A stretch of 64,000 nt of DNA, from assembly GCA_025993795.1 (NCBI GenBank), contig JAMQHL010000006.1, forward strand, positions 17,397 to 81,396, read 5' to 3'. The notes under the pieces were generated by a model that saw nothing but the letters and a program-made list of their open reading frames with translations, was not told the origin of the DNA and did not search any database. The stretch is from Planctomycetota bacterium (GTDB lineage Bacteria; Planctomycetota; UBA8742; UBA2392). The position numbers and the translations under genes were made by a program. Positions 1 to 64,000 of the stretch are shown here, one piece after another (positions within the stretch are counted from its first letter, which is position 1; each line of letters starts with the position of its first letter).

Positions 1-300
1 GATGCCGCGCTCGCCTTTGCCGGTCAGTTCGTAGGCGCCGGGGCCTTCGCCTTCGGGTTCGTCGCCGATGCCGCTGCGACGAATCAGCCCCTGCTGCTCA
101 AGCATCTGCCTGAACTCATCGAAGCTCATGCGCCCGCCCGTGATGTCGTGCTGTTCCCACAGCTGCTCCATCCACTCCAGGGCGCGCTCGACGTCGCCGC
201 TGGTCATGAGCAGCAACTCGTTCCACAGCTTCAGCAGCTGCTTCATCCCGGCGCGGCGCCAGGCTTCTGCTTCGTCAAACTCAAGGTATGCGACGCGCAT
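1..300 (-). CDS. N-terminal part of a probable VWA-domain protein (runs off the window)
   Basis: Manual translation from ATG at 300: MRVAYLEFDEAEAWRRAGMKQLLKLWNELLLMTSGDVERALEWMEQLWEQHDITGGRMSFDEFRQMLEQQGLIRR...YELTGKGERGI, open to the window edge. Resembles the N-terminus of VWA proteins that partner Mg-chelatase-like AAA ATPases (from memory). Confidence 0.6.
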   Translation of the reverse strand, partial: MRVAYLEFDEAEAWRRAGMKQLLKLWNELLLMTSGDVERALEWMEQLWEQHDITGGRMSFDEFRQMLEQQGLIRRSGIGDEPEGEGPGAYELTGKGERGI

Positions 301-304
301 GGCG

Positions 305-1324
305 TCAGTCTACATTGGCCGGCGCGCGCTGTGACTCGGCGGGGTCTGGTTGATCGGCGATGGCTTCGTTCATGCCCTTGGGTCGCGGCATCGCCCAACT
401 GAACGGCAGCGACAGCAATGCCCACCCAAGCTGCAGCATGCGGCCCATCAGCGACAACACCAGCGCCTGTGACTTGGCCACGCCCCGCAGCTCAAAGAAG
501 TGCACCGTGGCAGCCTCACCGACACCCCAGCCGCCGAAGCTGATCGGCAGCGCCGCCACCATGCCCGCCACCGGGATCAACACCGCGTACTCATGCCACG
601 CCAGCTCTATGCCAATGCCGCGACCGATAGCGATGTGCATCGCAATCCAGCCTGCTTGCGGAAAGATCGAGATCAGCAGGGCGGCCAGCAGGCCCTTCTT
701 GTGGCCGCGGTAGGTTTGCATGGCGTCGTCAAACGCCCGGATCGCGCGACTGAAGGGCAGCTTGCGCGATGTGCCCACAGGAATCAGTTTGCGCACGCGC
801 CGCGAGGTCATCAGCGCAATCGCCAGTGTCGCGCCGCTTGTGAAAACCACCACCACAAAGGCCGCCTGCCGCCTGCTGGGCTCGTCGATACTGGGCAGCA
901 GCACCGCCAATGCCAGCGCCGCCAGCATGAACAAGCCGCACAGGCGATCGACCAGCACTGCGGCAAAGGCCTGCGGTTTGCTGCCCGTGGCCTGGCTCAG
1001 GTACAGGGCCTTGATCGCGTCGCCGCCGACGCTGCCGCCGGGAATTGCCGAGTTGTAGAAGTGCCCGAGCAGCGTGTAGAGAAACATCCGCCACAGGGGC
1101 ACGTTGTGGCCGATCACCTGCACCAGCAGCTTCAGGCGCGCGGCTTGAAACGCGAACGAGATGAGGCCGAGCAGTGCCGCAAGCGCGAGCATGGAGGGCT
1201 CGACGCGCTGTGCCGTTTCGAGTGTTTCGCGCGGGTCGGTGCGAAACCCGAACAGGTACACCAGCACCGCCAAGCTCAGCAGCAGCGGCAGGAAGCGGCG
1301 CAGAATTTGCAGGGAGCGCTTCAT
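305..1324 (-). CDS. Lysylphosphatidylglycerol synthase TM-domain / flippase-like membrane protein (UPF0104)
   Basis: Multiple TM helices; motifs FYNSAIPGGSVGGDAIKA, VLVDRLCGL and LPISFGGWGVGE are typical of the family. Confidence 0.85.
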   Translation of the reverse strand: MKRSLQILRRFLPLLLSLAVLVYLFGFRTDPRETLETAQRVEPSMLALAALLGLISFAFQAARLKLLVQVIGHNVPLWRMFLYTLLGHFYNSAIPGGSVGGDAIKALYLSQATGSKPQAFAAVLVDRLCGLFMLAALALAVLLPSIDEPSRRQAAFVVVVFTSGATLAIALMTSRRVRKLIPVGTSRKLPFSRAIRAFDDAMQTYRGHKKGLLAALLISIFPQAGWIAMHIAIGRGIGIELAWHEYAVLIPVAGMVAALPISFGGWGVGEAATVHFFELRGVAKSQALVLSLMGRMLQLGWALLSLPFSWAMPRPKGMNEAIADQPDPAESQRAPANVD

Positions 1325-1386
1325 GAAGCGGTGGTTGTAGCGGGCTGGCGCACGCGGGGAAAGATGCGTGCCGGGGGCCGAAAAGA

Positions 1387-1431
1387 GTCAGGCTCCTTTT
1401 CCTGCGCTGCGCTTTGGAAAAGGAGCCTGAC
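1387..1431. repeat. Perfect 16-bp inverted repeat (REP-like, or terminator of the S41 protease gene)
   Basis: GTCAGGCTCCTTTTCC (1387-1402) / GGAAAAGGAGCCTGAC (1416-1431) with a 13-nt loop, immediately after the stop of the minus-strand protease. Confidence 0.7.
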
Positions 1432-1432
1432 C

Positions 1433-3562
1433 CTACTTCATGACGGCTTTGTACTCCGGAATCTGGCGCGCGTCCTTGCCAGCCTTTTTCAGCAGTTCGT
1501 CCACGCCGCGCAGCAGTGTCGGGTCTTCCTGGTAGTTCTGCGTAAACTCGGCGCCGCGGTCGTCCTGCACGCGCGCGCGCAAGGCAAAGCGCAGCTCACG
1601 TCGCACGTCATCTTTGGCCAGGCGCGTGTCCAGGGTGCCGTAGAACTTGTCGAACTCAGGCCAGGCCGTCATGTCCAGCGCGTCGAAAGAGGCAAGCCGC
1701 ATCATCGAAGCCTTCTTTTCGCCGCGGTAATGCTCATCAAGGTAATCGACCAGGCGCTTGGACTTGCGCAGCTTGTCAATCGCGTACACCTGCCATGGCT
1801 CCAGCAGTTCGGGCTTGGTGTGGATGTGCGGCGTCACGCCGCCTTCGCCTTCGTAGCGGTCGATGCTGACGCCGCTGGGCAGGTAGTAGCTGAAGACCGT
1901 GCACTTGAGGATGCGGGTGTTGCCGCTTTCGTCCACGCTGAAGAAGCTCTGTCCGATGCCTTTGCCGAAGCTGGGGCGCCCGATCAAGATGGCGCGAGCG
2001 TTGTCTTTCAGCGCGCCGGACAGCATCTCGCTGCCGCTGGCACTTTCGCCGTCGATCAGGCACACGAGCGGAATCTCGGTGTAGTCGCCGCCTTCGCTGG
2101 TGAAGGGGCGTTGCTTGCCCTTCCAGTCGCCCCAGCGGCCGCCGGTGCTTGAGATGACCTTGCCCTTGGGCAGCAGCATGTCGGCGATGGCGACCACGGT
2201 GCTGAGTTGGCCGCCGCCGTTGCCCCGCAGGTCAAGAATCAGGTACTTCATGCCGCGTCGCCGCAGTGCATCCAGCGACTCTTTCATGTCCACGTCGCTG
2301 TTGGCCCCAAAGCGCGTCAGGCGCACATAGCCCACGTCGCCCGGAAGCATCTCCTCGAGCGCGGTATCAACCTTTACCATCCTGCGCGGAATCTCGAACT
2401 TCAACTCGTTCTCGACGCCGCGGCGCTTCACGAAGATTACCGCTGTGCTGCCTTCTGGCCCGCGCACATAGCGCACGCCCTCATCCAGCTTGACCTTGGT
2501 CAGGTCAATACGCTTGCCGTCGGGCCCCAGTATGCCGACCAGCTTGTCGCCGGTGCGCACGCCCACGGCGTAGGCGGGGCCTTCGTAGATCGGCTGGTCG
2601 ATGTTGATCAAGCCGTCTTCGCCCTGGCTGACGTGTGCGCCGATGCCGACGTAGCGGCCTTCCTGGTCCTGGTTCATTTCGTCGATTTCTGCGCGCGTCA
2701 TGTACGAGCCGTAACGGTCGGTGGCCAGTGCCATGGCGCGGCAGGCGTTATCCACGAGGTTCTCGCCGGACAGCTCTTGCTGTTTTTCGTTGTAGATGAA
2801 GAAGTCGTCGGCGTAGTGCTTGCGAATCGCCCGGATTTCGACCTCAATCAGCTTGTCCTTGCGCTTGACCTTGCCTGACTTGTGGTCCTCGATTGCAATG
2901 TCGATCTTGTTCACTTCGCCGCTGATACGCGCCAGCCGCCCGATGTCGCCGGGTTCGCGCGCAAGGCTGGCCAGGCGCTGTGCGACTTCGCGGGCATAAC
3001 CGCGCTCTGACAGCACCAGCGCCGCCCGGCCCATCAGCACATGATCGCTGCTGCTGAGGAACTCGCGCAACTGTTCAAGTGCCAGGTCGTCGCCCTCAAG
3101 CGTCAGAAGGGCTTCTGACAGTGCAACACGTGCACCCGTGGCCAGCTTGCCGCCGGTTTCCCAGCGGTCGCGGATGCGCTCAAGCAGTTCGTCATCGTCG
3201 GGCATCTCGCGCGTGATCATTGCAGCTACGCCCTCGACCACGGCGCTGTGTTCACTCTCCAGCAATTTGCCCAGCGCTTCGTACGCCAGTTCGGCGCGGC
3301 CCAATGCCAGCGTGAGCTGCGCCGCAGCCATGCGGACGTGATCGTTGTTGTGCTCCAGTGTTGCCTCGAAATAGGCAACCATCGTGTCGCGATTGTCGCC
3401 CTTGGCCATGTTGCGCAGCGCGAACGCGTAGTCCCATACCTTGTCGGGGCGTTGCTCAATGCGCTCGACCAGTTTGTCGGCGCGCTGCTTGAGCGTCTCT
3501 TCCTGTGCAACCAGCGGCGCAGCGGCCAGCAGGCACACAAGGCTTAGGGCAACGATTCTCAC
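1433..3562 (-). CDS. S41 family carboxyl-terminal processing protease with an N-terminal HEAT-like region
   Basis: Signal peptide; PDZ region (YVGIGA); GYVRLTRF, LILDLRGNGGG, catalytic SASGSE (Ser) and SFGKG (Lys). Confidence 0.9.
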   Translation of the reverse strand: MRIVALSLVCLLAAAPLVAQEETLKQRADKLVERIEQRPDKVWDYAFALRNMAKGDNRDTMVAYFEATLEHNNDHVRMAAAQLTLALGRAELAYEALGKLLESEHSAVVEGVAAMITREMPDDDELLERIRDRWETGGKLATGARVALSEALLTLEGDDLALEQLREFLSSSDHVLMGRAALVLSERGYAREVAQRLASLAREPGDIGRLARISGEVNKIDIAIEDHKSGKVKRKDKLIEVEIRAIRKHYADDFFIYNEKQQELSGENLVDNACRAMALATDRYGSYMTRAEIDEMNQDQEGRYVGIGAHVSQGEDGLINIDQPIYEGPAYAVGVRTGDKLVGILGPDGKRIDLTKVKLDEGVRYVRGPEGSTAVIFVKRRGVENELKFEIPRRMVKVDTALEEMLPGDVGYVRLTRFGANSDVDMKESLDALRRRGMKYLILDLRGNGGGQLSTVVAIADMLLPKGKVISSTGGRWGDWKGKQRPFTSEGGDYTEIPLVCLIDGESASGSEMLSGALKDNARAILIGRPSFGKGIGQSFFSVDESGNTRILKCTVFSYYLPSGVSIDRYEGEGGVTPHIHTKPELLEPWQVYAIDKLRKSKRLVDYLDEHYRGEKKASMMRLASFDALDMTAWPEFDKFYGTLDTRLAKDDVRRELRFALRARVQDDRGAEFTQNYQEDPTLLRGVDELLKKAGKDARQIPEYKAVMK

Positions 3563-3642
3563 GGAAACTCCTTGCTACGCTTCTTCAATAGTATACGCGC
3601 GACGCGGGCACTGACTGTACCCTGAATTCCGGTCAAAATGCA

Positions 3643-3667
3643 AAGGCCGCCCCCGCGGGACGGCCTT
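3643..3667 (-). terminator. Probable intrinsic terminator
   Basis: AAGGCCG...CGGCCTT stem-loop just downstream of the minus-strand lipoprotein stop, followed by a T-rich run on the minus strand. Confidence 0.5.
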
Positions 3668-3685
3668 CATTACTCCGGTCCAGAA

Positions 3686-4780
3686 TCACTCGCCCGAGGC
3701 CGAGCCCTCTTTGCGGCTTTCCCCGCCGCCGCCCTCTGTCTTCTTTTCAATCCACACGACCTGGTCGCCGTTGGCTACCGGGCGGGTGGCGCGTTCATTC
3801 AGCGTGCTGCAGCCAAGCTCATCGACAGGCAGGTCGTTGTCATCGCCGACATGCCAATGACGCGTGACCTTTGCCAGGCAGACTTCGGTGCCGCGGGCGT
3901 CGCGGATGATCAGTTCTGCGCCGATGGGCGGTATGCGGCCGGTCTTTACGCTGACGATCAGGATTGACTGCGAGTCGGCCTTGGTGCCACGGCTGACGCT
4001 GACCACCCCGCCGGTGAAGTCGAAAACCTCGGTTGTCTTTGGCGTTTCCGGTGTATCGGGGGTGGGGCCTTTGCCCACGCGCTTGAGCAGATCGTCGTAC
4101 TCTTTCTTGAGGTTGTCGAAGTCGGTGCGGGCGCGGTCGCGCTCGGCCTGGGCCTCAGCAAGTTCGCGGCGCACCTTGGTGTACATCGGGTGCTTGGAGA
4201 TGTCTTCGCCCTTGAGGCCTGTCATCTCCGCTTTGAGCGTCTCAACCTGCTGGCGGGTCAGCGCCAGGTCGGCCTTGAGGCTGTCCACTTCGGCCTGTGC
4301 CATTTCGCGCGACTTCTTTTCGACGGTGAGTTCGGCGTCTTTGGTGATCAGGTCCTTGTGCAGCTTCAGGACCTCGTTGGCGTCGATGTTCTTCACCTTG
4401 CTCTCAAGCGACTCGATCATGACCTTGAGGCTGGCCAGCGACGTCTCGAGGTCGGTGACCTTCTTCAGTCGTGCATCCAGGTCGTCGATCTTCTTGTCGC
4501 TGTCTTTCTTGCCGTCCTCGATCTTCTTCTGGATGTCGGCCAAGCCGGCACGCACGTCTTCTGCAATTGTGTTCAGCTTGCGGTCTGCGTCGCCGCTGTC
4601 GCTCTTCTGCTGCGATGCTGCCCAGACCTTGAAGAAGTCGTCGCTGCCGCCTTTGCCCTGCAGTGATTTCATGACCTCAAGCTCAGCTTGCAGCTTGGCG
4701 TTCTGCTGGCGTGCTTCGTTGTCCTGGCAGCCGGCAATCAGCAGGCAAAAGGCCGGGACGGCCAAAATAGTCCAACGCAT
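3686..4780 (-). CDS. Coiled-coil lipoprotein, hypothetical
   Basis: Likely start MRWTIL; lipobox IAGC; long heptad-rich coiled coil followed by a beta-rich C-terminal domain. Confidence 0.75.
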   Translation of the reverse strand: MRWTILAVPAFCLLIAGCQDNEARQQNAKLQAELEVMKSLQGKGGSDDFFKVWAASQQKSDSGDADRKLNTIAEDVRAGLADIQKKIEDGKKDSDKKIDDLDARLKKVTDLETSLASLKVMIESLESKVKNIDANEVLKLHKDLITKDAELTVEKKSREMAQAEVDSLKADLALTRQQVETLKAEMTGLKGEDISKHPMYTKVRRELAEAQAERDRARTDFDNLKKEYDDLLKRVGKGPTPDTPETPKTTEVFDFTGGVVSVSRGTKADSQSILIVSVKTGRIPPIGAELIIRDARGTEVCLAKVTRHWHVGDDNDLPVDELGCSTLNERATRPVANGDQVVWIEKKTEGGGGESRKEGSASGE

Positions 4781-4897
4781 CGATACACTCCCTGAGGGGT
4801 GATTCGGCTGCACAAGCAGCAGGGGCAATTCGAACCGCTGATTGTTGCAGGGAAGGCCCGCAGGGTCAACTACGGGGTACAGGGGGAAAGCGCAGGA

Positions 4898-5524
4898 TTA
4901 TCGGACGGTGTCGCGGGCGACGCGCACGAACCTGAACTTGTGCATGGTGCGCCCCTGCTGCCGGAACTTCACTTCCCAGTTGGTGATGCCTTCCGGGGCG
5001 TCCTGACCGATGGCGCGCGAGACCTGCTCAAAGTCGGGGTCGGCCCGGAACACCGCTTCCATCTGCACCGCGTAATCTTCGTGATCGGTGGCCAGCAGCA
5101 GCGGCGCGCCATCCTTGAGCGCGCAGGCGGCCAAGCGCGCGAATGGGGGCTGGATCAGCCTGCGCTTGACCTGTTTGGCCTTGGGCCACGGGTCGGGGAA
5201 GTAGATGTGCAGGGCGTCGATGCTGGCTTGACTGAGCGTGTGCTTCACGACGTGGGCGGCGTCGTCGCGCAGGATGCGGAAGTTCGCCAGGCCGCGTTTG
5301 GCGGCGCGCTCAGCCACCATGCGGTAGTAGCGACTTGCCCATTCCACGCCGACGAAGTTGACGTCGGGTCGGGTTTGAGCCTGCTGAATCAGGAAGCGCC
5401 CCTTGCCGATGCCAAGTTCAAGCTCAACGGGGTGGTCGTTGCCGAAGATGGCGGCGAAGTCGTACTGCCGGTCCTGCGTAGTCGGAATCGGCGCAAGGGT
5501 TACGGGTGAGATATTGACGGTCAT
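4898..5524 (-). CDS. trmB: tRNA (guanine-N7)-methyltransferase
   Basis: ELELGIGKGRF, NFVGVE, HIYFPDPWPK, ATDHEDY and TNWEVKF motifs; start placed at MTVNIS. Confidence 0.92.
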   Translation of the reverse strand: MTVNISPVTLAPIPTTQDRQYDFAAIFGNDHPVELELGIGKGRFLIQQAQTRPDVNFVGVEWASRYYRMVAERAAKRGLANFRILRDDAAHVVKHTLSQASIDALHIYFPDPWPKAKQVKRRLIQPPFARLAACALKDGAPLLLATDHEDYAVQMEAVFRADPDFEQVSRAIGQDAPEGITNWEVKFRQQGRTMHKFRFVRVARDTVR

Positions 5525-5601
5525 CGTGAATCCGAAAAGCGAGCGCCCTTCACCGGCCATTGGCAACCTGGGAAGGGCGCTCGCTGAAGCCTGGATATCA
5601 G

Positions 5602-5832
5602 CTATCCGTCGGCGCCTATGGCTTGCACCGGGCACTGGGCTGCGGCGTCTTCACACTGGGCCTTTTCTTCGCCGCTGTCCGGCTGCTTGTACACCAGGTC
5701 ATGGGTGCCGTCTTCGGACTCGCGGAAATTGTTCGGCGCAAGCTGCGGGCACAAACCGCAGAAAATGCAGCTTTTGTCCACGTACCACGCGCCGGGCACG
5801 TTGTCTTCCCACTTCTCATTCGGGTCAGGCAT
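5602..5832 (-). CDS. Ferredoxin (single Fe-S cluster type)
   Basis: YVDKSCIFCGLCPQLAP ... CPVQAI pattern (CxxCxxC...CP). Confidence 0.9.
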   Translation of the reverse strand: MPDPNEKWEDNVPGAWYVDKSCIFCGLCPQLAPNNFRESEDGTHDLVYKQPDSGEEKAQCEDAAAQCPVQAIGADG

Positions 5833-5968
5833 TGCGGCTCCAGGCTGTCGTCATCGGTATATTATCGGGTTATGCTCTGAATGCCACCGGTGGGTGCGGC
5901 GCGGAGCATACAAACCCACACCATTGAATAAAGCGCCAGAGCATGACGTGATGGGTAAGGAGGAGACC

Positions 5969-6295
5969 ATGGTCAAAAACATCGATATGCAGGACCTGAA
6001 AGACGCCCTCGACGGCGGCCGCGTCGTTGCGCTGTACGACAACCGCGGTCCCGGCAGCTACGGTGCGCGCCATATCAAGGGCGCGAAACTGCTGCCCGTC
6101 AGTGACGTGCGCCCGGAGAATCTGCCCGCCGACAAGGGCGCGATGCTGGTCTTCTACTGATCCGGCTATGCGTGAGACTCCTCTACGAAGGCGGCCCGTG
6201 CGGCTGATGCACTCGGATTCACAAACCTGTGGGACTACCGCGGCGGCATCGCCGAATGGTCCGAAGCCGGCTTGCCCGTCGGCGGCAGCGGTTGA
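5969..6295 (+). CDS. Rhodanese-like protein with two in-frame TGA codons (putative double selenocysteine, UxxxxU), 108 aa
   Basis: Strong RBS AAGGAGGAG before ATG 5969. Reads DNRGPGSYGARHIKGA...LVFY-TGA(6158)-SGYA-TGA(6173)-DSSTKAARAADALGFTNLWDYRGGIAEWSEAGLPV. The complete rhodanese C-terminal signature (GG...W...GLPV) continues in frame after both TGAs. Confidence 0.85.
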
Positions 6296-6369
6296 GATTC
6301 CTGTCCCAATCCTGAACAGTCCGGACTAGAATCCATGCGGACTATCCCGGAACTGAACAGGAGTCGATC

Positions 6370-7416
6370 TTGCTCAAGCGAATGCCCCTATGGGCGCTGG
6401 CAGCAACGTGTGTTGCGCTCGTGGCGCGCTGCGCGCCAGAGCCACAGCCGAACAAACCCGAGCCGGCGCCCAAGGTACAGGGTCTTCCGGTGCCCTACAT
6501 CGCCATCAACGAGCCAACCGCCGACAAGCGGTTTCATGTCTTCCACGGCGACCAGGCACTCACGATCGAGAAGCCCGAACTCCAGCTCGGCCCGCTGCTT
6601 GCGAAGTTCGCCAAGCACAAGGACGAAAAGGCCGGCTATGCAGGCTGGCATGACTCCTATTCAGAGAACGTCCTGTCGCTTCATGTTGCAGCCAATGCAC
6701 CCAGCGGCGACGTCTGGGCAATCCTGTGCGCGGCAGCCGAAGCCGGCATTTACAAGCTGGCGGTCGGCACGCCTGAGCTGATCGGCGAACCGCTGGCTGG
6801 ACCGACGTCGCCGGACTTCGAAAATCTACCGACGGGTTACATGAAGGTGGAGCTGCCCAAGGACGAGGGCCTGAGTTCCGCGCCCAGGGTGCCAAAAGAG
6901 CGGATTACCGCTTACATTAATTGGGACCCTGCGCACCAGGCTGCCAGCGCGGTCGTGGCGATTGACGCGCGCGGTCGCAAGCCCGTGGACGACACGTTTA
7001 CAGTCGTTTCGGACGTCATCCCGACAAAGGGTGACAGCAAGCAGGTGCAGGAAGAGCGCAAGTCGCGGCGCGAAACCTGGATAGACAATGTTTGCAAGGC
7101 GATCGAGGGCTACGTAGCCAAGGCAGGCGGATACATTGGGCGGCTGGAGATCGCGAGCACAGGTGCAAGCAAAGATGACGGGACGCCGCCGTGGGTTTTC
7201 GTGGACCTGACCTGGCAGGCCCTTTCCAAAGCCAACGCGAACCGCGTCAGCGCCGGCAAGGAAGAGCTTGCGATCGTGCTGCCGCCCCAGATGCAGGTCC
7301 CGGAGCCGCCGCCGCCCGAGTTGCCGCCCGAGAGAGGCGTCGAGTTCCCCAGGGACGAACCTGAGCGAGAGGGCCCGACAGAAGACGAACGCATCGTACC
7401 GGACGGCGACGACTGA
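6370..7416 (+). CDS. Putative lipoprotein with an ExbD/TolR-like periplasmic domain and a Pro/Glu-rich tail
   Basis: TTG start with RBS AGGAG; lipobox-like VARC; segment LSLHVAANAPSGDVWAILCAAAEAGIYKLAV resembles the ExbD fold. Confidence 0.55.
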   Translation: MLKRMPLWALAATCVALVARCAPEPQPNKPEPAPKVQGLPVPYIAINEPTADKRFHVFHGDQALTIEKPELQLGPLLAKFAKHKDEKAGYAGWHDSYSENVLSLHVAANAPSGDVWAILCAAAEAGIYKLAVGTPELIGEPLAGPTSPDFENLPTGYMKVELPKDEGLSSAPRVPKERITAYINWDPAHQAASAVVAIDARGRKPVDDTFTVVSDVIPTKGDSKQVQEERKSRRETWIDNVCKAIEGYVAKAGGYIGRLEIASTGASKDDGTPPWVFVDLTWQALSKANANRVSAGKEELAIVLPPQMQVPEPPPPELPPERGVEFPRDEPEREGPTEDERIVPDGDD

Positions 7417-7427
7417 AGAGAAAGCAA

Positions 7428-7536
7428 CCGACATCCGCGGGAAGGACCGTCGCCGGAGTGCTCTCGGCGGCGACCACAGTAATGCCGAGGGGCATCCCGG
7501 AAGACTCTGCGCATTGAGCAGAAGTGACCCTGACGA
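7428..7536 (+). ncRNA. Candidate structured small RNA
   Basis: Non-coding gap containing hairpin GTCGCCG...CGGCGAC and hairpin TCTGC...GCAGA, a possible TCCG/CGGA closing pair, and a terminator right after it. Family not confirmed. Confidence 0.45.
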
Positions 7537-7545
7537 TCTAAAGAC

Positions 7546-7573
7546 ACCCCGCCGGGCGGCGGGGTTTCTGTTT
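7546..7573 (+). terminator. Intrinsic terminator
   Basis: ACCCCGCC-GGGC-GGCGGGGT stem-loop followed by TTCTGTTT. Confidence 0.7.
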
Positions 7574-7703
7574 GGGCATAGCCCTTTCTCTGCAACCGTG
7601 GGTCGTTATCATCCGCAACGCTTTGTCGCGGATTGCCCGCACGGGGGTCCGCACATGACGGACGAAGCCGCCGCCCCACGACATGGGGCCATGGAGTGCG
7701 AAC

Positions 7704-10472
7704 ATGCCTGCCGAGATGCCGCCCCGGTTTACGCCGGGGACGATCGAATCCAAGTGGTACCAGTTCTGGCAAGAGCACGCGCTGTTCAAGGCCGTGCGCG
7801 ACATTCGCAAGAAGCCCTTCACCATCATGATTCCGCCGCCCAACGTGACGGGCGCGCTGCACATGGGTCACGCGCTAAACAACACACTGCAGGACGTGGT
7901 GGCACGCTTCAAACGCATGCAGGGCTTCTGCGTGCTGTGGCTGCCGGGCACCGACCACGCCGGTATCGCCACCCAAGCCGTAGTCGAGAAGAAGCTGCTT
8001 AAAGACGAGGGCAAGACCCGCCAGGAGATGGGCCGCGAAGCCTTCGTGGCCGAGATCTGGAAGTGGAAAGATGAATACGGCAACCGCATTCTCAACCAGT
8101 TGCGCCAGCTTGGCGCAAGTTGCGACTGGTCGCGCACGCGCTTTACGCTTGATGAGGGCCTGACACGTGCCGTGCGCGAGGCCTTCGTGAAGCTGTTCGA
8201 GAAGGGCCTGATCTACCGCGGATACCGCATGATCAACTGGGACTGCAAGTTGCAGACCGCGATCAGCGACGACGAAATCGAAACCAGTGAAGTGCGCAGC
8301 AACCTGTGGTACCTGCGCTATCCCTACAAGGACATTCCCGAAAAGTACGTGGTGGTGGCAACCACGCGGCCCGAAACCATGTTCGGCGACACCGCAGTGG
8401 CTGTGAACCCGAATGATGAGCGGTTCAAGAGTGACATCGGCAAGAAGGTGGTGCTGCCGCTGACGGGGCGCGAAATCCCGATCGTCGCCGACGACAGCGT
8501 GAACCCGGAGTTCGGCACCGGTGCCGTGAAGGTGACGCCGGGCCACGACTTCGCCGACTATGAGCGCGGCCAGCGGCATAACCTGCCGATGATCAACGTG
8601 CTGAATAAGGACGGCACGCTCAACGAGCAGGCGGGCAAGTACGCGGGCGAAGACCGCCTCAAGGCCCGCAAGGCACTGGTGGAAGAGCTCGACGCGCTGA
8701 AGCTGCTCGAGCGCGTGGAAGAATACACCCACCAGGTGCCCCACAGCGACCGCAGCAAGACGCCGATCGAGCCGCTGCTTTCAGACCAGTGGTTCGTGTC
8801 CATGGCGCCGCTGGCCAAGCCTGCGATTGAGGCCGTGAAACCCGCCCCCGACGGCAAGCGCGAAGTCACGCTGATCCCTGAACGCTGGGAAAAGGTGTAC
8901 TTGAGCTGGCTTGAAAACGTGCGCGACTGGTGCATCAGCCGCCAGTTGTGGTGGGGACATCGCATCCCGGTGTGGTACGACGCCGACGGCAACACCGTGG
9001 CGCTGCGCGAAGACCCCGCACCAGGCGCGACGCACCCCAAGACCGGCAAGCCGCTTGTGCGCCAGGACGATGATGTGCTGGACACCTGGGCCAGCAGCTG
9101 GTTGTGGCCATTCAGCACGCTGGGCTGGCCCGAAAAGACCGCTGACCTGGATTACTTTTACCCGACGCATTTCCTCAGCACGGCGCGCGACATCATCTAC
9201 CTGTGGGTGGCGCGCATGGTGATGGCTGGCTACGAGTTCCTGGGCGAAAAACCGTTCACCACGGTGTATCTGCACGCGACGGTGCTGGACGCGCAGGGCC
9301 GGCGCATGAGCAAGTCACTGAACAACGGCATCGACCCGCTGGACATGTTCGCGCAGTGGGGTGTTGATGCGGTGCGCCTGACGCTGCCGCTGCTGACCAG
9401 CGAAGGCCAGGACATCAAGCTGTCGGAAAGCAAGTTCGAGATGGGCCGCAACTTCTGCAACAAGTTGTGGAATGCCTCGCGTTTCGTGATCAGCAACCTC
9501 GCTGATTTCGAAGACCAGCTCAAGGCACTGTCCGACAACGAACGCGCAGCACTGGCCGAGGGCCAGGTGAACGAGCTTGAGGACAGCTTCATTGAGGGCA
9601 AGCTGACCAGCACGATTGTGGACGTGACGGACTCGATCGAACGCTACAAGTTCAACGACGCCGCCCAGACCATGTACCACTTCGTATGGGACGAGTTCTG
9701 CGACTGGTACCTCGAAGCCGTGAAGGCGCGCCTGTACGAAAGCAAAGGCGGCGAGCGTTCGCGCCTGCGCGCCCAGTCAACGTTGGTGCGTGTGCTTGAC
9801 GGCACCCTGAAGCTGCTGCACCCGTATGTGCCATTCATTACCGAGGAGATCTGGCAGACGCTGCGGCCGATGCTGGCGGCGCTGCGACGCGACACGCCCG
9901 AGCTGAGCCTTGCCATTGCGTCCTGGCCCAAAGCCAGCAAAGACCGCGTGTTTGAGCAGGCACAGGCGCGCTTTGCTTTCATCCAGCAGGTGACGCGGGC
10001 CTTTCGCAACATCCGCGCCGAGCACGCCATTGAGCCCAAGACCGCGATCGACGGCACACTGCGGCTCGCCGATAAAGCCGCGCTCGACATGCTGGGCCAG
10101 GCCGAGCGGGAAACGGTGTGCAAACTTGCCGGATTGGCAACACTGACCGCAGAGGTGGGGGCGCACAAACCCAAGGCGGCGGCAACGGCAGTGCTGGGCG
10201 GCGGCAATGAGGCGTATGTGAATCTGGAGGGCCTGATTGACTTCAAGATGGAGCTGCTGCGCCTTGAGGCCAACCAGGCCAAGCTGGCCGAGGGCGTGAC
10301 CAAGCTGAAGCGCAAGCTCGAGAACCTGAGCTATATCGAGCGCGCACCGAAAGATGTGGTCCAGCGCGACCGCGACAGACTGAGCGAGCTGGTGGCTGAG
10401 CTTGAACGCGTGGACAAGCACATCGAAGAAGTGAAACCCCGCGCCAAAGCCCAGGCCAAGCCGTCAGCATAG
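7704..10472 (+). CDS. valS: Valine--tRNA ligase
   Basis: PPPNVTGALHMGH (HIGH), GTDHAGIATQ, DWCISRQLWWGH, RMSKS (KMSKS) and a C-terminal coiled-coil arm; GGAG RBS before ATG 7704. Confidence 0.98.
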   Translation: MPAEMPPRFTPGTIESKWYQFWQEHALFKAVRDIRKKPFTIMIPPPNVTGALHMGHALNNTLQDVVARFKRMQGFCVLWLPGTDHAGIATQAVVEKKLLKDEGKTRQEMGREAFVAEIWKWKDEYGNRILNQLRQLGASCDWSRTRFTLDEGLTRAVREAFVKLFEKGLIYRGYRMINWDCKLQTAISDDEIETSEVRSNLWYLRYPYKDIPEKYVVVATTRPETMFGDTAVAVNPNDERFKSDIGKKVVLPLTGREIPIVADDSVNPEFGTGAVKVTPGHDFADYERGQRHNLPMINVLNKDGTLNEQAGKYAGEDRLKARKALVEELDALKLLERVEEYTHQVPHSDRSKTPIEPLLSDQWFVSMAPLAKPAIEAVKPAPDGKREVTLIPERWEKVYLSWLENVRDWCISRQLWWGHRIPVWYDADGNTVALREDPAPGATHPKTGKPLVRQDDDVLDTWASSWLWPFSTLGWPEKTADLDYFYPTHFLSTARDIIYLWVARMVMAGYEFLGEKPFTTVYLHATVLDAQGRRMSKSLNNGIDPLDMFAQWGVDAVRLTLPLLTSEGQDIKLSESKFEMGRNFCNKLWNASRFVISNLADFEDQLKALSDNERAALAEGQVNELEDSFIEGKLTSTIVDVTDSIERYKFNDAAQTMYHFVWDEFCDWYLEAVKARLYESKGGERSRLRAQSTLVRVLDGTLKLLHPYVPFITEEIWQTLRPMLAALRRDTPELSLAIASWPKASKDRVFEQAQARFAFIQQVTRAFRNIRAEHAIEPKTAIDGTLRLADKAALDMLGQAERETVCKLAGLATLTAEVGAHKPKAAATAVLGGGNEAYVNLEGLIDFKMELLRLEANQAKLAEGVTKLKRKLENLSYIERAPKDVVQRDRDRLSELVAELERVDKHIEEVKPRAKAQAKPSA

Positions 10473-10618
10473 TCGTTTGGCTTTCACCACCCGGCCCCGC
10501 GAGCAATCGCGGAGCAAACCATTTGCGGCCAATAAAATCAAAAGAAACGCACACGCTTAAGCCGATGAAATGCATGTCCCGCATCGACGGGGAAATGCGT
10601 CCACCACCGGAGTCTGCC

Positions 10619-11332
10619 ATGGCCAACGTACTCATCACCGACCTGTTTGAGGAATCTGCGTACCTGGTGCGCAGCCTGCTGCGCGGGTCCGGCCATGCAG
10701 TCAGCATTGCGATCACCCGCGCCGACGCGGAGGCCAAGCTGGCCACCGGGTTGTTCGACATGCTGGTGATGGACTACGGCAGTGTGGTCGAAGACAATCT
10801 TGCCGTGGGCCGCTTCGCCAACGACGTGCTGCCCGGCTTGCCTGTGGTAGCGCTGGTCAGCCCCGAAAAAGAGTCACGCATCAAGGGTGTGCAGCTTGCG
10901 GGCAAGTTTCAGCGCCCCATCCGCGGTCGCCTGGTCAAAGAGGTGGTGCACAACGCATTGGCCAGCCTGTTTCGTCAGAGCACCCGCCGCGCCGTTCAGC
11001 GCGTGCACGTGGACCTGCCGATTGAAATCAACGTCGCCGGCGTCAACTTCAAGACGCGCACGATTGATCTTTCCGCGCGCGGTGTCGCCATCGACGCCAC
11101 CGACGTGAAGTTCAAGCCCGATGAACTTGAGGCAATCGAGAACGTCGTCGGCAGCGGAACGGCCCGCGCATCGCTTACCCTTGACGAAGGCAAGATCGTT
11201 CAGCTTTCGGCAAAGCTGGCATTCGTGGAACGCCACCGCTCGCTGTCAGGCCGCACCATCGGCCTGCGCTTTGAAGACCTGGATGAGGAAAGCGAAGTCG
11301 CCCTCAGCGGATTGTACGCCAGAGCCGCCTAG
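10619..11332 (+). CDS. Receiver-like domain plus PilZ domain protein
   Basis: N-terminal REC-like fold (VLITD..., MLVMD); PilZ motifs RxxxR (RAVQR) and DxSxxG (DLSARG); GGAG RBS. Confidence 0.8.
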   Translation: MANVLITDLFEESAYLVRSLLRGSGHAVSIAITRADAEAKLATGLFDMLVMDYGSVVEDNLAVGRFANDVLPGLPVVALVSPEKESRIKGVQLAGKFQRPIRGRLVKEVVHNALASLFRQSTRRAVQRVHVDLPIEINVAGVNFKTRTIDLSARGVAIDATDVKFKPDELEAIENVVGSGTARASLTLDEGKIVQLSAKLAFVERHRSLSGRTIGLRFEDLDEESEVALSGLYARAA

Positions 11333-12066
11333 CGCACGATCACGGTGGGTTCTTCGACGTAGCCCAAGCCGCCGGCGCGGTCCATGACGAACTGCGGGCT
11401 GCCGCTGCCGGTGCGCACCAGGTGATATTCAATCCGGTAGACCAGCCCCAGTGAATCTGCGGCGTCTTCCAGCCACCCCCGCGTTTCATGGGCGTCCTGG
11501 TAGAGCTCGTTGAACTTGCGCGGCGCCTGCGTCACGACGCTTCCGTCCTGGTTGCGCGGCAGGTGCGCAAAGCCGTTGGACGTGAAGTCGGCGCCATAGA
11601 CGTTGGCCACGTAGGCGAACACCCTGCGCCTGACAGTCACTCCGATCACGTCAGTCGGTAACTCGCTCAGGCCTTTGACGGAGTGGTGGTCACCCTGCCC
11701 AAAGAGCAGGCGGTAGTGGTTCTGGCCCTGCGCGTCAACGAACTCATGTCTTAGCTTGAAGGCCTCAACCAGTCCAAAGCTGCGGGTCGAGATTGAGCCG
11801 TTCTTGTGCTCCAGAATGACTTCCTGCGTCAGTTCCTGGACCAGCGAGTTGCGCGCGAGGTCAAGCGGCGAAATCACCTCAAACCCCAATTCGGCGCTGA
11901 ACCCGTCTGAAGATACACGGGCCGAGCGTTCCTGTTTCACAATGATCGAGTACGGCGGCGATTGGCGCTGCTGACGCTCGACCTTGGCCGGAGTGGACGA
12001 ACAACCAGCCGCCAGCAATGCCAGCAACAGCGCGCCAAGAGTGAGGGGGCGAAATGTTGATATCAT
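11329..12066 (-). CDS. Hypothetical lipoprotein
   Basis: Signal peptide with lipobox LAAGC; no recognised domain. Confidence 0.7.
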   Translation of the reverse strand: MISTFRPLTLGALLLALLAAGCSSTPAKVERQQRQSPPYSIIVKQERSARVSSDGFSAELGFEVISPLDLARNSLVQELTQEVILEHKNGSISTRSFGLVEAFKLRHEFVDAQGQNHYRLLFGQGDHHSVKGLSELPTDVIGVTVRRRVFAYVANVYGADFTSNGFAHLPRNQDGSVVTQAPRKFNELYQDAHETRGWLEDAADSLGLVYRIEYHLVRTGSGSPQFVMDRAGGLGYVEEPTVIVR

Positions 12067-12299
12067 GGCGGTCTCCAGCCTTCCGCTCGCCCGCCCCTAT
12101 ATTGTTTACGCAAGTCGTTGCCTGCGCAAGCACTGGATAGACGACAACTTCAAGGGGTTGTTGGCGTCATCGTTTCATCATCGGATTTTCAGGGTTTTTA
12201 CTTGAGCTCAATGGCTCAGTGCCTACTCTCTCCCCCTTCATATCGGACAACTGACGCTATTCGCACGATCCCTTGGACCTATTGTGAGGAACGACGCCC

Positions 12300-13904
12300 A
12301 TGCTTTTGACACACAAATTGGCACAGCGAGCCACGCTTGCTGTCGCCGCGGCCCTTTCCGTACTGGCAGCCGCATGTCAGCCTGACGCCAAAGAAGACAG
12401 CAAGCCTGAGCCGGTCAGCTTTGGCTCAAGCACCCTGCCGGCCCAGAACGCCGCACCGGGCGAGATTCTGGCCATTGAAGTCAATGGTTCCGGCTCTGAA
12501 ATCAACGCAGGTTTCCTGGTTGAGTTCGACAACGGCACCGACAAGGCCGCCATTCCGCCCTTCCATGTTGAAGCCGGCAAGGCCTACGTGCTTGTGCCGC
12601 CATTTGCCCAGACCGACACGATTGTCAATCTCGCGCTGGTTGACATGAACGGCGACACCCTTGATCGCCACCCGCAGCCGCTGACCATTCACGCCTTCGA
12701 GACCACACTGTCATACACTCGCGGCACATTCGACGCGGTCATGGGCAACGGCCTCAGCCGTCTCGTGGCGCTTGCGGTCGAGACCGTGGACACGCTCTTG
12801 CAGGAAGGCTTGATTACAGCGTCGGACGCCAACGTCGCCAGCGGTGCATTGGGCCAGCAGGCCGATCTGTTGCAGACGATCGGTACGTTCAACAACAACC
12901 TCAGCGACGCAGAACTTGCGGTCCTGCAGCAGTTGCTCGACAACAGCGAAATCCTTGACCTGCTGGCGCACGCCGGCGGCGTTTCGTTGACGCAGACCTA
13001 CAGCAGCGGCAGCCCGCTGTACAACGGCACCGCGGCGATGATTGAGTCGGCGCTGCTCAAGGCCGACTTCGCGAGCCTGCTGATGGGCGAAATCCGCGGC
13101 GTGATGGCGCTGCTGGCGTGGGCCGGCAATGCCCTGTCCGGCGTGCCGATCATCGGCCCGTACGCGCAGCAGATTGCGACCTGGGCAGCAGGCGTCAGCG
13201 CCACGCTGCAGACACCGCACGACCTGATCAACACTCTGATCCCGTCTGACCTTGTGCGCGTCACCGCAGGCTCGACCCAGATGACCCTGTGGCCCGGCAG
13301 CAGCGGCAGCGTGCTGGCCAAGGGTCGCTTTGAGACAGAGCAGCCGTTCAACATGGCGCTGTTCCAGCAGACAGTCGGCTCGGCGGCAACGGCCGCCGCA
13401 AGCTGGATCACCCAGCGCATGCAGCAGTACCCGACGATGGCGCAGTATGCGGTGTATGTGCAGCAACTGGCGTCCATGGTGCCGCAGTGGCTCACGAACT
13501 GGATGACCCAGCAGGGCTTCTTCCAGCAGAGTGTGGTGCCGGGCAGCAACTACACCGTGCTGGTGATCGACAACTTCAACCTGTACATGGGCCAGTACCG
13601 CTTCAGCATTGGCGGCATCGTTGCCAACCTGCTCAACGTGCCCTACAACGTAATGAGCGCAATTCTCAGCATCATCGGCCTGGGCATGGGAGCGCCGCTG
13701 GGCGGCTGGGAAGGCGTGCGCGTCAGCAACAGCGCAGTCGCGACCTACAACCCCAACGCCGACACCGTCTGGGCCAACGCCCGTGGCGGAGCAACCATTA
13801 CCTGCGTCGCGCCGCATTGCCGCCCCGCAGGCGGCTGGTGGGCACAGTGGGGTTTCTACACGATCAAGACCAACACAGCGTCAATTCCGCTGACGGTCAG
13901 CTAG
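12300..13904 (+). CDS. Hypothetical lipoprotein (Ig-like N-terminal domain, hydrophobic helical core)
   Basis: Lipobox LAAAC; coherent high-GC codon usage; followed by a terminator. Confidence 0.75.
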   Translation: MLLTHKLAQRATLAVAAALSVLAAACQPDAKEDSKPEPVSFGSSTLPAQNAAPGEILAIEVNGSGSEINAGFLVEFDNGTDKAAIPPFHVEAGKAYVLVPPFAQTDTIVNLALVDMNGDTLDRHPQPLTIHAFETTLSYTRGTFDAVMGNGLSRLVALAVETVDTLLQEGLITASDANVASGALGQQADLLQTIGTFNNNLSDAELAVLQQLLDNSEILDLLAHAGGVSLTQTYSSGSPLYNGTAAMIESALLKADFASLLMGEIRGVMALLAWAGNALSGVPIIGPYAQQIATWAAGVSATLQTPHDLINTLIPSDLVRVTAGSTQMTLWPGSSGSVLAKGRFETEQPFNMALFQQTVGSAATAAASWITQRMQQYPTMAQYAVYVQQLASMVPQWLTNWMTQQGFFQQSVVPGSNYTVLVIDNFNLYMGQYRFSIGGIVANLLNVPYNVMSAILSIIGLGMGAPLGGWEGVRVSNSAVATYNPNADTVWANARGGATITCVAPHCRPAGGWWAQWGFYTIKTNTASIPLTVS

Positions 13905-13924
13905 TTACAACGCAGTGTGACTCG

Positions 13925-13950
13925 AGGGGGCTCCAGCCGGAGCCCCCTTT
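13925..13950 (+). terminator. Intrinsic terminator
   Basis: AGGGGGCTCC-AGCC-GGAGCCCCCT followed by TT. Confidence 0.65.
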
Positions 13951-14094
13951 GCCTTGGCGCCTGCATTGCCCGATGTTCAGCGCGTGGCGCGCCGACGCAG
14001 AGCTGTTCAATCCCGGATTTGCTGCAATTCCTGAAGCTGCGTGTGCAATAATTCTCACGCTCGTCGCTCGCGAGTCGCCTTACGGGGGATGACC

Positions 14095-15072
14095 ATGCCC
14101 AAGCTGGCTGGATTGGCGGCTTTGCTGATTGTGCTGTTTGCGGTTTCTGCCTGCGACACGTCTACCCAACACGATAATCTGGGCCCGGCCGGCAAAGGCT
14201 CGTACTCGACACGGCGGGTGGACTTTGACGACCTGCGCGACGGCTCGCGCTCGCGCGACGTTCCGACCAGCGTGTACGCGCCAAAATCCGGCGGGCCGTT
14301 TCCGCTGGTGGTGCTTTCCCACGGCTTGGGTGGCGACCGCTCGCACTACACCTACCTTGCGGAGCATCTGGCGTCGCACGGGTACGTGGTCGCGGTGCCT
14401 GAGCACGTGGGCAGCAGCTCGCGCCTGGATGTACTTGAGCTGGCTGCAGCCCTGTACGACCCCGACGAGCTGCGCGACCGCACCCGCGACGTCAGCTTCG
14501 TAATCGACAAGGCCGAAGACTGGAACCTCACGCATCCACGGCTCACGGGCCTCATTGACCTTGACCATGTCGGGGTCACCGGCCACAGCTACGGTGGCGG
14601 CACAGCACAAGCCATCGGCGGCGCGCAACAGGACCTGAGCGGCGGTTTTCGTGACCTGTCGGACCCCCGCGTCGATTGCATCGTGCCGATGGCGGCGGGG
14701 GCCGCTGAAGGCTTTCTGGGCCTGAACCCCTGGTTCTCAGAGCAGAGTTTCGAGACAGTGTCCGTGCCGGTGATGCATCTTGCCGGCGGCGACGATGACT
14801 GGCGCCAGAAGAAGTCGTCGCACGATGCCATGCCCAAGGGCGACAAGTTCTTTGCCGTGCTGGAGCGAGTCGGCCATCTGGACTTCACCAACGCCGACGA
14901 TGAGGACACAAAGAAGGGCCGTGCGAACATCATGATCCGTGCGCTTTGTGTCGCGTTCTTTGACTGCTACCTAAAGGGCGATGCCAGCTCAGGCGACAAG
15001 TACCTCGAAGCCAACTACACCGACAAGCTGACCACCTGGCAGGTGCCCGACGTGCGCTGGTACAAGAAGTAG
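14095..15072 (+). CDS. Alpha/beta hydrolase lipoprotein (PAF-acetylhydrolase/dienelactone hydrolase-like)
   Basis: Lipobox VSAC; PLVVLSHGLGG, LASHGYVV, nucleophile GHSYGG, catalytic His in GHLDF. Confidence 0.85.
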   Translation: MPKLAGLAALLIVLFAVSACDTSTQHDNLGPAGKGSYSTRRVDFDDLRDGSRSRDVPTSVYAPKSGGPFPLVVLSHGLGGDRSHYTYLAEHLASHGYVVAVPEHVGSSSRLDVLELAAALYDPDELRDRTRDVSFVIDKAEDWNLTHPRLTGLIDLDHVGVTGHSYGGGTAQAIGGAQQDLSGGFRDLSDPRVDCIVPMAAGAAEGFLGLNPWFSEQSFETVSVPVMHLAGGDDDWRQKKSSHDAMPKGDKFFAVLERVGHLDFTNADDEDTKKGRANIMIRALCVAFFDCYLKGDASSGDKYLEANYTDKLTTWQVPDVRWYKK

Positions 15073-15113
15073 GGAACTGAGTCGTCCCGCATGAGGACCA
15101 CGTGATTGAACGG

Positions 15114-15137
15114 AGGGGCGCAGAAGGCTGCGCCCCT
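15114..15137. repeat. REP-like palindrome
   Basis: AGGGGCGCAG-AAGG-CTGCGCCCCT, a perfect 10-bp stem in an intergenic region. Confidence 0.5.
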
Positions 15138-15287
15138 TGCAATTGCCTGCGGGGCAGGCCGTTGCTTCCTTTGTGCGATTTTGTGCAATTTCGCCTTGGC
15201 ATTACAATAGTCACGGGGTATGCTCCCCGTCCTTGTGTCGCAGAACGAAGTAGGACTTACCCGGCGATCACGCTGGAAAGGCCGAAT

Positions 15288-17882
15288 ATGAGCGAATCGA
15301 AATCCGCCACCTCTACCGCTGTCCAATCTGAAGCCCCGCTTGTGCCCATTCTGAGCAAGCCTGAATTGCTGGCACCCGCGGGTTCCCTGGAGGCGTTCTA
15401 TGCAGCGATGGACCAGGGCGCCGACGCGGTATACCTGGGCCTGAAGAAGTTTTCTGCCCGCGACAACGCGGTGAACTTCAGCCCCGAAGACCTGGACTTT
15501 GCGGTCGGGCACGCGCGCAAGCTGGGGCGCAAGGTTTACGTCGCGGTCAACACCGTGATCCAGCAGACCGAATGGCCCGAGGTCTGCGAATCGCTGGCAC
15601 TTTGCGAAGAGCTTGGCGTTGACGCCATCATACTGCAGGACATGGGCGTGATGCGCGCGGTGCGCGAACAGTTCCCGCGCCTGAAGTGGCACGCCAGCAC
15701 CCAGATGTTGATCCATAACGCCGAGGGCGCCCGCTGGGCCGAACGCAACGGGTTTGAACGCGTGATCCTGGCCCGCGAACTTACGCTGGACGAAATTGCA
15801 GCCATCCAGCGCGCCAGCGGCATCCAGCTTGAGGTCTTCGTGCACGGCAGCCTGTGCTACAGCTACAGCGGCTTGTGCCTGTTCGCCAGCCAGGAAGAGG
15901 GCCGCAGCGGCAACCGCGGCAAGTGCACGTACATCTGCCGCGACACCTTCAAGACCGACAAGGGCCAGGGCAAGGCATTTTCGATGCGCGACCTGTTTGC
16001 CGCAGCCGACATCGGCCGGCTGGCGCAGCTGGGTGTGTCTTCGCTGAAGATCGAAGGCCGCCGCAAGCCGCCCCTGTATGTGGCGTGCGTGACTGACCTG
16101 TATCGCAAGCTGCTTGATGGCGTCGAGGTTGACATTCATGAGTACGAAGACCGGCTCAAGCTGATTTACGCGCGCGAGACCACGTCGCTGTTCCTGCACC
16201 AGAGTCACGGCGACGCCAAGGCCCAGGCCGACATTCGCGAAAGCGAACCCCAGGGCGTTCCGCTGGGCAAAGTCGAGGCAATCCGCGGCGACCGCATGCA
16301 CTTTCGCGCAGACCGCGCGTTTGAACGCCACGACGGCATTCTGGCGCGCCACGCGACGAACCATGAGGATGGGGGCGTGCGCTTCGGCGCCGATCGTCTC
16401 AACCTCGCCGGCAAGCGCGTGTTCACGATCAACGCCGGCGAAGAAGTCAGCCTGCCCATTGAGCCCGGCGTGAAGGAAGGCGACGAGCTGCGGCTTGTGT
16501 CAAGCAACGCCATCAAGCGCCAGTACCCCACGGGCATCCCGCGCAAGCAGGAGCGCGCCCGCGTGCCCGTGCACCTGGACATCGCACTGAAGGTCAACCC
16601 CGGCGCCGGCAGGCTGGCAGAGTTGGGCATGCCCGGCTTGATCGAGATTGTCGGCCGTGTCTTCAACCTTGAGCTGCGGCGCGAGTACCCGTGCAAGCTG
16701 TTGTTCGCGGACCGCCAGCCGCTGGATGAAGACCGCCTGCACGAGTTCTTTGACCGGCTTGGCAGCACGCGCTTTGAACTGCGCAACTTCAACGCCGTGA
16801 TCCCGGCGGGCGTGTTCATCCCGGCTGCTGAAGTCAATGAAGCGCGCCGGCAGTTTTTTGAGGACCTGGAAGCGGCGGTGTTGGCATCGCGCGTCAAGAA
16901 CCACCTGGATGCAGCAGCGGCCGTGACGGCCGAGCCGCAACAGCCGATCGACGAGAACGCGTTGCCGCCCACGCGGTTCGCGGCGCTGGTGGACCGTGCG
17001 GAGTACATTCCTGCTTTGCCGCTGGAACATCTGCATGAAGTCGTGCTCGACATTGCGCACGGCACAAAGGACAGCGTGCTGGATGCGTGGGAAGAGCATG
17101 GCGACAAGTTGCGCATCCAGGTGCCGATCATCCTGCGCTCATGGAACGCGCCGATGGTGGCGGCCAAGCTGCACAGCTTGTGGGAAAAGGGTGCCAGGCG
17201 CTTCCAGGTTGCCAACCTGGGCGGGTTTGAGTTCATCGCCCGCGCCGCCGGAATTGACAAGAAGCGCCGTGTGAACACCGCGCAGATCATGCGGCGCTCA
17301 CGCAGCATCAGCCCGCGCGCGGGTGTTGCGATCTATGAGCCGCAGGTGCCCGAGTTTGAGCGTCACGGCATTGACGTGTCAACAGATTGGCCGTGCTACA
17401 CAATGAGCCGCGAAACGGCCCGAAGCTGGATTGAGCAGGGCGTGTCGCGCATCACGCTCAGCATTGAAGATGGCATCGACAACATGCGCGAGATCCTGCG
17501 CGAGTTCGCCAGCGTCAGCGACGTCGTGGTGTACCAGGACACGCCGCTGTTTACCGCCGAGACCTGCGTGTATGCCAACATGCTCGGGCATTGCCCCGGC
17601 AAAGCCAAGTGCGACTTTACCAGCATGGAAATGATCGCGCCGGATGGCCGCAAGTATCTTGCCCTCGACAACTGGTGTCAGACCATCATCTTGGGCGAGC
17701 AGGCCTACTGCCTTGGCAGCCGCATCCGCGAGCTTGAGAAAGCGGGCGCCCACCGCTTCCGGCTCGACTTCACAAACCGCGCTTACACGCCCCCGCAGAT
17801 CCGCCAGATCTGTGAGCAGGTGATGAACGCCCAGGCCGTACCCCAGACCCACGAAGGCAACTGGACCCGCGGCTTGCAGTAG
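15288..17882 (+). CDS. U32 family protein, long form (RlhA-like rRNA hydroxylation protein)
   Basis: PELLAPAGS, GADAVYLG, HASTQM, LARELTL, EVFVHGSLCYSYSGLC, RSGNRGKCTYICR and SLKIEGR motifs; DUF3656-like middle region and a second degenerate U32 domain. Confidence 0.88.
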   Translation: MSESKSATSTAVQSEAPLVPILSKPELLAPAGSLEAFYAAMDQGADAVYLGLKKFSARDNAVNFSPEDLDFAVGHARKLGRKVYVAVNTVIQQTEWPEVCESLALCEELGVDAIILQDMGVMRAVREQFPRLKWHASTQMLIHNAEGARWAERNGFERVILARELTLDEIAAIQRASGIQLEVFVHGSLCYSYSGLCLFASQEEGRSGNRGKCTYICRDTFKTDKGQGKAFSMRDLFAAADIGRLAQLGVSSLKIEGRRKPPLYVACVTDLYRKLLDGVEVDIHEYEDRLKLIYARETTSLFLHQSHGDAKAQADIRESEPQGVPLGKVEAIRGDRMHFRADRAFERHDGILARHATNHEDGGVRFGADRLNLAGKRVFTINAGEEVSLPIEPGVKEGDELRLVSSNAIKRQYPTGIPRKQERARVPVHLDIALKVNPGAGRLAELGMPGLIEIVGRVFNLELRREYPCKLLFADRQPLDEDRLHEFFDRLGSTRFELRNFNAVIPAGVFIPAAEVNEARRQFFEDLEAAVLASRVKNHLDAAAAVTAEPQQPIDENALPPTRFAALVDRAEYIPALPLEHLHEVVLDIAHGTKDSVLDAWEEHGDKLRIQVPIILRSWNAPMVAAKLHSLWEKGARRFQVANLGGFEFIARAAGIDKKRRVNTAQIMRRSRSISPRAGVAIYEPQVPEFERHGIDVSTDWPCYTMSRETARSWIEQGVSRITLSIEDGIDNMREILREFASVSDVVVYQDTPLFTAETCVYANMLGHCPGKAKCDFTSMEMIAPDGRKYLALDNWCQTIILGEQAYCLGSRIRELEKAGAHRFRLDFTNRAYTPPQIRQICEQVMNAQAVPQTHEGNWTRGLQ

Positions 17883-17995
17883 GGTCGCGTTGCATCCGCA
17901 TCTGCCATCTTGACAGTCGGTGCAAACCCGCTAAGCCATCGGAATGGCGGGCGTGCTTTCGGCGTTCAACCTGCCCAAATGGCACCGGAACAAAC

Positions 17996-19367
<1,372 letters not shown>

Positions 19368-19375
<8 letters not shown>

Positions 19376-19709
19376 TCTTGCTGATCAGCGTGACGTGGGC
19401 GATCTTGTCGTCGCGAATGCGATAGATGGCAACGGCGCGCCGTGTGTTGCCGTCTTTGCGCCCGAGCACGGTTTCGTCGTCGATCACCCAGTCGCCTGCG
19501 GTGATGCGATGGGTGATCATCGCCATCTGGTTCGGGTTCTCGCGGAAAAGCGGTCCGTAGATCTCGCGCAGTTGTGCCAACCCCTTGCAGCGCACCGTGC
19601 CGTCACCATCCACGACCTCGATGTCGTCTGTGTACGTGGCCGCAAACGCGTCAATGTCACAGGCGTTGTAAGCGTCAAGTTGCTTCTGGACGATCTCTTC
19701 CGGCGTCAT
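19368..19709 (-). CDS. SnoaL/NTF2-like protein
   Basis: VQKQLDAYNACDIDAF...VIDDETV...AIYRIRDDKI pattern. Confidence 0.85.
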
Positions 19710-20145
19710 CGTCTGCTTTCTCGTACCGCTTCTTTGTGAACATCAGTGCAACGACAAATCCCGGAACCGCAGCGGCGAGCGTTCCGAGCAGGCCGCCAAA
19801 CGCCAGCCGGATCAACTGCATGGCCGGCGCCTCGCCATCTGGACTCCGCGACAGATCAGTGCCATGAAAGTACGCGCCGACAAGGCCGAACGTTGCGCCT
19901 GCGACGCAAATGGCCGTCCAGAGCTGTTTTCCCCGCACGTCCAGCACCACGCGGACTGGCGCCAGGTCAGCTGGAGGGCGCTGTTCAGGAGGAACGTAGG
20001 GCGCGCTGCGCGGGATCATGCCAATGTAGTTCTCGAAACTGTTGGCCGCGCTCAACCACTGGTGAAACTTGCGTTCGCCCTCGACAGGGTCGCCAACGGT
20101 ATTGTCATCCGGCAGGTCTTCGGCACGCGGTTTCATGGTCGCCAT
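19675..20145 (-). CDS. Hypothetical membrane protein (two TM helices)
   Basis: Two hydrophobic segments; overlaps the start of the SnoaL-like gene. Confidence 0.6.
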   Translation of the reverse strand: MATMKPRAEDLPDDNTVGDPVEGERKFHQWLSAANSFENYIGMIPRSAPYVPPEQRPPADLAPVRVVLDVRGKQLWTAICVAGATFGLVGAYFHGTDLSRSPDGEAPAMQLIRLAFGGLLGTLAAAVPGFVVALMFTKKRYEKADDDAGRDRPEAT

Positions 20146-20194
20146 GATACTGAAATCGTGGCCGTCAGTCCCCTAATCATCACCGGAGGCCAAC

Positions 20195-20956
20195 ATGATG
20201 TTCCTGAACAATACAGAAATCGGCACCGTCACGCGCGTCGTCGGCATTGAGCCCGGCGTTGACTGCATCGTCATCGAGAACGGCATCGGCGACGTCAAGG
20301 TCGAAGCCGGCCGCCCCGGCATCGTTGAAGTCATAGCCCGCTTCAAGGCAAGTCGCGACGCAGCACCCGTGAGCGACCGCGACGTGGAAATCACGCAGGG
20401 CGACGGCTGCATGAAGATTCGTGCATCCGACGCCGCCATCGGCGCGCGCCGCGTCAGCTACGAAGTGCGCGTACCCATGGCCATCAACGTCAAGGTCAAG
20501 GTCGCCGTCGGCGGCATTGACGTGAAGGGCCTGAGCGGTGAACACAGCCTGCGCACCGGCGTCGGTGTCATCACCGTCGAAGCCGAACGCATCGCGGGTG
20601 ACAGCCACTTCCGCGCAGGTACCGGCAAGGCGAACATCTCAACCCATCGCCTGGAAGGCCGCGTACAAGGCCATATCGGTGCGGGCAACATCACGCTGAA
20701 GGCTGGCTCGGCCATGCTCGAGAGTGCGAACTTCAAAGCCGCAACCGGCAACATTCACCTGCATCTGCCGGTGACGTTCATTGGGCAGATTGACTTCAAA
20801 AGCGCCATGGGCGGCGTGAAGCTGAACAACGACATTCACCTGGTGCCGTTACAGACCACGCTGGTCGGCAGCCGCGCAAAGGGCGCCCTGGGGCAGGGGC
20901 CCGGGTTGGTCCGCGCGTCCGTCGCGGTCGGCACAATTTCGCTTGAACGCAAGTAA
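20195..20956 (+). CDS. DUF4097-like beta-repeat protein
   Basis: GGAGG RBS; repeated GxI/V strand motifs (NGIGDVKV, AVGGIDV, GVGVITV, GAGNITL, ATGNIHL). Confidence 0.75.
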   Translation: MMFLNNTEIGTVTRVVGIEPGVDCIVIENGIGDVKVEAGRPGIVEVIARFKASRDAAPVSDRDVEITQGDGCMKIRASDAAIGARRVSYEVRVPMAINVKVKVAVGGIDVKGLSGEHSLRTGVGVITVEAERIAGDSHFRAGTGKANISTHRLEGRVQGHIGAGNITLKAGSAMLESANFKAATGNIHLHLPVTFIGQIDFKSAMGGVKLNNDIHLVPLQTTLVGSRAKGALGQGPGLVRASVAVGTISLERK

Positions 20957-20975
20957 CGCTGCGGCGCGCGGACCT

Positions 20976-21008
20976 AAAAGAAAAGCGGACGGCAATCGCC
21001 GTCCGCTT
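20976..21008 (-). terminator. Intrinsic terminator of the SRP RNA (possibly bidirectional)
   Basis: AAGCGGACGGC-N-GCCGTCCGCTT stem followed by TTTTCTTTT on the minus strand. Confidence 0.8.
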
Positions 21009-21009
21009 G

Positions 21010-21097
21010 AGTTAGGTGGGCGCACCCGAGGGGGTTCGCTATGGCTGCTTCCTTTCGGACCTGACCAGGTTCACGGCCTCTCGCCGCGCCCACAACT
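21010..21097 (-). ncRNA. ffs: Signal recognition particle 4.5S RNA
   Basis: Minus strand reads GTGGGCGCGGCGAGAGGCCGTGAACCTGGTCAGGTCCGAAAGGAAGCAGCCATAGCG...GTGCGCCCAC. It carries the helix-8 signature TCAGGTCC-GAAA-GGAAGCAGC and self-complementary ends. Confidence 0.93.
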
Positions 21098-21179
21098 ACA
21101 GTATCCGCGCAGCATCGCAGGTCAAGGGATGGTTCGGGCCAACCTGGACGTTCTCACTGCGTTGAACATTGGGGTGAAC

Positions 21180-22130
21180 ATGCCGCGAGTTCTTGTACTG
21201 CTGTTGATTCTTGCGGCGCCACTGGCGGCGCAGGACACCGAGAGCTTAAGCGGTTCCGTGCCCGGTGATCGACGCCTGACGCTGCTGTATGAAATCGACT
21301 TCGGCCCCGGCAGCACAAGCTGGACGCTGGCTTGCGGCCTTACCACCAACGCCGTTGGCGGCTTGATTGTGCGGCTGATCGACCTCGATGGCCTCGCATC
21401 CAGCGCGGTACCGAACCCGACTTCCGTGGACGAGGCAGTCGTGCTCGGCGCGGGCACAGCCAATGCTGCCCTCAGTGGCAACTACAGCGGCGTACGCGAG
21501 TTTGCAGTTGAGATCGAAACCGCGCAGGGCAGTGCCGCGTCGGACTATTCTGGCAGCCTTACGAGCAATGCCGGACAGATCGAATTCGTGATGCAGGACC
21601 AGATCATTCTTGGGGCCGGCGGCTTGAAGACGGCGGTTAAGCGATTCGCATTCTGGGACGGCACAGTGCCCGCAGGGTCCATCGTGCCGGTTGGCCTTGA
21701 GCTTGATTTCGGCCCGTCGCCACGGACCGTATTTCTGCGCTTCGAGGGTGTGGGCACAAACATGGAGCGCATTGAGCTGTTTGACACCACCGGCGGCTCG
21801 GCATTGTCGCTGGCGACGTTCACCAACCCGACTGGCGGAGACGTCACCGCCGTGCCGCTGACACACAGCGGCAAGGTCTACATTCGCGTGAACTGCAAAG
21901 CGTTCGCGGGCCAGAACGGCAGCGCGGCGTGGGCCATCAACGCGCCCAGCGGCATCAGCGTGCGGCGCGTCGGCAGCAGCGACAACCAGGGCGGCACCAA
22001 GACTGAATGCAGCACCGCGCCGGCACAATCACCGGCGTGGGCGCTGGCACTGCTGTTTGCCGTTGCGGTAGTGTCGCTGCGTCTTGCTGGCACGAAACGA
22101 AGCCGGCCCGTCAAGGTCAACGCGAGTTAG
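21180..22130 (+). CDS. Secreted beta-rich protein with a Cys-containing C-terminal sorting signal
   Basis: Signal peptide MPRVLVLLLILAAPLAA; two internally similar halves (EIDFGP / ELDFGP); C-terminus ECSTAPAQSPAWALALLFAVAVVSLRLAGTKR. Confidence 0.75.
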   Translation: MPRVLVLLLILAAPLAAQDTESLSGSVPGDRRLTLLYEIDFGPGSTSWTLACGLTTNAVGGLIVRLIDLDGLASSAVPNPTSVDEAVVLGAGTANAALSGNYSGVREFAVEIETAQGSAASDYSGSLTSNAGQIEFVMQDQIILGAGGLKTAVKRFAFWDGTVPAGSIVPVGLELDFGPSPRTVFLRFEGVGTNMERIELFDTTGGSALSLATFTNPTGGDVTAVPLTHSGKVYIRVNCKAFAGQNGSAAWAINAPSGISVRRVGSSDNQGGTKTECSTAPAQSPAWALALLFAVAVVSLRLAGTKRSRPVKVNAS

Positions 22131-23320
22131 TACTTGGCGCTGGTGGGGTCTACTTCGTCGCTCCAGCGCAGCATGCCGCCGATCATATTTTTGACTTTGT
22201 GGAAGCCCTGCTCTTTCAGAAAGCGCACGACCTGACCAGATCGCTGGCCGCTGCGTCAGTAGAACACCAGCTCTGCGTCTTTCTTGCTCTCGAGTTCCTG
22301 CCAGCGCTGCCCGAACTCGGGCAGCGGAATCCACGCGTCGTAGGGCAGCTTGCAGATGTCCAGCTCATTGGCGTTGCGCACGTCCACCAGGTACGGCTTG
22401 TCGCCCGCATCCATGCGCGCCTTGAGCTGCGCGGGCGTGATTTCGTCGGCATTCACGGCTGCATTCTCCTGTGCCTGGCGCGCCTTGGCGGCTTCTTCGT
22501 CGTTGGGCACACCGCAGAACTGGTGGTAGTCGATCAGCTCATGGATCGTGCGGTTCTTGCCACAGATCGGGCATTCCGGGTCCTGGCGGATTTTCAGTTC
22601 GCGAAACTTCATGCCAAGCGCGTCAAACACCATCAGGCGGCCTTTCAGCGGCTCACCGATTCCCGTCAGCACCTTGATTGTTTCCAGCGCCTGGATGCAG
22701 CCGACAATCCCCGGCAGCACGCCCAGCACGCCGCCCTCCGCACAGCTTGGCACCATGCCCGGCGGCGGCGGATCAGGGTACAGGCAGCGGTAGCACGGCC
22801 CGCCCGGCAATCCGAACACCGTTGCCTGGCCGTCAAAGCGGAAGATGCTGGCGTAGCTGTTGGGCTTGCCCTCAAGCACACAGGCATCGTTGACTAGATA
22901 GCGCGTCGGAAAGTTATCGGTGCCGTCGGCGACCACGTCGTAGTCGCGCACAATCTGGCGCGCGTTGGCGCTGCTGAGCGCGACCTCATGGATCACGACA
23001 TCCACGTTCGGGTTCAGGTCTTTGATACGGTTCTTTGCGCTGACCACCTTGCGAACACCGACGGTGCTTTGCCCGTGGATAATCTGGCGTTGCAGGTTTG
23101 AAACCTCCACAACGTCGAAGTCCACAATGCCGATGCGGCCGACGCCGGCCGCCGCAAGATACATCGCCAGCGGCGAGCCCAGCCCGCCGGCACCCACGCA
23201 CAGTACGCTGGAGCGTTTGAGTTTCTCCTGCCCGGCTTTGCCGAATTCGGGCAGGATAAGGTGGCGCGCATAGCGCTGAAGTTCTTCGTTGCTCAAAAGC
23301 GGTGCTGCGGTCGCAGTCAT
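22127..23320 (-). CDS. moeB: MoeB/MoeZ-type adenylyltransferase-sulfurtransferase fusion with TGA (putative Sec) at the rhodanese active site, 397 aa
   Basis: RYARHL, GAGGLGS, SNLQRQ, DGTDNF, CYRC and CPIC motifs. The rhodanese domain continues past TGA (22258-22256) as RSGQRSGQVVRFLKEQGFHKVKNMIGGMLRWSDEVDPTSAKY-TAA, the typical MoeZ C-terminus. Confidence 0.92.
22227..22244 (-). promoter_or_regulatory. Putative SECIS hairpin of moeB
   Basis: TGA, an 11-nt spacer, then GCGATCT-GGTC-AGGTCGT (7 bp including G-U pairs). Same spacing and GGUC loop as the E. coli fdhF SECIS. Confidence 0.7.
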
Positions 23321-23811
23321 TGCGAAGTCCCCAAACATCCACGGCCCGTGGAGGCGCAATGGTAGCGCCCGCCGCAGTCCATTCAATCGGCCGACCGGCC
23401 AATGCCGGGTCGGCGTGCCGCGTGCGCAAATGCGCAAACGGGCCATCGGGGGGCCATCGGGTATGAAGTACCGGATGCAGTTGCCGGCGTTGAATTCCGG
23501 CGTTCTTTGTGCTGATGCGCCCGGCCGCAACTGTCAGGCATCTGCCCGGTGCAACAGCGTTGCCCCATCTTGGTTGATCTCAGCCAACTGTCCTTTGGCC
23601 CCATCTACTGCGATGGCGCTCGATGACTTCAGTGCTTGGATGGCGGAGGATGCTCTCAAGTACACGTTGAGCGGCCTTTGCCCTTCGATACTTGTTTGCG
23701 CGCTCGGTTAAGTTCTGTGCGTCGGTCGGCCAGCGTTGTTTCCGTGAATCAACGCAGCTTAGCAGCCTCGAAGGCAGTGCAAACGGGCGCGTTGGTCGCT
23801 AGATTGCCCGG

Positions 23812-24645
23812 ATGCCCAGCAAAGCAGAAAAGAACCCGGCGACCGGCTGGCGTGAGCGCATGCACGAAGTGATCTTCGAGGCCGACACGACCGCAGGCAA
23901 AGTCTTTGATGTCGCACTGCTGGTGCTGATTCTGGGCAGCATTCTCGCGGTGATGCTTGAGAGCGTTCCCGAACTGGTAGCCGACCCCCGCTGGCGGCTG
24001 TGGCTGCGCGTCACGGAATGGACGCTGACGGGCCTGTTCGCGATTGAATACATCCTGCGCCTGCTGTGCGTGCGAAAGCCACTGCGCTACGCGGCCAGCT
24101 TCTTTGGTGTGATTGACCTGCTGGCGATTCTTCCTGCGCCGATCTCTTTGCTGTTCCCTGGCAGCCAGTCTTTTGCCGTCATCCGGTCGTTCCGTCTTTT
24201 GCGCGCCTTCCGCGTGTTCAAGCTGGCCCACTTCCTGACCGAGGCAAAGCAGCTTCGCAAGGCGCTGATTGCGGGCTGGCCCAAAATTGCGGTGTTCCTG
24301 ATGACGGTGCTGGTGTTGATCGTCGTTGTCGGTACCGCGATGTACGTGATTGAAGGCCCGGAGGCCGGCTTCACCTCGATTCCGCTAAGCATGTACTGGG
24401 CGATCGTCACGGTAACGACGGTCGGCTACGGCGACATTGCGCCACAGACCTCGCTGGGCAAGGCCGTCGCCGCGATGATGATGATCTGCGGCTACGCGCT
24501 GATCGTTGTTCCGACCGGCGTCATCGGCGCGGAGTTGAGCAAAGGAATGAAGCAACCCGTCAGCACGCAGGCCTGCACCAGTTGCGGGGCTGGTGGCCAC
24601 GACTCAGACGCGAAGTTCTGCCGCGCCTGCGGCGAGAAGCTATAG
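23812..24645 (+). CDS. Voltage-gated-type potassium channel with a C-terminal zinc ribbon
   Basis: S4 segment RSFRLLRAFRVFKL; selectivity filter TTVGYGD; CTSC...CRACG. Confidence 0.92.
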   Translation: MPSKAEKNPATGWRERMHEVIFEADTTAGKVFDVALLVLILGSILAVMLESVPELVADPRWRLWLRVTEWTLTGLFAIEYILRLLCVRKPLRYAASFFGVIDLLAILPAPISLLFPGSQSFAVIRSFRLLRAFRVFKLAHFLTEAKQLRKALIAGWPKIAVFLMTVLVLIVVVGTAMYVIEGPEAGFTSIPLSMYWAIVTVTTVGYGDIAPQTSLGKAVAAMMMICGYALIVVPTGVIGAELSKGMKQPVSTQACTSCGAGGHDSDAKFCRACGEKL

Positions 24646-24798
24646 CCCGCGCGACCACTCCGAGCGCAGTGGGTCTCACCGCGCAGGGCGCCCGGCTACG
24701 CTGAAAGCTGCATTCGGCTGGCCCGCACGCGGGTGGCGTGGTAGACTTGCCCTTGCGTAGGGACACGGCCTTCCTGAACTCGTCGTCGCGAGGAAGCA

Positions 24799-26769
24799 AT
24801 GTACAAGCTTTATGGCGTCAGTGTTGCCGTGCTCTCGCTACTGCTTGCCGGCTGTGATTTCTCCGGCGGCAGCGTCGGTGCCGGCTGACCGTCCCTGTTC
24901 TCTACGACGGACGTCGTCGTTGCCGCCGGCATGACCGAGCTCGACCCTGACCCCGTGGACACCCTGTCGGGCAGCGTGAACCTGTCGCGTTTCGGCGCGA
25001 CGGCGTTCACGCGTGTGTATGAGCTGGAAACTCCTGCAGCGACTGACTTCTCGTTTACTGTGATCGCCCGCGGGCTTGAGAACATGGGGCCGACGCGACT
25101 GTCACTGGGACACGTTGCCGATGGCGGCGTCGCCCCGACAATCGGCGTCGATAGCCTTGCCGCCGCTGGCCTGTTGCTGGATGGTTCGGGCCTTTCGAAC
25201 GAGGGCCCGGTACTGGATGCGACGGGCGACGGATTCTGCCGCATCACGTTGCGCGGACAGATCAGCGCCGACCAAGTGCTGCTTGTCCGCGTGCCGCGCG
25301 CCGGCGCCACCGACCTGATCGGCATTCGCATCCGCATCGGCAACAGCAGCGTGATCAACCTGCCAAACCAGGCGGCGCTTCCGTCGCGGCCGGGCTTGAC
25401 CTCTACCACGATCTACTCAAGCCAGTCCTATCACTTTGGTCTTCCGGCGATTGCCGTTTCCGGCGACCGCTACAGCGTGGTCACGTACGATGGCGACCCC
25501 GGGGTTCAAGGCTACGGCGAGCGCCGGCGCCGCTGGTTGCAGATGGACGCTCAAACCGGCACCGTCACCGGCGGCACGGCAAGCAGCGTGGCGCGCGACA
25601 CCGGCAACTGGCGAGACCAGGAGATCGCGGCGCCGGGCAACGTGCTGGCAGTGGTCTACACCGGCAACAACGAGGTGCGGGCCGACATCAGCCTTGACCG
25701 CGGCGCGACTTTTGCCATCCAGCGCAAGCTCAACACCGGCGTCGCCCACGGCATGCGCCTGGTGCAGATTGCCATCTCGGGCGACTACCGCATCGCATGC
25801 GTGTTCTGGGGCGCAGCCAAGACCCAGTGGGGCACAAAACTGATGCTGGTTGAAGCCACACCCACCGCCTTTGACGCCACCAACACACCCGCGGGTTACG
25901 ACTGGGCGGCCTCGGAACTCGTGCACGGAACCGGCTTTGATGTCGTTCCGCTGATCATGCAGGCCGAGTACAGCACCGGCGGCGATCTGGTGATCGGCTA
26001 TGGCTATTCATTCTGGTCGGGCGCCGGTTCGGTCGTCACGTTGACTTCGCGGTACCGCTGCGCGATGCGGCTGTGGGGCCAGACGGCGTTCAGTGACACG
26101 CAGGTGGATACGGTAAGCGGCAGTATGCCCAACGACCCGCATATCGCGCTGCTGGGCAGCGGCGCAAGCATGGAAATCTTCTACACGTGGGACAAGGACG
26201 ACGGCGTTCACCTCGCCCACAGCACCGACGCGGGCCAGACATTCACCACGGTTCACTCGGTATCCAACCCCGGAAGTCTGATGCCCAGCGTGCATGCCCG
26301 AATCGTCGGCACGGACAAGCGCGTGGACATGCTGTACCTGTCGCCAACGCCGTGGGGCCTTGAGCTGCACAACGCGCGCTGGCTCAACTTCACCCCTGCT
26401 ACTGCGCCGGTCGCATATGCCGTCACCACGGCAACGGCAACGCCCGGCGCCCCCGCGCCTGACCCGTCTCTCCCCGGCGGATCATGGATTACCATGACCG
26501 CATGGTTCGGCTACGACGCCGTGGTCAAGGGCGACCAGGTGGCGGTGGTCATCCATGAAGTGACCGTGGACAGCTATGAGTACTATCGGCAGCGCGGTAT
26601 GTTCACGTGCGCAGGCATCGCCCGTGCGGGCGGCGGAAGCGGCGGGTCCGGTGGGGGTGGTTCGTACACGCCACCACCGCCGGCGATACTGCTGCCCGGT
26701 ATGGGCCAGCCTGTGCCCGCGCCTGACCCGACTCACCGCAGCCAGTTGCGGATTGTGGTGCTTGATTGA
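24799..26769 (+). CDS. Lipoprotein (probable beta-propeller/BNR-like) with an in-frame TGA at codon 30
   Basis: GAGGA RBS; ATG 24799 gives MYKLYGVSVAVLSLLLAGC (lipobox) DFSGGSVGAG-TGA(24886)-PSLFSTTDVVVAAG, in frame with the 612-aa ORF. Asp-box-like motifs SLDRGATF and STDAGQTF. Confidence 0.7.
24904..24917 (+). promoter_or_regulatory. Putative SECIS-like hairpin after the lipoprotein TGA
   Basis: ACGAC-GGAC-GTCGT, a perfect 5-bp stem; the loop begins 21 nt after the TGA. Confidence 0.45.
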
Positions 26770-26908
26770 ACTCTATGCGCCAGATTGGCAGCCATGGGGA
26801 CGGCTGGCCTTAGGCTCTGCCGTTTCTGCATAAATGGCAGGCCGGCTGACCGCCGCCACTGTCGATAAATCCATATTCTGAAAGCACTTAGCCTATGCAC
26901 GGCGCGGG

Positions 26909-26925
26909 TTGGCACCGTGTTTGCA
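26909..26925 (+). promoter_or_regulatory. Sigma54 (-24/-12) promoter upstream of dnaK
   Basis: TTGGCAC-CGTGT-TTGCA matches the consensus TGGCAC-N5-TTGCW exactly, 56 nt before the ATG. Confidence 0.75.
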
Positions 26926-26981
26926 TTACTTGTCTTGAACGAGTTTGCAGGCGCCCCTCAGGGCCCAACCGGAGCTTCATC

Positions 26982-28919
26982 ATGGCTAAAACAATCGGCA
27001 TCGACCTCGGCACCACCAACAGCGTGGTCGCCATCATGGAAGGCAAAGAGCCGCGGGTGATCGCCAACCCCGCGGGCGCGCGGCTTACACCCAGTGTTGT
27101 CGCGTTTGCAGAAAACGGCGAGCGTCTTGTCGGCCAGATGGCACGCCGGCAAGCCGTCACCAACCCGCGCAACACCGTGTTCAGCATCAAGCGCTTTGTG
27201 GGCCGGCGCCACAACGAGGTCTCGAGCGAAGAAAAGCTGGTGCCCTACGAAGTCACGGGTGCCGCGCACGAAATGGTGAAGGTCAAGGCGCGCGACAAGG
27301 AATACACGCCGCAGGAAATCAGCGCGATGATTCTGCAAGACCTCAAGAAAACCGCAGAGACCTATCTCGGCGAGCCGGTCACGCAGGCCGTCATCACCGT
27401 GCCCGCGTATTTCAACGACGCGCAGCGCCAGGCCACCAAAGAAGCAGGCGAAATCGCCGGGCTGAAAGTCCTGCGCCTGCTGCCTGAGCCGACGGCGGCG
27501 TGCGTTGCCTTCGGCCTGGACAAGCGCAAGCAGGGCCGGTTTGCGGTGTTTGACCTTGGCGGCGGAACGTTTGACGTGTCGGTGCTTGAGGTCAGCGAAG
27601 AAGCGGGCGAAAGCGTGTTCCAGGTCCTCAGCATCACCGGCGACGGCCACCTTGGCGGCGACGACTTTGACCAGGTGCTGATTGACTACATCGCCGACGA
27701 GTTCCAGAAACAGCAGGGCATCGACCTGCGCAAAGACCAGATGGCTTTGCAGCGCCTGAAGGAAGCCGCAGAGAAAGCCAAGTGCGATCTCAGCAGCACT
27801 GAAAGCACCGAGGTCAGCCTGCCGTTCATCACCGCAGACGCGACAGGCCCCAAGCACCTGCAGCTCACGATCACACGGGCCAAGTTCGAGCAGTTGGCGG
27901 ACAAGCTGTTTCAGCGCTTGATCGGCCCGACGAAGCAGGCGTTGGCTGAAGCCGGCGTAAGCGCCAAGGAAATTGACGAGGCGCTGCTGGTCGGCGGCAG
28001 CACGCGCATTCCGAAAGTGCAGCAGATGTGCAAAGAGATCTTCGGGCGTGAGCCGAACCGCGGCCTCAACCCGGACGAAGTGGTAGCACTGGGTGCGGCG
28101 GTGCAGGGCGGTGTCGCGACCGGCGAGTTCAAGGACATCCTGGTGCTCGACGCCACGCCGCTGAGCCTGGGCGTGGAGGTGCTGCACGGTGAAATGAACG
28201 TGCTGATCGGCAAGAACACCACGATCCCGACCAGCAAGGCGCAAACGTACAGCACAGCCGCCGACAACCAGACCGGCGTAACGATCAAGGTATTCCAGGG
28301 TGAACGCCCGATTGCTGCGCAGAACCGCTTGCTGGGCAGCTTTGACCTGATGGGCATTCCGCCCGCGCCACGCGGCGTGCCGCAGATTGAGGTCAGCTTC
28401 GACATCGACGCCAACGGCATTTTGAAAGTAAGTGCCAAGGACAAAGGCACCGGCAAGGAAGCCAAGATCGAGATCAAGAGCGACAGCGGCTTGAGCAAAG
28501 AAGAAATCGAGCGCATGAAGTCAGAGGCCGAGAAGCACGCCGACGACGACAAGCAGCGCATTGAGCTGATTCATGCCAAGAACGACGCCGACCGCATGGC
28601 GATGAGTGTCGGCAAGATGCTGACCGACCACGGCGACAAGATCGACGCCGCTGAGAAGAAAGACGTCGAGGAAAAGAAGGCCGCACTGGAAGAAGCAATC
28701 AAGGGCGACGACGTGGCCAAGATTCGCAGCGCCACGGAAGTCCTGACCAAGGTAAGCCACAAGCTGGCCGAGAAGATGTACCAGAATGCCAGCCCGCAAG
28801 AGCAGGAAGACATGAAGAAGGCGGCTGGCGCCACCCAACGGGGCGACATGGGCGGCGAAGCAGCAGCGGGCAACGACCGCGTAGTAGACGCCGACTACTC
28901 CGTGAAAGACGACAAGTAA
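26982..28919 (+). CDS. dnaK: Molecular chaperone DnaK (Hsp70)
   Basis: [47 protein letters not shown] and C-terminal VVDADY. Confidence 0.97.
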
Positions 28920-28950
28920 GGGCGACTCATGTGTCGCCCGCCAGTCCCGC

Positions 28951-28982
28951 AACCGGGCCCCGCAAGGGGCCCGGTTTGGTTT
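28951..28982 (+). terminator. Intrinsic terminator after dnaK
   Basis: AACCGGGCCCC-GCAA-GGGGCCCGGTT followed by TGGTTT. Confidence 0.8.
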
Positions 28983-29053
28983 CCACCCAGCGCCTGCCTG
29001 ACTGTCTGTCGTACTATTAGGATCAGGCATGAACCCGTTTCCGAGGAACGACG

Positions 29054-29401
29054 ATGCCCAAACACCCCGTCTTTGAGATGAAGTTTGCGAAGGTGTATCC
29101 GTTGTATGTGCAAAAGGCGGAGCGCAAGAATCGCACGAAGAAAGAAGTTGACCAGATCATCTGCTGGCTGACGGGCTATGACAGCGCGGGCCTGCAGAAG
29201 CAGATCAAACAGGAAAGCGACATCGAAACCTTCTTTGCCAATGCTCCGCGCCTTCATCCGAACAGCGCGCTGATCAAGGGCGTGGTTTGCGGCGTGCGCG
29301 TAGAAGATGTCAAAGACCCGTTGATGCAGAAGGTTCGCTACCTCGACAAGCTGATCGATGAGCTCGCGAAGGGAAAAAAGATAGAGAAGATCCTGCGGTA
29401 G
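29054..29401 (+). CDS. DUF2200 family protein
   Basis: [36 protein letters not shown] and [14 protein letters not shown]. Confidence 0.9.
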
Positions 29402-29422
29402 ACTACGCGCGCCAGCGGCTTG

Positions 29423-31960
29423 CTACTCCCTGGAGACCACCGTGTCATAGAGCCCGTAGTGCGTTAGCCCCTCGTGGCTCTCGACACCGGTATAACGCAG
29501 CGAGGCGTCTTCATAGCGGCGGAAGGCGAATACGGCCTGATTCATCTGCTCCGTGTTGAATACCTTCAGATTCACCAGCAGGTGGAAATCTTGAACAGTC
29601 AGGCCGGTGACAGCCAGGAACAGGTCAGGTTCCAGCTTAGTGATTACATCCTGCAGCGTGTTCTCGCGGAAGTCGGTCAGGTACATGAACGCCGGAATGC
29701 GCGTGGCAAATTTAATCAGCTTCTCCTGCACCAGCTTGCGTTTTGACTTGTACTCCTTCTCTTCATCTGTGAGTTGCTTCTTTTGCTTCTCAGTAAGGTC
29801 CTTGTCCTTGGCCTTGTTTTTGAGTTCCTTGACCTTCTCGGCCTTGTTGATGATCGTCTCGATGATGTTGTCGCCCAGCGAGCGCCATCCCTCGATGCGC
29901 TCCACAGCGGCCATTGCTTCGGGGTTGTCGAGCACGCGGCGCAAGGTGTCGTTGTCCACGTTGACAAGTAGCGCGCTTTCCCACTTACGCGCCAGCAGCG
30001 TGGCCGAAGTTCCCGCCATGGCGATGTCGAGAATGCCACCCGCGTCGATCTGCGTCATGTTCGCGCCGTCGTAGGCCAGCACGGGCAGGAACGACACAAG
30101 ATCCTTTACCGCGTTCTCGGGGTTCGGCTCATTCGGTGAGAGGCCGATGCCATACTCGGACAACTGCCTCAGCGCGCGCGTGGGCGCGAAGTCAAAAACG
30201 AAGCACACCGGCTTGAGGACTTCTTCTTCATTCGGGTCGTCGCCGTTGGGGTTCTTGATCGACCAGGGCGACTGCACGCGGAACGCGGCCTGAAAGTACG
30301 TCTCTGGCGATTTCAGATTGCGCAGCATGAGGATGGACGACCACTGCGGCACAGTCACGCCGGTAGTCAGTTTGCCGCAGGACAGCGTGATTGTCTTGGT
30401 ATCGAAGCCGCTGCCGATGGCCTTACGGACGGGCGGCAATGCCTCCAGGCCGATTCCTGCGGAAGGACCGGCGGCAGGCACGACGGTGTAGTCGTGCCAG
30501 AAAACGTTGTGCTTCTCGGCCAGCAAGTTCGCCATCGCGTGGCACGCCGCCACGTTGGGCAGGAACCAGAACGAGTGTTGTAGATAGGGCAGCAGCCGCA
30601 CGTCGGAATAGGGAAAGGGCGGTTTCGTGCCGGTCTTCAGGTGCTCGACCGACTTGGGTGCATACCCGCCGCGTATGATGTCCAGCCATTTCTGGACGTC
30701 GTCCTTGTGTTTGAACTGTGCCGTGTGACCCGTGCCCGTGGCCGCGAAGAACTCGTTGAGGTCGAACTCGTCGAACTCTCCGGCGCTGGCGATGGCCAGC
30801 AATTCGTCAGGCATCTGGTACGTCAGCAGGCGCATCTGCGGCAATGCGCCGTATGGGTTCCACTTGCTCTTGTTCTTGTTGGCGAACTCTTCCTTGGCGC
30901 GCTGTTCGTCAGTGTAGGTCCAGTTGAAAATCTGCTCTTCAATGAACTCGCCAGAGGACAGGGCCTTGAACGGCGTGCCGGAAAGATAGAGGTACGCCCT
31001 GGTAGTCATGGGCAGGAAGTCGGTTTCCCTTTCCAGCGGTTGCTGCAAGTCCGCAATCTTGTCCTTCAGCTTCTTGGCGTCCTCAAGCCGCGCTTCGGCT
31101 CGTGCGATTGACTCTTCCTCACCCTCGAACAGTTCCTTGGCCGTCTCGCGCCAAGCGCCAAAGTGGTATTCGTCGAATACAACCAGGTCCCACTTCACCT
31201 TGTGCAACCACTCGTTCTTGGCCTTGATGTCCCCGAACGCATCTTTGCCCAACAGGTCCTGAAACGAGCCAAAGTATACCAACGGCTTCTTGCTCGATAC
31301 TTTCGTCGGGTCGCTGCCGGACGCGCGCGACTGGTATTGCCAGCCGTCAAAGTCCACGTGAGATTCAAGGTCTGTTTGCCAGGCGTCTTCGACGGCGGGT
31401 TTGAACGTCACCACCAGTACCCGCTTTGCGCCGAGTTTCTTCGCGAGTTGGTAGGTGGTGAAGGTCTTCCCAAAGCGCATCTTCGCGTTCCAGAGGAAGC
31501 GGGGAACGGCATGCATGTCCTCTGCCCAGCGCGAAAGAAAGTAAGCGTGCGTCACCTTTACGGCCTCTGCCTGTTCACGACGCATCTCAAAAGTCTGGTG
31601 GTGTGTCCCGGTGAAGCGCTGGCCTGTGCGCAACTCGGTTAGCACTGTCTTCACGTCTGCGACTGTGCAGCGCACCCACTCCAGTTCGGGATTCGCAAAG
31701 CCCTTCTTGATAAGCGCAGCGCGCACCTCATGGTCGGTGAAGATACTGCCGTCGTCACGCTCGGCGAGCTCGTCAAGTTCGATGGTGAAGTTCTTGATCG
31801 CAGCGGTCTTGAGTTGCTCGGCTACACGCTGTTTCACTTCCCTTAGCGTGTAGCCCACCTTGAGTAGACCCTTGTGCGCTGCGTCGTCTATCGAGTAGGC
31901 GTAAATGCGCGGCCGTGCAACCGGCTTCGGCGCAAGTATCTCCTCGATGGTCTTACTCAT
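29423..31960 (-). CDS. GIY-YIG/T5orf172-like nuclease fused to an SF2 helicase (restriction-subunit-like)
   Basis: N-terminal IYAY...LLKVGYT...RVAEQ; Walker A NAKMRFGKT; DEYH; LSGTP; LTTGVTVP; QAAFRVQSP. Confidence 0.85.
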   Translation of the reverse strand: MSKTIEEILAPKPVARPRIYAYSIDDAAHKGLLKVGYTLREVKQRVAEQLKTAAIKNFTIELDELAERDDGSIFTDHEVRAALIKKGFANPELEWVRCTVADVKTVLTELRTGQRFTGTHHQTFEMRREQAEAVKVTHAYFLSRWAEDMHAVPRFLWNAKMRFGKTFTTYQLAKKLGAKRVLVVTFKPAVEDAWQTDLESHVDFDGWQYQSRASGSDPTKVSSKKPLVYFGSFQDLLGKDAFGDIKAKNEWLHKVKWDLVVFDEYHFGAWRETAKELFEGEEESIARAEARLEDAKKLKDKIADLQQPLERETDFLPMTTRAYLYLSGTPFKALSSGEFIEEQIFNWTYTDEQRAKEEFANKNKSKWNPYGALPQMRLLTYQMPDELLAIASAGEFDEFDLNEFFAATGTGHTAQFKHKDDVQKWLDIIRGGYAPKSVEHLKTGTKPPFPYSDVRLLPYLQHSFWFLPNVAACHAMANLLAEKHNVFWHDYTVVPAAGPSAGIGLEALPPVRKAIGSGFDTKTITLSCGKLTTGVTVPQWSSILMLRNLKSPETYFQAAFRVQSPWSIKNPNGDDPNEEEVLKPVCFVFDFAPTRALRQLSEYGIGLSPNEPNPENAVKDLVSFLPVLAYDGANMTQIDAGGILDIAMAGTSATLLARKWESALLVNVDNDTLRRVLDNPEAMAAVERIEGWRSLGDNIIETIINKAEKVKELKNKAKDKDLTEKQKKQLTDEEKEYKSKRKLVQEKLIKFATRIPAFMYLTDFRENTLQDVITKLEPDLFLAVTGLTVQDFHLLVNLKVFNTEQMNQAVFAFRRYEDASLRYTGVESHEGLTHYGLYDTVVSRE

Positions 31961-33572
31961 CGTTTGATTCCATCGGGCGAATCAAACTCTCGATGTAAGC
32001 GATCTCGTCATCCGTAATGCCGTACTTCGCATAGAGCTTTTTGTCGGTCCATGTCGTTGAGAAGTCTTGCATCGGGACAAACGAATACGCGGAACGCGCT
32101 AGGTCCTGAGCAGACGAACGCAATGCAATGAGAAAGCGGAAAAGCCTTGCGACGACGTACGAGAAGCAGTTGCGCGCTTCGTTCTCAGTGTCGTATGCGC
32201 CGAGCAGAACGTAGGTTTCAGTTACGACCGAACCGGGGGGGATGACTCCAGACAACGAAAGGACGCGCCTCTGCCCATTCTTGTCAACCTGACCCGCGTG
32301 TTCCGATGACGACTTGGATGTGAAAACTTTCCACTTGTCGATGAGCTCTTCGCCAGCGGTTACTTCGGACCTGGAAGTCCAAGCTCTTCCCCCGCTCTGT
32401 AGAACAAGCAGGTTGTGCTTCGCAGACTTTTTGGGCGATCCTCGAAAATACGTCCGGAGCCCGAATGGCTTTTGCGAACTGACCTGAAGTTCAAAGCGCT
32501 TGTTTTCCGGGAGTGACAAAGACTGTGAGCCGGTCTCTACGGCCATCACCTTTCGCAGGATAGAAAGGCCGCGATTGCTTCGGATAAATACTTCTGCACC
32601 TTCTTCCAGCAGCGGGCGAATGGCTTCGGACGAGCCCATGCCGTGTTCAAACTCAGTGACACTGCAGTCGCCTGGGTTGTCTTTGTCCCAGAGGAAGTAG
32701 CAGATGCCGCCGGCTACATCGACGCTTGGGAAAACCTGCCGACTATCGGGATAGTCGATGAGTTTCCTAACCCGACCGTCGGTCAGCATTTTCTTCCGAA
32801 AGTCATCGAGGCCACGACCTCCAAACAGCCAGCGAGACGGGACAACCATGGTTAAGAGGCGCGGCTCAAGTGCCTTCGCCTGGTCCACGAACTTGTTGTA
32901 AATGGGAATGGCGCTCGCTCCATAGCCACCATCATCTAGCTGATAGGGCGGATTTCCGATGATGACGTCGAACTGCATTGCGCCTCCAAACAACTCGTTC
33001 AGGCGAGTCTTGATGTTGTCAGTGTGGATGAACGCATAGGCGTAGCTTTCGAGCCCCTCGCCACGGTCTAGCGCCTTTTGGCTCGCGCCGCAGTACTTGC
33101 AGTTGCCATTGTCCCATGCGTGTTCCATGCGATTGAACCAGACGTTGCCCTCCTCGCTGGCAAACGACTTCGCAATTGAATGCTTGCCGTTGGCGTGCTT
33201 GGAGCAATACAGACTCCGGCGAGAAATCAGGCTGGTCAGGCGCGTGGTGGCGATGCCGAATACCTGCTGGGTCAGGATGTGATCGACGCGTTTCTCCAAG
33301 TCCGGGATTTCCAGAGCAAGCCCATTGGTCAAGCGGGCAGTGATTTCACGCAGGAACACGCCGGACTTTGTGCATGGGTCAAGAAACGTGACCGTCTTGT
33401 CGGCCCAAATGTTTGCGCCCTTGTGCGCGGTCGCCCAGGCCTCCGCCAGCGTGTCGAGCATGCGGTTGGCGAACTCGGGTGGCGTGAATACCTCGTCGTT
33501 GCTGAGGTTCGCGATGCACGTCAGCACGTCGGGGTTGCGGCCGCGCAAGGCAAAGCCCACTTGCTCCGTCAT
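31953..33572 (-). CDS. Eco57I-like adenine DNA methyltransferase with a C-terminal specificity region
   Basis: DEVFTPP, FLDPCTKSGVFL, catalytic FDVIIGNPPY, VPSRW; C-terminus WTDKKLYAKYGIT. Confidence 0.85.
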   Translation of the reverse strand: MTEQVGFALRGRNPDVLTCIANLSNDEVFTPPEFANRMLDTLAEAWATAHKGANIWADKTVTFLDPCTKSGVFLREITARLTNGLALEIPDLEKRVDHILTQQVFGIATTRLTSLISRRSLYCSKHANGKHSIAKSFASEEGNVWFNRMEHAWDNGNCKYCGASQKALDRGEGLESYAYAFIHTDNIKTRLNELFGGAMQFDVIIGNPPYQLDDGGYGASAIPIYNKFVDQAKALEPRLLTMVVPSRWLFGGRGLDDFRKKMLTDGRVRKLIDYPDSRQVFPSVDVAGGICYFLWDKDNPGDCSVTEFEHGMGSSEAIRPLLEEGAEVFIRSNRGLSILRKVMAVETGSQSLSLPENKRFELQVSSQKPFGLRTYFRGSPKKSAKHNLLVLQSGGRAWTSRSEVTAGEELIDKWKVFTSKSSSEHAGQVDKNGQRRVLSLSGVIPPGSVVTETYVLLGAYDTENEARNCFSYVVARLFRFLIALRSSAQDLARSAYSFVPMQDFSTTWTDKKLYAKYGITDDEIAYIESLIRPMESNDE

Positions 33573-34222
33573 GCGCCCTCCTTCACGCCCTCGGGCCGTG
33601 CAAGGGCAGCAAGCTCGCGAATCGTCATGGGCGGGTAAGTCTTGACCGGCGTGAAAATCTCGTGCTTGTCGTGCTTGGCGAACATGGGCAGTTTGCTGTA
33701 GGCCGACGATTGGGCCAGCGAGTCAAACAGAAAGTCCCGGCGCTGAAACTTGCCTTTACCCAGGTAGCCCCACTCGGCAAAGGTGATCGGCTTGCCTTCC
33801 TGGGTCAGCATCTTCAGGGCGTCGCCCTGGACAAGGTTTTGCGAGAGCACAAAGGCCGCGGCCTTGTACAGGTCGTCCGACCCCTCAAGTTTCAGGTACT
33901 CGGCCAGAACCTCCAGCACGTTTGCGCGGCACTCGGCGATGTTGTCGGGCAAGAGCTCGATGCCATAGATGCACATGACGGCAAGCAAGGCGTACTGGCG
34001 CTTCTCGAAGTCAGACTTGGCAAACTTCAGTTCCACGGCGGCAAGCTTGCGCCGCAAGACCGCGACCAGAAAGTTGCCACTGCCGCACGCGGGCTCCAGA
34101 AAGCGCGAGTCAATGCGTTCGGACTCGCCCTTCACGAGGTCAAGCATGGCCTCAACCAGCCACGCCGGGGTAAAGACTTCCCCGTGGTCGGCAACGCGCT
34201 GTTTTGACTTCGTCAGGCTCAT
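33569..34222 (-). CDS. Short SAM-binding DNA-methyltransferase-like subunit lacking the NPPY motif
   Basis: HGEVFTP, FLEPACGSGNFL, IYGIEL and QGDAL present; no N/DPPY; ATGA overlap with the next gene. Confidence 0.8.
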   Translation of the reverse strand: MSLTKSKQRVADHGEVFTPAWLVEAMLDLVKGESERIDSRFLEPACGSGNFLVAVLRRKLAAVELKFAKSDFEKRQYALLAVMCIYGIELLPDNIAECRANVLEVLAEYLKLEGSDDLYKAAAFVLSQNLVQGDALKMLTQEGKPITFAEWGYLGKGKFQRRDFLFDSLAQSSAYSKLPMFAKHDKHEIFTPVKTYPPMTIRELAALARPEGVKEGA

Positions 34223-34320
34223 GAATGCCGTAACCTTACCCGGTGCGTCCCGCCGCCGGAACTGAAAAGGGTCAGATGATTCAGCTCGACCGCTTGGCGT
34301 GCCGCGCGCCGAAGGCGGCA

Positions 34321-34989
34321 TCAGCCTTTCTTCGGTGGCGGACGATTGCCCGCTACCCAGGATTGCAGGTCGGCCGATATGTCGGTCACATGTTTCGTGC
34401 CGCTTCTGTTGCCGTCGGGTGCGTAGAGGACTGGTTTGTTGATCACCGTGTGCGCAAACGCCGCGCCGCCGAAAAAGCCGTCCCCCGGCTCGTCCGGGGT
34501 GTAGTCCTGCAGTACCAGGTCGTATTCGTGGTAGTCCGCGTACTCCTTTACAACCATCATCACGGACGCCAGCACGTCTGCCTGGTACTGGGCCAGCAGC
34601 AACTCGATGTACTGCGCCTGCTGTTTGCGCAGTTCCGACACCGCATCTCTCAGTGTCTGCATTTCGATCTCAAGCGGGACGAGTTCTTCTTCACTCCGCT
34701 TCTCCCGGCGTGCGACCTGGACTTCTCGGGTCTTGGACGCATAGGCCTGCTCACTGCGCTGCCGCTCTTGGGCAAGCTCTCGCTGGATCTCGTCCCACTT
34801 CTGTTTCAGCTCGCGAAAGCGCGGAGAGCCGCGCGAGACTGCCTCAAGGTTCAGCAGGGCAATCTTTACGCCCGGCTTGGCCTGTGCGTAGGCTGGTTTC
34901 GGGTCGATCCAGTCGCGGACGTACGTGCCCCCAAGGCCAGCCGCAGCGGCCAGCGAGGCGACAAGCGCTGCAAGTGCGAGGCGTGGCAT
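34321..34989 (-). CDS. OmpH/Skp family periplasmic chaperone
   Basis: GGAGG RBS; KIALLNLEAV, coiled-coil body, YDLVL and TDISADL. Confidence 0.8.
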   Translation of the reverse strand: MPRLALAALVASLAAAAGLGGTYVRDWIDPKPAYAQAKPGVKIALLNLEAVSRGSPRFRELKQKWDEIQRELAQERQRSEQAYASKTREVQVARREKRSEEELVPLEIEMQTLRDAVSELRKQQAQYIELLLAQYQADVLASVMMVVKEYADYHEYDLVLQDYTPDEPGDGFFGGAAFAHTVINKPVLYAPDGNRSGTKHVTDISADLQSWVAGNRPPPKKG

Positions 34990-35073
34990 GGTAGTCCTCC
35001 GGGTTGGTTGGAGAGGCAGTCCAGCAAAGGTCAAAGACGCGCAGGAATCGCCGGTGCGAGTTCTGTTCACACT

Positions 35074-37323
35074 TCACGCGCGACGGCGGCGTTTTCTGAA
35101 CCAGATTGCCGCGGGCGCCAGCGGTAGCAGCAGCCGCCATGGCTTGCCCGTGCCGACCGTGCAGCCACCGCCTTCGCTGCCGCTGTCTCCACTGCCGCCG
35201 CCGCTGCCTGCTGCGTTGATGGTGACGGGGATCGTGGTTTGTGTCAGCGCGCCGCCGGAATCAGCAAACGTCAGCATCAGTGTGCCGACCGTGTCGTGAG
35301 ACAGCGCAAACGTCGCCACGCCGCTTGAGGTCACCTGCTGCGTCGGCCCGCCCAGCACACCCGCGCCGGTGTACGTGAGATCAATCGTGTACGCGCCCGC
35401 GGCCACTGTTCCGCCCAGCGCGTCAGCTACGCGCACGGTTAGGCTAAAGCTCGCGTTCACGCCCGGCGCCGTTGCCGGCGGGTCGGCTTCGAGACGCACC
35501 GCCGTGCCCGCGCTGCCAAGGCGCAAGTCCACACGCCGCACTTCGCCCGCTGCCAGGTTCTGCACCAGCAGGTTCGCGCTGCCCGCCGTTGGGTCGTCGG
35601 CTGTGAACGCGTATGTACCAGGCGCCAGTTCAAGCCAGCACCAGAAGCCATCCTGTGCGCTGACGGCTGTGTAGGATTGTCCGTTGATGTTGATCCACGC
35701 GTCGGCAACGGCCGCGCCGGCGCTGTTGCTGACGTAGCCATAGACGATGGCCGTAGTCGGGTTGGTCAACCAGCCCAGCGTGGGCGAGGCTGCCGCTAAC
35801 TCGTAGGGCGCACCTGCGGCTGTCAGCGTGCTCCAGAAGTTCAGGCTATTGGCGCTGCCGTAGCTCCAGACCGTTGTGCCCGCGCACCCGAAGTTTCGGG
35901 CGGCGTTGATTTCGCTGATGGTTTCGTTGGCGTTGGCGTCGCCGGCGACGCTCATGCCGGGGTAGATGTGGCGGCCACTGGCGGCGGCTTGCCAGTCAGG
36001 CACAAGGTCAGAAAAGTCAGGCAACCCGCCGCCGTCGGGCCAGTAGACCTGCGGCGCAATCCAGTCCAGCGCGCCCTGGGCCATCCAGGCCTTGGCGTCC
36101 TGGTGGCGCGGCAGGCCGTAGTAATAGCCCGTGGGGTAGCCGGCATATGCGCTCCAGTGGTACAGGCCCAGCGGCGCGGCGCTTAGTTGCAGCAGCGGGT
36201 TTACGCTGTGCACTTCGGCGTACACGTCGCGAAGCCAGCGCGTGATCTGGTCGGCGGTCCAGGCGCCAAACGCCAGCGAATCAGGGTTGCCGCGCCCGCT
36301 GCGCCGCGCGTTGCTGGTGGTGTCGTAGCTGTAGCCGGCTTCGGGCATGCGGATGCGGTCGAAGTGAATGCCATCGAGCTGCGGGTAGGTGTTCACAATG
36401 TGCATGACCTGCGTGCGCAGATAGGCCTGCACGCCGGGGTGGCCGGGTGCGAGCCAGTAGTAGCCGTCCACGGGCGCGCTTTGGGTGGCGCCGCCGGAGT
36501 CGGCAATGACCCAACCGGGGTTGGCAGCAGCAAAGGCGCTGGTGCAGACGTGTGTGTTGAAATAACAGTGCAGCTTCAGGCCCTGCGCGTGGGCAGCGTT
36601 GATCGCGTAGGCCAGCGCATCGTCGCCGGGGCCGTTGGTAATCAGCGACGAAAGCGGCTCAGTGGGCGACGGGTAAAGCGTTTCCGTGGTACCGCGCATC
36701 TGCAGCACCACTGCGTTAAAGTTGCCCGCCTTGGCGTTGGCCATGATGGTGTTCAGGTTGCTTTTCCAGGTGGCGGGGCTGGTGCTCGGCCACTCGAAAC
36801 GGCTGACCCACACGCCGCGAAACTCGGGGTTGCCCTGCGGTGGCGTGCTTGCCGGTGAAAAACGCACGGCATCGGCCAGAACGACCTTGGCGGGCTCAGC
36901 GTCGTTGGAAAGCGTGACACTGCCGGCCGTGCCCGCGCTGAAATCAAACGTACCCAGCGTGACCCACGTGCCGCCGCCGCCAGTCTGGTTGACACGCACA
37001 GTCGTGCTGCCCGTTGCGTGCATCACCGTGTAAGGCGCGTTGTTGGCGCGGTTGGTGCCCTGCGGGTACCAGGTCGCGACGACATACTGCCCCGCTGCGG
37101 GCAGCGTGGGACGAAACTCGGCCGCAGCCGTTGCCGGCCCGGCTGTGCCAACGGTTGAGGCAAAGCGGTAGTCCGCGCCGTACTTGTCGGGCGCGCTTGT
37201 GCCTGTCGTCCATGCGCCGGAAAGTTCGCTGTAGCCCGTGCCGCCATTGTCCACAATCACTTGTGCTGAAAGCGGCCACGCAAGCGCCAGCAGGCAAGCC
37301 AGCAGGCAGACTCGTCGCATCAT
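35074..37323 (-). CDS. Secreted GHL10 (family 10-like) glycoside hydrolase with a golvesin-like domain and a C-terminal sorting signal
   Basis: EFRGVWV, NAVVLQMRG, AHAQGLKLH, WLAPGHPGV, DGIHFDRIR, LDWIAPQVYW; C-terminus GGGCTVG + hydrophobic stretch + RKRRRR. Confidence 0.85.
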   Translation of the reverse strand: MMRRVCLLACLLALAWPLSAQVIVDNGGTGYSELSGAWTTGTSAPDKYGADYRFASTVGTAGPATAAAEFRPTLPAAGQYVVATWYPQGTNRANNAPYTVMHATGSTTVRVNQTGGGGTWVTLGTFDFSAGTAGSVTLSNDAEPAKVVLADAVRFSPASTPPQGNPEFRGVWVSRFEWPSTSPATWKSNLNTIMANAKAGNFNAVVLQMRGTTETLYPSPTEPLSSLITNGPGDDALAYAINAAHAQGLKLHCYFNTHVCTSAFAAANPGWVIADSGGATQSAPVDGYYWLAPGHPGVQAYLRTQVMHIVNTYPQLDGIHFDRIRMPEAGYSYDTTSNARRSGRGNPDSLAFGAWTADQITRWLRDVYAEVHSVNPLLQLSAAPLGLYHWSAYAGYPTGYYYGLPRHQDAKAWMAQGALDWIAPQVYWPDGGGLPDFSDLVPDWQAAASGRHIYPGMSVAGDANANETISEINAARNFGCAGTTVWSYGSANSLNFWSTLTAAGAPYELAAASPTLGWLTNPTTAIVYGYVSNSAGAAVADAWININGQSYTAVSAQDGFWCWLELAPGTYAFTADDPTAGSANLLVQNLAAGEVRRVDLRLGSAGTAVRLEADPPATAPGVNASFSLTVRVADALGGTVAAGAYTIDLTYTGAGVLGGPTQQVTSSGVATFALSHDTVGTLMLTFADSGGALTQTTIPVTINAAGSGGGSGDSGSEGGGCTVGTGKPWRLLLPLAPAAIWFRKRRRRA

Positions 37324-39071
37324 GCCCGCCCCTGCCGCAGCCATACAACCGCAGGCAGCACCGCCAGTAGCGCCAGCCACCAAAGCGCCGTGCCCTGCCC
37401 GGTGGAGCACCCGCCGTCGTCACCGCCGCCGCCACTGCCATCTGCCCCGATGGTGTGCCCGCCGCCGCCGCCGGTCGTGGTCACGGTTGCCGGCGTCGGG
37501 TAGCTGTGCACGCCGCCGTTGGTGTTGTAGGCAAAGACGCGCCAGAAATATGTTGTGCCCTGGGTAAGGCCGGTCCAGTCGTGGCTGGTTGTCGTGCCGG
37601 AAAGGTTCACGGCCAGAAAGCTGGGTGCGCCCGGCCCGGCCAGCAGGTCGGCGCTGGTCTCGGCAATGTCCAGCCATACGCCATCGGTGTTGGCGCCAGG
37701 CGTCCAGGTAAACTGAATGGATGAGTCACTCAGAACCGACGCCGACAGCGCCGTTGGCGCCCCCGGTGGTGTGCCCGCAGGCAGAGTAATCGTGCTCGGC
37801 GTCGGGTAGCCGTGGTTGCCGCCAGCCACGTTATTTGCATACACACGCCAGTAGTATGTCGTGCCGGGTGTCAGGCCCTGCCACAGCCATGTGTTCACGC
37901 GCCCGACAAACGTGTTCTGGAATGTGCCGGTTGCGCCCGTCAGGTCGGCAGCGCTTTCGGCAATATCGACCCAGTATCCGTCGGCATAGGCCGACCAGTT
38001 CCAGTCAAAGTCAATGTCGGTGCTGTTGACGGCCGTTGCCACCAGTCCCGTCGGTGCCGGTGCCGGGGGCGCCGAAGTCACCTGCCGAAAGCGTACTGCG
38101 TCAGCAAGCACGACAAACCCGGTGCTGGCATTGTTCGCAAGCCGCACGTAGCCGCTGGTGCCGGTGAAGAACGGGTAGGTGCCAAGGGTGAACCATGCGC
38201 CCCCGTTGGTCTGCTGGTTCACGGGGACTGCGGTGCTGCCATTGGCGTGGCGCACCGTGAAGGGCGAGTCAGGCGCGCGGTTCGTGCCCTGGGGGTACCA
38301 GACTTCTACTGCGTAGTCGCCGCCTTCGGGCAGGTTGGGGCGCCATTCGCACTCGGCCGTGGCGCTGGCGGCTGTGCTGACGAAGCGATAGTCGGCGCCA
38401 TACTTGCCGGATGCGGAAGTGCCCGAAGACCACGAGCCGCTGAGTACGCTGAAGCCGGGGTCCACATTGTCGACAATGCGATCATTGCTGCCGCCGCTGC
38501 CCAGGCGCGCGTTGACCTGCGTGACCAGCGCGTTCCAGTCGAAGTACGCGCCGGGGTCGGAACGGTTCCAGGGCTGAACCTGATAGTGCCCCACCAGGCC
38601 CGTGCCGTTGAAGTCCTGCTGCGACTGCGAAGTCGCCTGGCCGGGCGGGTGAACCGCCGACACGCCGTGCGTATAGCAAAGCCACGCGACAAGGTCGTAC
38701 AGCGCCGGCAGAATCCCCTGCGTCCAGGTGCCGGCCTGGCCGGCAAACCCGGCGCACTCAATGCCGATGCTGCGATTGTTATAATACGTGGCGTGCCATG
38801 CGCGGTTGCTGTCGGCGACGAGCTGCTTGATCTGGGTGCCGTCTTCCTTGATTACGTAGTGCGCGCTTGCGCCTGCCGCCGGGTTCTTGAGCCAGCTTAC
38901 GGCGCCGCTGTAGCTGCCTTCCGTCGTGTGGATCACGATGCTGTCAAGGGAAACCGTGCGGCTCGGGGTGTAGTTGGGGCTCGGGTCCCACACGATTGCG
39001 GGCTGCGCCGGCTGGCAATTCAGGCCGGCGGCAAACAACAGCAGCCACAGAAGAATGCCGATTCCACGCAT
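37320..39071 (-). CDS. Secreted N-acetylmuramoyl-L-alanine amidase (Amidase_2) with golvesin-like and two FN3 domains and a C-terminal sorting signal
   Basis: IVIHTTEG, ASAHYVI, AWHA, SIGIE, VGH...SDPG; two FN3 repeats (GLTPGTTYYWRV / GLTQGTTYFWRV); C-terminus GGCSTG + TM helix. Confidence 0.88.
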   Translation of the reverse strand: MRGIGILLWLLLFAAGLNCQPAQPAIVWDPSPNYTPSRTVSLDSIVIHTTEGSYSGAVSWLKNPAAGASAHYVIKEDGTQIKQLVADSNRAWHATYYNNRSIGIECAGFAGQAGTWTQGILPALYDLVAWLCYTHGVSAVHPPGQATSQSQQDFNGTGLVGHYQVQPWNRSDPGAYFDWNALVTQVNARLGSGGSNDRIVDNVDPGFSVLSGSWSSGTSASGKYGADYRFVSTAASATAECEWRPNLPEGGDYAVEVWYPQGTNRAPDSPFTVRHANGSTAVPVNQQTNGGAWFTLGTYPFFTGTSGYVRLANNASTGFVVLADAVRFRQVTSAPPAPAPTGLVATAVNSTDIDFDWNWSAYADGYWVDIAESAADLTGATGTFQNTFVGRVNTWLWQGLTPGTTYYWRVYANNVAGGNHGYPTPSTITLPAGTPPGAPTALSASVLSDSSIQFTWTPGANTDGVWLDIAETSADLLAGPGAPSFLAVNLSGTTTSHDWTGLTQGTTYFWRVFAYNTNGGVHSYPTPATVTTTGGGGGHTIGADGSGGGGDDGGCSTGQGTALWWLALLAVLPAVVWLRQGRA

Positions 39072-39255
39072 CACACGACCCCACAAAGTGCGCCCAGCCG
39101 TTGGGTTTGTAAGGGTGCCGCGCCGGGAATGCAATGTGATTTCAGACGCATGGGTGATGGAAGGCCGACGTGAGTGGCGCATCCGCACTTTTAGATGGAC
39201 ATCGGCCGTGGTCTGCGCATCCTATTTGCTCACCAGAACTCTTGAGGGAACCCGT

Positions 39256-41112
39256 ATGGCAACGCGCAACTCGATCTACAAATCCCTGAGCCGTCCTCGC
39301 TGCCTGCTGATGTCGTCGCCGTTCATCGCCCTGGCCATTGCTTCTCAGGGGCTGGACGCGCAGACCACAATTCCTGTCACCGACATGGCCGGCCTGCGTG
39401 CAGCCATCAGCACCGCCAATGGCAACAGCAACGACTACATCATTACGCTGGCCAATGGCACCTATGGCATCACCGGCAACGGGGACAATACGAACATCAC
39501 CGGCGACCTTGACGTCACCAAGCCGGGCGGCGGTTTGACATTGCAAGGGTCGAGTCAGGCGGGAACCATACTTGACGGCTTCGGCGCGGACCGGGTGCTG
39601 CACATTCTCAGTGGCTCGGGCGTGAGCGTGGTCCTGCGCGACCTGACCATTGTCAATGGCAGGGCGACTGATGACGGCGCAGTCACCGACGACGCGTTCG
39701 GCGGCGGCATTTACAACGACGGTGGTTCCAACCTGACGCTGTCGCGGGTTACCGTGCAGAGCTGCAATGCAACAGGTGCGTCCGGGGGTGCAACCGGGAC
39801 AGGTGCGGGCGGGGTCGCCCGCGGGGGAGGCATCTACACAGACGGCGGCGCCGTGCTGATCGAGAATTGCGTGATCGACACCAACAGCGCTTGGGGCGGC
39901 GGCGGGGCAACGGGCTTGTACTCGGGCCAGAGCGGCTCAGAGGGCGGCGCGGCTGAGGGCGGCGGCATCTACATCTCGGGTGCCGGCAACGTGACCATCC
40001 GCAACACAACATTCAGCGCCAATCAGGCATGGGGCGCGCCCGGTGGCTTCGGCGCAGGCGGCTCGTTTTCAAGCAACGGCGGCCAAGGCGGCCAGGGCGG
40101 GCGCGGGGCGGGCGGCGCGATTTATACCAATGCAGCAGCGCTGACACTTGAGCGCAGCACACTCGAGTCGAATTTCGCCCTGTCCGGCGACGGCGGCGAC
40201 GGCGGCCAGGGCGGCTTCATCGGGTCAGCTGGCGGGGCTAACGGCGGTCAAGGCGGTGACGCGGGCGAAACCGAAGGCGCCGGAATGTACGTGGCGGGCG
40301 GCACCGTGATCATCAACAACTCGACCGTTTCGGCAAACATGGCAACCAACGGAAACGGCGGCAGTGGCGGTGCCGGCGGCAATGCCAGCCTAACCCCGGG
40401 CGACGGCGGCGACGGCGGCAATGGCGGCAATGCCTGGGGCTGCGGCATCAGCGCTGTCGGCGGCACATTGACCATTTACAGCTCGACCATTGCCGGCAAC
40501 ACAGGCACCGCCGGCACGGAAGGCAACGGCGGATCGCCCGGGGCCGGTTCGACCGGCGCCGGGGCAAGCGGCAGCGCGGGCAGCCCCGGCACAACGACCG
40601 GCGGCGGCATTTATGCCGCGGGCGGGACGGTCACGCTGGAAAGCACGATCGTTGCCGACAACGCGGCGGCCAGCGGGCCCCAGGCCGCGGGCTCAATGAC
40701 AGCCAACGCCAGCCTGTTCGAAAGTGACGCAGGCGTGAGCATTACCACCCTCGGCTTGCCCAACGTGCTGAACTTGGACCCCGGGCTTGCGCCGCTTGCC
40801 CTGAACGGCGGCGTTACGCGCAATCACGCGATCGCTACCAGCAGCCCTGCGTTCAACACCGGCAGCAACATACTGGCCGAGGCGTTCGACCAGCGCGGCA
40901 GCGGTTTCAGCCGAACTCGCGACGGTACGCCCGACATCGGGGCGTTCGAGGTGCAGACAGGTTCAGGCGGCGGCGGCGCCAGCAAGAAGAAAAAGAAGAA
41001 CGAAGACTGCAGCACCGGCGATTCCGGCGGTGGCAGCCCGCTGCTGTTCGGCACCATGCTCGGCGCACTGCTGCTTGCCCTGCGAAACGCATGGCGACGC
41101 TTCGCCAGCTGA
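39256..41112 (+). CDS. Gly-rich beta-helix surface protein (choice-of-anchor Q-like) with a C-terminal sorting signal
   Basis: Repeated GGGIY/GGAIY motifs and Gly-rich tracts; LAPLALNGG...SPA...DQRG...DIGAFE; C-terminus DCSTG + TM helix + RR. Confidence 0.85.
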   Translation: MATRNSIYKSLSRPRCLLMSSPFIALAIASQGLDAQTTIPVTDMAGLRAAISTANGNSNDYIITLANGTYGITGNGDNTNITGDLDVTKPGGGLTLQGSSQAGTILDGFGADRVLHILSGSGVSVVLRDLTIVNGRATDDGAVTDDAFGGGIYNDGGSNLTLSRVTVQSCNATGASGGATGTGAGGVARGGGIYTDGGAVLIENCVIDTNSAWGGGGATGLYSGQSGSEGGAAEGGGIYISGAGNVTIRNTTFSANQAWGAPGGFGAGGSFSSNGGQGGQGGRGAGGAIYTNAAALTLERSTLESNFALSGDGGDGGQGGFIGSAGGANGGQGGDAGETEGAGMYVAGGTVIINNSTVSANMATNGNGGSGGAGGNASLTPGDGGDGGNGGNAWGCGISAVGGTLTIYSSTIAGNTGTAGTEGNGGSPGAGSTGAGASGSAGSPGTTTGGGIYAAGGTVTLESTIVADNAAASGPQAAGSMTANASLFESDAGVSITTLGLPNVLNLDPGLAPLALNGGVTRNHAIATSSPAFNTGSNILAEAFDQRGSGFSRTRDGTPDIGAFEVQTGSGGGGASKKKKKNEDCSTGDSGGGSPLLFGTMLGALLLALRNAWRRFAS

Positions 41113-41136
41113 AGTGGCATTGAATTCCGGCGCCAG

Positions 41137-41188
41137 CAGCATCGGCTTCCAGCCCGTGGGACTCCATCGGCAGGATGCCGATGGCACT
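41137..41188. repeat. REP-like element between convergent genes
   Basis: GCAGCATCGGCTTCCAGCCCGTG ... CATCGGCAGGATGCCGATGGCAC: paired imperfect palindromes of the GGCTTCCAGCC / GGCAGGATGCC type. Confidence 0.5.
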
Positions 41189-41195
41189 TCATATC

Positions 41196-41771
41196 TTAGC
41201 TGTCTGCGGTTTCATCGAGGGCGCGCTGTGGAAGGCGCGATGCGGCTGCGGCGGTCACGGCTGTCAGCACGGCGATCACACCCACAAGCGTCGCCCATTC
41301 GCCCATGGTGGTGCGGGGCGCGCGCTGCAACATGTCGGCGCCGAACCACAGGGCCGCCGACACGATCATTCCCGTCGGGTAATCGGCTGGCATGCCCAGC
41401 ACCCACCTTCTGTGCCACCAGATGTTCGCTGACTTGAAGCGGCGCAGGCCGAAGTACGGGTTGGTTACGAACCACAAGAAGTCCCACCAGACTGCAATCA
41501 GCATGTACTGCGACAGCACGCGCAGTTCGCCGGCAGATGTCCAAGTCGAAACCACCACTGGGTAGTGAAGAAACGCCAGAATGGCCAGGTTGATGTAGAC
41601 GTGATAGCCCGTGATCGGCTTGCCGTTCGTCAGGCGGCGAATCCACGGTCTGTCGATGCGCCACGTGGGCAGCTTCGCGGCCCAGCCGTGGGGCCCCTCG
41701 ACGTGCACTTCAACCAGCGCCAGCGCCAGGCACACGAGAAACAGGTTCACACCGACAAACAGGTCGTCCAT
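41196..41771 (-). CDS. Hypothetical integral membrane protein
   Basis: GAGGA RBS; EVHVEGPHGWAAKLPTWR, TGYH, DFLWFVTNPYFG; several TM helices. Confidence 0.75.
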   Translation of the reverse strand: MDDLFVGVNLFLVCLALALVEVHVEGPHGWAAKLPTWRIDRPWIRRLTNGKPITGYHVYINLAILAFLHYPVVVSTWTSAGELRVLSQYMLIAVWWDFLWFVTNPYFGLRRFKSANIWWHRRWVLGMPADYPTGMIVSAALWFGADMLQRAPRTTMGEWATLVGVIAVLTAVTAAAASRLPQRALDETADS

Positions 41772-41968
41772 CGCATCCTCTGGTTGCTGCCGCGCGCGCG
41801 ATACTAGCGTGCGGCACACCCAATTGCCGCAGCCATCGGGGGCGAGCGAATCGCTGACTGCGAACGTCCCGGCAATCACCCACGGGCCGCCGGCGTCGGT
41901 CGGCGTAGACGCCATAGATTCGGGGGGCGCCGGTTGCGGCGCCCCTTTTCTTTTCCTATCACAGTCCC

Positions 41969-44161
41969 ATGCCCACACCCGCTGAAATCCTGCAACAGGC
42001 TATGGGGCTGCACCGCGCCGGACGCCTGGCCGAAGCCGAAAAGGCCTACGCCACCGTGCCCACGGACGCGCCCGAGTTCGTTGACGCGCTGCACCTGACG
42101 GGCGTCATCGCGCTGCAAAAGGGCGACGCACGGGGCGCCATCAACCTGATCACGCGCGCAGTGCAGACGCGGCCCGATGTGCCCGCCATGCACTCGAACC
42201 TGGCCGAGGCTTACCGCACTGTCGGCAAACTCAACGACGCAGTCGCCCACTGCCGCGCGGCATTGAATCTCGACGCCGCCTATCACGCATGCCGCGTGAA
42301 CCTGGCGCTCGCTCTGGCTGCACAGGGCAACCTGGCGGACGCCGAAAAAGAACTGCGCCGCGTGCTGGAGGCCCAGCCGGCAAATGCGCTGGCCTGGAAC
42401 AACCTGGGCAACGTGCTGCGCATGCTCAAGCGCGCCGACGAGGCCCTGGCCGCTGCGCGCAAAGCCTGCCAGCTTGAGCCAACCAACGCCGAGTTTCTCA
42501 GCAACCTGGGCCAGATGCTGGTCGAGGACGGCGACACCGAAGAGGCTTTGCAGCGGCTCGCTAACGCCGTAAAGCTGAACCCGCGCCTGCCCGCCGCCCG
42601 CAACAACTACGGCAATGCTCTGCGCGAAGCCGGTCGCCTGGACGAAGCCGAAACCGAGTACAACGAAGCCCTGAAGCAGAACCCGCAGCTCGCGATCACG
42701 CACAACAACATCGGCCAGTTGAACCAGGAGCGCGGCAACTATGCCGAGGCGATGCGCTGGTATGAGCAGTCGCTCAAGCTTGACCCGCGCGCCGCCAAGA
42801 CCGTGGCCAACTACGCCAGCGTGATGACTGAGCTGGACCGCGTGACTGAAGCCGAGAAGCTGTATCAACAGGCGGCGAACATGGACCCCGGCTGTGCGGA
42901 AGCCCATATCGGGCTTGGTGGTGTCGCGCAGCGCAGGGGCGAGACGGCCCCGGCGCTTGCGCACTATGACCGTGCGGAGCAGGCGAATCCGCGCCTGCCG
43001 GCGCAGTATGTCGGGCGCAGCGGTGTTCTGAACCACCTGGGCCGATTTGAAGACGCCGAGAAGAGCCTGCGGCGTGCGCTGCAACTGGACGCGGAATGCG
43101 CCGGCGCATGGGAGTCACTGGTAGGGCTGCTCAAGGCCAAGCTGCCGGCGGCAGACCTGTCCGGCCTGCGCGCGGCGTTGCAGGGGCCGGCGGCAAAACG
43201 CAGCAACGGCATGCAAAGCCTGCACTTTGCAATGGGCATCTATGCCGACGCGACGAAGGACTACGCGACGGCGGCCGCGCAACTTGCCCTGGCCAACGAG
43301 TTGCAGCAGCAAAGCTGGCAGCGCCGCGGCCTTGCCTACAGTGCCGACGAACACACCACGTATGTGAATGAGCTTTTGCGCGTGTTCGACCGCCGGCACT
43401 TTGAGCGCACTGCGGGCTGGGGCAACAACAGCGAAGTGCCAGTGTTCATCCTGGGGCTGCCGCGCTCGGGCACGACGCTGGTTGAGCAGGTGCTGGCAAG
43501 CCACCCGCGCGTGTTCGGCGCCGACGAGTTGCGGCTTGCCCGCGATTCGTTTGAGTCGCTGCCGGCAGTCACCGGAGCATCCAACCGCTGGGAAGCGGTG
43601 GCTGCGCTGACCCGCGACCATGTGCATGCAGTGGCCGACGCACACCTGAAGCGACTGCGGGAGCATGACCCGTCTGCGGACCGCATCAGCGACAAGATGC
43701 CCGAGAACTACCTGCACATCGGGCTGATCCTGACGCTGTTCCCGAACGCGAAGATCATTCACCTGCGGCGTGACCTGCGCGACGTGGCGACAAGCTGCTG
43801 GAACACGCACTTCGGGCAGATTCGATGGGCGAACGTGCAGGGAAACATCGCCAGCCATTTCGGCAACTACTGGCGTGCGATGCAGCATTGGCGCGGCGTG
43901 CTGCCCGGCCGCTTTCATGAGGTGCGCTACGAAGAGATGGTGGAAGACCTTGAGCGCCACGCCCGCAAGCTGCTCGAGTTTGTCAACGTCGAGTGGGATG
44001 ACCGCTGCCTTGAGTTTCACAAGACCGAGCGCACGGTGCGCACTGCCAGCGTCACCCAGGTGCGCGAGCCGCTGTACAAGCGCAGCGTAGAGCGCTGGAG
44101 GAACTACGAGCCCTGGCACAGCGAATGGTTCGCGAAGCTCGACGCCATCCAGAATGCGTGA
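41969..44161 (+). CDS. TPR-repeat sulfotransferase
   Basis: Many TPRs; PAPS-binding GLPRSGTTLVEQ, DKMPEN, RDLRDVATS, RYEEMV and TASVTQVREPLY. Confidence 0.93.
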   Translation: MPTPAEILQQAMGLHRAGRLAEAEKAYATVPTDAPEFVDALHLTGVIALQKGDARGAINLITRAVQTRPDVPAMHSNLAEAYRTVGKLNDAVAHCRAALNLDAAYHACRVNLALALAAQGNLADAEKELRRVLEAQPANALAWNNLGNVLRMLKRADEALAAARKACQLEPTNAEFLSNLGQMLVEDGDTEEALQRLANAVKLNPRLPAARNNYGNALREAGRLDEAETEYNEALKQNPQLAITHNNIGQLNQERGNYAEAMRWYEQSLKLDPRAAKTVANYASVMTELDRVTEAEKLYQQAANMDPGCAEAHIGLGGVAQRRGETAPALAHYDRAEQANPRLPAQYVGRSGVLNHLGRFEDAEKSLRRALQLDAECAGAWESLVGLLKAKLPAADLSGLRAALQGPAAKRSNGMQSLHFAMGIYADATKDYATAAAQLALANELQQQSWQRRGLAYSADEHTTYVNELLRVFDRRHFERTAGWGNNSEVPVFILGLPRSGTTLVEQVLASHPRVFGADELRLARDSFESLPAVTGASNRWEAVAALTRDHVHAVADAHLKRLREHDPSADRISDKMPENYLHIGLILTLFPNAKIIHLRRDLRDVATSCWNTHFGQIRWANVQGNIASHFGNYWRAMQHWRGVLPGRFHEVRYEEMVEDLERHARKLLEFVNVEWDDRCLEFHKTERTVRTASVTQVREPLYKRSVERWRNYEPWHSEWFAKLDAIQNA

Positions 44162-44284
44162 CGCGCAATCCGTTCCGCGCCCCTTGCCAATCCGCCTATC
44201 CGCCTGTGTTTGTGCCCGCCGCTGCACTGCCGCCCGTCGTATACTGCGGGTGCGTAGACCCCCTGCCCCGGCTTGGATGCCAAC

Positions 44285-47200
44285 ATGCGCCCGCAACGCC
44301 TGGTAGTGCTGCTCGTGTTCCTGCTCGTTGCGGCAGGGGCTGTCCTTTGGCTGACCTTGCAGCCGGCGCAGCCGGATTTTGAAGGTGCCGAGCACTCAAA
44401 CCTGCCGGGCCGGCAACGCGCCGGCAAGTCATCGCCGCAGGATCAACGGGCTGACAATTCGGGCAAGCAGCCTGGCGACAGGCGCGAGCAGCCCGAGACG
44501 CGGCGGCCCGGTGACACGACCCCGGTACCGGAGACGGGCGAATGGGTCATCAGCGGCAGTCTGAAAGTAGACGCCGCCGCGGGCGCAAACCCGCTTGCGC
44601 ACTTCCTGCCCGGGGATCGGACCGTTGTGGTACGGGCCTACCGCGGCCCGCGTGCGCCGGAGCACTGCAGCGAGTTCCACATTGTGTTGCAGAATGACTG
44701 GAGCTTCCGACAGGAGTGCGCGCCTGAAGACCTTGAGCTTGAACCGGGTGAATCACCGGCAAGCCTGCTGTGGTACGTGGACCATGAACCCGAAGACGGC
44801 GGTTTCAGTGAGCCTTCCGACGCCGATGCGGAGATAGAAGGCTGGCACGAGCCGACGGGTGCCATCCTGGTACAACCCCGTGTCAGTGGTCGCGAAATCA
44901 ATCTGGGCGACGTCGTCCTTACCCTGGATTCGATGTTCCCCAACTCGTTCATCGTGGTCGGCCGGCTCGTTCACTCGTCCGGGCGCACGCTGTGCAACAC
45001 CGGCAATCATGCCCTGACCACCAGCGACACAGCAGGGGAGTATTCGGACTGGCTGTCGATCGGCACCGATGAACACGGCCGCTTCCTGGCGGTCCTTTAC
45101 GCATCGAATGAAGGGGCTCTTTTCGACATTGCCACTCTGGTCTGGACGCTGGTGCTGCGCGCGGACTGGGACTCTTTGGAGGGCAGGGTTCAGCTGCCAC
45201 AGCCAAGGATCGCCGGGCGCCTCTTGGACTTCGGCGACATTTCGCTGAGGGGATCTCTGCTTGACGTGACGGTCGAGATGGACCCCGCGCCCAAGCTTGA
45301 GCTGCGTGCCGACGGCACGCTGGCAATAGACGAGCGCGGTAACTACGACGGCGAGAGCCCGAGCCTTTACCTCCTTTGTGGCTCACTGGAGTTGTACGAG
45401 GCTGTTCCGCCATCACCCCACAAGGTAACCATGTGGGTGCCGGAGGGCCGCTACCACTGGCGCATTTATGAATTCAGCGACGAACTGGTTTACCTGCCCG
45501 CAAGCGGCATGCTGGACGTTCCCGACAATGCCGTGACTTCACTGCGGGTAAGCCTCAAGGTCGCAGCCACCGTGCCGGTCCGGGTGCTGTTGCCTGACGG
45601 TACACCTGCCACCGAAGCCTGGCTGGAGTGGGCATTCGTAATGCCCGGCGCCGATGAATACTCAGGCAACTTGTCAGGGCCGCAATTTCGCGTGCCCGTC
45701 ATTGAGAGCAGCGAAACCACGGTCACCGCATATCTTGATGGCTATTCGGGGGCCACCGGCAAGACAAAGCCGGGAGATACCGAACTGGTGTTGCAGGTTG
45801 AAGAAAAGGCCCCGCCTGATACCGGCATCGAGGTCAGGTTGCCAGCGCGACCGCAAGGTGTGCAGCCGGATGGTGCTTTCCGGTTGCGGTTGTGGATCAA
45901 AGGAGGAGTCGGCCAGTCGGACCAATGGGTGAACCTGCTGGTCGAAGGCCCGGGCGTGCTGCGAATTGCGACCAAGCCGGGAGCGGCAACGGTGCAATTG
46001 AATGGCGGGTGCGACTGGGGTTACCCGGCAATCATCAGTGGGCCGGTTGCATGCACTGTGAGGGAAGGCGAGTTCACCGTGGTTGAGCTGCCGGCGATCC
46101 TGCCGCCACCCTGGGCAATCAGGGCCGAGAAGTTGCACTGCACCGTTCGTGCAGGCGAGCAACCTGTCGAGATCGACGCGGAGTTCCTTGGTGCCGATGG
46201 TACGGACTTTGGCGATGCCAGCTACTCTGACGGCATGGACACCGAGTGCGGGGCGTTGCCCGCGCATTTACAGGATGGCGACCAGAAAATCGCGGTTCAG
46301 GTCTCGCCACCGACTGCCGAGGCACGCAGCGCGAAGCTGTTGCTCGAGTTGCCGCCACGCATCGAAGTGCGCGTCAAGCGCCGGGGCGTCGAGGTGACTA
46401 ACTTCCGGGCCGAGGTGTGGGGACAAGGCGACGGCATGAAACGCATCTCGCAGTGCGCGGGCAGCACGGGCACGGGCGCGGTAAGCTTGTGGTTTCCGCC
46501 GGGCAAGGCCACCCTGACCGTGGAACTGGAGAATTTCGGTCATACGCAAGAAGTGATTGTCAGGCGCGGTGAAGTCACGCGTGTAGACGTCGATCTCGGC
46601 CACGTGCGCGTTGAATTCGTGAACCCGGCTGAAGGAGAGGGCGGTACACAGGACTTGCCCCGACTGCGCATTTTCACAATTCGCGACGACGGCACGCTGG
46701 ACCCCGAGATGTACGACACGATCTGGGGCCCCGAAGTCAGAATGCTGCCACCTTCACGCTACCGCATGATCCCGCCTGCCAGCGCCGGTGCAGCCAGCGC
46801 GTTCGACGTTGACTTAAGAGAAGGCGGCGACCGGGTCGTCGTGCTGCCCGCCGTGAACACTGAGTTGGTCAGCGTGCGCCTGAACTTCCCGATGGAGTTT
46901 GCGGACGCGCCGAACCATTACCTGGAGTTACAGATCCTGCCGCTGACCGACCCGGAACAGCTTCGCATGTCCCCGGAGTTCGCAGACCAGGGAGATTGGC
47001 TCGAATCGCGGTTCGTGCCGAACGGCTTGCTGGTTCAGGGAGTGCCCAAGGGCGTTGAGGTCTGCCTGATCGGGTACTTCACCAGCTATGAGGGAGAGAA
47101 TGAACGAGGGCTGATTCTGAAACCGATTCGCTTACGCGTTCAGCAGGACGGCGAGACCGTGGCCGCCGAATGGAAGAAAGCAGTCAGACTGCACGAAGAG

Positions 47201-47440
47201 TGGCAATGGCTGGATGTTCGGTATCTGTCCCTGATCGAGGGCTGCGCACTGCCCTTCTATGACGGCGCTGCCGGCGCGCTGCCCGGAACCCACGAAGTTG
47301 GCTTCTATGCAAACGACAAACTGGTGCATCGTGAGTGGGTGACTTTCGGTGGCGATGGCGAGATGTGTATTTCGGCAGGCCTCAGGGCAGCATTGGTAGA
47401 GAAGGAATTGGTTGAGGCCGAAGTACCGGACGAAGATTAG
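44285..47440 (+). CDS. Large acidic, N-terminally anchored exported protein, hypothetical
   Basis: N-terminal TM helix, low-complexity linker, then a series of beta-sandwich-like modules; the start could be 44273-44285. Confidence 0.7.
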   Translation: MRPQRLVVLLVFLLVAAGAVLWLTLQPAQPDFEGAEHSNLPGRQRAGKSSPQDQRADNSGKQPGDRREQPETRRPGDTTPVPETGEWVISGSLKVDAAAGANPLAHFLPGDRTVVVRAYRGPRAPEHCSEFHIVLQNDWSFRQECAPEDLELEPGESPASLLWYVDHEPEDGGFSEPSDADAEIEGWHEPTGAILVQPRVSGREINLGDVVLTLDSMFPNSFIVVGRLVHSSGRTLCNTGNHALTTSDTAGEYSDWLSIGTDEHGRFLAVLYASNEGALFDIATLVWTLVLRADWDSLEGRVQLPQPRIAGRLLDFGDISLRGSLLDVTVEMDPAPKLELRADGTLAIDERGNYDGESPSLYLLCGSLELYEAVPPSPHKVTMWVPEGRYHWRIYEFSDELVYLPASGMLDVPDNAVTSLRVSLKVAATVPVRVLLPDGTPATEAWLEWAFVMPGADEYSGNLSGPQFRVPVIESSETTVTAYLDGYSGATGKTKPGDTELVLQVEEKAPPDTGIEVRLPARPQGVQPDGAFRLRLWIKGGVGQSDQWVNLLVEGPGVLRIATKPGAATVQLNGGCDWGYPAIISGPVACTVREGEFTVVELPAILPPPWAIRAEKLHCTVRAGEQPVEIDAEFLGADGTDFGDASYSDGMDTECGALPAHLQDGDQKIAVQVSPPTAEARSAKLLLELPPRIEVRVKRRGVEVTNFRAEVWGQGDGMKRISQCAGSTGTGAVSLWFPPGKATLTVELENFGHTQEVIVRRGEVTRVDVDLGHVRVEFVNPAEGEGGTQDLPRLRIFTIRDDGTLDPEMYDTIWGPEVRMLPPSRYRMIPPASAGAASAFDVDLREGGDRVVVLPAVNTELVSVRLNFPMEFADAPNHYLELQILPLTDPEQLRMSPEFADQGDWLESRFVPNGLLVQGVPKGVEVCLIGYFTSYEGENERGLILKPIRLRVQQDGETVAAEWKKAVRLHEEWQWLDVRYLSLIEGCALPFYDGAAGALPGTHEVGFYANDKLVHREWVTFGGDGEMCISAGLRAALVEKELVEAEVPDED

Positions 47441-47638
47441 CGGCCTGTGCAAAGTATTGATTCACAATAGCTTATGCGTTCTCTGGCGATGCCTGCCGCG
47501 CCCGGCGCGTTTCCTGCGGCGGGCGTGGCCGTCACGCCCAAGTCACGGCCCGTGCAAACCTTGTGCAAAGGTTGACAGGCATTTGCGCCCCGCTAGATTG
47601 GCTTGTCTTCAAGCACCCCCCTGAAGGAGTTTCACAAG

Positions 47639-50221
47639 ATGCTGCTACGCATTGTGCGTGCGTCTTTCGCTATCGCGTTCGCTTTCGTGTTGAGCCTCAG
47701 CTACAGCCAGCTTGGCCCGGTGCACCACACCGTGGCCGCGCAGGACGCTGTCGGCACCGTCAAGGACGGCATTCGCGAGTACAAGCGCGGAAACTGGGAA
47801 AAGGCAATCCGTGAGTTCGACAAGGCGCTCGCGGGCCGCCCCACCGACGAAGAAGCGCGCAAGATTCGCGACGAGGTGGGCCTTGAGCTCGCCCGCGACT
47901 TCATCGACGCCAACTTCAAGGACGCCAGCCTGACCGGGCGCTACAGCCGTTTCGGCAAGTGGTTGCTGGCCGGCCGCGCGCAGACCGACCCGCAGGGTCG
48001 CAGCAACGACGCCGAGGCGATCAAGCAGTATGTGGACGCGTACATGAGCGACCGCGACGTCGCCCGCAAGCTGCTGCGCGGACAAAGCATTCGCGACAGC
48101 TACGGCGACTTCATTGTTCCGTACCTGCAGGCACGCTACATGCACAACGAAAGCGCTGACTCGCGCTATGAGGCGCGCACGCTGCTGCGTACCGTTGGCG
48201 CGCAGGCCGTCAATGCGCTGGTCCAGGTGATGTACAGCGCCGAGAAGTACGATCGCCAGACCGCCGCGCTGGCACTGGGAGACATCGGCGACGCTCGCGC
48301 GCTGCCGGTGCTTGCCAAGCACTTCCAGGCCAAGGAAGAAGACACCGAAGTGCGCGAAGCATGCCGCGCAGCCATTGAGTGGATTCGCGCCGCATCGCCC
48401 GAGAAAGACACCAAGGTCAACGACGCCAAGGACCTGTATTTCCTGCAGGCCGAAGGCTACTACCGCAACAACGCCGCCGGACGCTTCTGGCGTAACCGCC
48501 TTGTCGGCAGCACCTACCAGGGCAACCTGCCCGTCGCGCTGTACAGCCACGACCGCCGCTACACGGCCTGGAAGTGGATCCCCGGCAAGGAACTCGCCGG
48601 CGAAGGCGACAGTATGCTGACCCCGCAGGACGTGCCGCTGTGGGCATTCGCAGACGTCGTCGCCGAAGAAGCCGCACTGGAAGCCATTGACCTTGGCATC
48701 AAGTACGCCGGCGGAGACGCCAACAACAACAACTGGGTGCGCGACGCAGAAGCGCTGCTCGCCTGCATTCACATGCACATGTACACCGAGGGTCGTGGCC
48801 GCTACTTCCTGGGCGACGACACCGAGCGCGCGTTCATCACCGAGTTGCTTGGCGAGCGCGGCTTTGTGCCCAACCTGCACGGCTTCGGCCTCAGCGCGTC
48901 AGCAGGCAGCGCGGTGCTTTACCGCGCCCTTGAGCGCAGCCTGGCCGACGGTTACCCGCATGTGGCCATCGCGCTGTGCGACGCCATCGCCGACCTGAAC
49001 GACAAGGCCGCCATCGGCACCAGTGCCGCAGCACCGCTGGTACGTGCACTGGCCGACCCGGACAAGAACATCCGCTATGCAGCAGCGCGCAGCCTGATCC
49101 GCCTTGGCGCCGAGAAGGACTTCGGCAACAACGCACTGGTTGAAGCCGAAGCACGCAAGAACCTGCAGGAAGTCGCGGCCCGCACCGTGCTGGTGATCAT
49201 GGAAGACGAGGCGCTGCGCAACCGCTTTCTGTCAGAGCTGACCAGCCTTGGCTACGCCGCAGTCGGCGCGCGCACGCTGGAAGAAGGCGCGGACCTTGCA
49301 ACCCAGGGCACGCCCTGGGACGCGATCATCCTTGAGGGCAACCTCGCGATGGGCGCGGTGTTCGTGTTCGAAATGCCCAACATCGCCGGTGCAGCCAATC
49401 GCGCCGAAAAAGCCGAGCCGATTTACCACCTGCTGGCCAACGACATTCGCACGCAGGGTGTGCCGGTGCTGGTTGCGGTACCAGAGTCAGAGCTCGACAG
49501 TCGCAAGGGCGACCTTGCGGCTCTTAATCTGGATGACACCCGCTACGTGACTTACAAAGCGGAAGCCGAGTATACCGTCAACACCAGCGGGCTGGGCCAG
49601 TCCCTCGACGCCGCCTGGGGTGCCGACGAAAACGTCGAGGCCGCCAAGGGCAAGACCAACGACACTGTGGTCGCAATGGCCTGGGCGATCTCGCTGCTCA
49701 ACCCGGCGACCACCAAGTTCAACGTGCAGAGCCTGCTTGAGGCACTGTCGGGAGGCTTGCGACTGGACGGCCGCTCATGGGCTGCCCGCGAAGCGATCTG
49801 CAAGGCAATCGAAGTGCTGGTCGCCGACGGCAAGCGAACCGGCGCTGCCTGGGTACGTGCCAACCTGGTACCCAACCTGCTCGACACCGTGAACAGCACC
49901 GAAGCAGTGGACCGCCCGCGCGTGAAGGCCAGCGCGGCCCGCGCACTCGGCGCCACCTACGGCACGCACCGCGGCGCCTGGGACGAGGACGGATTCAACG
50001 GCCTCAAGGGCCTCGTGCGGCTTGAGTACAACCTGGCCGAGACGGACGACGAGGCGCAGCGCACCAAGTTGATTCTGGAAGTGTTCGACGCACGCAACGC
50101 AGCCGGAGAAGCACTTGGCCGCTCGCCGACCACGGCCCAGCAGCGCTCGACCATCAAGCGCGAGCAGGCAGTCAACCCGCATACCCCACACCCGCCGACA
50201 CGTACTGCAAGCGGTGGATAG
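47639..50221 (+). CDS. Exported HEAT-repeat protein with an embedded receiver-like domain
   Basis: AAGGAG RBS; signal peptide; TPR, HEAT repeats (AALALGDIGDARALPVL; LADPDKNIRYAAARSL) and a REC-like segment TVLVIMEDEALR...DAIILEG. Confidence 0.8.
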   Translation: MLLRIVRASFAIAFAFVLSLSYSQLGPVHHTVAAQDAVGTVKDGIREYKRGNWEKAIREFDKALAGRPTDEEARKIRDEVGLELARDFIDANFKDASLTGRYSRFGKWLLAGRAQTDPQGRSNDAEAIKQYVDAYMSDRDVARKLLRGQSIRDSYGDFIVPYLQARYMHNESADSRYEARTLLRTVGAQAVNALVQVMYSAEKYDRQTAALALGDIGDARALPVLAKHFQAKEEDTEVREACRAAIEWIRAASPEKDTKVNDAKDLYFLQAEGYYRNNAAGRFWRNRLVGSTYQGNLPVALYSHDRRYTAWKWIPGKELAGEGDSMLTPQDVPLWAFADVVAEEAALEAIDLGIKYAGGDANNNNWVRDAEALLACIHMHMYTEGRGRYFLGDDTERAFITELLGERGFVPNLHGFGLSASAGSAVLYRALERSLADGYPHVAIALCDAIADLNDKAAIGTSAAAPLVRALADPDKNIRYAAARSLIRLGAEKDFGNNALVEAEARKNLQEVAARTVLVIMEDEALRNRFLSELTSLGYAAVGARTLEEGADLATQGTPWDAIILEGNLAMGAVFVFEMPNIAGAANRAEKAEPIYHLLANDIRTQGVPVLVAVPESELDSRKGDLAALNLDDTRYVTYKAEAEYTVNTSGLGQSLDAAWGADENVEAAKGKTNDTVVAMAWAISLLNPATTKFNVQSLLEALSGGLRLDGRSWAAREAICKAIEVLVADGKRTGAAWVRANLVPNLLDTVNSTEAVDRPRVKASAARALGATYGTHRGAWDEDGFNGLKGLVRLEYNLAETDDEAQRTKLILEVFDARNAAGEALGRSPTTAQQRSTIKREQAVNPHTPHPPTRTASGG

Positions 50222-50244
50222 TCTTTGCCTTGCCTCACCCAGAA

Positions 50245-50277
50245 ACGGGCGCCCCATGGGGCGCCCGCTTTCGTTTT
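50245..50277 (+). terminator. Intrinsic terminator
   Basis: CGGGCGCCCC-AT-GGGGCGCCCG palindrome followed by CTTTCGTTTT. Confidence 0.75.
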
Positions 50278-50416
50278 CCGGGCTTGAGTATGTTCATGGT
50301 GGGTCTGCAGTGATGCGTCGGCATTTGCGATCGACGTTCTGCGATTGCAGCCGTCGGTGAACTCCGTGGCTGCTGTGCGCGACTTGCCTTGCGCTGCATA
50401 CTAACAGCGAGCTTGC

Positions 50417-51988
50417 TCAGACCACTTCGCGGCGCCGCTTGGATTCCAGTACTTCAGCTGGCGGCAGCTCGACCGTAAAGCGCGCGCCGCCCAGCGTTAC
50501 GCCATCCTCGACGCGGATGCTGCCGCCGTGGTTGTCGATGATTGTGTGCACGATCGCCAAACCAAGGCCGGTGCCCTTGCCAGGTTCTTTCGTGGTGAAG
50601 AACGGGTCGAAGATGCGCTCGCGCATGTCTTCGGGCACGCCGGTGCCGCTGTCCTCAATGCTGAAAAACACGCCGCGCTTCTCGGACGGCCCGATCGTTA
50701 CGCGCACAGCACCGCCGTCGGGGCTGGCATCTGATGCGTTGATCAGCAGGTTCATCAGAACCTGGCCGATCTCTTCTTCGTTGCCGAAAAGCGGCGGCAG
50801 GTCCTGGCGAATGTCTTCCTCAAGCCGGATCTCCTTCTGATCCAAACGGTGCTTGACCAGCGGCAGCGCGCGCCGAAACGCCGACTCGGCGTCGAAGCGC
50901 TCGGGCTTCATGTCGCGGCGGCGCGAGAAGTCGAGAATCTGCTTCATCAGGTGCTCAATGCGCTGCAGGCCTTCCTCGATTAATCCAAGGTAGTCGCTGC
51001 TTCGCTCATCAAGCCCCTCGCGCTTGCGCAGGCGCCGCGCAGCATTCAGCATGCCGCTGAGCGGGTTGTTCACTTCATGGGCCAAGCCGGCGGCAAGTGT
51101 GCCAGTGGCGGCCAGCCGCTGCGCGATCACGAGGCTCTGCTGTTGTTTCTGGATGGTGCGAGTGGCGTCTTTCACCTTGCCCTCAAGGTCGCCCTGGTAG
51201 GCCTTGAGTTCAGTGAACATCGCGTTGAAGGCGGTCACCAGCGTTTCGATGTCGCCGCCGCCGCCCTTGAAGCCTTTGATCTCAAGGCCTTCAACACCCT
51301 TCACGATGCGCTTGCTGTCTTCCAGCACGTTGCCAAGCGGCGCCAGCACAAATCGCCGCAGCGCGAACATCAACAGCACGAAGACTGCCAGCATCGCCAG
51401 GCCCAGCGTCGTGAACGCGGCAACCACCAGCGGCCCCAGCTCGGCGCTTTGCACCTTGGGCGGCTCTTCAAAGCGGATCGGCGGAAGTTTCACTTTCAGG
51501 CGCAGCACGTATTGCAGCGTTTCGCGCTTCGGGTCCGGCTGGTATGGGTGAAACAGCACGTCGCCAAGCAGCTCATGGCGCCGGGTTTCGAAGACGCGCT
51601 TGATGACCACCACTTCCTCGGCAGTCGGCTCGGCCATGCTGCCCTGCGGCTTGATCACGGTCATGCGCGGGTTGCCGCGTTCGTCCAGTTCAATGATCGC
51701 GGTTTCATCAATGCCGTTCAGGTCATCGCGCAGGCCGTTGGCGATCTCGGTGGCGGGGCTGCGCAGCAGCGGCTCAAGCTGCGCAATCACGATCCGTTCA
51801 ACGGCGCGTTCAGTCTGCGCCTGGTAACTGCGGCTGAGCTCTTCGAATATGCGTTTGTTCTCGACGGTCTGCTTCTCAGCGGTCTGGTCGAGGGTGCGGC
51901 TGGCCTCATAGGTTAGATACCCAAGCATCAGGCCAAGAAAGACCGTGGCCAGCAGAACACCCAGTGCGAGTTTGAGCCGAAGCGACAT
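50417..51988 (-). CDS. Membrane sensor histidine kinase (NtrB/NtrY-like)
   Basis: Two TM helices, HAMP-like linker, LAHEVNNPL, NLLINA, EDSGTG, FDPFFTTK and GTGLGL. Confidence 0.95.
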   Translation of the reverse strand: MSLRLKLALGVLLATVFLGLMLGYLTYEASRTLDQTAEKQTVENKRIFEELSRSYQAQTERAVERIVIAQLEPLLRSPATEIANGLRDDLNGIDETAIIELDERGNPRMTVIKPQGSMAEPTAEEVVVIKRVFETRRHELLGDVLFHPYQPDPKRETLQYVLRLKVKLPPIRFEEPPKVQSAELGPLVVAAFTTLGLAMLAVFVLLMFALRRFVLAPLGNVLEDSKRIVKGVEGLEIKGFKGGGGDIETLVTAFNAMFTELKAYQGDLEGKVKDATRTIQKQQQSLVIAQRLAATGTLAAGLAHEVNNPLSGMLNAARRLRKREGLDERSSDYLGLIEEGLQRIEHLMKQILDFSRRRDMKPERFDAESAFRRALPLVKHRLDQKEIRLEEDIRQDLPPLFGNEEEIGQVLMNLLINASDASPDGGAVRVTIGPSEKRGVFFSIEDSGTGVPEDMRERIFDPFFTTKEPGKGTGLGLAIVHTIIDNHGGSIRVEDGVTLGGARFTVELPPAEVLESKRRREVV

Positions 51989-52097
51989 TGCAGCGCATGG
52001 TAGCGCATGCCGGCGTTGTCGGCGAGGTCGTGACCCTGCATCGGCAACTGGTAATCCGCGCAGAAGGGTGCACTATCTAGGCGGAGACCGCGAATTC

Positions 52098-53021
52098 ATG
52101 ACCACATTGCAGGGCACGGTAGTACGCCTTCACGGGCATCACGCCTGGGTAAAAGTCGGCGAGGTCGAGTACATGTGCCCCGTGCGCGGCAAGTTCAAGC
52201 AGGGCAAGCGCAAGCAGCGCAGCCCGATCGCCGTCGGCGATGATGTCTCGTTCAGTCTCGTACAGGCCGGCGATCAGCCTGAAGGCCAGATCAGCGTGAT
52301 TGGTGAGCGCCGCACTGAGCTGTACCGGTCGCACCCGCGCTTTCCGCGCCAGCGCCAGGTACTGGCCGCGAACATTGACCTGCTGGTGATCGTCATAGGC
52401 GCTGAGCGAATCGATGAGCAGTTGCTTACCGTTGATCGCCTGCTGATCAGTGCCTACAGCCAGGGCCTGACGCCGATGATCGTCGTGAACAAGATGGACT
52501 TGCGCCTGCCGGCGGAAGTACAGGCCGAGATGGCTGCGTACTCGCACTGTGAACTGTTCTACACCAGCGCCGAAACCGGGGCATTGGGCGAGCTGCCGGG
52601 GCGCTTCCACGGCAAGACCAGCGTGTTCGCCGGCCAGAGCGGCGTGGGCAAGAGCAGCCTGATGAACACCCTGCAACCGGGCCTGGGGTTGCGTGTCGGC
52701 GTGGTTGACCGCGAGGGCGAAGGCAAGCACACCACGACGCACGCCAGCCTGCTGCCGATGGCGGGCGGCCACGTGATCGACACGCCCGGCGTGCGCGACT
52801 TCGGGTTCTGGAACCTCGAGCTGCACGAAATCTCGCTGTACTACCCGGACTGGAAGGGGGCGCGCGAGCAATGCAAGTTCGCCACCTGCACGCACCGGCA
52901 CGAGCCTCACTGCGGCGTGAAAGCCGCCGTGGAGAGCCACGAGCTGGAACAGGGGCGCTACCAGCGCTACCTGACGATTCTGCGCGAAACCTGGAACCAG
53001 CAAGAAAGCACCGGCTACTGA
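52098..53021 (+). CDS. rsgA: Ribosome small subunit-dependent GTPase A
   Basis: OB fold AVGDDV, NKMDL, GQSGVGKSS, GKHTTT, DTPG and Zn finger CKFATCTHRHEPHC. Confidence 0.96.
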   Translation: MTTLQGTVVRLHGHHAWVKVGEVEYMCPVRGKFKQGKRKQRSPIAVGDDVSFSLVQAGDQPEGQISVIGERRTELYRSHPRFPRQRQVLAANIDLLVIVIGAERIDEQLLTVDRLLISAYSQGLTPMIVVNKMDLRLPAEVQAEMAAYSHCELFYTSAETGALGELPGRFHGKTSVFAGQSGVGKSSLMNTLQPGLGLRVGVVDREGEGKHTTTHASLLPMAGGHVIDTPGVRDFGFWNLELHEISLYYPDWKGAREQCKFATCTHRHEPHCGVKAAVESHELEQGRYQRYLTILRETWNQQESTGY

Positions 53022-53227
53022 GCAGGAGCGCAGGTGTCTCGCTCGCAATGCCACGGCCGTCCCGACCGCGGCCAAGCCGCACGCCGTAGCCCGCGGCCCG
53101 TGCAGCCAGACGCTTGGCTCCCACGATGAAGCCGCTGTGCATTTTAGTCACGTTTTTTTGCAAACATGATACATGGATGCATACTACGCTAAACAGACGG
53201 AGCATATCGGCAAGAACAGGAGGGCTT

Positions 53228-55081
53228 ATGCGGAACTGGCTTGTGGGCATCGGGTTTGCCGCGGCGGTACTTGTGATGTCGCTTGGTTCGTCGCAAGTCC
53301 CGCTAGCGCTGGCACAGGCCGCGCCGGATGCGCCGCCAGGCGCTCTGCCCCCTGACGCAAGCTACATGTTGGCCGACGACAAGTTGGTCAAGGCGAGGTA
53401 CGCCGAGAATTACGCCAGCGACTCCGACGACATAAAAAAGGGCCGGTTTTACGATGCGGGCTGGACGCTCAACACCGCTGGCGAGGCAGTGCCGGGCGAG
53501 TGGCGCATGCGCGTCACGCACATCAAGTTCGACTACAAAGACAACGTGACCAAGGCGGGAAGCACCGACTACTCCGAAGGCTTTACGTTGATGAAGGGTC
53601 CCAACGACCCACTCAGTCACGTTAAACCTCCGGAGAACAAAACAAAAGGCGAGTGGGTGTACAGACACATCCTGAACGAGCCCGCAGCCGGCCGCAGCGA
53701 ACCCGCGCTTTACGTGGCCTCACGGCAGGTGAAGATCAAGGCGCGCATCGAGTGCGCCAAAAGGATTCACGCCGCGGAAATAGGCGCCAAGGAGATTCGC
53801 TGGAACAACGCCGATGGCTCACCCGTCGACCGCAACTGGCTGGATTTGGAGCGGCAGGATGGGAAGGGAAAGAAGACGATGGTGTACTTCGCCCCAGTCA
53901 CCGCCGGAGATGACACGCTGTTCGTTTCAAGGGGGGATGATGGCTCAGAATATGTCGAGTTCACACTCATGGGCGCAACGAAGGACAGCATTGATCGCAG
54001 CGACATCGTTTGGCAGTGGTACGCCAACAACATGATGACGGACGGAATGTCACCGCCAAAGAACGCGGCCGCCCTCTGGGGCGCTGGCACGGAAGGCTGG
54101 CAGATCAACAAATCCGGGCGGTACGAAGACATCATGATGGATGAGTTGCCCGTGGAAGTAGTCAAGCCGCACCACTTCTACACAGTGCTCGATGTGCCCA
54201 AGGCCCCGTGGAATGAACTGGATGTCTTGGGCAGCCATCAGTACCCGTGGGTAACGGCACTGGACTTCGCCATCGTGGATCGCATCAAACTGCGGGGAAC
54301 GCAGACGCTTGCCAAGGCGGCGGAGGCAATCGCCACCTACGCCTACCAACGTGGAACCTACGACCATGAGCTGGGCAGGTTCTGGTTCCTTGACAACTAC
54401 GACCACGGACTGGCCGGCATGTTCCGTCCAAATCTTCACCTCGACTTTTTGCTCAGTGTCTACATTTCGGGAGGCAGCAAGGTGAACTGCCACGATCAGG
54501 CCATGGCCTTGGCAACGTTTGCCTCACTAATGGGCGGCGCGGCGAGATACATGGTAATGGAGCCGTTTGGATACGTTAAGCCTGCAAACTTTTGCGGCGG
54601 CATCAATGCAGGCGACAATTGCAACAACCCGTTTCATGAAATGAGCGGCGACTTCATGGAAATTGTCAATGCGCCACTTGTTGACAACGCCGACACGATG
54701 TGGCGGTTGGACACGTTTGGCAAGCGAAAGAGAAGCCAGTTTGCGAATCACGGGTGGATGGATGTCGAAGGCAACATCTACGACGCAACCGCCGGGGACG
54801 TTCGCTTCAGCTCGGGCGGCGCTGTATTGGAGGACAGCGATCCTCGCATTTTCGCCAATCTCGTAGAGTACATGGCAAAGGTGATCGACCTGTCTGTCAC
54901 GGAAACGGCGGCATGGGAAGATAACCTGGAGGTTGCCGCTCGCGCGAACTTCGATCCGAACACCAACACCTGGACCCTGGTTGGACCCGCTTTAAAAGAC
55001 CCAAATGGCAACAAGCCTGACCCCAAGTATAAGAACGGCGACGCGGCCCAAGTCGCCGCCAAGCCCTTTACTCTGAGGTAG
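53228..55081 (+). CDS. Secreted protein with a C-terminal transglutaminase/papain-like Cys-His-Asp domain
   Basis: Signal peptide; KVNCHDQAMAL (Cys), FANHGW (His), NIYDAT (Asp). Confidence 0.6.
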   Translation: MRNWLVGIGFAAAVLVMSLGSSQVPLALAQAAPDAPPGALPPDASYMLADDKLVKARYAENYASDSDDIKKGRFYDAGWTLNTAGEAVPGEWRMRVTHIKFDYKDNVTKAGSTDYSEGFTLMKGPNDPLSHVKPPENKTKGEWVYRHILNEPAAGRSEPALYVASRQVKIKARIECAKRIHAAEIGAKEIRWNNADGSPVDRNWLDLERQDGKGKKTMVYFAPVTAGDDTLFVSRGDDGSEYVEFTLMGATKDSIDRSDIVWQWYANNMMTDGMSPPKNAAALWGAGTEGWQINKSGRYEDIMMDELPVEVVKPHHFYTVLDVPKAPWNELDVLGSHQYPWVTALDFAIVDRIKLRGTQTLAKAAEAIATYAYQRGTYDHELGRFWFLDNYDHGLAGMFRPNLHLDFLLSVYISGGSKVNCHDQAMALATFASLMGGAARYMVMEPFGYVKPANFCGGINAGDNCNNPFHEMSGDFMEIVNAPLVDNADTMWRLDTFGKRKRSQFANHGWMDVEGNIYDATAGDVRFSSGGAVLEDSDPRIFANLVEYMAKVIDLSVTETAAWEDNLEVAARANFDPNTNTWTLVGPALKDPNGNKPDPKYKNGDAAQVAAKPFTLR

Positions 55082-55083
55082 GA

Positions 55084-56334
55084 GTGCACGCGAATACCCA
55101 AACTCGATTGAAGCGGTGGCAGCCCCTGCTGGTGGCGGCTGTGTCTCTGTTTGTGCTGGCTGCTGCGCTGGCGTTGGGACTCTATTGGCAGCCCGGACCG
55201 CCGACAGGCGCCGACGGGGGCGTGGCAAGGACCGACGAGCGCAACGCCCGTGGTCCGACCCACGCGGCGAACTGGGCAAACGTTCCCTCAGCAAACGATC
55301 CAGCCGAAGTGCCACCGGGCAACAATGAGCCCGAACCGCCACCCCCTGACGATCCCGCACCAGCCGACAGCGAACATTTCGTGCTTCGCGACGGCGGGCC
55401 GCTACCCGAGATGATGGAATGGGAACTCACCAAGACTGATTATGAAGCCATCCTTGCAGACCCGAACGCTTCGGCCGAAGCCAAGAAAGAAGCCGGCCTG
55501 CGCCACCGCCTGAAGTTCTACGAGTGGCCGGGCCGGAACAAGTCCATCCTCGCTGGATTCGAGTTCAAACAGCAGGATTACCCTGAGTTGCGCGACTTCG
55601 AAGCCGCCGATGGTCGCATTTACGTGAAGTTTTACCGCGATCCGGAAGGGCCACCACTGGTGTACATGAGACAGCGCTTTGTTCTGACACGGCCCGGTCT
55701 CGAAATACAAGTCAACATATCAGTGTTCAGCTCGCGAGCGTGGGCGCAACGCGACTTTCTGGGATCGATTCTAGACGCTTTCGGTGGTGGCCGCATTTCA
55801 GAAGCGCGCGTCGGGGACGTGTGGTCTCACAACCCACATACCAATGCCAGCAGCACCGCGTTTGTTCGCCACAATATCTCAGTTCGTCTGGATGCGACGC
55901 TTCTCGAGGACGGGTTCGAACTGCTTGACACCGCAAGCCTTGCTGAGCGCATCGACCGCAAGATCCGCGCCGACGCGGTGCCCGGCCGGACCTGGGAAGA
56001 TATCGCCGCCCACAGGCCAAAGATCGAACGCTTCCGGTTGAATGGCACCGAACTGGTCGCGGCTGAAGGCCTGAACGCCGTGCAAGTCGAGTTCACCGCC
56101 GTGCCGCCCGAGGGCCAGACACTCAAGGCCGCGATTGAATGCGAAAACCCGGTCAAGGGAAGCCACATCCGACTTGACGCCAACACATGGGTGTGGGCCG
56201 AAACGAAGGATCCGTATGCCGTCACCAAAGAGCAGTCCGGGCGCGTCTGGGCCATAGCCTACCTGCCGAACCTGCTGTTCACCGTCGCCGAGACCAGCAT
56301 AGTCGTCAAACCCAAACCACCAGCTAACGATTAG
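55084..56334 (+). CDS. Membrane-anchored hypothetical protein, coupled to the upstream gene
   Basis: GTG 2 nt after the upstream TAG; N-terminal TM helix and Pro-rich linker. Confidence 0.7.
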   Translation: MHANTQTRLKRWQPLLVAAVSLFVLAAALALGLYWQPGPPTGADGGVARTDERNARGPTHAANWANVPSANDPAEVPPGNNEPEPPPPDDPAPADSEHFVLRDGGPLPEMMEWELTKTDYEAILADPNASAEAKKEAGLRHRLKFYEWPGRNKSILAGFEFKQQDYPELRDFEAADGRIYVKFYRDPEGPPLVYMRQRFVLTRPGLEIQVNISVFSSRAWAQRDFLGSILDAFGGGRISEARVGDVWSHNPHTNASSTAFVRHNISVRLDATLLEDGFELLDTASLAERIDRKIRADAVPGRTWEDIAAHRPKIERFRLNGTELVAAEGLNAVQVEFTAVPPEGQTLKAAIECENPVKGSHIRLDANTWVWAETKDPYAVTKEQSGRVWAIAYLPNLLFTVAETSIVVKPKPPAND

Positions 56335-56394
56335 CGCGTGAGCGCAGACGTGCCGCCTGCCCCATTGGGGCCTGCGCTGCCCGTCGCATCTGAA

Positions 56395-58956
56395 CTACAT
56401 CGGCGTTGAACGAAACTCGATGCGGTCGGCCAGTCTTAGCGGCTCAAGATAGAATTCTTCCAGCACGCGCGGCTTCAGGTCAGGGGCGCGCTTCAGCAGC
56501 GCCTTCACGATTTCCAGCGATGCGTCATCTTCGCCCTGCTGGGCCAGCGCGCAGGCGCGGTAGTACAGCGGCTCGATGCGTGACGGGTAGTCCTGCGCCA
56601 GCGCCTCGGCCTGCGTGATCGCGTCTCCGTACTCTTCGTACTGCAGCAGGCGGTGGACTTTGGCAATCTGCACGGCAAAGCGGGCGGCTTCCTTCACGTC
56701 GTCGGCCTGGTCGAGCTCGCCATTGAGCATGAAGATCCACGCTTTCATGCGGTAGGCACGCTCATCCAGCGGTGCTGCCGCCAGCAATTCGTCCAGCCGC
56801 TCATTGGCGCGTTCGTGGTCTTGCCGCGCAAACGCGATACGAGCGAGGTGATAGCGCGCCTCAACGGCGTCAGCGGCATGCGGGTCCAGCGACTCGGTGA
56901 TTTCTTTCAACTGCTTCTCCGCGGCGGACAGGTTCTCAAGTTGAATCTCTGCGCGTGCCAGTTGCAGTAGCCCGTACGTGGTCAGGCGGCTGTGCTCAAC
57001 GCCCGCCAGAAGTTTGCGCGCCTGCTTGGCGTTGCGGCGCGAAAGCGCGACGGCCGCTGCCAGCTCAAAGGCGCGCGCGTCCACCTGCGGGTCGAGCTGT
57101 TCGTTTTCGAGTTGCACCTGCTCGACCTGCCGTTCGGCTTCAACCCGTTCGCCGACCGCCAGGTGCGCCTCGGCCAGGTCCAGCTTCAGTTCCATGGCAA
57201 GCGCGCCCTCGGCTTCCAGCCGCGCGAACACGGCAATCGCATCGCCGTAGCGCTGCAGTGCCAGGTAGCAGTGCCCCACGTCGCGGTGCACTGAGACGTC
57301 GCCGGGGCGGTCTTCGAGCACGCGGCGGTAGTAGCTCAGCGCCCGGTGCGGCTGGCCGTGGTCGAAGTACAGGTCGCCCAGGTTCAGCAGCACGCTCGGG
57401 TTGTTGGGCGTAATTTCGAGCATGCGGCGGTAGCATTCGACGGCCAGGTCGGGCCGCAGCTTGCCTTCGCCCAGCGTCACAGCCTTGATCCAGAGCGCGC
57501 CCACGAAGTCCGGGTGCTCGTTCAACGCTGCGTCTGCATGCTTCAAGGCAAGGTCGTCATCCTTGAACTCGTAAAACGCCAGCTCTGCCAGCAGCTTGTG
57601 TGCCGCCGCCGGGGCTGCACCGCCATCCACGGCGCGCGTCAGCAACGCGCGCACTTTCTCGCGTTCCGACTTTACGCCGCGGCGCGTACCTTCGTTGCGT
57701 TTCAGGCGCAGCTTTACAAAGCGCGCAGCACCCTCCAGCAGTGCGGCAAGCCCGGCCTCGGGCGATTCGGCGGGAACCTTCGACACCAGCTTGAGCAGCC
57801 GCTTGATGCGGTCCTCGGCGCGGTCGTCGTCAGGCGATGGAGACTCAACATCCAGAAAGTCCGGGTGCAGTGAAAGCGCAGCACCATGAAACATCAGTGC
57901 GTGATGCAGGTCGTTCTCAACTTCGGCCTTCTGGGCGCGTCGGTTGGCAAGCCGGGCACGCGCTTCACGCGTCTCGTTCGAGGAAAGCTCGGTTTCGCCC
58001 AGGCTGCGCAACAGTTCTTCGGCTTCGCTGAACAGTCCCATCTGCCCCAGCAGGTCAAGCTTGCGCAGCTTGGCGTCAAGGTCGGTGGGATTGGCGTCGA
58101 TCACCGAATCGTAGTCCTTGAGTGCCTCATCAAACAGCTCAAGGCGCTCCAGGCTGAGTGCCCGGTTGTAGTATGCGACGGCGCGGTTTGCGTCCTGCTC
58201 AATGGCTGTCGTCAGGTGCTGCACGCTTTCGCGCAGCCGCCCCAGCTCACGCAGCAGGTTGCCATAGTCGTTGTGCAGGCTGGGGTCATCGGGCAGACGC
58301 TCGAGGCCCTTCTTGTACCACTCCTCAGCACTGCCCAGGTCGCCCGTGAAACGAAAGCTGTCTGCGAGTTCGTTGTAGGGCCCGGGGTGGTCGGGCGCCA
58401 TTTCCCACGCCTCAAGCAACAGGGCCATGGCGTCAGCGCGGCGGCCCAGCCGGCACAGCGTGCGCCCCTTCCACATCAGCACTTCCGCCAAGGCCTCGTG
58501 GTGCGGGCCTTCGTCGGTGCTGTCGATGCGGCGCAGCAGCCGCTCGGCGCTTTCAAACGCCTCGAGGGACCGATCGAATGACTGGATCTCGCACAGTGCC
58601 AGACCGCGCTTGAAGTGGGCTTCGGCGTGGTTCGGGTCTGCTTCAATCACTCGGTTGAATGCGGAAAGCGCCCGGCGGAGCTTCTTGAGTTCGAGGTAGC
58701 AGGATCCGCGCCAGAGCAGGATTTCGTTGGGGCTGATGCCGCCCTTCTTCTGTGCGAGCTCGAAGTGATCCAGGGCATCCTGGTAGCGACCGACTTCGAA
58801 CAGGGCTTCGCCCATCGGCAGGTGAATGTCGCCGTCGTAGTAGTCGTTCTTGACGGCTTGCTCAAAGAACTTGACGGCTTCGGAGTAGCGCCCGTTCTCG
58901 AGTGATTCGAGCCCACGGTGGAAGAAGTCAGACGGGGTGATGAGGTCGTCTTCCAT
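56395..58956 (-). CDS. Long tetratricopeptide repeat protein
   Basis: TPR consensus repeats throughout; GGAG RBS before MEDDLIT. Confidence 0.9.
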   Translation of the reverse strand: MEDDLITPSDFFHRGLESLENGRYSEAVKFFEQAVKNDYYDGDIHLPMGEALFEVGRYQDALDHFELAQKKGGISPNEILLWRGSCYLELKKLRRALSAFNRVIEADPNHAEAHFKRGLALCEIQSFDRSLEAFESAERLLRRIDSTDEGPHHEALAEVLMWKGRTLCRLGRRADAMALLLEAWEMAPDHPGPYNELADSFRFTGDLGSAEEWYKKGLERLPDDPSLHNDYGNLLRELGRLRESVQHLTTAIEQDANRAVAYYNRALSLERLELFDEALKDYDSVIDANPTDLDAKLRKLDLLGQMGLFSEAEELLRSLGETELSSNETREARARLANRRAQKAEVENDLHHALMFHGAALSLHPDFLDVESPSPDDDRAEDRIKRLLKLVSKVPAESPEAGLAALLEGAARFVKLRLKRNEGTRRGVKSEREKVRALLTRAVDGGAAPAAAHKLLAELAFYEFKDDDLALKHADAALNEHPDFVGALWIKAVTLGEGKLRPDLAVECYRRMLEITPNNPSVLLNLGDLYFDHGQPHRALSYYRRVLEDRPGDVSVHRDVGHCYLALQRYGDAIAVFARLEAEGALAMELKLDLAEAHLAVGERVEAERQVEQVQLENEQLDPQVDARAFELAAAVALSRRNAKQARKLLAGVEHSRLTTYGLLQLARAEIQLENLSAAEKQLKEITESLDPHAADAVEARYHLARIAFARQDHERANERLDELLAAAPLDERAYRMKAWIFMLNGELDQADDVKEAARFAVQIAKVHRLLQYEEYGDAITQAEALAQDYPSRIEPLYYRACALAQQGEDDASLEIVKALLKRAPDLKPRVLEEFYLEPLRLADRIEFRSTPM

Positions 58957-59213
58957 GGTTGTCAGACTCCCGCCTGCACTATCCGCTCCGCCCCACACCG
59001 CGGCGGAACAGCGAGCCTTGTTAAGCGTAACCCCGCGCGCCGCAATGGGAAGAAGCGGTTGGGGTGGGGACTGTCGGCATTCTGCGCAGATTGTCAAGCA
59101 CACGCAGGCGAGTGGTTCCTATTTGAGCATTTTGTGGAAAACGCGTGACTAAAGGGATTTGCCGGAACTGATATTGTAGGCTTAATACGGAAAGGTTTAC
59201 CTTTCTTGCACAC

Positions 59214-59804
59214 ATGCCGATTCGTAGGAAATCCTTGTCCACGGGGGATATCGCCCGCTACTGCCAGGTGACACCTGCCACTGTGGTCAATTGGATCAAG
59301 GCCCACAAACTTGAGGTATACACAACGCCTGGCGGCCAATACCGCATGGACGTCGAGGCGTTTCTGAAGTTCCTTGAAAAGAACCGCTTTCCGGTGCCCG
59401 AAGACCTCGCGCCGGGCAAAGAGCGCCGCGTGTTGATCGTTGACGATGACCCAGAGATCCTTGAAAAAGCCACCGAGGCCCTTGGCCGACACCTTTCCGG
59501 CGTACTGATTGAAGAAAGCGGCGACGGCTACGATGCGCTGCTCAAGATCGGCGGTTTGAAGCCGCACGCCATTGTTCTTGACCTGACCATCGCCCGGCTT
59601 GACGGCGCAGAGGTGTGCCGCCGGCTGCGCGCCAACAACGACACGCGCAATACGTTCATTGTGGCGGTTTCGGGGCTGGCCGCAGACAGCGAGCTGGTTC
59701 GCAAGGTCAAACGCATCGGAGTGGACGGTTTTTTTACCAAGCCGCTCGACTTCCCCGAACTGGCAAAGACCGTGGGCAAGCTGCTGAAGGTACAGATGCA
59801 GTAA
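59214..59804 (+). CDS. Excisionase/MerR-like HTH plus response regulator receiver
   Basis: LSTGDIARYCQVTPATVVNWI...TPGGQYR; VLIVDDD, IVLDL and FTKP. Confidence 0.9.
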   Translation: MPIRRKSLSTGDIARYCQVTPATVVNWIKAHKLEVYTTPGGQYRMDVEAFLKFLEKNRFPVPEDLAPGKERRVLIVDDDPEILEKATEALGRHLSGVLIEESGDGYDALLKIGGLKPHAIVLDLTIARLDGAEVCRRLRANNDTRNTFIVAVSGLAADSELVRKVKRIGVDGFFTKPLDFPELAKTVGKLLKVQMQ

Positions 59805-59958
59805 AAGCTCAGCAGGCTGGCAGTCGTGTCATGCGGCAAACGTGACGTAACCAACGTCCGGGCTTGCGCTTGCCGTTGCGGGTCTCATTCGCATAATGAT
59901 TTCCCCCTCAATTGGCTGATCGGCTTGCAGGCCGTACTCGCTCGTTCCGGAGAGACCC

Positions 59959-61143
59959 ATGTCCGTTGGCATGCAGCAGCTTCTGGAGTTCGTGGTGTCG
60001 CAGGGCGCGTCGGACCTTCACCTTGCGGTGGGCCGCAAGCCCACGATCCGCAAGTCAGGCCACCTTAAAGACGTAAACGCGCCGGAGCTGACTGCCGCAG
60101 ACACCATAAGGCTTGCGAAAGAGATTATCCCGGAAAAGAACCTGAAAGAGCTGCAGGAAGCGGGCAGCTCGGACTGGGGCTATGCGTTCGGTGACAAAGC
60201 GCGCTTCCGTTGCGCGGCTTTCAAGCAGAAGAACGTGGTCGGGCTGGTCCTGCGCCAGATCCCGAACAAGCTGCTTTCGTTTGAGCAGATCGGCCTGCCG
60301 GAAAACGTGAAGCGCCTGCTGGACCGGCCGCGCGGGCTGTTCCTGGTGACAGGCCCGACCGGCAGCGGCAAGACCACCACGTTGGCGACGATGATTGACT
60401 ACATCAACACCAACATGGACCACCACATCATCACGATTGAAGACCCGATCGAGTACTACCACCCGCACAAGAAGTGCATTGTCACACAGCGCGAGTTGCA
60501 TAACGACGTGCCGACGTTCAGCGAAGGCCTGCGTCGCGCGCTGCGACAGGACCCGGACGTGATCCTGGTAGGCGAAATGCGCGACCTTGAAACCATCGGC
60601 AGCGCGATCACCGCCGCCGAAACGGGCCACCTTGTGTTCGGTACGTTGCACACGACGGGGGCCACGCGCACCGTGGACCGGATCATTGACGCGTTCCCGA
60701 CCAACCAGCAAGAGCAGGTGCGCGCGCAGCTTGCCGTCTCGATCATTGCCATCATTTCGCAGGCGATCATGCCCAAGGTGGGCGGTGGCTTGATTGCCGC
60801 CTTTGAGATCATGGTCAGCACCAGCGCGGTAGAGAACCTGATTCGCGAAGCCAAGACCTACCAGCTCAACTCGGTGATCCAGACGGGCAAAAAGGAAGGC
60901 ATGATCCTGCTGGATGACTACCTGTTTGAGCTTTACAACGCGCAGAAGATCAACCGCATGGACATGTTCCGGAAGTGTTCCAATCAGAAGGAAATGCGCG
61001 AAAAGTTCGAAAGCTTCCGCAAAGGCAAGGGCAGGCTGTGGGACGACCAGCTTGTCGCCGCAGAAGAGGCGCAGGGCGCCGTCGCGCCGCCGCCTGCGGC
61101 GGCTGCCGCTGCCGCCCTCTCGACGCGGCAAACGAAGAAGTAG
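59959..61143 (+). CDS. pilT: Type IV pilus retraction ATPase
   Basis: ASDLHL, GPTGSGKTT, TIEDPIE, ALRQDPD, AETGHLVFGTLHT and AVENLIRE (AIRNLIRE-like). Confidence 0.93.
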   Translation: MSVGMQQLLEFVVSQGASDLHLAVGRKPTIRKSGHLKDVNAPELTAADTIRLAKEIIPEKNLKELQEAGSSDWGYAFGDKARFRCAAFKQKNVVGLVLRQIPNKLLSFEQIGLPENVKRLLDRPRGLFLVTGPTGSGKTTTLATMIDYINTNMDHHIITIEDPIEYYHPHKKCIVTQRELHNDVPTFSEGLRRALRQDPDVILVGEMRDLETIGSAITAAETGHLVFGTLHTTGATRTVDRIIDAFPTNQQEQVRAQLAVSIIAIISQAIMPKVGGGLIAAFEIMVSTSAVENLIREAKTYQLNSVIQTGKKEGMILLDDYLFELYNAQKINRMDMFRKCSNQKEMREKFESFRKGKGRLWDDQLVAAEEAQGAVAPPPAAAAAAALSTRQTKK

Positions 61144-61152
61144 AATACGGGT

Positions 61153-61180
61153 GCGGGGACGCGGCACGCAGCGTCCCCGC
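61153..61180. repeat. Intergenic hairpin between pilT and pilB
   Basis: GCGGGGACGC-N8-GCGTCCCCGC, a 10-bp stem with no U-tract (REP-like or mRNA-stabilising). Confidence 0.5.
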
Positions 61181-61206
61181 CGCATCCTGATGCCGGAGAC
61201 TCACCC

Positions 61207-62928
61207 ATGGCCAAGCGCCGCAAGCTGCTCGGACAGATCCTGAAAGAAATCGAACTGGTCACCGAGGGTGATATCCAGGAGGCGCTGGCGCGCCAGAAGA
61301 AACAGGGCGGGTTGATCGGCAAGATCCTGGTTGAAATGGGCACCTGCAGCGACGGCGACATTACGATGGCGCTCGCTGCGCAGAACGACATGAACTTTGT
61401 TGACCTGACCGGGCTGGACATCCCGATCGAGCTGCTTGACCTTGTCACCGAGGCACAGGCCCACACCTACCGCGTTGTGCCACTTGAGTATGATGCCGAA
61501 AGCAAGACGTTTACCGTCGCGATGGACGATCCCACCAAGATCGTGGTGTTTGACGAGCTGCAGTTTTCGCTGCAAAGCCGCATTCCGGGCATCCGCATCC
61601 AAGGTGCACTGGCCAGCCAGGAAGACATCGACGCTGCACTTGAGAACTTCTACGGCGAAGGCGGCAGCGTGAAGGGCATTGGCGGCGGCGACCTGGCCGA
61701 GTTCATTGAGGAAGGCGTCGTCGGCAAGAACGCCGTTGCGGTGGACTCTGACGACCCGGACGCCCCTCAGGTGGTCAAGCTGCTCAACTTCCTGCTGTCC
61801 ACGGCCATCAAGGACCGCAGCAGCGACATCCACCTTGAGCCGTTTGAAGAACGTTTCCAGGTGCGCTACCGCGTGGACGGCGCGCTGCTGGCCATGGAAA
61901 ACCCGCCCAAGGAACTGGCTGCTTCGCTGATCAGCCGCATCAAGGTGCTCAGCAAGCTTGACATTGCGGAAACACGCATGCCCCAGGACGGTCGCATCGA
62001 GCTGACAATCGAGGGTAGAAGCGTGGACTTGCGCGTTAGCACGCTGCCGACCATGTTCGGCGAAAGCTGCGTGATGCGTATTCTGGACCGCAGCAACGTC
62101 AGCCTTGACCTCGATAACCTCGGCATGCGGCCGGAGGACAACGAGATGATGAAGGCGCTGATCGCCAAGCCAAACGGCATCGTGCTGGTGACCGGCCCCA
62201 CGGGCAGCGGCAAGACCACCACGCTGTACAGTTGCCTTAACTTCATGAACACGCCGGACCTCAAGATCATCACCACCGAAGATCCGGTCGAGTACGACCT
62301 GCCGGGCGTCATGCAGTGCCAGGTGAACGAAGACGTCGGCCTGACGTACGGCGCGGCGCTGCGCAGCATTCTGCGCCAGGACCCGGACATGATCCTGGTT
62401 GGCGAAATTCGCGACCGTGAAACCGGCGGCATCGCCGTTGAGGCGGCACTGACGGGCCACCTTGTGCTCAGCACGCTGCACACCAACGACGCGCCCAGCG
62501 CCACAACGCGTATGCTTGACCTAGGGCTTGAGGCGTTCCTGATCGCAGCCACGATGGAAGCAATTATCGCACAGCGCCTCGTGCGCAAGATCTGTGTGTC
62601 GTGCAAAGAATACTTTGAACCCGAAGCCGAACACTGCATGGAACTTGGCATTCGCCCCGAAGCCATTCGCGGCAAGAAGTTCGCCTTCGGCAAGGGCTGC
62701 TCGCGCTGCAACAACACCGGGTACAAGGGTCGCATGGCTCTATACGAGATGTTCAGGGTCAACGACGAAGTCAAGCAGATGATCATGGACGGCGCCAACG
62801 TCGCTTCGCTGCGCGAAGCCGGCCGACGCCACGGCATGCGCACACTGCGCGAATCGGGCCTGCTGGCAATTTATGACTGCGGCACCACTGTCGATGAGGT
62901 CCTGCGCGAAACGCTGGTACTGGAATAG
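61207..62928 (+). CDS. pilB: Type IV pilus / T2SS assembly ATPase with an MshEN-like N-terminus
   Basis: LLGQIL...EALARQ...LIGKILVEMG; SDIHLEP, PQDGRI, GPTGSGKTT, LRQDPD and tetra-Cys CVSC...CSRC. Confidence 0.9.
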   Translation: MAKRRKLLGQILKEIELVTEGDIQEALARQKKQGGLIGKILVEMGTCSDGDITMALAAQNDMNFVDLTGLDIPIELLDLVTEAQAHTYRVVPLEYDAESKTFTVAMDDPTKIVVFDELQFSLQSRIPGIRIQGALASQEDIDAALENFYGEGGSVKGIGGGDLAEFIEEGVVGKNAVAVDSDDPDAPQVVKLLNFLLSTAIKDRSSDIHLEPFEERFQVRYRVDGALLAMENPPKELAASLISRIKVLSKLDIAETRMPQDGRIELTIEGRSVDLRVSTLPTMFGESCVMRILDRSNVSLDLDNLGMRPEDNEMMKALIAKPNGIVLVTGPTGSGKTTTLYSCLNFMNTPDLKIITTEDPVEYDLPGVMQCQVNEDVGLTYGAALRSILRQDPDMILVGEIRDRETGGIAVEAALTGHLVLSTLHTNDAPSATTRMLDLGLEAFLIAATMEAIIAQRLVRKICVSCKEYFEPEAEHCMELGIRPEAIRGKKFAFGKGCSRCNNTGYKGRMALYEMFRVNDEVKQMIMDGANVASLREAGRRHGMRTLRESGLLAIYDCGTTVDEVLRETLVLE

Positions 62929-63078
62929 GCGACTGGCACGAAACGGGAACCAATTGCAGGCGCAAACTGAATAATGAGCCGGCGGTGAACAGGCACCGCA
63001 GCGTCTTGGATGGTGGCCACGCCTCTGCTGAAACATTTCCGGCGTTGAATTGTTCACTTGTGCCCGCCCGGCAAACCC

Positions 63079-64000
63079 ATGCCCACCCCCGCTGACACCG
63101 CATCGCCCCTGCCCGCCAAGCGCGGGTTCCCGATCCTTGGAGTTACAGGTTTCTCGCTGACGGCGCTTACGATTGCCGGCGCCATCTTGCGCTGGTTTTT
63201 GCCCGAAGAGCTGTGGACGCGCGTCTTCTTTGCCGTCTCGATCGGCGGGTTGGTCGGGTTTGCGACCAACTGGGTCGCGATCAAGATGCTGTTTCACCCA
63301 CGGGTTCGCGTCTTCGGCGTGCAGGGCGTCGTGCCCAAGCGCCGCAAAGAGCTCGCGCGCAGCGTCGGCGAAACGCTGGAAGAACACCTGATCTCCGGCG
63401 ACCGCATGCACAAGCTGCTGATGGATTCAGGCGCCGTTGACCAGGCCATTGACCGCATCTCGACACACATACCGGGGCTGCTGGGTGACCCCGATGCACG
63501 TAAGCTGGTCGAAGCCGAAGTCGATCGCACGATTCACACAACTCTGCAAGACGTGATCACTGCATCCAAGTCGTCGCTCAAGGCCAGCGCCCGCAGCACC
63601 GTCAATGCCGCACTGGCCGGCGGCGGCGCCGCAACCATGTTCGCCAAGCTCGGCCCACTGGCAGCGGCGCTGGCTGGCGGGTTGACCGCAGGCGGCATGA
63701 AAGTCGGGCTGATGGACCCCGTGATCGACAAGGTCGTGGACAAGCTGGCTGACGACCTGATGCAGCACGAAAGCCTCAAGGCTGTCGGCAAACGCTTTGT
63801 CGCCACGCTGCCCGAGCGCACCGAAGAAGTCCTGCGCAACGACAAGGTGCGCCTGAAACTGCGCGAGCTGATCGGCGGCATGGCCAAAGAGCTTGTCACG
63901 GCAGTTGACGTCGCCGGCCTGATCGAGGGCGAACTGCTGGCGCGCGACGAGGGTGAACTGGAAGCACTGATCGACCGTGTCGCAGCCAACGAGCTGAGTT
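63079..64000 (+). CDS. DUF445 family membrane protein (partial, runs off the window)
   Basis: Manual translation from ATG 63079 gives ...IGGLVGFATNWVAIKMLFHP...QGVVPKRRKELARSVGE..., open to the window edge. Confidence 0.85.
   Translation, partial: MPTPADTASPLPAKRGFPILGVTGFSLTALTIAGAILRWFLPEELWTRVFFAVSIGGLVGFATNWVAIKMLFHPRVRVFGVQGVVPKRRKELARSVGETLEEHLISGDRMHKLLMDSGAVDQAIDRISTHIPGLLGDPDARKLVEAEVDRTIHTTLQDVITASKSSLKASARSTVNAALAGGGAATMFAKLGPLAAALAGGLTAGGMKVGLMDPVIDKVVDKLADDLMQHESLKAVGKRFVATLPERTEEVLRNDKVRLKLRELIGGMAKELVTAVDVAGLIEGELLARDEGELEALIDRVAANELS

Follow-up and report, generated by a model that had tools for sequence, protein, structure and literature searches.

A stand-alone rhodanese with two probable selenocysteines in its active-site loop, conserved in one family of uncultured Planctomycetota

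The locus described here lies in a 64,000-nucleotide stretch of DNA (the window) from a Planctomycetota bacterium (assembly GCA_025993795.1, contig JAMQHL010000006.1), whose genome comprises 75 contigs and 3.29 Mb and is 85% complete. A short gene on the forward strand is interrupted by two in-frame TGA codons and, read through both, encodes a small rhodanese. The genes and signals at the locus are the following.

5602..5832, minus strand: 76-residue single-cluster ferredoxin (Pfam Fer4_13, E 1.4e-16), divergent from the rhodanese gene
5957..5963, plus strand: Shine-Dalgarno sequence AAGGAGG, 5 nt ahead of the ATG at 5969, read from the sequence
5969..6295, plus strand: gene for a predicted 108-residue single-domain rhodanese selenoprotein (by translation), ATG at 5969, true stop TGA at 6293-6295
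6158..6160, plus strand: UGA1, codon 64, at the catalytic-Cys position, opening the active-site loop after strand 59-63
6173..6175, plus strand: UGA2, codon 69, at loop position +5, directly before helix 71-81

Translated with selenocysteine (Sec, U) at both codons, positions 5969-6295 of the plus strand read MVKNIDMQ...AMLVFY-U-SGYA-U-DSSTKAARAADALGFTNLWDYRGGIAEWSEAGLPVGGSG, followed by the TGA at 6293-6295. The Pfam Rhodanese domain (PF00581) spans residues 7-100, both TGAs included, with an E-value of 2.4e-13 and a score of 50.8 bits against a gathering cut-off of 22.2. The initial annotation of this DNA had described a ribosome binding site ahead of the frame and an intact rhodanese C-terminus past both TGAs, a description that proves exact in the sequence, the translation and the domain match. 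An AlphaFold2 model of the protein (mean pLDDT 96.7, pTM 0.90) places a central strand at residues 59-63, a loop at 64-70 and a helix at 71-81. A fold search with this model returns rhodanese structures at the top, the best PDB match being BH2092 (3nhv; query-normalised TM 0.87, rmsd 1.6 A). In the model, Sec64 occupies the usual site of the rhodanese catalytic Cys and Sec69 ends the six-residue active-site loop. The 108-residue protein lacks a signal peptide, and it is probably a stand-alone, cytoplasmic selenoprotein. A promoter scan at the gene found no site.

The neighbours of the rhodanese gene are the ferredoxin gene, trmB, a gene for an unknown protein and valS. The ferredoxin is found upstream on the opposite strand at 23/23 loci of the same planctomycete family, and is absent as a neighbour at 16 loci of more distant homologs. 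This adjacency is no more than lineage-wide synteny.

The initial annotation had read both TGAs as recoded to Sec, arguing that two independent nonsense mutations hitting exactly the two Cys codons would be very unlikely by chance. A six-frame search of 60 related genomes found orthologs with two internal TGAs in all 22 genomes of the same family and, in the 38 genomes outside it, no match closer than 47 bits. A follow-up search of the family recovered an ortholog from 23/23 genomes; these proteins share 52-89% identity with that of the window. When the 23 genes are aligned by codon, the TGAs fall in identical columns in every ortholog, which bears out both the expectation of conserved TGAs in related genomes and the argument from chance. 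The motif around them, LVFY-U-xGxx-U-xxST, is invariant, while the true stop codon differs in kind and position between orthologs and the length of the C-terminus varies. The agreement of 23 independent assemblies also excludes sequencing error as the source of the TGAs.

Selection on the two ends of the gene was compared through dN/dS (Nei-Gojobori, all 253 pairs of the 23 orthologs). The median is 0.38 upstream of UGA1 (64 columns; 242 unsaturated pairs) and 0.22 downstream of UGA2 (35 columns; 245 pairs). The lower value after UGA2 indicates that the downstream part is translated and is more constrained than the upstream part; that is, the relaxed selection downstream which the initial annotation had named as telling against recoding is not the case. 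The frame is also present in environmental libraries. Metatranscriptome contigs from two libraries of one study span 5911/5912-6420, a contig from a third RNA library (second study) spans 5967-6176 and one from a DNA run spans 6041-6343, with no other letters listed for any of them. The RNA-library contigs may stem from DNA, and are thus to be read as showing the ORF in RNA libraries rather than as proof of transcription; nor are the contig ends at 5911/5912 and the uncovered intergenic parts readable as a transcript start.

The genome encodes the machinery that such decoding calls for, a point which the initial annotation had left to be checked. It contains tRNA-Sec (69.2 bits; anticodon tca by ARAGORN), selA (530 bits, adjoining tRNA-Sec), selB (333 bits) and selD (397 bits), all four above their curated cut-offs, and selD carries one TGA of its own at HGAG-U-GCK. 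The double-Sec reading is therefore supported by 23/23 conservation, by the Cys homologs described below, by dN/dS and by the Sec machinery. Comparatively, these lines show both UGAs to be apparent Sec codons read by SelA, SelB, tRNA-Sec and SelD, and we regard it as highly probable that both are decoded as Sec.

To place the protein among its homologs, a profile of the 23 orthologs and two paralogs was searched against 1.84 billion representative proteins, giving 22,511 matches at E <= 0.001, and 429 domains from the best 150 of those proteins were re-aligned to the profile. Among these best 150 proteins, Cys stands at both columns in 44/45 domains scoring at least 70 bits and in 134/145 domains scoring at least 50 bits, counts that lean upward somewhat because the profile itself rewards Cys at both columns. 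Weaker-scoring domains have the canonical single-Cys loop. Cys-type homologs read, for example, ...VFYCGSEECPASGKAARAA... and ...VVYCSSYSCGASTKAAKKL..., and the alignment as a whole delineates a CxxxxC rhodanese subfamily that has CxxxxU members too. The initial annotation had cited a rhodanese subfamily with the signature VFYCxxxxC..S..AA, and both TGAs do fall on its Cys columns (in the 44/45 domains at or above 70 bits).

Forms with one Sec occur at several loci. Tandem paralogs reading VFYC-TxPx-U are present in two genomes (G019 and G020), and 20 further loci from the phylum comprise 11 CxxxxC, five CxxxxU, one with Sec in a canonical loop and three canonical loops with a TGA stop. When one genome per species was scanned by sequence pattern, 36 loci were returned, 20 of which are the family's own orthologs; the other 16 comprise nine CxxxxC, two CxxxxU (a Geobacter MAG and a Binataceae MAG) and five without the Cys loop, a scan that is weak for UxxxxU elsewhere because one of its two patterns cannot match TGA. 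The reciprocal UxxxxC form is absent from the orthologs and paralogs, the 20 phylum loci and the 36 pattern-scan loci. In a quick maximum-likelihood tree of 65 domains (Sec coded as Cys; loci matching fewer than 80 profile positions omitted), the 23 UxxxxU genes form a single clade with SH-aLRT 95. Beside it, with a support of 84 that is not firm, stand the two CxxxxU paralogs and two CxxxxC proteins, and the CxxxxU state requires about five changes on this tree. The topology indicates that UxxxxU arose once, at the base of the planctomycete family and inside the CxxxxC/CxxxxU subfamily, from a direct ancestor that may have been CxxxxU.

Bacterial Sec insertion depends on an RNA hairpin (SECIS) past the UGA, and one candidate stands out at this locus.

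6192..6206, plus strand: putative bacterial SECIS core, with a 5-bp stem (6192-6196/6202-6206) and loop CGUGC (6197-6201)

The loop begins 21 nt past UGA2 and 36 nt past UGA1. When RNAalifold was given 99 nt from the 23 orthologs (9 nt ahead of UGA1, the codon itself and the 87 nt that follow), this hairpin was the sole predicted structure. The codons GCG-GCC-CGT (Ala-Ala-Arg) make up its 5' arm and loop and are the gene's only four-fold codons without synonymous variation in the 23 sequences. Two other conserved Arg columns use CGC in 19/23 and 20/23 sequences, and the other conserved four-fold columns have a codon entropy of 0.7-2.0 bits. Across orthologs, paralogs and five CxxxxU genes, pairing holds in 92.4% of 145 cells of the stem, a level equalled by 10/500 shuffles, and in 13.8-60.7% once the partner strand is shifted; three CxxxxU genes scored as broken merely through a loop one base longer or shorter. 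One stem pair is swapped from G:C to C:G in the two tandem paralogs; the stem is near-invariant across the 23 orthologs, and covariation accordingly rests on the paralogs (2 cells).

Folded singly, 11/11 tested sequences give a hairpin at this site, with stems of 4-8 bp. We also looked for the best local hairpin within 48 nt downstream of the second Cys/Sec codon, reading the counts by hand from the table. In 20/23 UxxxxU genes it is the conserved hairpin, with its loop 21-22 nt after UGA2, and 8/9 CxxxxU genes show a G[G/U] loop starting 17-25 nt past their UGA. Among 20 CxxxxC genes the hairpins are spread over 9-33 nt and two genes have none; a G[G/U] loop lies in range in 1/20, or in 5/20 once a G at either of the first two loop positions is enough.

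The bSECIS model, as given in the review PMC13188914, has a loop of 3-9 nt, an upper stem of 4-16 bp and a UGA-to-loop distance of 16-37 nt. It further calls for a G at one of the first two loop positions, the next base usually being G or U, and a minimum free energy (MFE) of at most -7.5 kcal/mol (PMC13188914). The hairpin at 6192-6206 satisfies the loop, stem, G-position and spacing rules of that model for both UGAs (its loop CGUGC has G at position 2, then U). At -6.9 kcal/mol, with a z-score of 0.13 against shuffles, the window's copy misses the model's -7.5 kcal/mol limit (PMC13188914); among the 20 orthologs in which the conserved hairpin is the best, 12 pass this limit and eight are weaker. 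Nor does folding energy set the region apart (z-score 0.28 for 83 nt). Given this weak energy and the strong support across genes, the case for the hairpin is comparative and not energetic, and we infer from it that the hairpin is the SECIS bound by SelB.

Two other structures were considered and set aside. The hairpin proposed in the initial annotation, GTGC-GGCTGAT-GCAC at 6198-6212, is indeed in the sequence and overlaps 6192-6206, but it is not a conserved element, since 67.4% of its cells are paired and 214/500 shuffles equal this. The long-range helix of the single-sequence fold pairs in 65.8% of cells, against 65.6% in shuffles.

A useful comparison within the same genomes is the MoeB-type rhodanese, which has its own Sec codon in the window.

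22258-22256, minus strand: predicted Sec codon TGA of the MoeB-type rhodanese, at the catalytic Cys

In the 23 family genomes (24 copies) this MoeB codon is TGA in nine and TGC/TGT in 15. Single-sequence MFE folds of the nine Sec-type moeB genes give loops GGUC, GGC or GAGG that start 17-20 nt past the UGA in 7/9; the RNAalifold consensus of the nine is weak, and the spacings quoted here come from these single-sequence folds. The window's own moeB has its MFE loop at 12 nt and an alternative at 18 nt by eye, and one other copy (genome G009) has no comparable MFE hairpin and an 18-nt one by eye. Judged by this spacing of 17-20 nt, UGA2 at 21 nt is ordinary for the lineage and UGA1 at 36 nt is atypical. 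The initial annotation had supposed that two UGAs five codons apart must share or overlap their SECIS information. The presence of just one conserved hairpin is in keeping with this; the sharing itself is something that we infer, and we lean towards a single hairpin serving both UGAs. The CxxxxU relatives have their hairpin at a distance that suits the second position; a SECIS already in place could thus have let the upstream Cys codon turn into Sec as well.

Altogether, we consider it likely that the gene encodes a functional double-Sec rhodanese, with decoding by SelA, SelB, tRNA-Sec and SelD, a shared hairpin and a redox pair of Sec64 and Sec69. In such a scheme the 6192-6206 hairpin would bind SelB and serve UGA1 (at 36 nt, near the outer limit of the published spacing) and UGA2 (at 21 nt, a usual distance) in turn. 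In the protein, Sec64 would either hold the sulfur or selenium in transit or attack the substrate, and Sec69 would then resolve the intermediate through an intramolecular diselenide that is later re-reduced. A catalytic Sec64 with a resolving Sec69 that closes a predicted diselenide is the most likely mechanism in our view, although we propose it tentatively. The rhodanese active-site loop is structurally comparable to the catalytic loop of low-molecular-weight protein tyrosine phosphatase (LMW-PTP). In that phosphatase Cys12 and Cys17, both in the catalytic site, form a reversible intramolecular disulfide, according to PMC2172955. Redox pairing is also suggested by the company kept by relatives: among 26 multi-domain Cys homologs scanned (from the best 150), three are joined to AhpC-TSA/Redoxin and two to MauE, and TsoB, discussed below, is a fusion with DsbD. 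The remaining multi-domain Cys homologs consist of repeated rhodanese domains, to which one protein adds PEGA and another a weak phosphatase-like match.

A bolder version of the preferred reading is possible but doubtful: one minimal SECIS would direct Sec insertion at two UGAs separated by five codons, from 36 and 21 nt away, and the loop would close into a diselenide in an indispensable switch or carrier. If it were true, the SelB of this lineage would tolerate a 15-nt range of spacing, and a second SelB-Sec-tRNA complex would reload on that hairpin in the time taken to translate four codons. The diselenide rhodanese itself would be a very low-potential switch or a perselenide/persulfide carrier. 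It would also be indispensable in the family, as neither codon ever reverts to Cys: neither rhodanese TGA is replaced by a Cys codon in any of the 23 genomes, while MoeB swaps Sec and Cys freely.

Several other explanations need to be weighed against the double-Sec redox rhodanese. One is that the gene is a pseudogene, or makes just a 63-residue N-terminal fragment, as it is annotated publicly. In a collection of 5.8 billion proteins the family is represented by just 12 fragments, and all 12 are 61-64 residues long; one of them is called rhodanese-related sulfurtransferase and the others hypothetical protein. We think this very improbable, given that both TGAs are kept in 23/23 genomes, that dN/dS is 0.22 downstream, that an intact fold is predicted (pLDDT 96.7) and that the Sec machinery is present. 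Still more remote, to the point of being negligible, is an alternative genetic code in which TGA is a general sense codon: TGA terminates 621 of the 1432 stop-to-stop frames of at least 400 codons, it also ends the rhodanese gene, and the selA and selB frames have no internal stops.

Other alternatives accept both Sec residues and differ on how they are inserted or what they do. Both UGAs might be Sec codons with the 6192-6206 hairpin acting for UGA2 only and UGA1 relying on another element or mechanism, for example a fold in which the UGA2 region takes part or a SelB complex remaining tethered once it has first bound. The distance of UGA1 from the loop (36 nt, against mostly 17-20 nt in the family's Sec-type moeB) speaks for a separate route, as does the hairpin of the CxxxxU homologs, positioned for the second site alone. 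We nevertheless judge it unlikely, as RNAalifold shows no other conserved structure between UGA1 and +90, the long-range helix does no better than shuffles, and 36 nt falls within the 16-37 nt given by the published model (PMC13188914). As for function, the main alternative to the diselenide mechanism is chelation, in which the two Sec residues would hold a soft metal or metalloid (Hg, As, Cu, Se) and the protein would be a binding or carrier protein instead of a redox pair. Two selenolates five residues apart in an anion-binding loop would suit this role, ArsR-rhodanese fusions occur among the weaker matches, and the review's table includes double-Sec metal-binding proteins, MbdU (PMC13188914). 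On the other hand, no metal-resistance genes adjoin the locus (its neighbours being ferredoxin, trmB, the unknown protein and valS) and close Cys homologs are fused to thiol-disulfide modules, so that we rate chelation as rather improbable.

Sec-containing rhodaneses are themselves not new. The table of the review PMC13188914 holds five rhodanese-like selenoprotein forms, of which form 5 is TsoB (NF045694), a rhodanese/DsbD fusion with a UxxxxU motif and two Sec residues, credited there to Haft and Tolstoy 2025. The likeness to the window's protein is plain: a rhodanese domain, two Sec and the UxxxxU motif (U-SGYA-U here; the TsoB motif is that of the review's table), and TsoB is also the best NCBIfam match of the window's rhodanese (E 1.7e-12). 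However, the match scores 46.3 bits against a cut-off of 805 and covers only profile positions 62-157 of 572, that is, the rhodanese part only, which rejects membership of TsoB, and the window's 108-residue protein is without a DsbD part and without a signal peptide. Neither the genome nor 401 genomes sampled from the phylum yielded a TsoB above cut-off. TsoA and TsoC have no match in the genome (85% complete), where control searches likewise matched nothing, and the 14 longer proteins of the protein search include no rhodanese-DsbD fusion, which is a weak test. Judged from sequence, the window's rhodanese would work like the rhodanese domain of TsoB but is a separate, stand-alone variant. Membership of rhodanese_LYCAU (NF041203; form 3, CxU) was likewise rejected, at 36.5 bits against a cut-off of 115, and no model in the June 2026 release of NCBIfam reaches its own cut-off on this protein.

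Other known rhodaneses resemble the protein in part. Form 1 of the review's table has the motif UxxS with a Geobacter example (PMC13188914), and corresponds to the CxxxxU forms found here, with Sec at the second loop position and then xxS; our homolog from a Geobacter MAG (L115), which is equated with form 1 by motif alone, has a hairpin with loop CGUGU 21 nt past its UGA. These forms differ in that Cys stays at the catalytic position, where the window's rhodanese has Sec too. Within the CxxxxC subfamily, BH2092 of Bacillus halodurans (3nhv, 3o3w; function unknown) shares the fold and the loop spacing, and aligns C-WGPA-C-NGATKAA to the UxxxxU motif; the subfamily differs in having Cys for Sec, and many of its members are secreted or are multi-domain repeats. 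The MoeB/MoeZ-type and other UxxG rhodanese selenoproteins (forms 2 and 4 and the MoeB row of the table in PMC13188914) likewise carry Sec in place of the catalytic Cys in a rhodanese domain, but it is a single Sec in a canonical CxxGxR loop that alternates with Cys in the family.

Further afield, work by Shchedrina and colleagues in 2007 reportedly described a UxxU diselenide motif in the eukaryotic selenoprotein SelL. SelL and LMW-PTP are alike in having two nearby Sec, or catalytic-loop Cys, that form an intramolecular bond; their folds are different, the spacing in SelL differs, and they serve as analogies of chemistry only. Rhodanese goes unmentioned in the deep-Sep paper, and full-text literature searches on UxxxxU, on CXXXXC rhodanese, on BH2092 and on Planctomycetes Sec rhodanese turned up no account of the window's protein. 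A UxxxxU rhodanese motif is thus already listed for TsoB, and what is new is the stand-alone, non-TsoB form.

The locus also exposes a systematic annotation error, in that every database copy found is a fragment of 61-64 residues. Two Sec residues in one catalytic loop are rare, and this protein is small, soluble and confidently predicted, which makes it a practical model for studying the part that a diselenide would play in the active site of a rhodanese, as well as the distance over which a bacterial SECIS can act on a UGA and the capacity of a single element to supply two codons one shortly after the other. A contrast is built into one family of genomes, where Sec is fixed at both rhodanese positions and the Sec of MoeB toggles with Cys. 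Among the genomes searched, the stand-alone UxxxxU rhodanese is confined to this one family of uncultured Planctomycetota, which turns up in bioreactor, sludge and wastewater runs.

Rhodaneses of this subfamily that carry Cys at the first active-site-loop column and Sec at the second (CxxxxU) are encoded in a Geobacter MAG (L115), in a Binataceae MAG (L123) and in planctomycete families other than that of the window (L083-L086 and L088). Each of these genes has a hairpin, a putative SECIS, 17-25 nt past the UGA; that of Geobacter L115 has the loop CGUGU and lies 21 nt past it. A quick maximum-likelihood tree of 65 rhodanese domains (Sec written as Cys) suggests about five origins of Sec at this second loop column. 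Closer to the window, two of the 23 family genomes (G020 and G019) have a tandem CxxxxU paralog immediately upstream of the UxxxxU gene:

L030 1828-2163, minus strand: CxxxxU paralog in G020
L031 1129-1464, plus strand: CxxxxU paralog in G019

Both share the hairpin of the UxxxxU gene, with one stem pair changed from G:C to C:G.

The role of the subfamily is hinted at by domain fusions. CxxxxC rhodanese repeats are fused to an AhpC-TSA/Redoxin domain (P0014, P0016, P0085) or to a MauE membrane domain (P0018, P0092), which hints at a thiol-disulfide relay.

The UxxxxU gene (window 5969-6295, plus strand) lies between two genes:

5602-5832, minus strand: single-cluster ferredoxin, 76 residues (Fer4_13)
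6370-7416, plus strand: ORF of 348 residues, N-terminus lipoprotein-like, no match in Pfam

The ferredoxin is divergent from the rhodanese gene at every family locus, with 80-100% identity in all genomes except one (78%); it was not found next to more distant rhodanese homologs. The 348-residue ORF begins 75 nt past the rhodanese gene, in the same orientation, and contigs from RNA libraries extend into it out of the rhodanese gene. Two RNA libraries, both belonging to one study, gave contigs that start together at 5911-5912, 57 nt upstream of the ATG; such contig ends do not indicate a transcript start. A promoter scan found no sigma-70-like promoter.

Two further selenoproteins are encoded in this genome (G000):

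window 22130-23350, minus strand: MoeB/MoeZ-like adenylyltransferase whose C-terminal rhodanese domain has TGA (22258-22256) as its catalytic Cys codon
G000:C70:24866-25786 (L017), minus strand: selD with in-frame Sec (HGAG-U-GCK)

The catalytic loop of the former reads LVFY-U-RSGQRS, and this is a selenoprotein type already known. Sec and Cys alternate at its catalytic codon, since 9 of 24 copies in the 23 family genomes have TGA and 15 have TGC/TGT. The selD product is a selenoprotein too.

Follow-up and report, generated by a model that had tools for sequence, protein, structure and literature searches.

The window analysed here, a stretch of 64,000 nucleotides, derives from a Planctomycetota metagenome-assembled genome (MAG; 85% complete, 3.3 Mb, 75 contigs) and contains three genes whose reading frames are crossed by TGA codons (Table 1). 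The closest named records to the host lineage are MAGs from wastewater and other environments. A preliminary description of this DNA had located four internal TGAs, at 6158, 6173, 22256 (minus strand) and 24886, and all four lie in frame at these positions. In each of the three genes, a hairpin resembling a selenocysteine (Sec) insertion sequence (SECIS) follows downstream.

Table 1. Genes, predicted Sec (U) codons and putative SECIS hairpins in the window.
Feature	Position	Strand	Description
Single-domain rhodanese selenoprotein gene (predicted)	5969..6295	+	108 aa + TGA stop; two Sec; motif VFY-U-SGYA-U-DSS
Predicted Sec codon 1 (U64)	6158..6160	+	Catalytic-Cys position of rhodanese loop
Predicted Sec codon 2 (U69)	6173..6175	+	Five residues past U64; U-x4-U
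Putative SECIS hairpin	6192..6206	+	CGGCC-CGUGC-GGCUG; starts 20 nt from U69 UGA, 35 nt from U64 UGA
MoeZ/MoeB-type adenylyltransferase selenoprotein gene (predicted)	22127..23320	-	ThiF + C-terminal rhodanese; start 23320 provisional; TAA stop 22129-22127
Predicted MoeZ Sec codon	22256..22258	-	Catalytic Cys of rhodanese domain; VFY-U-RSGQRS
Putative SECIS hairpin	22228..22243	-	CGAUCU-GGUC-AGGUCG; starts 16 nt from U of UGA; strict hairpin scan
Lipoprotein gene	24799..26769	+	656 aa + TGA stop; one predicted Sec, 11 residues past lipobox Cys
Predicted lipoprotein Sec codon	24886..24888	+	N-terminal tether; …GAG-U-PSLFSTTDVV…
Putative SECIS hairpin	24904..24917	+	ACGAC-GGAC-GUCGU; starts 19 nt from U of UGA

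The Pfam Rhodanese match of the first gene (50.8 bits) covers both of its TGAs, and orthologues with two in-frame TGAs were identified in all 23 genomes of the taxonomic family, at 52-89% identity. The motif FYU[AS]G..U was present in each of the 12 rhodanese loci that were read, with both TGAs (U64 and U69) invariant, and U64 was aligned by BLASTP with the active-site position of MoeZ (LVFYC). The hairpin was the sole conserved structure located 3' of the two UGAs in the RNAalifold consensus of these 12 loci, with 5 pairs and 0 compensatory changes. Furthermore, codons +11 to +14 (GCG GCC CGT GYG) had zero third-position entropy in 12/12 loci, whereas the other conserved four-fold codons of the gene vary, with entropies of 1.0-1.8 bits. 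A hairpin at canonical spacing was also looked for after the UGA at 6158, and none was found; the gap between this codon and the conserved hairpin exceeds that in every single-Sec gene of the genome, in which the stems start at nt 13-20. We infer that the one conserved hairpin serves both rhodanese UGAs.

The second gene has Pfam matches to ThiF (278.6 bits) and Rhodanese (55.9 bits), and its product belongs to the MoeB/MoeZ group according to NCBIfam PRK08762 MoeB (461.5 bits, cut-off 449), while scoring below the cut-offs of PRK07411 (522.3 vs 633) and PRK07878 (468.9 vs 647). A total of 80 homologous loci were searched for the motif around the TGA; the search pattern found no motif in 21 of them, and in the remaining 59 the codon was TGC in 46, TGT in 8 and TGA in 5, such that 54 encode Cys. 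In the 16 closest loci, the codon is TGA in 5 cases and encodes Cys in 11, and the site thus appears, as judged from these codons, to flip between Sec and Cys inside the family. The hairpin of the TGA-bearing orthologue L043 (CGGUCU-GGUC-AGACCG) has the same loop as the one in the window. If Sec replaces the catalytic Cys in the two rhodanese domains of the window, these would carry an intermediate of the perselenide or selenenyl-sulfide type.

In the third gene, the TGA separates a lipoprotein signal peptide (LLLAGC) from an ORF of 612 aa in the same frame, and the predicted Sec would sit in a flexible tether. The protein matches no Pfam or NCBIfam family; the match to BNR (E=0.13, 12.8 bits vs cut-off 27) falls short of placing it among the BNR/sialidase-like beta-propellers, and its look-alikes in the ESM Atlas score just 0.77-0.78, which makes a BNR/Asp-box fold a weak lead. 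In the Atlas, this lipoprotein is represented solely by the 612-aa ORF downstream of the TGA, and its public gene call is therefore truncated. For this gene alone, we also considered the possibility that the TGA is a true stop, ending a 29-codon signal-peptide ORF that is followed by an independent gene from ATG 24931. This ATG is located 15 codons past the TGA and gives precisely the product held in the Atlas, coding potential is weak upstream of the TGA, and, unlike the MoeZ site and U64 of the rhodanese, the TGA does not align with a Cys: the homologues without TGA have neither TGA nor Cys at this position. However, a single continuous frame encodes signal peptide, lipobox and mature domain in the listed non-TGA homologues, as well as signal peptide and mature part in the homologues of 19 of the 23 family genomes, and a conserved block, F[ST]T.[DE]V..AAG, precedes ATG 24931, from which the product would have no signal peptide. 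The two closest orthologues, G018 (64% identity) and G008 (63%), have a TGA at the corresponding position, and the three TGA-bearing orthologues all have the GGAC-loop hairpin with identical codons (ACG ACG GAC GTC GTC), which is absent in the 4 non-TGA homologues listed. We therefore consider a true stop unlikely, and favor the reading of a single lipoprotein gene with a Sec codon.

As the preliminary description had noted, UGA has a dual meaning in this DNA. The ORF model lists 42 ORFs in the window, of which 17 end in TGA (at the Sec sites themselves in two cases), and 2475 in the genome, of which 976 do. The rhodanese and lipoprotein genes both terminate at TGA, and the gene at 305-1324, cited as another example, is located on the minus strand and has its TGA stop at 305-307. 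The preliminary description had also reported hairpins with GGNC loops 19-21 nt downstream of two of the sites; both exist, and the distance is correct for the lipoprotein (19 nt), but the MoeZ hairpin starts closer to its UGA, at 16 nt. In the rhodanese hairpin, the loop is CGUGC rather than GGNC.

No sel genes had been seen in the window, and indeed the whole contig has none; the machinery for Sec decoding is encoded elsewhere in the genome. A tRNA-SeC(tca) of 93 nt was identified with ARAGORN at C43:118807-118899 and scored 69.2 bits against Rfam RF01852 (gathering score 47), the weaker Rfam matches being tRNA-Ser(tga) and tRNA-Arg. SelA (TIGR00474, 530.2 bits, above cut-off) is also encoded on contig C43, SelB (TIGR00475, 332.9 bits, cut-off 242) on C24 and SelD (TIGR00476, 397.5 bits, above cut-off) on C70, with one in-frame TGA in selD that suggests that SelD itself contains Sec. 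All components of the bacterial Sec-decoding trait, tRNA-Sec(UCA), SelA, SelB and SelD, are thus present, and selA was found in 5/5 relatives tested. By the ordinary pathway, SelD would provide selenophosphate, SelA would convert Ser-tRNA-Sec(UCA) to Sec-tRNA-Sec, and SelB would bring the latter to a UGA with a SECIS hairpin downstream within the coding sequence.

The preliminary description had also raised a SECIS-guided system in which UGA is recoded to Cys rather than Sec. Such recoding depends on a tRNA that is Sec-like but has Cys identity, together with a SelB paralogue. It would also explain the alignment with Cys at most sites, and a second UCA tRNA or a SelB paralogue could be missing from an assembly that is 85% complete. 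Yet only one of the 54 tRNA/tmRNA genes found with ARAGORN has a UCA anticodon, and this tRNA is typed as SeC and adjoins selA. No second SelB was found in the 85%-complete assembly, in which the remaining TIGR00475 matches reach at most 165 bits vs the cut-off of 242, and both selA and a selD with a predicted Sec of its own are present. No sign of recoding to Cys was seen in this assembly, and we regard it as very improbable.

The prediction for the MAG comprises at least 21 supported genes for selenoproteins, with 24 Sec codons in total, in agreement with the earlier suggestion of a selenoproteome that is unusually large and, for the most part, unannotated. Of the 266 TGA sites examined, 15, in 14 genes, are spanned by a Pfam domain; the TGA in selD is crossed by TIGR00476, and the TGAs of six further genes are conserved in relatives. 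A crude count of sites that are coding-like on both sides (106 TGA, 114 TAG, 54 TAA) gave no excess of TGA, so that the gene count relies on the tests of domain span and conservation. Most of the predicted selenoproteins are thiol-redox proteins with Sec in place of a redox or catalytic Cys, and they also include an HMA/MerP-like protein on contig C65 with two Sec in its metal-binding loop (motif G-M-G-U-G-V-A-U). A family of secreted proteins with two consecutive TGAs (UU) is located upstream of selA, its UU/UC tandem arrays lying directly upstream of selA and tRNA-Sec; in genome G004, which consists of 3 contigs, contig C1 holds the rhodanese and the UU gene together with selA and the Sec redoxins. 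No Pfam or NCBIfam family was found at the Sec sites of the lipoprotein tether, the FG-GAP W-U-C protein, the H-U-W-T-C and G-C-V-U proteins and the UU/UC proteins, all of which are candidates for new selenoprotein families.

It might be argued that the interrupted genes are pseudogenes, or that the TGAs arose from errors of sequencing or assembly in a MAG of 75 contigs, and one GSHPx fragment with in-frame TAGs does resemble a real pseudogene. However, independent genomes share these TGAs, with 23/23 for the rhodanese, 16/16 matches for the HMA protein, 12/12 for the FG-GAP protein and 19/19 for the GCVU protein, and the frames are open and conserved on either side of the TGA. Other stop codons, which the preliminary description had thought might turn out to be equally frequent, nearly never interrupt genes in this way: at class-A sites, a domain credibly spans 1/254 TAG/TAA vs 12/169 TGA, and the 95 AhpC-TSA matches in five family genomes include 37 with an in-frame TGA and none with TAA or TAG. 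The conservation data already contradict decay or error, to which we assign an almost negligible probability.

The three genes within about 21 kb, described as a high density, are indeed present, but they form no special cluster because the genome holds 21 such genes: when 21 positions were drawn at random in a simulation, 13% of the trials had at least one group of three within 20.8 kb. The same cluster of three would be very unlikely in a genome with few selenoproteins.

By a strict rule, a SECIS-like hairpin is present after 15 of the 23 Sec-UGAs, the remaining 8 failing the rule, compared to 75 of the 966 terminator TGAs; the counts after terminator TAG/TAA and in-frame Cys codons are 162/1498 and 246/2765, respectively. 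The enrichment after in-frame UGAs is approximately eight-fold, whereas folding by minimum free energy, applied to the 73 nt that follow each UGA, was no better than for shuffled sequences (z -0.93 to +0.94). The enrichment bears on yet another explanation, namely that leaky termination, with near-cognate read-through of UGA independently of SECIS, makes the full-length proteins. Support for this could be seen in the lack of a hairpin at canonical spacing after the first UGA of the rhodanese and after the leading UGA of the tandem pair. Read-through of this kind would account neither for the enrichment nor for the frozen synonymous sites of the rhodanese hairpin, the position of the sites at catalytic or redox Cys residues, and the full Sec machinery kept across the family. 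We consider it exceedingly unlikely, and retain SECIS-directed insertion of Sec as the explanation.

Several genes with two UGAs 3-15 nt apart have only one evident hairpin. One hypothesis, which we advance tentatively and with slightly more doubt than confidence, is that a single SECIS hairpin directs Sec at two UGAs that are 15 nt (rhodanese) or 12 nt (HMA protein) apart or adjacent (UGA-UGA), and that UU/UC represents an undescribed family of secreted thioredoxin-like selenoproteins that may handle a selenium, chalcogen or metal substrate in the periplasm. If one hairpin does serve two UGAs, the spacing rules for SelB and SECIS would be much looser than in the E. coli model, and the conserved double-UGA sequences provide natural test cases for how SelB and an in-frame SECIS handle close or adjacent UGAs.

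Taken together, the machinery, the in-frame positions, the conservation in relatives, the pairing of Cys and Sec, the hairpin enrichment and the lack of comparable TAG/TAA interruptions make it very probable that the four TGAs in the window are Sec codons decoded by the ordinary bacterial pathway, and that the host family is rich in selenoproteins. From sequence, we infer that selenium is actually inserted at these UGAs, and the pattern reads as canonical Sec recoding in a selenoprotein-rich lineage.

Canonical Sec insertion in bacteria, of which E. coli fdhF is an example, relies on selABCD and a SECIS hairpin within the reading frame. The system described here is similar in that all four sel components are present and that the hairpins start 13-20 nt past single Sec-UGAs, with G-rich apical loops (GGUC, GGAC, GGA, GUU, CGUGC), but it differs in that the double-UGA genes place one UGA far outside the usual spacing. 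The MoeZ-type gene looks like a member of the known one-Sec ThiF-family adenylyltransferase selenoproteins, with no substantial difference. Among the NCBIfam families, the small rhodanese scores highest against TsoB (NF045694; 46.3 bits, residues 20-105), a double selenoprotein resembling a rhodanese/DsbD fusion, with 2 Sec in a UxxxxU motif (PMC13188914). The U-x4-U motif is shared, but TsoB combines rhodanese, DsbD-like membrane and thioredoxin domains, whereas the protein in the window is a stand-alone rhodanese of 108 aa; with 46.3 bits vs a cut-off of 805, and no domain other than the rhodanese, its assignment to TsoB was rejected. A separate DsbD-like gene on contig C61 encodes a TsoB-like C-terminal thioredoxin domain with a predicted Sec of its own (31.5 bits). 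The HMA protein resembles the UxxU metal-binding (seleno)protein NF041115 in having both Sec in the metal-binding loop, but has three residues between them and scores 27 bits vs a cut-off of 95.

Organisms are counted as selenoprotein-rich from 6 genes upward, and 39 selenoprotein genes are given for Syntrophobacter fumaroxidans, in PMC5029168. As in other such bacteria, many genes are involved here, mainly for thioredoxin-fold redox proteins with UxxC motifs. Compared to the 57 genes of the Olavius Delta1 symbiont and the 63 of a Methylomirabilota MAG (PMC13188914), the selenoproteome of at least 21 genes is large but not a record. In such genomes, gene calling probably yields truncated or split versions of at least 21 genes each, as has happened to the lipoprotein in the Atlas. 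The rich clades named in the portions of the literature available to us are Thermodesulfobacteriota, Clostridia and Synergistota, and the search found no selenoprotein-rich Planctomycetota in these texts beyond one isolate with six putative selenoproteins (PMC4807772). The phylum thus sets the present genome apart from the known selenoprotein-rich bacteria, to the short list of which a family of the Planctomycetota would now be added.

Translation of the three ORFs placed the four in-frame TGAs exactly where the preliminary description had reported them. The small rhodanese carries TGA at codons 64 and 69 and ends at a third TGA, the ThiF-rhodanese protein of the MoeZ/MoeB type has one TGA (22258-22256), and in the third gene TGA 24886 stands between the signal peptide of a lipoprotein (LLLAGC) and an in-frame ORF of 612 aa. 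In every one of these genes, a short G+C-rich hairpin is located 3' of the UGA. The double meaning claimed for TGA was also borne out: in a self-trained ORF model, the codon is the normal stop of 976 out of 2475 ORFs in the genome (TAG 1013, TAA 486) and of 17 out of 42 ORFs in the window (TAG 18, TAA 7), two of these 17 being the selenocysteine (Sec) sites themselves. The most used stop in the genome is TAG (1013/2475), which is unusual at 62% G+C. We interpret the window TGAs as ordinary bacterial Sec recoding in a heavily Sec-using lineage; this and the other readings below are drawn from sequence, and Sec insertion is predicted.

The window lies on contig C9 of a genome assembly of 3.29 Mb (75 contigs, 62% G+C, rated 85% complete); for its MoeZ gene, uncultured Planctomycetota MAGs are the nearest records that carry a name. 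The assembly contains the tRNA with a UCA anticodon that the preliminary description had proposed to look for, in a single copy that is typed as SeC (Rfam tRNA-Sec, 69 bits against a gathering score of 47) and directly adjoined by selA on contig C43. One SelB scored above the cut-off, and selD has an in-frame TGA of its own. The alternative that UGA is translated as Cys would call for a UCA tRNA that inserts Cys, or an additional SelB, and there was no sign of either in this 85%-complete assembly; the weaker tRNA-Sec-like Rfam matches are tRNA-Ser(tga) and tRNA-Arg. With the sole UCA tRNA typed as SeC and one SelB above the cut-off, this alternative found no support, and Sec remains our reading of the in-frame UGAs.

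To estimate the size of the selenoproteome, candidate stops were selected that had coding potential on both sides, or upstream coding potential and a hairpin (266 TGA, 280 TAG and 141 TAA). About 100 residues on each side of the stop were translated with read-through and compared with Pfam. In 14 genes, a domain alignment ran across TGA (15 sites in all); to these we add selD and six further genes of no family with TGAs kept in relatives (the lipoprotein, the FG-GAP, H-U-W-T-C and G-C-V-U proteins, and the UU and UC proteins). The HMA/MerP-like protein scored just below the cut-off (23.5 against 24.8 bits), and its two Sec codons, 12 nt apart, are both kept as TGA in 16/16 matches from 12 of the 23 genomes of the family. 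The total comes to 21 genes with 24 Sec codons, in agreement with the earlier suggestion of a large, unannotated selenoproteome. Some of the selenoproteins of no family may already be catalogued in the supplements of published selenoproteome papers.

Three more candidates stand outside the count. A small Cys/Gly-rich ORF (L213:18863-19273; C42:62552-62962) has two TGAs (…ELG-U-CIGMC… and …LK-U-NCGPGG…); its U-C-I-G-M resembles the W-U-C-I-G-M of the FG-GAP selenoprotein, and its relatives have a mixture of TGA, TAG and TAA. Further candidate loci lie at C52+29378 and C72:53323-54015.

Table. Predicted Sec-encoding genes and putative SECIS hairpins (U, Sec; G000, genome of the window; C, contig; L, fetched locus)
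Feature	Location	Strand	Sec motif	Putative SECIS hairpin	Support
Rhodanese	window 5969-6295	+	…VFY-U-SGYA-U-DSS…	CGGCC-CGUGC-GGCUG, 3' of motif	Pfam domain crosses TGA
MoeZ	window 22127-23320 (start provisional)	-	VFY-U-RSGQRS	CGAUCU-GGUC-AGGUCG, starts 16 nt from UGA	Pfam domain crosses TGA
Lipoprotein	window 24799-26769	+		ACGAC-GGAC-GUCGU, starts 19 nt from UGA	
Seven ResA/TlpA-like AhpC-TSA/Redoxin proteins			UxxC		Pfam domain crosses TGA
PrxQ					Pfam domain crosses TGA
Deiodinase-like protein					Pfam domain crosses TGA
DsbD-like Thioredoxin_7 domain					Pfam domain crosses TGA
Fdh-alpha					Pfam domain crosses TGA
HMA/MerP-like periplasmic protein	L248:21-518 = G000 C65:1625-2122	-	G-M-G-U-G-V-A-U		Pfam domain crosses TGA
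selD					TIGR00476 crosses TGA
FG-GAP protein			W-U-C		TGA in 12/12 matches
H-U-W-T-C protein			H-U-W-T-C		TGA in 17/18 matches
G-C-V-U protein			G-C-V-U		TGA in 19/19 matches
UU protein	L219:16833-17696 = G000 C43:122359-123222	-	AQPLAGQ-U-U-GGG (TGA-TGA), after signal peptide		
UC paralogue	C43 about 121199-122116, just downstream of UU gene		AQPLAAQ-U-C-GGG, after signal peptide		

A low-quality assembly or pseudogenization, raised in the preliminary description, would make premature TAA and TAG stops as frequent as TGA. Among stops flanked by coding potential to either side (class A), a Pfam domain crossed 12 of the 169 TGA sites, and the same pipeline returned one credible domain-spanning case among 254 TAG and TAA sites. 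That case is a GSHPx (glutathione peroxidase) fragment with several TAGs (L230:36-623; C50:19385-20231), probably a pseudogene; a second span was rejected as a sub-threshold artefact across two tandem membrane ORFs. Likewise, a read-through search with PF00578 in five genomes of the family found in-frame TGA in 37 of the 95 matches (6/14, 9/22, 4/19, 8/23 and 10/17 per genome) and in-frame TAA or TAG in none of the 95. From these counts, the trait is family-wide, and it is TGA specifically that interrupts the genes. Two other measures were abandoned. The expected excess of TGA among stops that look coding both before and after was not seen (TGA 106, TAG 114, TAA 54; threshold 0.2), and since adjacent genes in the same frame dominate this count, it was replaced by Pfam domain spans and conservation. 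A codon-usage read-through scan (W=20, threshold 0.2) detected the UxxC redoxins and none of the four window sites, and was replaced by the self-trained hexamer ORF model.

Hairpins were sought genome-wide under a strict rule: a perfect stem of 5 bp or more with at most one G-U pair, a loop of 3-7 nt that includes GG or GU, and a start at nt 12-24. Such hairpins follow 15/23 Sec-UGAs, 75/966 terminator TGAs, 162/1498 terminator TAGs or TAAs and 246/2765 in-frame Cys codons. Minimum-free-energy z-scores for the 73 nt after each UGA were not significant, but SECIS hairpins are too small for this test to be informative.

The rhodanese with two in-frame TGAs has orthologs in all 23 genomes of the family, the genome of the window included (52-89% identity), and in none of 18 more distant genomes searched. 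The motif FYU[AS]G..U is invariant in 12/12 loci, with U64 at the position of the catalytic Cys. Across these 12 loci, RNAalifold found the hairpin as the sole structure, with zero compensatory changes. The four codons that form its 5' arm and loop show zero third-position variation in 12/12 loci, whereas other conserved four-fold codons of the gene vary freely (1.0-1.8 bits at the third position), which indicates that the RNA itself is under selection. The distance to the start of the hairpin is 20 nt for the second UGA and 35 nt for the first, with nothing conserved between them. In two related genomes, a rhodanese paralog with a single TGA lies right beside the double-TGA gene (G019:C20:29539-29853 and G020:C82:25462-25773).

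For MoeZ, the active-site motif was recovered in 59 of 80 homologous loci, the other 21 being unmatched by the search pattern. The codon is TGC in 46, TGT in 8 and TGA in 5, all five from the closest Planctomycetota MAGs; on this pattern, the predicted site is a classic Sec/Cys pair. Two homologs from named Planctomycetota MAGs (L048 and L049) have TGT (Cys) with the same hairpin still intact, which looks like a fossil SECIS after a recent change from Sec to Cys.

Homologs of the lipoprotein were found in 19 of the 23 genomes; a search of one contig set had returned none, and the whole-genome search did find them. The two closest orthologs (G018 and G008) retain TGA at this position within a tether that has otherwise diverged, and in the other homologs displayed the frame is continuous, with neither TGA nor Cys at the Sec site. 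The hairpin is encoded by identical codons in 3/3 TGA-bearing orthologs and is absent from 4/4 non-TGA homologs displayed. In the ESM Atlas, the protein is present precisely as the 612-aa product (window 24931-26766) that begins with the ATG following the Sec codon, and in no longer form; the public gene call is thus truncated, with the signal peptide and Sec cut off. In G016, an ortholog is in two overlapping pieces (C1:2552954-2554896; residues 14-136, with one TGA, and 132-656) and may be frameshifted or mis-assembled.

Yet another group consists of two paralogous secreted proteins, UU and UC, whose genes immediately precede selA and tRNA-Sec and share their strand. The family occurs in tandem arrays in 23/23 genomes, and the array lies just upstream of selA in the genome of the window and in four of five relatives checked. 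In 14 fetched loci, a first pattern recovered 10 UU genes and 8 UC genes, and a stricter motif gave 20 genes. When each sequence was scanned individually, a strict hairpin started 14-24 nt after the first UGA in 18 of the 20, compared with 198 of 1000 shuffles. The stems are diverse in sequence and the loops recurrent (CGUGC, GGU, AGUU). RNAalifold predicted no structure for the 20 downstream stretches because these were misaligned by MAFFT. No Pfam or NCBIfam model matches the proteins; their look-alikes in the Atlas are Planctomycetota "thioredoxin-like" clusters (at 0.94). As in the rhodanese, a single hairpin appears to serve Sec codons that are closely spaced or adjacent.

We also considered a functional link among the three window genes. 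Their neighbors are housekeeping genes (ValRS, a PilZ protein, peptidase U32, a sigma-54 activator, an ion channel and DnaK), and with 21 genes, three fall within 21 kb by chance in 13% of simulations. Such a link was therefore rejected.

The count of 21 is well above the six genes given as the threshold for "selenoprotein-rich" (PMC5029168) and below the reported maxima of 57 and 63 genes in a 2026 review (PMC13188914), which already lists MoeB among selenoprotein families. The same list contains TsoB, a UxxxxU double selenoprotein. Its rhodanese domain is the best NCBIfam match of the small rhodanese, which shares the U-x4-U spacing but is a stand-alone domain; this and its score of 46 bits, where the cut-off is 805, rule out that it is TsoB. 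The review's table, as far as seen, has the motifs UxxU, UxxxxU and CU and does not show UU alongside them (PMC13188914), and a search for "consecutive UGA" in the literature, outside supplements and the tables of the primary 2025 papers, returned nothing relevant. What goes beyond the known kind is the close or adjacent Sec codons with a single apparent hairpin, the UU family linked to selA, and a predicted Sec in a lipoprotein tether without a Cys counterpart.

Follow-up and report, generated by a model that had tools for sequence, protein, structure and literature searches.

A MoeB/MoeZ-type gene in the window, the stretch of 64,000 nucleotides of planctomycete DNA analysed here, very probably encodes a selenoprotein, in which UGA355 is read as selenocysteine (Sec) by SelB and tRNA-Sec within an enzyme comprising an E1 domain and a rhodanese domain. 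There is little doubt that codon 355 specifies Sec, the actual insertion of Sec being deduced from sequence comparisons. The original prediction of a seleno-MoeZ whose rhodanese persulfide residue is Sec is strongly supported by Sec/Cys pairs among relatives, purifying selection downstream of the TGA, a full Sec machinery and independent assemblies. The features of the gene, all on the minus strand, are as follows.

22127..23320, minus strand: whole gene, MoeB/MoeZ-type adenylyltransferase/sulfurtransferase of 397 codons (ATG 23318-23320, TAA 22127-22129, one in-frame TGA).
22568..23272, minus strand: ThiF/E1 adenylation domain, residues 17-251 (Pfam PF00899, 2.7e-83).
22742..22744, minus strand: codon of Cys193 (VPSC), the E1-loop Cys, which is Sec in known MoeB selenoproteins and Cys in this gene.
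22157..22438, minus strand: C-terminal rhodanese domain, residues 295-388 (Pfam PF00581, 4.5e-15), which aligns to the Uba4 rhodanese domain.
22256..22258, minus strand: codon 355, a TGA aligned with the catalytic Cys of the rhodanese domain (Y-U-RSGQRS) and probably encoding Sec.
22227..22244, minus strand: hairpin GCGAUCU-GGUC-AGGUCGU, which resembles a SECIS, begins 11 nt downstream of the UGA and is composed of rare codons (CGA, TCT, GGT).
22130..22255, minus strand: the 42 codons after the TGA, from the loop RSGQRS to the C-terminal ...VDPTSAKY, conserved as coding.

The frame was proposed to continue beyond the TGA, and it does run on from the ATG at 23320 to the TAA at 22127-22129, with the TGA as its sole internal stop (...DAELVFY-TGA-RSGQRSGQVVRFLKEQGF...WSDEVDPTSAKY). 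The E1 domain, which can be aligned to E. coli MoeB (1JW9) and to Uba4 (6YUB), exhibits a GAGGLG motif at residues 43-48, the Zn motifs CYRC (176-179) and CPIC (250-253), and the E1-loop VPSCAEGG with Cys193. The alignments of relatives span residues 1-397. When the protein is aligned with its homologues, the TGA column coincides with the catalytic Cys column, as had been claimed: it corresponds to the Cys of CRRGQDS in Uba4 (6YUB) and to a Cys in 14 of the 22 full-length orthologues of the planctomycete family. As the Uba4 structure is solved, this alignment fixes the catalytic position. The rhodanese active-site pattern C-R-x-G-x-R/S would accordingly read U-RSGQRS in this protein, Sec replacing Cys. 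With regard to profiles, the protein scores below the cut-off for both the MoeZ profile PRK07878 (469, against an NCBIfam equivalog cut-off of 647) and the cyanobacterial-type MoeB profile PRK07411 (522, against 633). It scores above the cut-off for PRK08762 MoeB (461.5, against 449), the best stretch being the E1 part only. The neighbours of the gene are a divergent ion-channel gene on one side and a convergent unknown ORF on the other. With no gene for sulfur carriers, Moco, thiamin or selenium next to it, gene context provides no clue to function.

The relatives examined were those in the top-80 lists of MoeZ-type genes. Within the planctomycete family, codon 355 is TGA in 8 of the 22 full-length orthologues and Cys in the other 14. 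One genome (G012) has a second, partial copy with TGA at this codon, which brings the TGA to 9 of the 23 family genomes, while the remaining 14 exhibit only Cys, encoded by TGC or TGT. In more distant relatives, the site is Cys in 65/65 and 75/75 sequences among the matches listed. The TGA forms are spread over four separate clades of the family, and no fewer than four changes between Sec and Cys have occurred at the site within this Sec-competent family. The TGA was also expected to be present in assemblies of independent reads, and contigs from four runs of three studies cover it and all agree (0 differences). Metatranscriptome libraries account for two of the runs, although their contigs are no proof of transcription, and two of the four runs come from one study that is possibly the window's own source.

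If the TGA were a true stop, the gene would be truncated or decaying and would encode a 354-residue product, E1 with a broken rhodanese domain, followed by 42 codons of untranslated remnant. This is how public pipelines treat these genes, for which they call a premature stop at codon 355: 20 of the 58 close public protein clusters, 303-362 aa in length, stop exactly one residue before it, at ...Y. The window genome also encodes another E1, one that lacks a rhodanese domain, which fits with such a loss. However, a chance nonsense mutation is not expected to recur solely at a codon that is one base from Cys, as it would have to in 9 of 23 genomes and four separate clades. The downstream 42 codons do not resemble a remnant either, since all nine Sec forms keep the frame, the length and the stop position, with no indels and no stops. 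The dN/dS ratio of this segment is 0.05-0.53 in 18 of the 21 pairs of Sec forms, dS being saturated in the other three; by this measure, the 42 codons are under purifying selection. Moreover, the active-site loop RSGxRS immediately after the TGA is invariant among the Sec-bearing genes. With a complete Sec machinery in the genome as well, a true stop is highly improbable.

This machinery, on which the prediction of Sec depended, was found in full. The window genome encodes selB (332.9 bits, cut-off 242), selA (530 bits, cut-off 268) and selD (397 bits), as well as a tRNA-Sec with the anticodon TCA (69.2 bits) that adjoins selA. The selD gene has an in-frame TGA of its own, in GAGUGCK. Across the family, selA is present in 23/23 and selB in 22/23 genomes. 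TGA is the most frequent stop of long ORFs in the window genome (338/812), which indicates that this genome is not TGA-recoded. This last observation bears on a further possibility, namely that UGA355 is read through without Sec, by a near-cognate tRNA carrying Trp or Cys or by a low-level failure of RF2, to give a full-length protein devoid of Sec. The support for downstream translation would suit this possibility too, the identity of residue 355 being itself a deduction from comparison. Nevertheless, the site is Cys in every relative that lacks the TGA (14 of 22 in the family, and 65/65 and 75/75 outside it among the matches listed), and no residue other than Cys or Sec is known to act as the rhodanese nucleophile. 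Readthrough without Sec also sits poorly with a codon that serves as the commonest ordinary stop, with a dedicated Sec system and a second Sec gene, selD, in the same genome, and with a conserved hairpin at SECIS distance. We therefore regard it as extremely unlikely.

Bacterial SECIS elements, according to the bSECISearch criteria, consist of a stem-loop shortly after the UGA with a G in a small apical loop. In E. coli fdhF, the arrangement is UGA + 11 nt + GGUUGCA-GGUC-UGCACC. The geometry originally described for the window gene, UGA followed after 11 nt by GCGAUCU-GGUC-AGGUCGU, is present in the sequence. Like the fdhF element, the hairpin starts 11 nt after the UGA and exhibits a GGUC apical loop; in contrast, its stem has no bulged U, and the SelB here is planctomycetal. 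The hairpin comprises seven pairs, including two G-U pairs, with an energy of -6.5 kcal/mol alone. Its arm uses rare codons (CGA 6%, TCT 5%, GGT 13%), whereas TGC forms of the same genus exhibit CGC-AGC-GGC/GGG at the arm and have no hairpin. All nine Sec forms exhibit a hairpin 11-13 nt after the UGA with a G-rich apical loop, the stem having 6-9 uninterrupted pairs in five of them and being interrupted by one G-G mismatch in the other four. These forms use two differing pairing registers, the second of which, found in relatives, has a GGC or CGGCG loop. Compensatory changes are observed at one of seven pairs in A1 and three of eight pairs in A2, and the covariation score of A2 was matched by none of 500 shuffles. 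In the pairing control, 83-96% of cells are paired in register, against 16-55% when the register is slid.

As a stand-alone signal, however, the hairpin is weak. When the stem length is compared with synonymous recodings, P is 0.071 in the window gene and approximately 0.33 in the four g4 Sec genes. The 68-nt region after the UGA folds no better than its shuffles (z = -0.16), and the MFE structure of this region is another hairpin, for which reason the generic MFE test was set aside in favour of register-specific and comparative tests. The 30-nt MFE against synonymous recoding discriminates little in this genome of 62% GC (P = 0.155 for the window gene, 0.03-0.16 for the Sec forms). An Rfam scan of 22100-22400 returned only two chance-level matches, mir-604 and Chloroflexi-1, both far under the gathering score, and Rfam holds no usable bacterial SECIS family for comparison. 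The loop of the selD SECIS in the window genome is UUC, unlike that of the hairpin in the window gene, so no consensus can be derived from the two genes. Similar hairpins occur in 8 of the 14 Cys forms (TGT 6/6, TGC 2/8) and hence are not specific to Sec forms; their retention in the TGT forms suggests that these may be recent Sec-to-Cys reversions. The description of the element as an fdhF-like SECIS is thus supported in part, by its position, its GGUC loop and its compensatory changes, and is weakened by the stem-length test (P = 0.07) and the hairpins of the Cys forms. That the hairpin alone is not statistically compelling is a further point on the side of a true stop, set against the recurrence and the coding conservation described above. 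Within the Sec reading, the hairpin 11 nt downstream probably helps the decoding of UGA355.

Termination at UGA under limiting Sec-tRNA is general in bacterial selenoprotein genes, and the choice between Sec insertion and termination could in principle be regulatory here, with a truncated but functional E1 accumulating when selenium is scarce. No other E1-rhodanese fusion was found in the genome, so the sulfurtransferase arm of this one would depend on the supply of selenium. Nothing that we observed is specific to such a switch, however, and the stop at codon 355 leaves the E1 domain plus 60 of the approximately 94 rhodanese residues rather than a clean E1. A protein ending at residue 354, inside the rhodanese fold (295-388), is more likely to be misfolded. 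Furthermore, at least four exchanges of Sec for Cys have taken place among close relatives, which otherwise show no visible change; such an exchange would abolish a switch, and its repetition argues for equal function of the two forms. A dedicated switch is thus very unlikely. We consider it just as doubtful that the Sec-rhodanese mobilises selenium (as Enz-Se-Se-, with carrier selenocarboxylates destined for a selenium cofactor or metabolite), or that it makes thiocarboxylate pathways (Moco, thiamin, CysO-type cysteine synthesis) selenium-conditional through the UGA, since the freedom with which close relatives exchange Sec and Cys speaks for simple equivalence of function.

In MoeZ, MOCS3 and Uba4, the E1 domain activates a carrier by adenylating its C-terminal glycine, and the rhodanese residue supplies the sulfur for the thiocarboxylate. 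By analogy, the E1 domain of the putative seleno-MoeZ would adenylate small sulfur carriers at their C-terminal glycine, and its rhodanese residue would bear the sulfur that turns the acyl-adenylate into a thiocarboxylate. With Sec at this position, loading would yield a selenosulfide (Enz-Se-S-), and an acyl-S-Se-enzyme would be the covalent intermediate. Compared with sulfur, selenium is a better nucleophile, electrophile and leaving group, and it withstands irreversible over-oxidation; the loading and release of sulfur should therefore be faster and more robust. Candidate carriers encoded elsewhere in the window genome are MoaD, ThiS and a SAMP1/CysO-like protein, and the genome also encodes MoaE and a JAMM protein beside a CysM-like gene. 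Since no sulfur-carrier gene lies beside the window gene, its substrates are those that we infer from this analogy.

Searches of the openly accessible literature on MoeB/MoeZ, rhodanese and planctomycete selenoproteins brought up no MoeZ-type fusion with Sec in its rhodanese site. If true, this would be a second, independent Sec site for E1-rhodanese sulfur-carrier activators, and the first example, as far as these searches went, in which the residue that relays the persulfide in such a fusion is Sec. The family also provides a natural allelic series, comprising Sec forms, TGT-Cys forms with a hairpin and TGC-Cys forms without one, in genes that are 76-94% identical. This series could show the benefit of selenium in persulfide (Se-S) chemistry, as well as the decay of the SECIS after the loss of Sec. 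In addition, because public gene calls are cut at codon 355, the rhodanese domain, and hence the sulfurtransferase function, is missed in metabolic reconstructions of wastewater and bioreactor planctomycetes.

Among characterised enzymes, Mycobacterium MoeZ/MoeZR, MOCS3 and Uba4 (6YUB) share with the window protein the association of E1 with a C-terminal rhodanese domain, the GxGxxG motif, the two CxxC Zn motifs and the E1-loop Cys. The six-residue rhodanese loop of the window protein aligns residue for residue with that of the MoeZ/MOCS3/Uba4 type. The difference lies in the catalytic residue, which is Cys in MoeZ, MOCS3 and Uba4 and probably Sec in the window protein.

Stand-alone rhodanese selenoproteins are already known, as the GOS families "Rhodanase-related sulfurtransferase" and "Sulfurtransferase COG0607" (PMC2398784) and as "rhodanese-like forms 1-5" (PMC13188914). 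In the sequences provided by these sources, Sec occupies the catalytic Cys of the rhodanese loop (YUQGGIRA, HUGSGGRAS), and the U-x-x-G pattern is shared with the URSG of the window protein. In contrast to the latter, they consist of single or double rhodanese domains without an E1 adenylation domain, and the MoeZ C-terminal signature does not occur in the first few supplementary sequences of each group.

The closest known group is the "Molybdopterin biosynthesis MoeB" selenoprotein family, which was described by Zhang, Fomenko & Gladyshev (2005, PMC1088965) and by Zhang & Gladyshev (2008, PMC2398784) and is also listed in tables of two reviews (PMC9312934, PMC13188914). Its members resemble the window gene in having an E1 of the ThiF/MoeB type, frequently followed by a rhodanese domain at the C-terminus, in which UGA-encoded Sec replaces a conserved catalytic-type Cys and for which many Cys homologues exist. 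In the supplement of PMC2398784, Sec is located in the E1 domain in all 19 GOS sequences, 18 of which exhibit VPSU[A/S]V[A/S]GVLG, the other being a short, odd read with two U. Every GOS read in that set that reaches the rhodanese loop exhibits Cys there (YCYKGxRS). A gene of this E1-loop type, with APSUGEAGVLG, is also found in a genome of a sister family in the same order (L046). In this set, the known MoeB selenoproteins thus carry Sec in the E1-loop, whereas the window protein has Cys193 at that position and, most probably, Sec in its rhodanese loop.

The MoeZ gene exhibits a reading frame with one internal stop codon, and the following features are observed (window positions or residues of the product):

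ATG at 23320 to TAA at 22127-22129, minus strand: reading frame of the MoeZ gene, 397 residues if read through
22256-22258, minus strand: TGA at codon 355, the single in-frame internal stop, from the reading of the frame
Residues 17-251, minus strand: ThiF/E1 domain (2.7e-83)
Residues 295-388, minus strand: C-terminal rhodanese domain (4.5e-15)
22227-22244, minus strand: hairpin GCGAUCU-GGUC-AGGUCGU, 11 nt downstream of the UGA, from the reading of the sequence

The E1 domain comprises the GAGGLG motif, two CxxC motifs and a loop cysteine, Cys193 (VPSC). In the solved Uba4 structure (6YUB), the residue that aligns with the TGA, whose context is Y-U-RSGQRS, is the cysteine of the rhodanese loop CRRGQDS. 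The gene, in-frame TGA and hairpin of the original prediction are confirmed. The best NCBIfam matches of the product are MoeB and MoeZ models. PRK07411 (522 bits) and the MoeZ model PRK07878 (469 bits) remain under their cut-offs, and PRK08762 exceeds its own (461.5 bits vs 449), with a match through the E1 part only. No Pfam family matches the four successive plus-strand ORFs at 19395-22130 (114, 133, 253 and 395 aa); the last of them is convergent with the MoeZ gene, with a 4-nt end overlap with its stop codon. The minus strand at 29423-33572 probably carries a restriction-modification or defence module: a 539-aa ORF for an Eco57I-type restriction-modification methylase, and after it an ORF of 845 aa that matches the ResIII helicase weakly.

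The window belongs to the MAG of an uncultured member of the Planctomycetota (3.29 Mb, 62% GC, ~85% complete). The original prediction presupposed a Sec machinery, which was found: selB (332.9 bits), selA (530 bits) and selD (397 bits), all above curated cut-offs, and a tRNA-Sec (69.2 bits, anticodon TCA) adjoining selA. The selD gene (L009, G000:C70:24866-25786, minus strand) is a selenoprotein gene in its own right, with TGA in frame within the canonical GAGUGCK motif; its downstream hairpin has a UUC loop, unlike that of the MoeZ gene. The genome is not recoded, as TGA is the most frequent ordinary stop of long ORFs (338/812).

Codon 355 is spanned, with no differences, by contigs of four public runs from three studies, X12 and X13 coming from one study and possibly from the same source as the window:

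22198-22788: contig X9
22233-22829: contig X11
22000-22603: contig X12
22038-22373: contig X13

Two of these runs are metatranscriptome libraries; contigs from RNA libraries are no proof of transcription of the MoeZ gene. The comparison with relatives is a stronger argument for a real TGA. The MoeZ gene is present in all 23 genomes of the GTDB family. Eight carry TGA at exactly codon 355 (Sec form) and 14 only TGC or TGT (Cys form). The genome G012 has a TGT copy (G012:C57, L027) and a partial TGA copy (G012:C179:1-834, L136) on separate contigs, which may represent genuine paralogues or a bin mixing two strains. With G012 included, 9/23 family genomes carry the TGA.

Outside the family, TGA at codon 355 was found in none of 65 loci vs 5 of 15 in-family among the best 80 loci in genome contigs, and in none of 75 vs 1 of 5 among the best 80 in metagenome contigs. 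In a 401-genome sample of the phylum, no internal stop was observed in the out-of-family matches listed that span residue 355, 35 weaker matches being left out. Because similarity to the query set the order of these lists, Sec forms of remote lineages were possibly missed. A protein tree of the family's 23 genes with 4 outgroups implies a minimum of 4 changes in the Sec state (bootstrap range 4-4), with TGT forms neighbouring Sec forms in the genera g4 and g7. Since selA is kept in 23/23 family genomes and selB in 22/23 (the exception, G020, is 86% complete), codon 355 therefore flips between Sec and Cys within a Sec-competent lineage. Nothing here supports the selenium-dependent switch that had also been proposed, and this free interchange among relatives weakens the case for it. 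Terminal stops are TAA or TAG in 9/9 Sec forms, and TGA in 3/14 family Cys forms and 4/4 outgroups, numbers too small for a test.

If the TGA were a nonsense mutation, the region beyond it would be a remnant. The 42 downstream codons keep the same frame, length and stop position in 9/9 Sec-form genes, the RSGxRS loop is invariant in all of them, and dN/dS is 0.05-0.53 in 18/21 pairs of seven representative Sec forms (near-copies G019 and G021 left out; dS saturated in 3 pairs). These codons carry the signature of a translated region rather than of a post-nonsense remnant. It is highly probable that UGA355 encodes Sec; codon 355 would be a genuine Sec site, probably unrecognised so far.

The hairpin is present in 9/9 Sec forms, the apical loop falling where the second RS(G/A) motif has its Ser-Gly/Ala codons, and occurs in two pairing registers. 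In class A (window gene, G004 and G009, and also g4 TGT forms), nt 15-21 pair with nt 26-32 around a GGUC loop. In class B (the Sec forms of g4 and g7, together with g7 TGT and g6 Cys forms), nt 14-20 pair with nt 24-30 around GGC or CGGCG. Class A exhibits 95.9% of cells paired vs 16-41% with the partner slid, and one compensatory pair (A-U to G-C); class B exhibits 83% vs 35-55%, three compensatory pairs and a covariation score reached in 0/500 shuffles. The 5' arm of the window gene comprises three successive rare codons, CGA (6%), TCT (5%) and GGT (13%), where the TGC forms of the same genus read CGC-AGC-GGC/GGG and lack a hairpin. The pairing, the compensatory pairs and the rare-codon arm count as evidence for selection on structure. 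The amino-acid sequence itself also inclines the RNA toward pairing: when the window gene is recoded synonymously, 7.1% of the recodings form stems as long as the 7 pairs observed, the matching figure being ~33% where stems are interrupted, in the four g4 Sec genes. This recoding null, a 68-nt fold of the window gene not better than shuffles, and 6-7-pair hairpins in 8/14 Cys forms weigh against such selection. The hairpin is a plausible SECIS that fits Sec decoding, alone not decisive. Its retention in TGT forms may mark a recent Sec-to-Cys reversion.

In MoeZ/MOCS3/Uba4 proteins, ubiquitin-like sulfur carriers are adenylated by the E1 domain, and the acyl-adenylate then becomes a thiocarboxylate with sulfur carried by the rhodanese residue. 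By analogy with this biochemistry, the E1 domain of the window MoeZ would adenylate a carrier and its rhodanese residue would supply the sulfur. With Sec at this position, loading would give a selenosulfide, and the likely advantage would lie in the nucleophilicity of selenium, its leaving-group quality and its resistance to irreversible oxidation. No candidate carrier or partner gene is adjacent to the MoeZ gene. Elsewhere, the window's genome has candidate carriers, namely MoaD (82.6 bits), ThiS (82 bits) and a SAMP1/CysO-like protein adjoining homoserine dehydrogenase (L131 1501-3132), as well as MoaE and a second E1 without a rhodanese domain. A JAMM/desampylase-like gene directly followed by a CysM-like cysteine synthase (L132 1501-2930, G000:C23) is reminiscent of the Mec-CysO-CysM thiocarboxylate pathway by which mycobacteria make cysteine, the SAMP1/CysO-like carrier lying elsewhere in the genome.

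The Sec-bearing MoeZ gene goes unrecognised by public annotation. Among the closest 58 protein clusters (72-93% identity), the 20 without a rhodanese domain call all stop at the tyrosine preceding codon 355, including one of 351 aa named "putative adenylyltransferase/sulfurtransferase MoeZ" by NCBI. At 61-66% identity, 62/62 of the clusters listed are full length. Relatives in this range, namely P0060, P0061, P0064 and ~30 others, are ThiS/MoaD (PF02597), ThiF and rhodanese triple fusions of ~480-500 aa, in which the carrier and the enzyme that activates it make up a single protein.

Selenoproteins of a "MoeB" family have been described, 11 sequences from the Sargasso Sea (PMC1088965) and 19 from GOS (PMC2398784), and the tables of two reviews (PMC9312934 and PMC13188914) include this family. 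According to the supplement of PMC2398784, Sec is in the E1 domain of 19/19 GOS sequences, within a VPSU motif in 18, the other being a short odd read with two U, and every read extending to the rhodanese loop has Cys there. A locus of the same order but another family, L046 (G024:C171:4767-5525), has an N-terminal rhodanese domain with Cys in its loop, followed by an E1 domain with TGA at the loop Cys (APSUGEAGVLGV); it is a member of this previously described type in a sister lineage. Five genomes of the family f85 have a similar pattern in the phylum sample, with one TGA within the E1 match. Sec at the catalytic Cys is already known in stand-alone rhodanese selenoproteins. The window gene joins a known enzyme with a known kind of Sec site, a combination not found in the literature searched, and reverses the arrangement of GOS MoeB, its E1 loop having Cys193 and its rhodanese loop the predicted Sec355.

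Follow-up and report, generated by a model that had tools for sequence, protein, structure and literature searches.

The model case of the SelB/SECIS-dependent selenoprotein genes of bacteria is E. coli fdhF. According to the main text of PMC13326102, BSepDB lists ~111 families. In the bSECIS model given in the main text of PMC13188914, the hairpin has a loop of 3-9 nt with a G in its first two positions and a stem of 4-16 bp, lies 16-37 nt after the UGA and has a minimum free energy (MFE) of -7.5 kcal/mol or lower; the same text includes MoeB/ThiF-rhodanese among the known selenoprotein families. The preprint of Haft & Gwadz (bioRxiv 10.1101/2022.07.06.499078) uses as its criterion at least ten independent candidate examples with TGA at the site. 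As described there, SaoB and SaoX, the substrate-binding (lipo)protein selenoproteins of the SAO system, have CU/CC motifs, dozens of members, homologues with Cys in place of Sec, the fold of periplasmic binding proteins and a gene neighbourhood that is conserved; in the comparison made here, all of these features are theirs only. The closest systems also include seven-bladed propeller carbohydrate-active proteins, i.e. BT3686-type glycoside hydrolases (5muk, 5mum), the Fusarium L-Rha-alpha-1,4-GlcA lyase (7esk), ulvan lyase (5uas) and CylK (7roo).

Here, we describe a lipoprotein gene with an in-frame TGA at codon 30 in a 64,000-nt stretch of DNA, referred to as the window, from a Planctomycetota bacterium (GCA_025993795.1, contig JAMQHL010000006.1, positions 17,397-81,396 of the forward strand; genome G000). 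The best reading of this UGA is that it is probably decoded as selenocysteine and, if so, the lipoprotein would be a kind of selenoprotein that was previously unlisted.

Results

An in-frame TGA lies between a lipoprotein signal and a conserved domain

The first-pass annotation of this DNA described a 612-aa ORF lacking a signal peptide, and upstream of it, in frame and split from it only by the TGA at codon 30, a GAGGA motif, an ATG and a lipoprotein signal. We confirmed both points (Table 1). The ORF (24931-26769) is without a signal peptide because its start falls within the conserved domain, and it is in one frame with the ATG, Cys19 and the TGA; when the TGA is read as sense, the full gene (24799-26769) encodes a 656-residue precursor. 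The signal, MYKLYGVSVAVLSLLLAG-C19 (Cys codon 24853-24855), has a basic n-region, a hydrophobic core and a lipobox, which was judged by eye against the general lipobox consensus and reads LLAG-C19 in the window and LMSG-C or LISG-C in the relatives. Neither a sigma-70 promoter nor a terminator was found in a scan of 24550-25000.

Table 1. Positions of the features of the lipoprotein gene in the window
Feature	Position	Strand	Remark
Shine-Dalgarno-like GAGGA	24790-24794	+	4 nt 5' of the ATG
ATG and lipoprotein signal peptide, 19 codons, lipobox L-A-G-C	24799-24855	+	Cys19 is the predicted lipidated residue
Start of mature N-terminal tether, DFSGGSVGAG	24856-24885	+	Length and composition vary across the family
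In-frame TGA, codon 30, proposed selenocysteine codon	24886-24888	+	Homologous TGA in L003 (G018) and L004 (G008)
Protein body after the TGA, 626 codons	24889-26766	+	Beta-sandwich ~36-190, seven-bladed beta-propeller ~195-656, closing C-terminal strand 648-655
Candidate SECIS core hairpin, encodes T36-T37-D38-V39-V40	24904-24920	+	Codons the same in three species
ATG, Met45, gene callers' start of the 612-aa ORF	24931-24933	+	Ser in both TGA-bearing relatives
Cys604 codon in MFTCAG, proposed partner of Sec30	26608-26610	+	Found in the TGA-bearing clade only
Terminal TGA, ordinary stop of the same gene	26767-26769	+	All three TGA-bearing genes end in TGA

In the family alignment, the column of the signal Cys contains Cys in 98/106 members and a gap in the remaining eight, and the signal is fused to the same domain in a single ORF in 98/106 family proteins as well as in 14/14 other aligned homologue loci; every full-length family member is a lipoprotein. 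No Pfam family matched the protein at E <= 0.01, with GH33 sialidase and BNR-repeat families giving no significant Pfam profile match, and no PDB chain matched at E <= 1 in a profile search; similarity was at the level of the fold only (E 1e-10, TM 0.28-0.41, 8-10% identity). As modelled, the protein is a beta-sandwich followed by a seven-bladed propeller, and a function is not assigned to it by family match. The Asp-box motifs reported in the first-pass annotation correspond to two Asp-box-like motifs (SLDRGATF at 298-305 and STDAGQTF at 475-482) and, as also reported, the site of the TGA is without a CxxU-type motif. In the AF2 model, pLDDT is <50 for residues 18-30, i.e. the tether including site 30, and Cys604 is placed at the start of a low-confidence Gly-rich loop (604-626). 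The protein also contains a family-wide Cys, Cys421.

The TGA is conserved in one clade of three species

We compared the gene with its homologues in 23 genomes of the taxonomic family, which contain 19 strong homologue loci. An in-frame TGA was present at the homologous codon in 3/19 of these loci, i.e. the window's own, L003 in G018 and L004 in G008, a recurrence that exceeds chance. The three proteins are 63-64% identical, the relatives diverging from the window's copy by 36-37% at the protein level, and 49-54% of the codons for the same amino acid differ pairwise among the three species. Across ~1970 nt, none of the three genes has another stop or a frameshift, and the frame and coding sequence are intact on both sides of the TGA in all three. 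In each species, the ATG is the sole in-frame start after the previous stop, and the relatives have SD-like motifs (GGGAGA and GGAGGA) at the same distance from the ATG as in the window. The three sequences form one clade (support 1.0) and, therefore, the TGA, the hairpin and Cys604 have one evolutionary origin rather than three. At the aligned codon, Trp (TGG) is found in the sister group, in agreement with a simple change from TGG to TGA.

The site lies in the variable tether region of the alignment and is never Cys, neither in the 103 other family proteins (Gly 18, Asn 11, Thr 10, Ala 9, Trp 7, and others) nor in the 14 aligned loci. By contrast, the column of Cys604 contains Cys in 3/3 TGA-bearing proteins and in 0/103 others; this residue is the C-terminal Cys in a similar Gly-rich context to which the earlier annotation had pointed, and it is confined to the TGA-bearing clade. 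The comparison with homologues that this annotation had proposed has a divided outcome: the TGA is conserved in three species, but codon 30 is never Cys (0/103). Similarly, it had held that other residues at this codon and no conserved TGA, or a start at 24931, would count against a selenoprotein; the homologues do have Gly, Trp, Asn or Thr at the site, but the TGA is conserved and the 24931 start is not.

No further members were found in the one-genome-per-species set, in JGI metagenome contigs or among 5.8 billion plus 1.84 billion proteins. Besides the three, the 5.8-billion-protein search and a HMMER scan of the 1.84 billion representatives returned nothing with >56% identity; the scan of genome contigs returned the two known relatives only, the peptide scan of metagenome contigs returned no relative, and the exact DNA pattern of the hairpin and the following codons had 0 matches in metagenome contigs. 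TGA-bearing members thus number three, well below the ten examples asked for in the preprint of Haft & Gwadz. None of the genes next to the lipoprotein gene in the window (ion channel, dnaK, moeB) occurs within 1.5 kb of any other locus, and L003 and L004 share with each other just an upstream ABC-type ATPase.

The genomes encode selenocysteine machinery

In G000, genes for SelA, an adjoining tRNA-Sec, SelB and SelD were all found, while SelA, SelB and tRNA-Sec were found in G008, and SelA and tRNA-Sec in G018. Among the 53 tRNAs of G000, the sole UCA anticodon is that of tRNA-Sec, and tRNA-Trp has the anticodon CCA. In-frame TGA codons are also present in selD, a molybdopterin oxidoreductase gene and a moeB-rhodanese gene of G000. 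The last of these (22064-23530, minus strand) is located 2.6 kb from the lipoprotein gene, and its ThiF/MoeB frame runs through a TGA at 22256-22258 into the rhodanese-type loop Y-U-RSGQRS. We rejected a reassigned genetic code: all three TGA-bearing lipoprotein genes end in TGA, which shows that TGA is not generally reassigned, and the anticodon of tRNA-Trp is CCA.

A candidate SECIS hairpin follows the TGA

The palindrome reported earlier is present downstream of the TGA, but the window folds in a register other than the ACGAC-GGAC-GUCGU then proposed. The favoured register is ACGACG / GACGU / CGUCGU (6 bp, -6.9 to -7.4 kcal/mol), whereas the earlier one has 5 bp and is less stable, at -4.6 to -5.1 kcal/mol; the relatives favour a GGAC tetraloop on a 6-bp stem (-8.6 and -9.0 kcal/mol). 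The distance from the TGA to the start of the loop is 21 nt, or 20 nt in the GGAC register. All three hairpins have bSECIS geometry, with a loop of 4-5 nt beginning with G and a 6-bp stem; with respect to the energy limit of the model, the relatives are within it and the window, at -7.4 kcal/mol, is narrowly outside. The likeness to moeB of a GGNC loop holds in that moeB has a GGUC loop 18 nt after its TGA. Moreover, two genes of G000 that are bona fide Sec genes have perfect-stem cores which the lipoprotein hairpin matches, i.e. moeB (7 bp, -6.5 kcal/mol) and the Mo-oxidoreductase (7 bp, 23 nt, -7.0 kcal/mol).

The five hairpin codons, the same in 3/3 species, are the longest run of identical codons in the gene. 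All-identical five-column windows number 2/62, and elsewhere 115/355 conserved degenerate columns, and 4/28 Thr codons, are identical; the synonymous constraint on the hairpin has P ~1e-3, or 2e-4 with the motif excluded from the estimate. This conservation of its codons supports a function of the hairpin. The 3' arm comes from V40, the second Val; at this position, 12/14 aligned TGA-less loci have Thr or Ser, and the other two, which are distant and of doubtful register, have Ala.

Taken alone, the hairpin is weak evidence because 2-11% of random TGAs have one as good; among 6000 random TGAs of G000, this was the case for 9-11% at a distance of 16-37 nt and for 2.4-3% at 18-23 nt. Also, 4/14 TGA-less homologues have a 5-6 bp stem nearby. 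In the full-length local fold of the window, a competing structure that includes the TGA wins, and the GGAC register has a probability of 0.001; whole-region folds have unremarkable z-scores (-0.8 to +0.45). Rfam returned only chance matches (E 0.3-5) and no family for 24700-25100, and RNAalifold on the three sequences, in which the coordinates of two rows are offset by a few bases, returned 1 compensatory pair only.

Separately, we scanned G000 for TGAs followed by a GGNC tetraloop, which yielded 229/102,330 TGAs. Filtering for an open frame left 64 of these, most of them noise because open frames are common in GC-rich DNA. As a SECIS signature, this pattern was rejected; it recovers moeB and the lipoprotein gene and misses selD and the Mo-oxidoreductase.

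These observations bear on a leaky stop, in which the UGA acts as a true stop codon but is suppressed from time to time by a near-cognate tRNA, most likely that for Trp, with selenium not involved and the full-length protein kept at a low and possibly regulated level. Trp in the sister group means that such read-through would restore the ancestral residue, Cys is lacking at the site in all homologues, the hairpin is statistically unexceptional, and a downstream structure could equally promote read-through. However, three lineages in which about half of the synonymous sites have changed all retain the third base of the TGA, and since TGG or TGC would give fully expressed protein, the TGA itself is under selection. 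Moreover, a cognate decoder of UGA, tRNA-Sec, exists and is used in at least three other genes of G000, while no leaky context is conserved, the base after the TGA being C, A or G in the different species, and the clade-specific Cys604 is left without a role. Altogether, we consider a leaky stop unlikely.

The downstream start codon is not conserved

If the UGA were a true terminator, the gene would give a pre-lipopeptide of 29-31 residues, and the domain downstream would be silent or, with an internal start such as 24931, made as a cytoplasmic protein. This is what the gene callers' annotations of the three loci amount to (612, 605 and 491 aa), and the window has an ATG 15 codons past the TGA. 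However, this internal start is replaced in both relatives, in which the first in-frame starts are located 23 and 59 codons past the TGA, within the conserved fold, and would remove conserved strands from it. The first conserved strand (residues 36-43) precedes any start codon downstream of the TGA, and the stretch from the TGA to the ATG at 24931 includes residues 34-44, which are conserved as protein across the family. Judged from these alignments, Met45 is not the real start. Moreover, none of the three species has lost the reading frame across the TGA, and a cytoplasmic version would be unprecedented because all full-length members are lipoproteins. True termination at codon 30 therefore appears quite improbable.

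The TGA is neither an error nor a fresh nonsense mutation

The TGA is seen in three separately assembled genomes. The first-pass annotation had called for a check of position 24886 against reads, and contigs from independent runs carry the identical TGA; two from independent studies have 0 differences (X7, 24634-25084; X14, 24694-24975), and the same TGA is present in an RNA-library contig (X11), which begins at 24766 and spans both the ATG and the TGA. The transcript is present in RNA libraries, the locus occurs in roughly 10 studies, and the organisms live in bioreactor and sludge communities. In another run (X8), one contig stops at 24885 and the other begins at 24901; at a depth of 4-5, the hole between them is not readable as a variant.

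A decaying pseudogene or a sequencing or assembly error at 24886, for which a one-base change from TGG or TGC would suffice in genomes that are metagenome-assembled (the window's being 85% complete), is effectively refuted by the recurrence of the TGA in these assemblies and contigs, by the lack of a second lesion in the three genes despite their protein divergence, by the ~50% synonymous divergence, which excludes a single mis-assembled template, and by the different appearance of a truly broken homologue (G016, with a frameshift near residue 132). We conclude that the TGA is neither an error nor a fresh nonsense mutation.

A model for decoding of codon 30

If codon 30 is decoded as selenocysteine, tRNA-Sec and SelB would read the UGA to yield the 656-residue lipoprotein precursor, and the hairpin in the T-T-D-V-V codons would help decoding, presumably by being recognized by SelB. 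Once the protein is exported and lipidated at Cys19, its mature form would have Sec at a distance of eleven residues from the lipid anchor, on a flexible tether ahead of the beta-sandwich and the seven-bladed beta-propeller. Sec30 may work together with the clade-specific Cys604 as a selenenylsulfide staple or as a redox or metal site, possibly also involving Cys421. Failure of Sec insertion would result in termination and a 29-residue precursor, i.e. an 11-residue lipopeptide only, so that the amount of full-length protein made would hinge on the supply of selenium. The selenium-dependent switch proposed earlier as an alternative is therefore not a separate mechanism, the lipopeptide being an automatic by-product of failed insertion.

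The initial proposal of a new Sec lipoprotein withstood each comparative test made here and is partly supported. In its favour are the TGA in three species, the lack of conservation of the 24931 start, the Sec machinery, the hairpin codons and the clade-specific Cys604; against it stand the lack of a Cys homologue (0/103), the weak hairpin and the low model confidence at both residue 30 and Cys604. On these sequence grounds, the protein is a candidate selenoprotein.

More tentatively, and with considerable doubt, we suggest that Sec arose de novo on the tether, where a codon for an amino acid other than Cys (probably Trp TGG or Gly) changed, that a new hairpin from the T-T-D-V codons and a new partner, Cys604, arose along with it, and that Sec30 and Cys604 form a reversible selenenylsulfide by which the lipid-anchored tether is stapled to the loop before the closing strand of the propeller. 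If true, this would be an extracytoplasmic structural or redox-switch Sec without a Cys-based precursor, and surface display of the protein would be tied to selenium.

Discussion

If the selenocysteine reading is confirmed, an exported, lipid-anchored propeller protein would join the bacterial selenoproteome as a rare case of Sec without cysteine-containing relatives. Because such relatives are lacking, standard searches for Sec/Cys pairs cannot find this lipoprotein family, hinting, again if confirmed, that lineage-specific selenoproteins form a class that has stayed hidden. The case would further show that a SECIS can be assembled from existing codons via one Thr-to-Val change. For the databases, the analysis means that the annotation of three entries (612, 605 and 491 aa) as proteins without a signal is wrong. 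Proteomic confirmation is feasible because the organisms are present in bioreactor and sludge communities and the transcript in RNA libraries.

Comparison with known systems places the lipoprotein gene close to the genes of SelB/SECIS selenoproteins in several respects: it shares with them an in-frame UGA and, within the coding sequence, a small hairpin with a loop that begins with G ~20 nt downstream, as in the model given in the main text of PMC13188914; moreover, SelA, SelB, SelD and tRNA-Sec are present, and databases mis-annotate the gene as truncated. Unlike in these selenoproteins, the Sec of the lipoprotein is outside a redox motif or the active site of a known enzyme, and its family, with three known members, is without a Cys homologue (0/103). 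The family does not appear in the main text of PMC13188914 or PMC13326102.

SaoB and SaoX, in the description given in 10.1101/2022.07.06.499078, are similar to the lipoprotein in being exported or of lipoprotein type, in having database entries that are split at the TGA, which led to their discovery, and in having Sec near conserved Cys residues. By contrast, the lipoprotein, a propeller protein, has its Sec by itself on the N-terminal tether, and no gene neighbourhood is conserved between the window and the two relatives. MoeB/ThiF-rhodanese shares with the lipoprotein the same genome and machinery as well as a hairpin of similar size, with its GGNC tetraloop 18 nt after the UGA; its Sec, however, replaces the catalytic Cys of the rhodanese loop, the textbook case, whereas that of the lipoprotein does not.

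A TGA conserved within the lipoprotein gene

The in-frame TGA at codon 30 of the lipoprotein gene is shared with two relatives of another genus. Re-reading of the sequence bore out the layout described in the first-pass annotation, i.e. a GAGGA motif, an ATG, a lipoprotein signal, an in-frame TGA and the ORF. Gene finders favour a start past the TGA, and the resulting truncated form is exactly what public protein collections contain (entry P0004). The G+C content of the region (62-66%) is the same as that of its surroundings, and no Pfam match was found for the ORF.

Searched in six frames with the read-through protein, 22 of 61 genomes (the window's own included), and then 18 of the 23 genomes that make up the taxonomic family at E <= 1e-150, yielded homologues. 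The two top matches, in the relatives' genomes G018 (64% identity) and G008 (63%), each contain exactly one TGA within the match, and reading of the frames showed it to occupy the homologous codon of each of the three genes; the conserved TGA that the first-pass annotation had proposed to look for in homologues is thus present. The TGA and the block after it are fixed, the flanking tether residues are wholly different, and in pairwise comparison 49-54% of codons are different where the amino acid is the same. Further stops or frameshifts were not found in the three genes, each of which ends in an ordinary TGA, and upstream of the in-frame TGA each has an SD-like motif and only one possible ATG. 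By the first-pass account, translation from the start favoured by gene finders would have undone the proposal; this Met is Ser in both relatives, which have no in-frame start codon until 23 and 59 codons past the TGA, inside strands of the predicted fold.

Position 24886 had been singled out for a read-level check, and contigs from independent studies are identical to the window in every base across the TGA. Those from the public sequencing runs X7 and X14 are continuous over it, and a contig from the metatranscriptomic library X11 spans 24766 to beyond 25400, although RNA libraries can contain DNA. Because the TGA and the frame are conserved, the starts are not, and independent contigs agree, a sequencing error or recent nonsense mutation, like a conserved internal start, is excluded or very unlikely.

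The X11 contig ends 33 nt upstream of the ATG, a position that cannot define a 5' end, and no sigma-70-like promoter was found near 24766. In the sludge run X8, one Logan contig ends at 24885 and the next begins at 24901, exactly around the TGA; at a depth of only 4-5, this could be a gap or a local variant, and three other runs are continuous there. The homologue in the relative G016 (L020, G016:C1:2552954-2554896), either a pseudogene or a product of misassembly, is split by a frameshift close to residue 132 and has Trp opposite the TGA.

Coordinates of features of the lipoprotein gene and of related loci
Feature	Genome or run	Coordinates	Strand	Remark
SD-like GAGGA	window	24790-24794	+	
Start ATG	window	24799	+	
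Lipoprotein signal MYKLYGVSVAVLSLLLAG-C	window	24853-24855	+	codon of Cys19
In-frame TGA, codon 30	window	24886-24888	+	ten tether residues between Cys19 and TGA
ATG favoured by gene finders	window	24931	+	612 aa
Ordinary TGA stop	window	26767-26769	+	frame uninterrupted from codon 30 onward
N-terminus around TGA	window			...LLAGC-DFSGGSVGAG-U-PSLF-STTDVV
N-terminus around TGA	G018 (L003)			...LMSGC-TFDTPTPQR-U-TIQF-TTTDVV
N-terminus around TGA	G008 (L004)			...LISGC-EYGSYNYH-U-ENKF-TTTDVV
Contig continuous over TGA	X7	24634-25084		
Contig continuous over TGA	X14	24694-24975		
ThiF/MoeB gene	window	22064-23530	-	TGA 22256-22258; 2.6 kb from lipoprotein gene
selA	G000	C43:119676-120764		
tRNA-Sec	G000	C43:118807-118899		directly beside selA
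selD (loci L029, L031 with next row)	G000	C70:24866-25786	-	one in-frame TGA, SHGAG-U-GCKL
Molybdopterin oxidoreductase	G000	C74:76882-78150	+	one in-frame TGA, SCAAT-U-HFPT
Two family copies	G017	C85:46890-48722 and 53213-55165		4.5 kb apart
Two family copies	G007	C22:166114-167922 and 168210-170075		adjacent
Family copy in a two-copy relative	G008	C1:2949626-2951464		

Sec machinery and other Sec genes

The window's genome (G000), an 85% complete MAG, has the full toolkit for selenocysteine (Sec): SelA, tRNA-Sec, SelD, and SelB above the curated cut-off. SelA and tRNA-Sec are also present in both relatives with the TGA; of the family relatives, 15 were scored, and each has tRNA-Sec and SelB above cut-off. 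The TGA contexts of selD and of the molybdopterin oxidoreductase are conserved. In the ThiF/MoeB gene, read-through enters the rhodanese active-site loop (ELVFY-U-RSGQRSGQ) and continues for 64 codons to a TAA; this gene belongs to the known MoeB/rhodanese selenoproteins, a family tabulated in PMC13188914, and would be annotated as truncated. At least three further genes of this genome therefore use Sec.

A reassigned genetic code was rejected: among the 53 tRNAs found by ARAGORN in G000, only tRNA-SeC has a UCA anticodon, and tRNA-Trp is CCA.

A hairpin after the TGA

All three TGA genes share the same 15 nt coding for T-T-D-V-V. The first 12-15 nt after a UGA are covered by the ribosome; with these omitted from the fold, the hairpin of the two relatives (GACGAC / GGAC / GUCGUC, 6 bp, -8.6 and -9.0 kcal/mol) has a pair probability of 0.8-0.9. 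The hairpin initially proposed, ACGAC-GGAC-GTCGT, thus holds in its GGAC form for the relatives; in the window's copy the upstream ACG is TCT, but a GTT downstream permits another register (ACGACG / GACGU / CGUCGU, 6 bp, -7.4 kcal/mol). The first loop base is G, 20-21 nt past the UGA. This geometry fits the bacterial SECIS model in PMC13188914 (loop 3-9 nt, G in loop positions 1-2, stem 4-16 bp, spacing 16-37 nt, MFE <= -7.5), the window's energy being marginally short of the limit. Comparable cores follow the TGA of moeB (perfect 7-bp stem, GGUC loop at 18 nt, -6.5 kcal/mol) and of the molybdopterin oxidoreductase (perfect 7-bp stem at 23 nt, -7.0 kcal/mol) in the same genome; selD has no perfect stem of at least 5 bp.

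As evidence for recoding, the hairpin alone is weak. Of 6000 random genome TGAs, 9-11% are followed by an equally good one within 16-37 nt and 2.4-3% within 18-23 nt, and some 5-6 bp stem lies nearby in 4 of 14 TGA-less homologues. Moreover, fold z-scores are unremarkable, and an unrestricted local fold of the window gives a competing structure that includes the UGA itself. The hairpin gains weight because its codons are conserved. No stretch of codons longer than these five is shared unchanged by the three genes, and of 62 windows of five conserved columns just 2 are identical throughout; from the per-residue identity rates (Thr 4/28, Asp 11/27, Val 10/29), the chance of five identical codons is 1e-3, or 2e-4 with the motif left out. 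The 14 TGA-less loci have a T-[TS]-[DE]-V-T-type sequence in varied codons, and the second Val, the source of the 3' arm, is confined to the TGA clade.

Family, origin and Cys residues

The three read-through proteins were aligned with 103 other family members (E <= 1e-30). Of these 106 proteins, 98 have the lipobox Cys and the remainder are truncated. Opposite U30 are a gap (27), Gly (18), Asn (11), Thr (10), Ala (9), Trp (7), Gln (5) or other residues; the Cys replacement raised in the first-pass annotation occurs in none of the 103. The C-terminal Cys to which it pointed, Cys604 (MFTCAG, FLCP), is Cys in the three TGA-bearing proteins only.

In sixteen distant members, a Cys specific to their subfamily stands two columns before Cys604 (F602 in the window's protein), without a new partner Cys. 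Cys421 (YRCAMRLWG) is present in 98 of the 106 and, because it has no conserved partner Cys, may be functional.

In a FastTree phylogeny of 97 sequences, the TGA proteins form a single clade with support of 1.0, on a stem of 0.27 substitutions per site. Their sister group (8 sequences, support 0.76) has Trp at the aligned codon in five, with TGG opposite TGA in the ungapped DNA alignment. Because the TGA, hairpin and Cys604 are all confined to one clade, they arose together, once, as judged from these sequences, possibly from TGG. An exhaustive profile-free scan of 1.84 billion representatives (103 family proteins) found no more members of the clade. Several relatives have two family copies, but in neither the window's genome nor G018 was a copy found other than the TGA-type gene. 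This gene is patchy (one of six genomes of the window's genus, two of eight of the genus g4), and has a neighbourhood that is not conserved between genera. The pattern suggests transfer or paralogue sorting.

Predicted structure

AlphaFold2 on the 97-sequence alignment gave a confident all-beta model (mean pLDDT 89.1, pTM 0.88), with pLDDT below 50 only at residues 18-30 and 604-626. Ahead of the propeller, residues 36-190 make up a beta domain. The top Foldseek matches are two-domain GH33 sialidases (E 1e-10, TM 0.28-0.41, identity 8-10%). Because the aligned range includes the last strand (648-655, pLDDT 97-98), this strand probably closes the ring. In the model, the disordered tether ends with Sec30, six residues short of the first strand, and Cys604 lies at the start of a Gly-rich loop leading to the closing strand. 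The family consists of exported lipoproteins whose named sources are almost all Planctomycetota, most entries being unnamed; the model suggests a role in carbohydrate binding or cleavage.

Proposed decoding of UGA30

The conserved TGA and frame, the Sec machinery and further Sec genes of the genome, its single tRNA cognate to UGA and the constraint on synonymous codons together lead us to favour, with some reserve, decoding of UGA30 as Sec via SelB and tRNA-Sec, aided by the T-T-D-V-V hairpin. SelB would recognise this hairpin, and Sec30 might interact with Cys604 (or Cys421). Sec insertion competes with termination; failed insertion would leave an 11-residue lipopeptide as a by-product, and the full-length yield would track selenium supply. 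The selenium switch first offered as an alternative is therefore retained as a corollary of Sec insertion and dropped as a separate model.

A leaky stop with UGA read as Trp accords with the Trp of the sister group and the lack of Cys homologues; however, a change from TGA to TGG, which would improve the gene at no cost, is absent in three lineages, and Cys604 would have no role, making this reading unlikely. True termination with an independent downstream start is somewhat less likely still, given that the starts are not conserved and residues 34-44 are. A pseudogene or sequencing error is highly improbable.

Comparison with known selenoproteins

In agreement with the first-pass view that no known selenoprotein family is matched, neither a 2026 review (PMC13188914) nor BSepDB (PMC13326102; 111 families) speaks in its main text of lipoproteins, propellers, glycosides or Planctomycetes; as this covers main texts, the family may already be listed elsewhere. 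The lipoprotein has neither the Cys homologues nor the at least ten examples that strict selenoprotein criteria demand. In total, we regard it as a well-supported candidate with unusual features, not an established selenoprotein; the proposed mechanism is ordinary bacterial Sec insertion. A literature search on selenocysteine with a lipoprotein signal and TGA found only the SAO paper of Haft & Gwadz, whose exported selenoproteins, as described there, differ in having CU/CC motifs, Cys homologues and many members. The fmdB of Planctomycetes, as reported in PMC4807772, has Sec aligned with Gly, not Cys, and provides a precedent.
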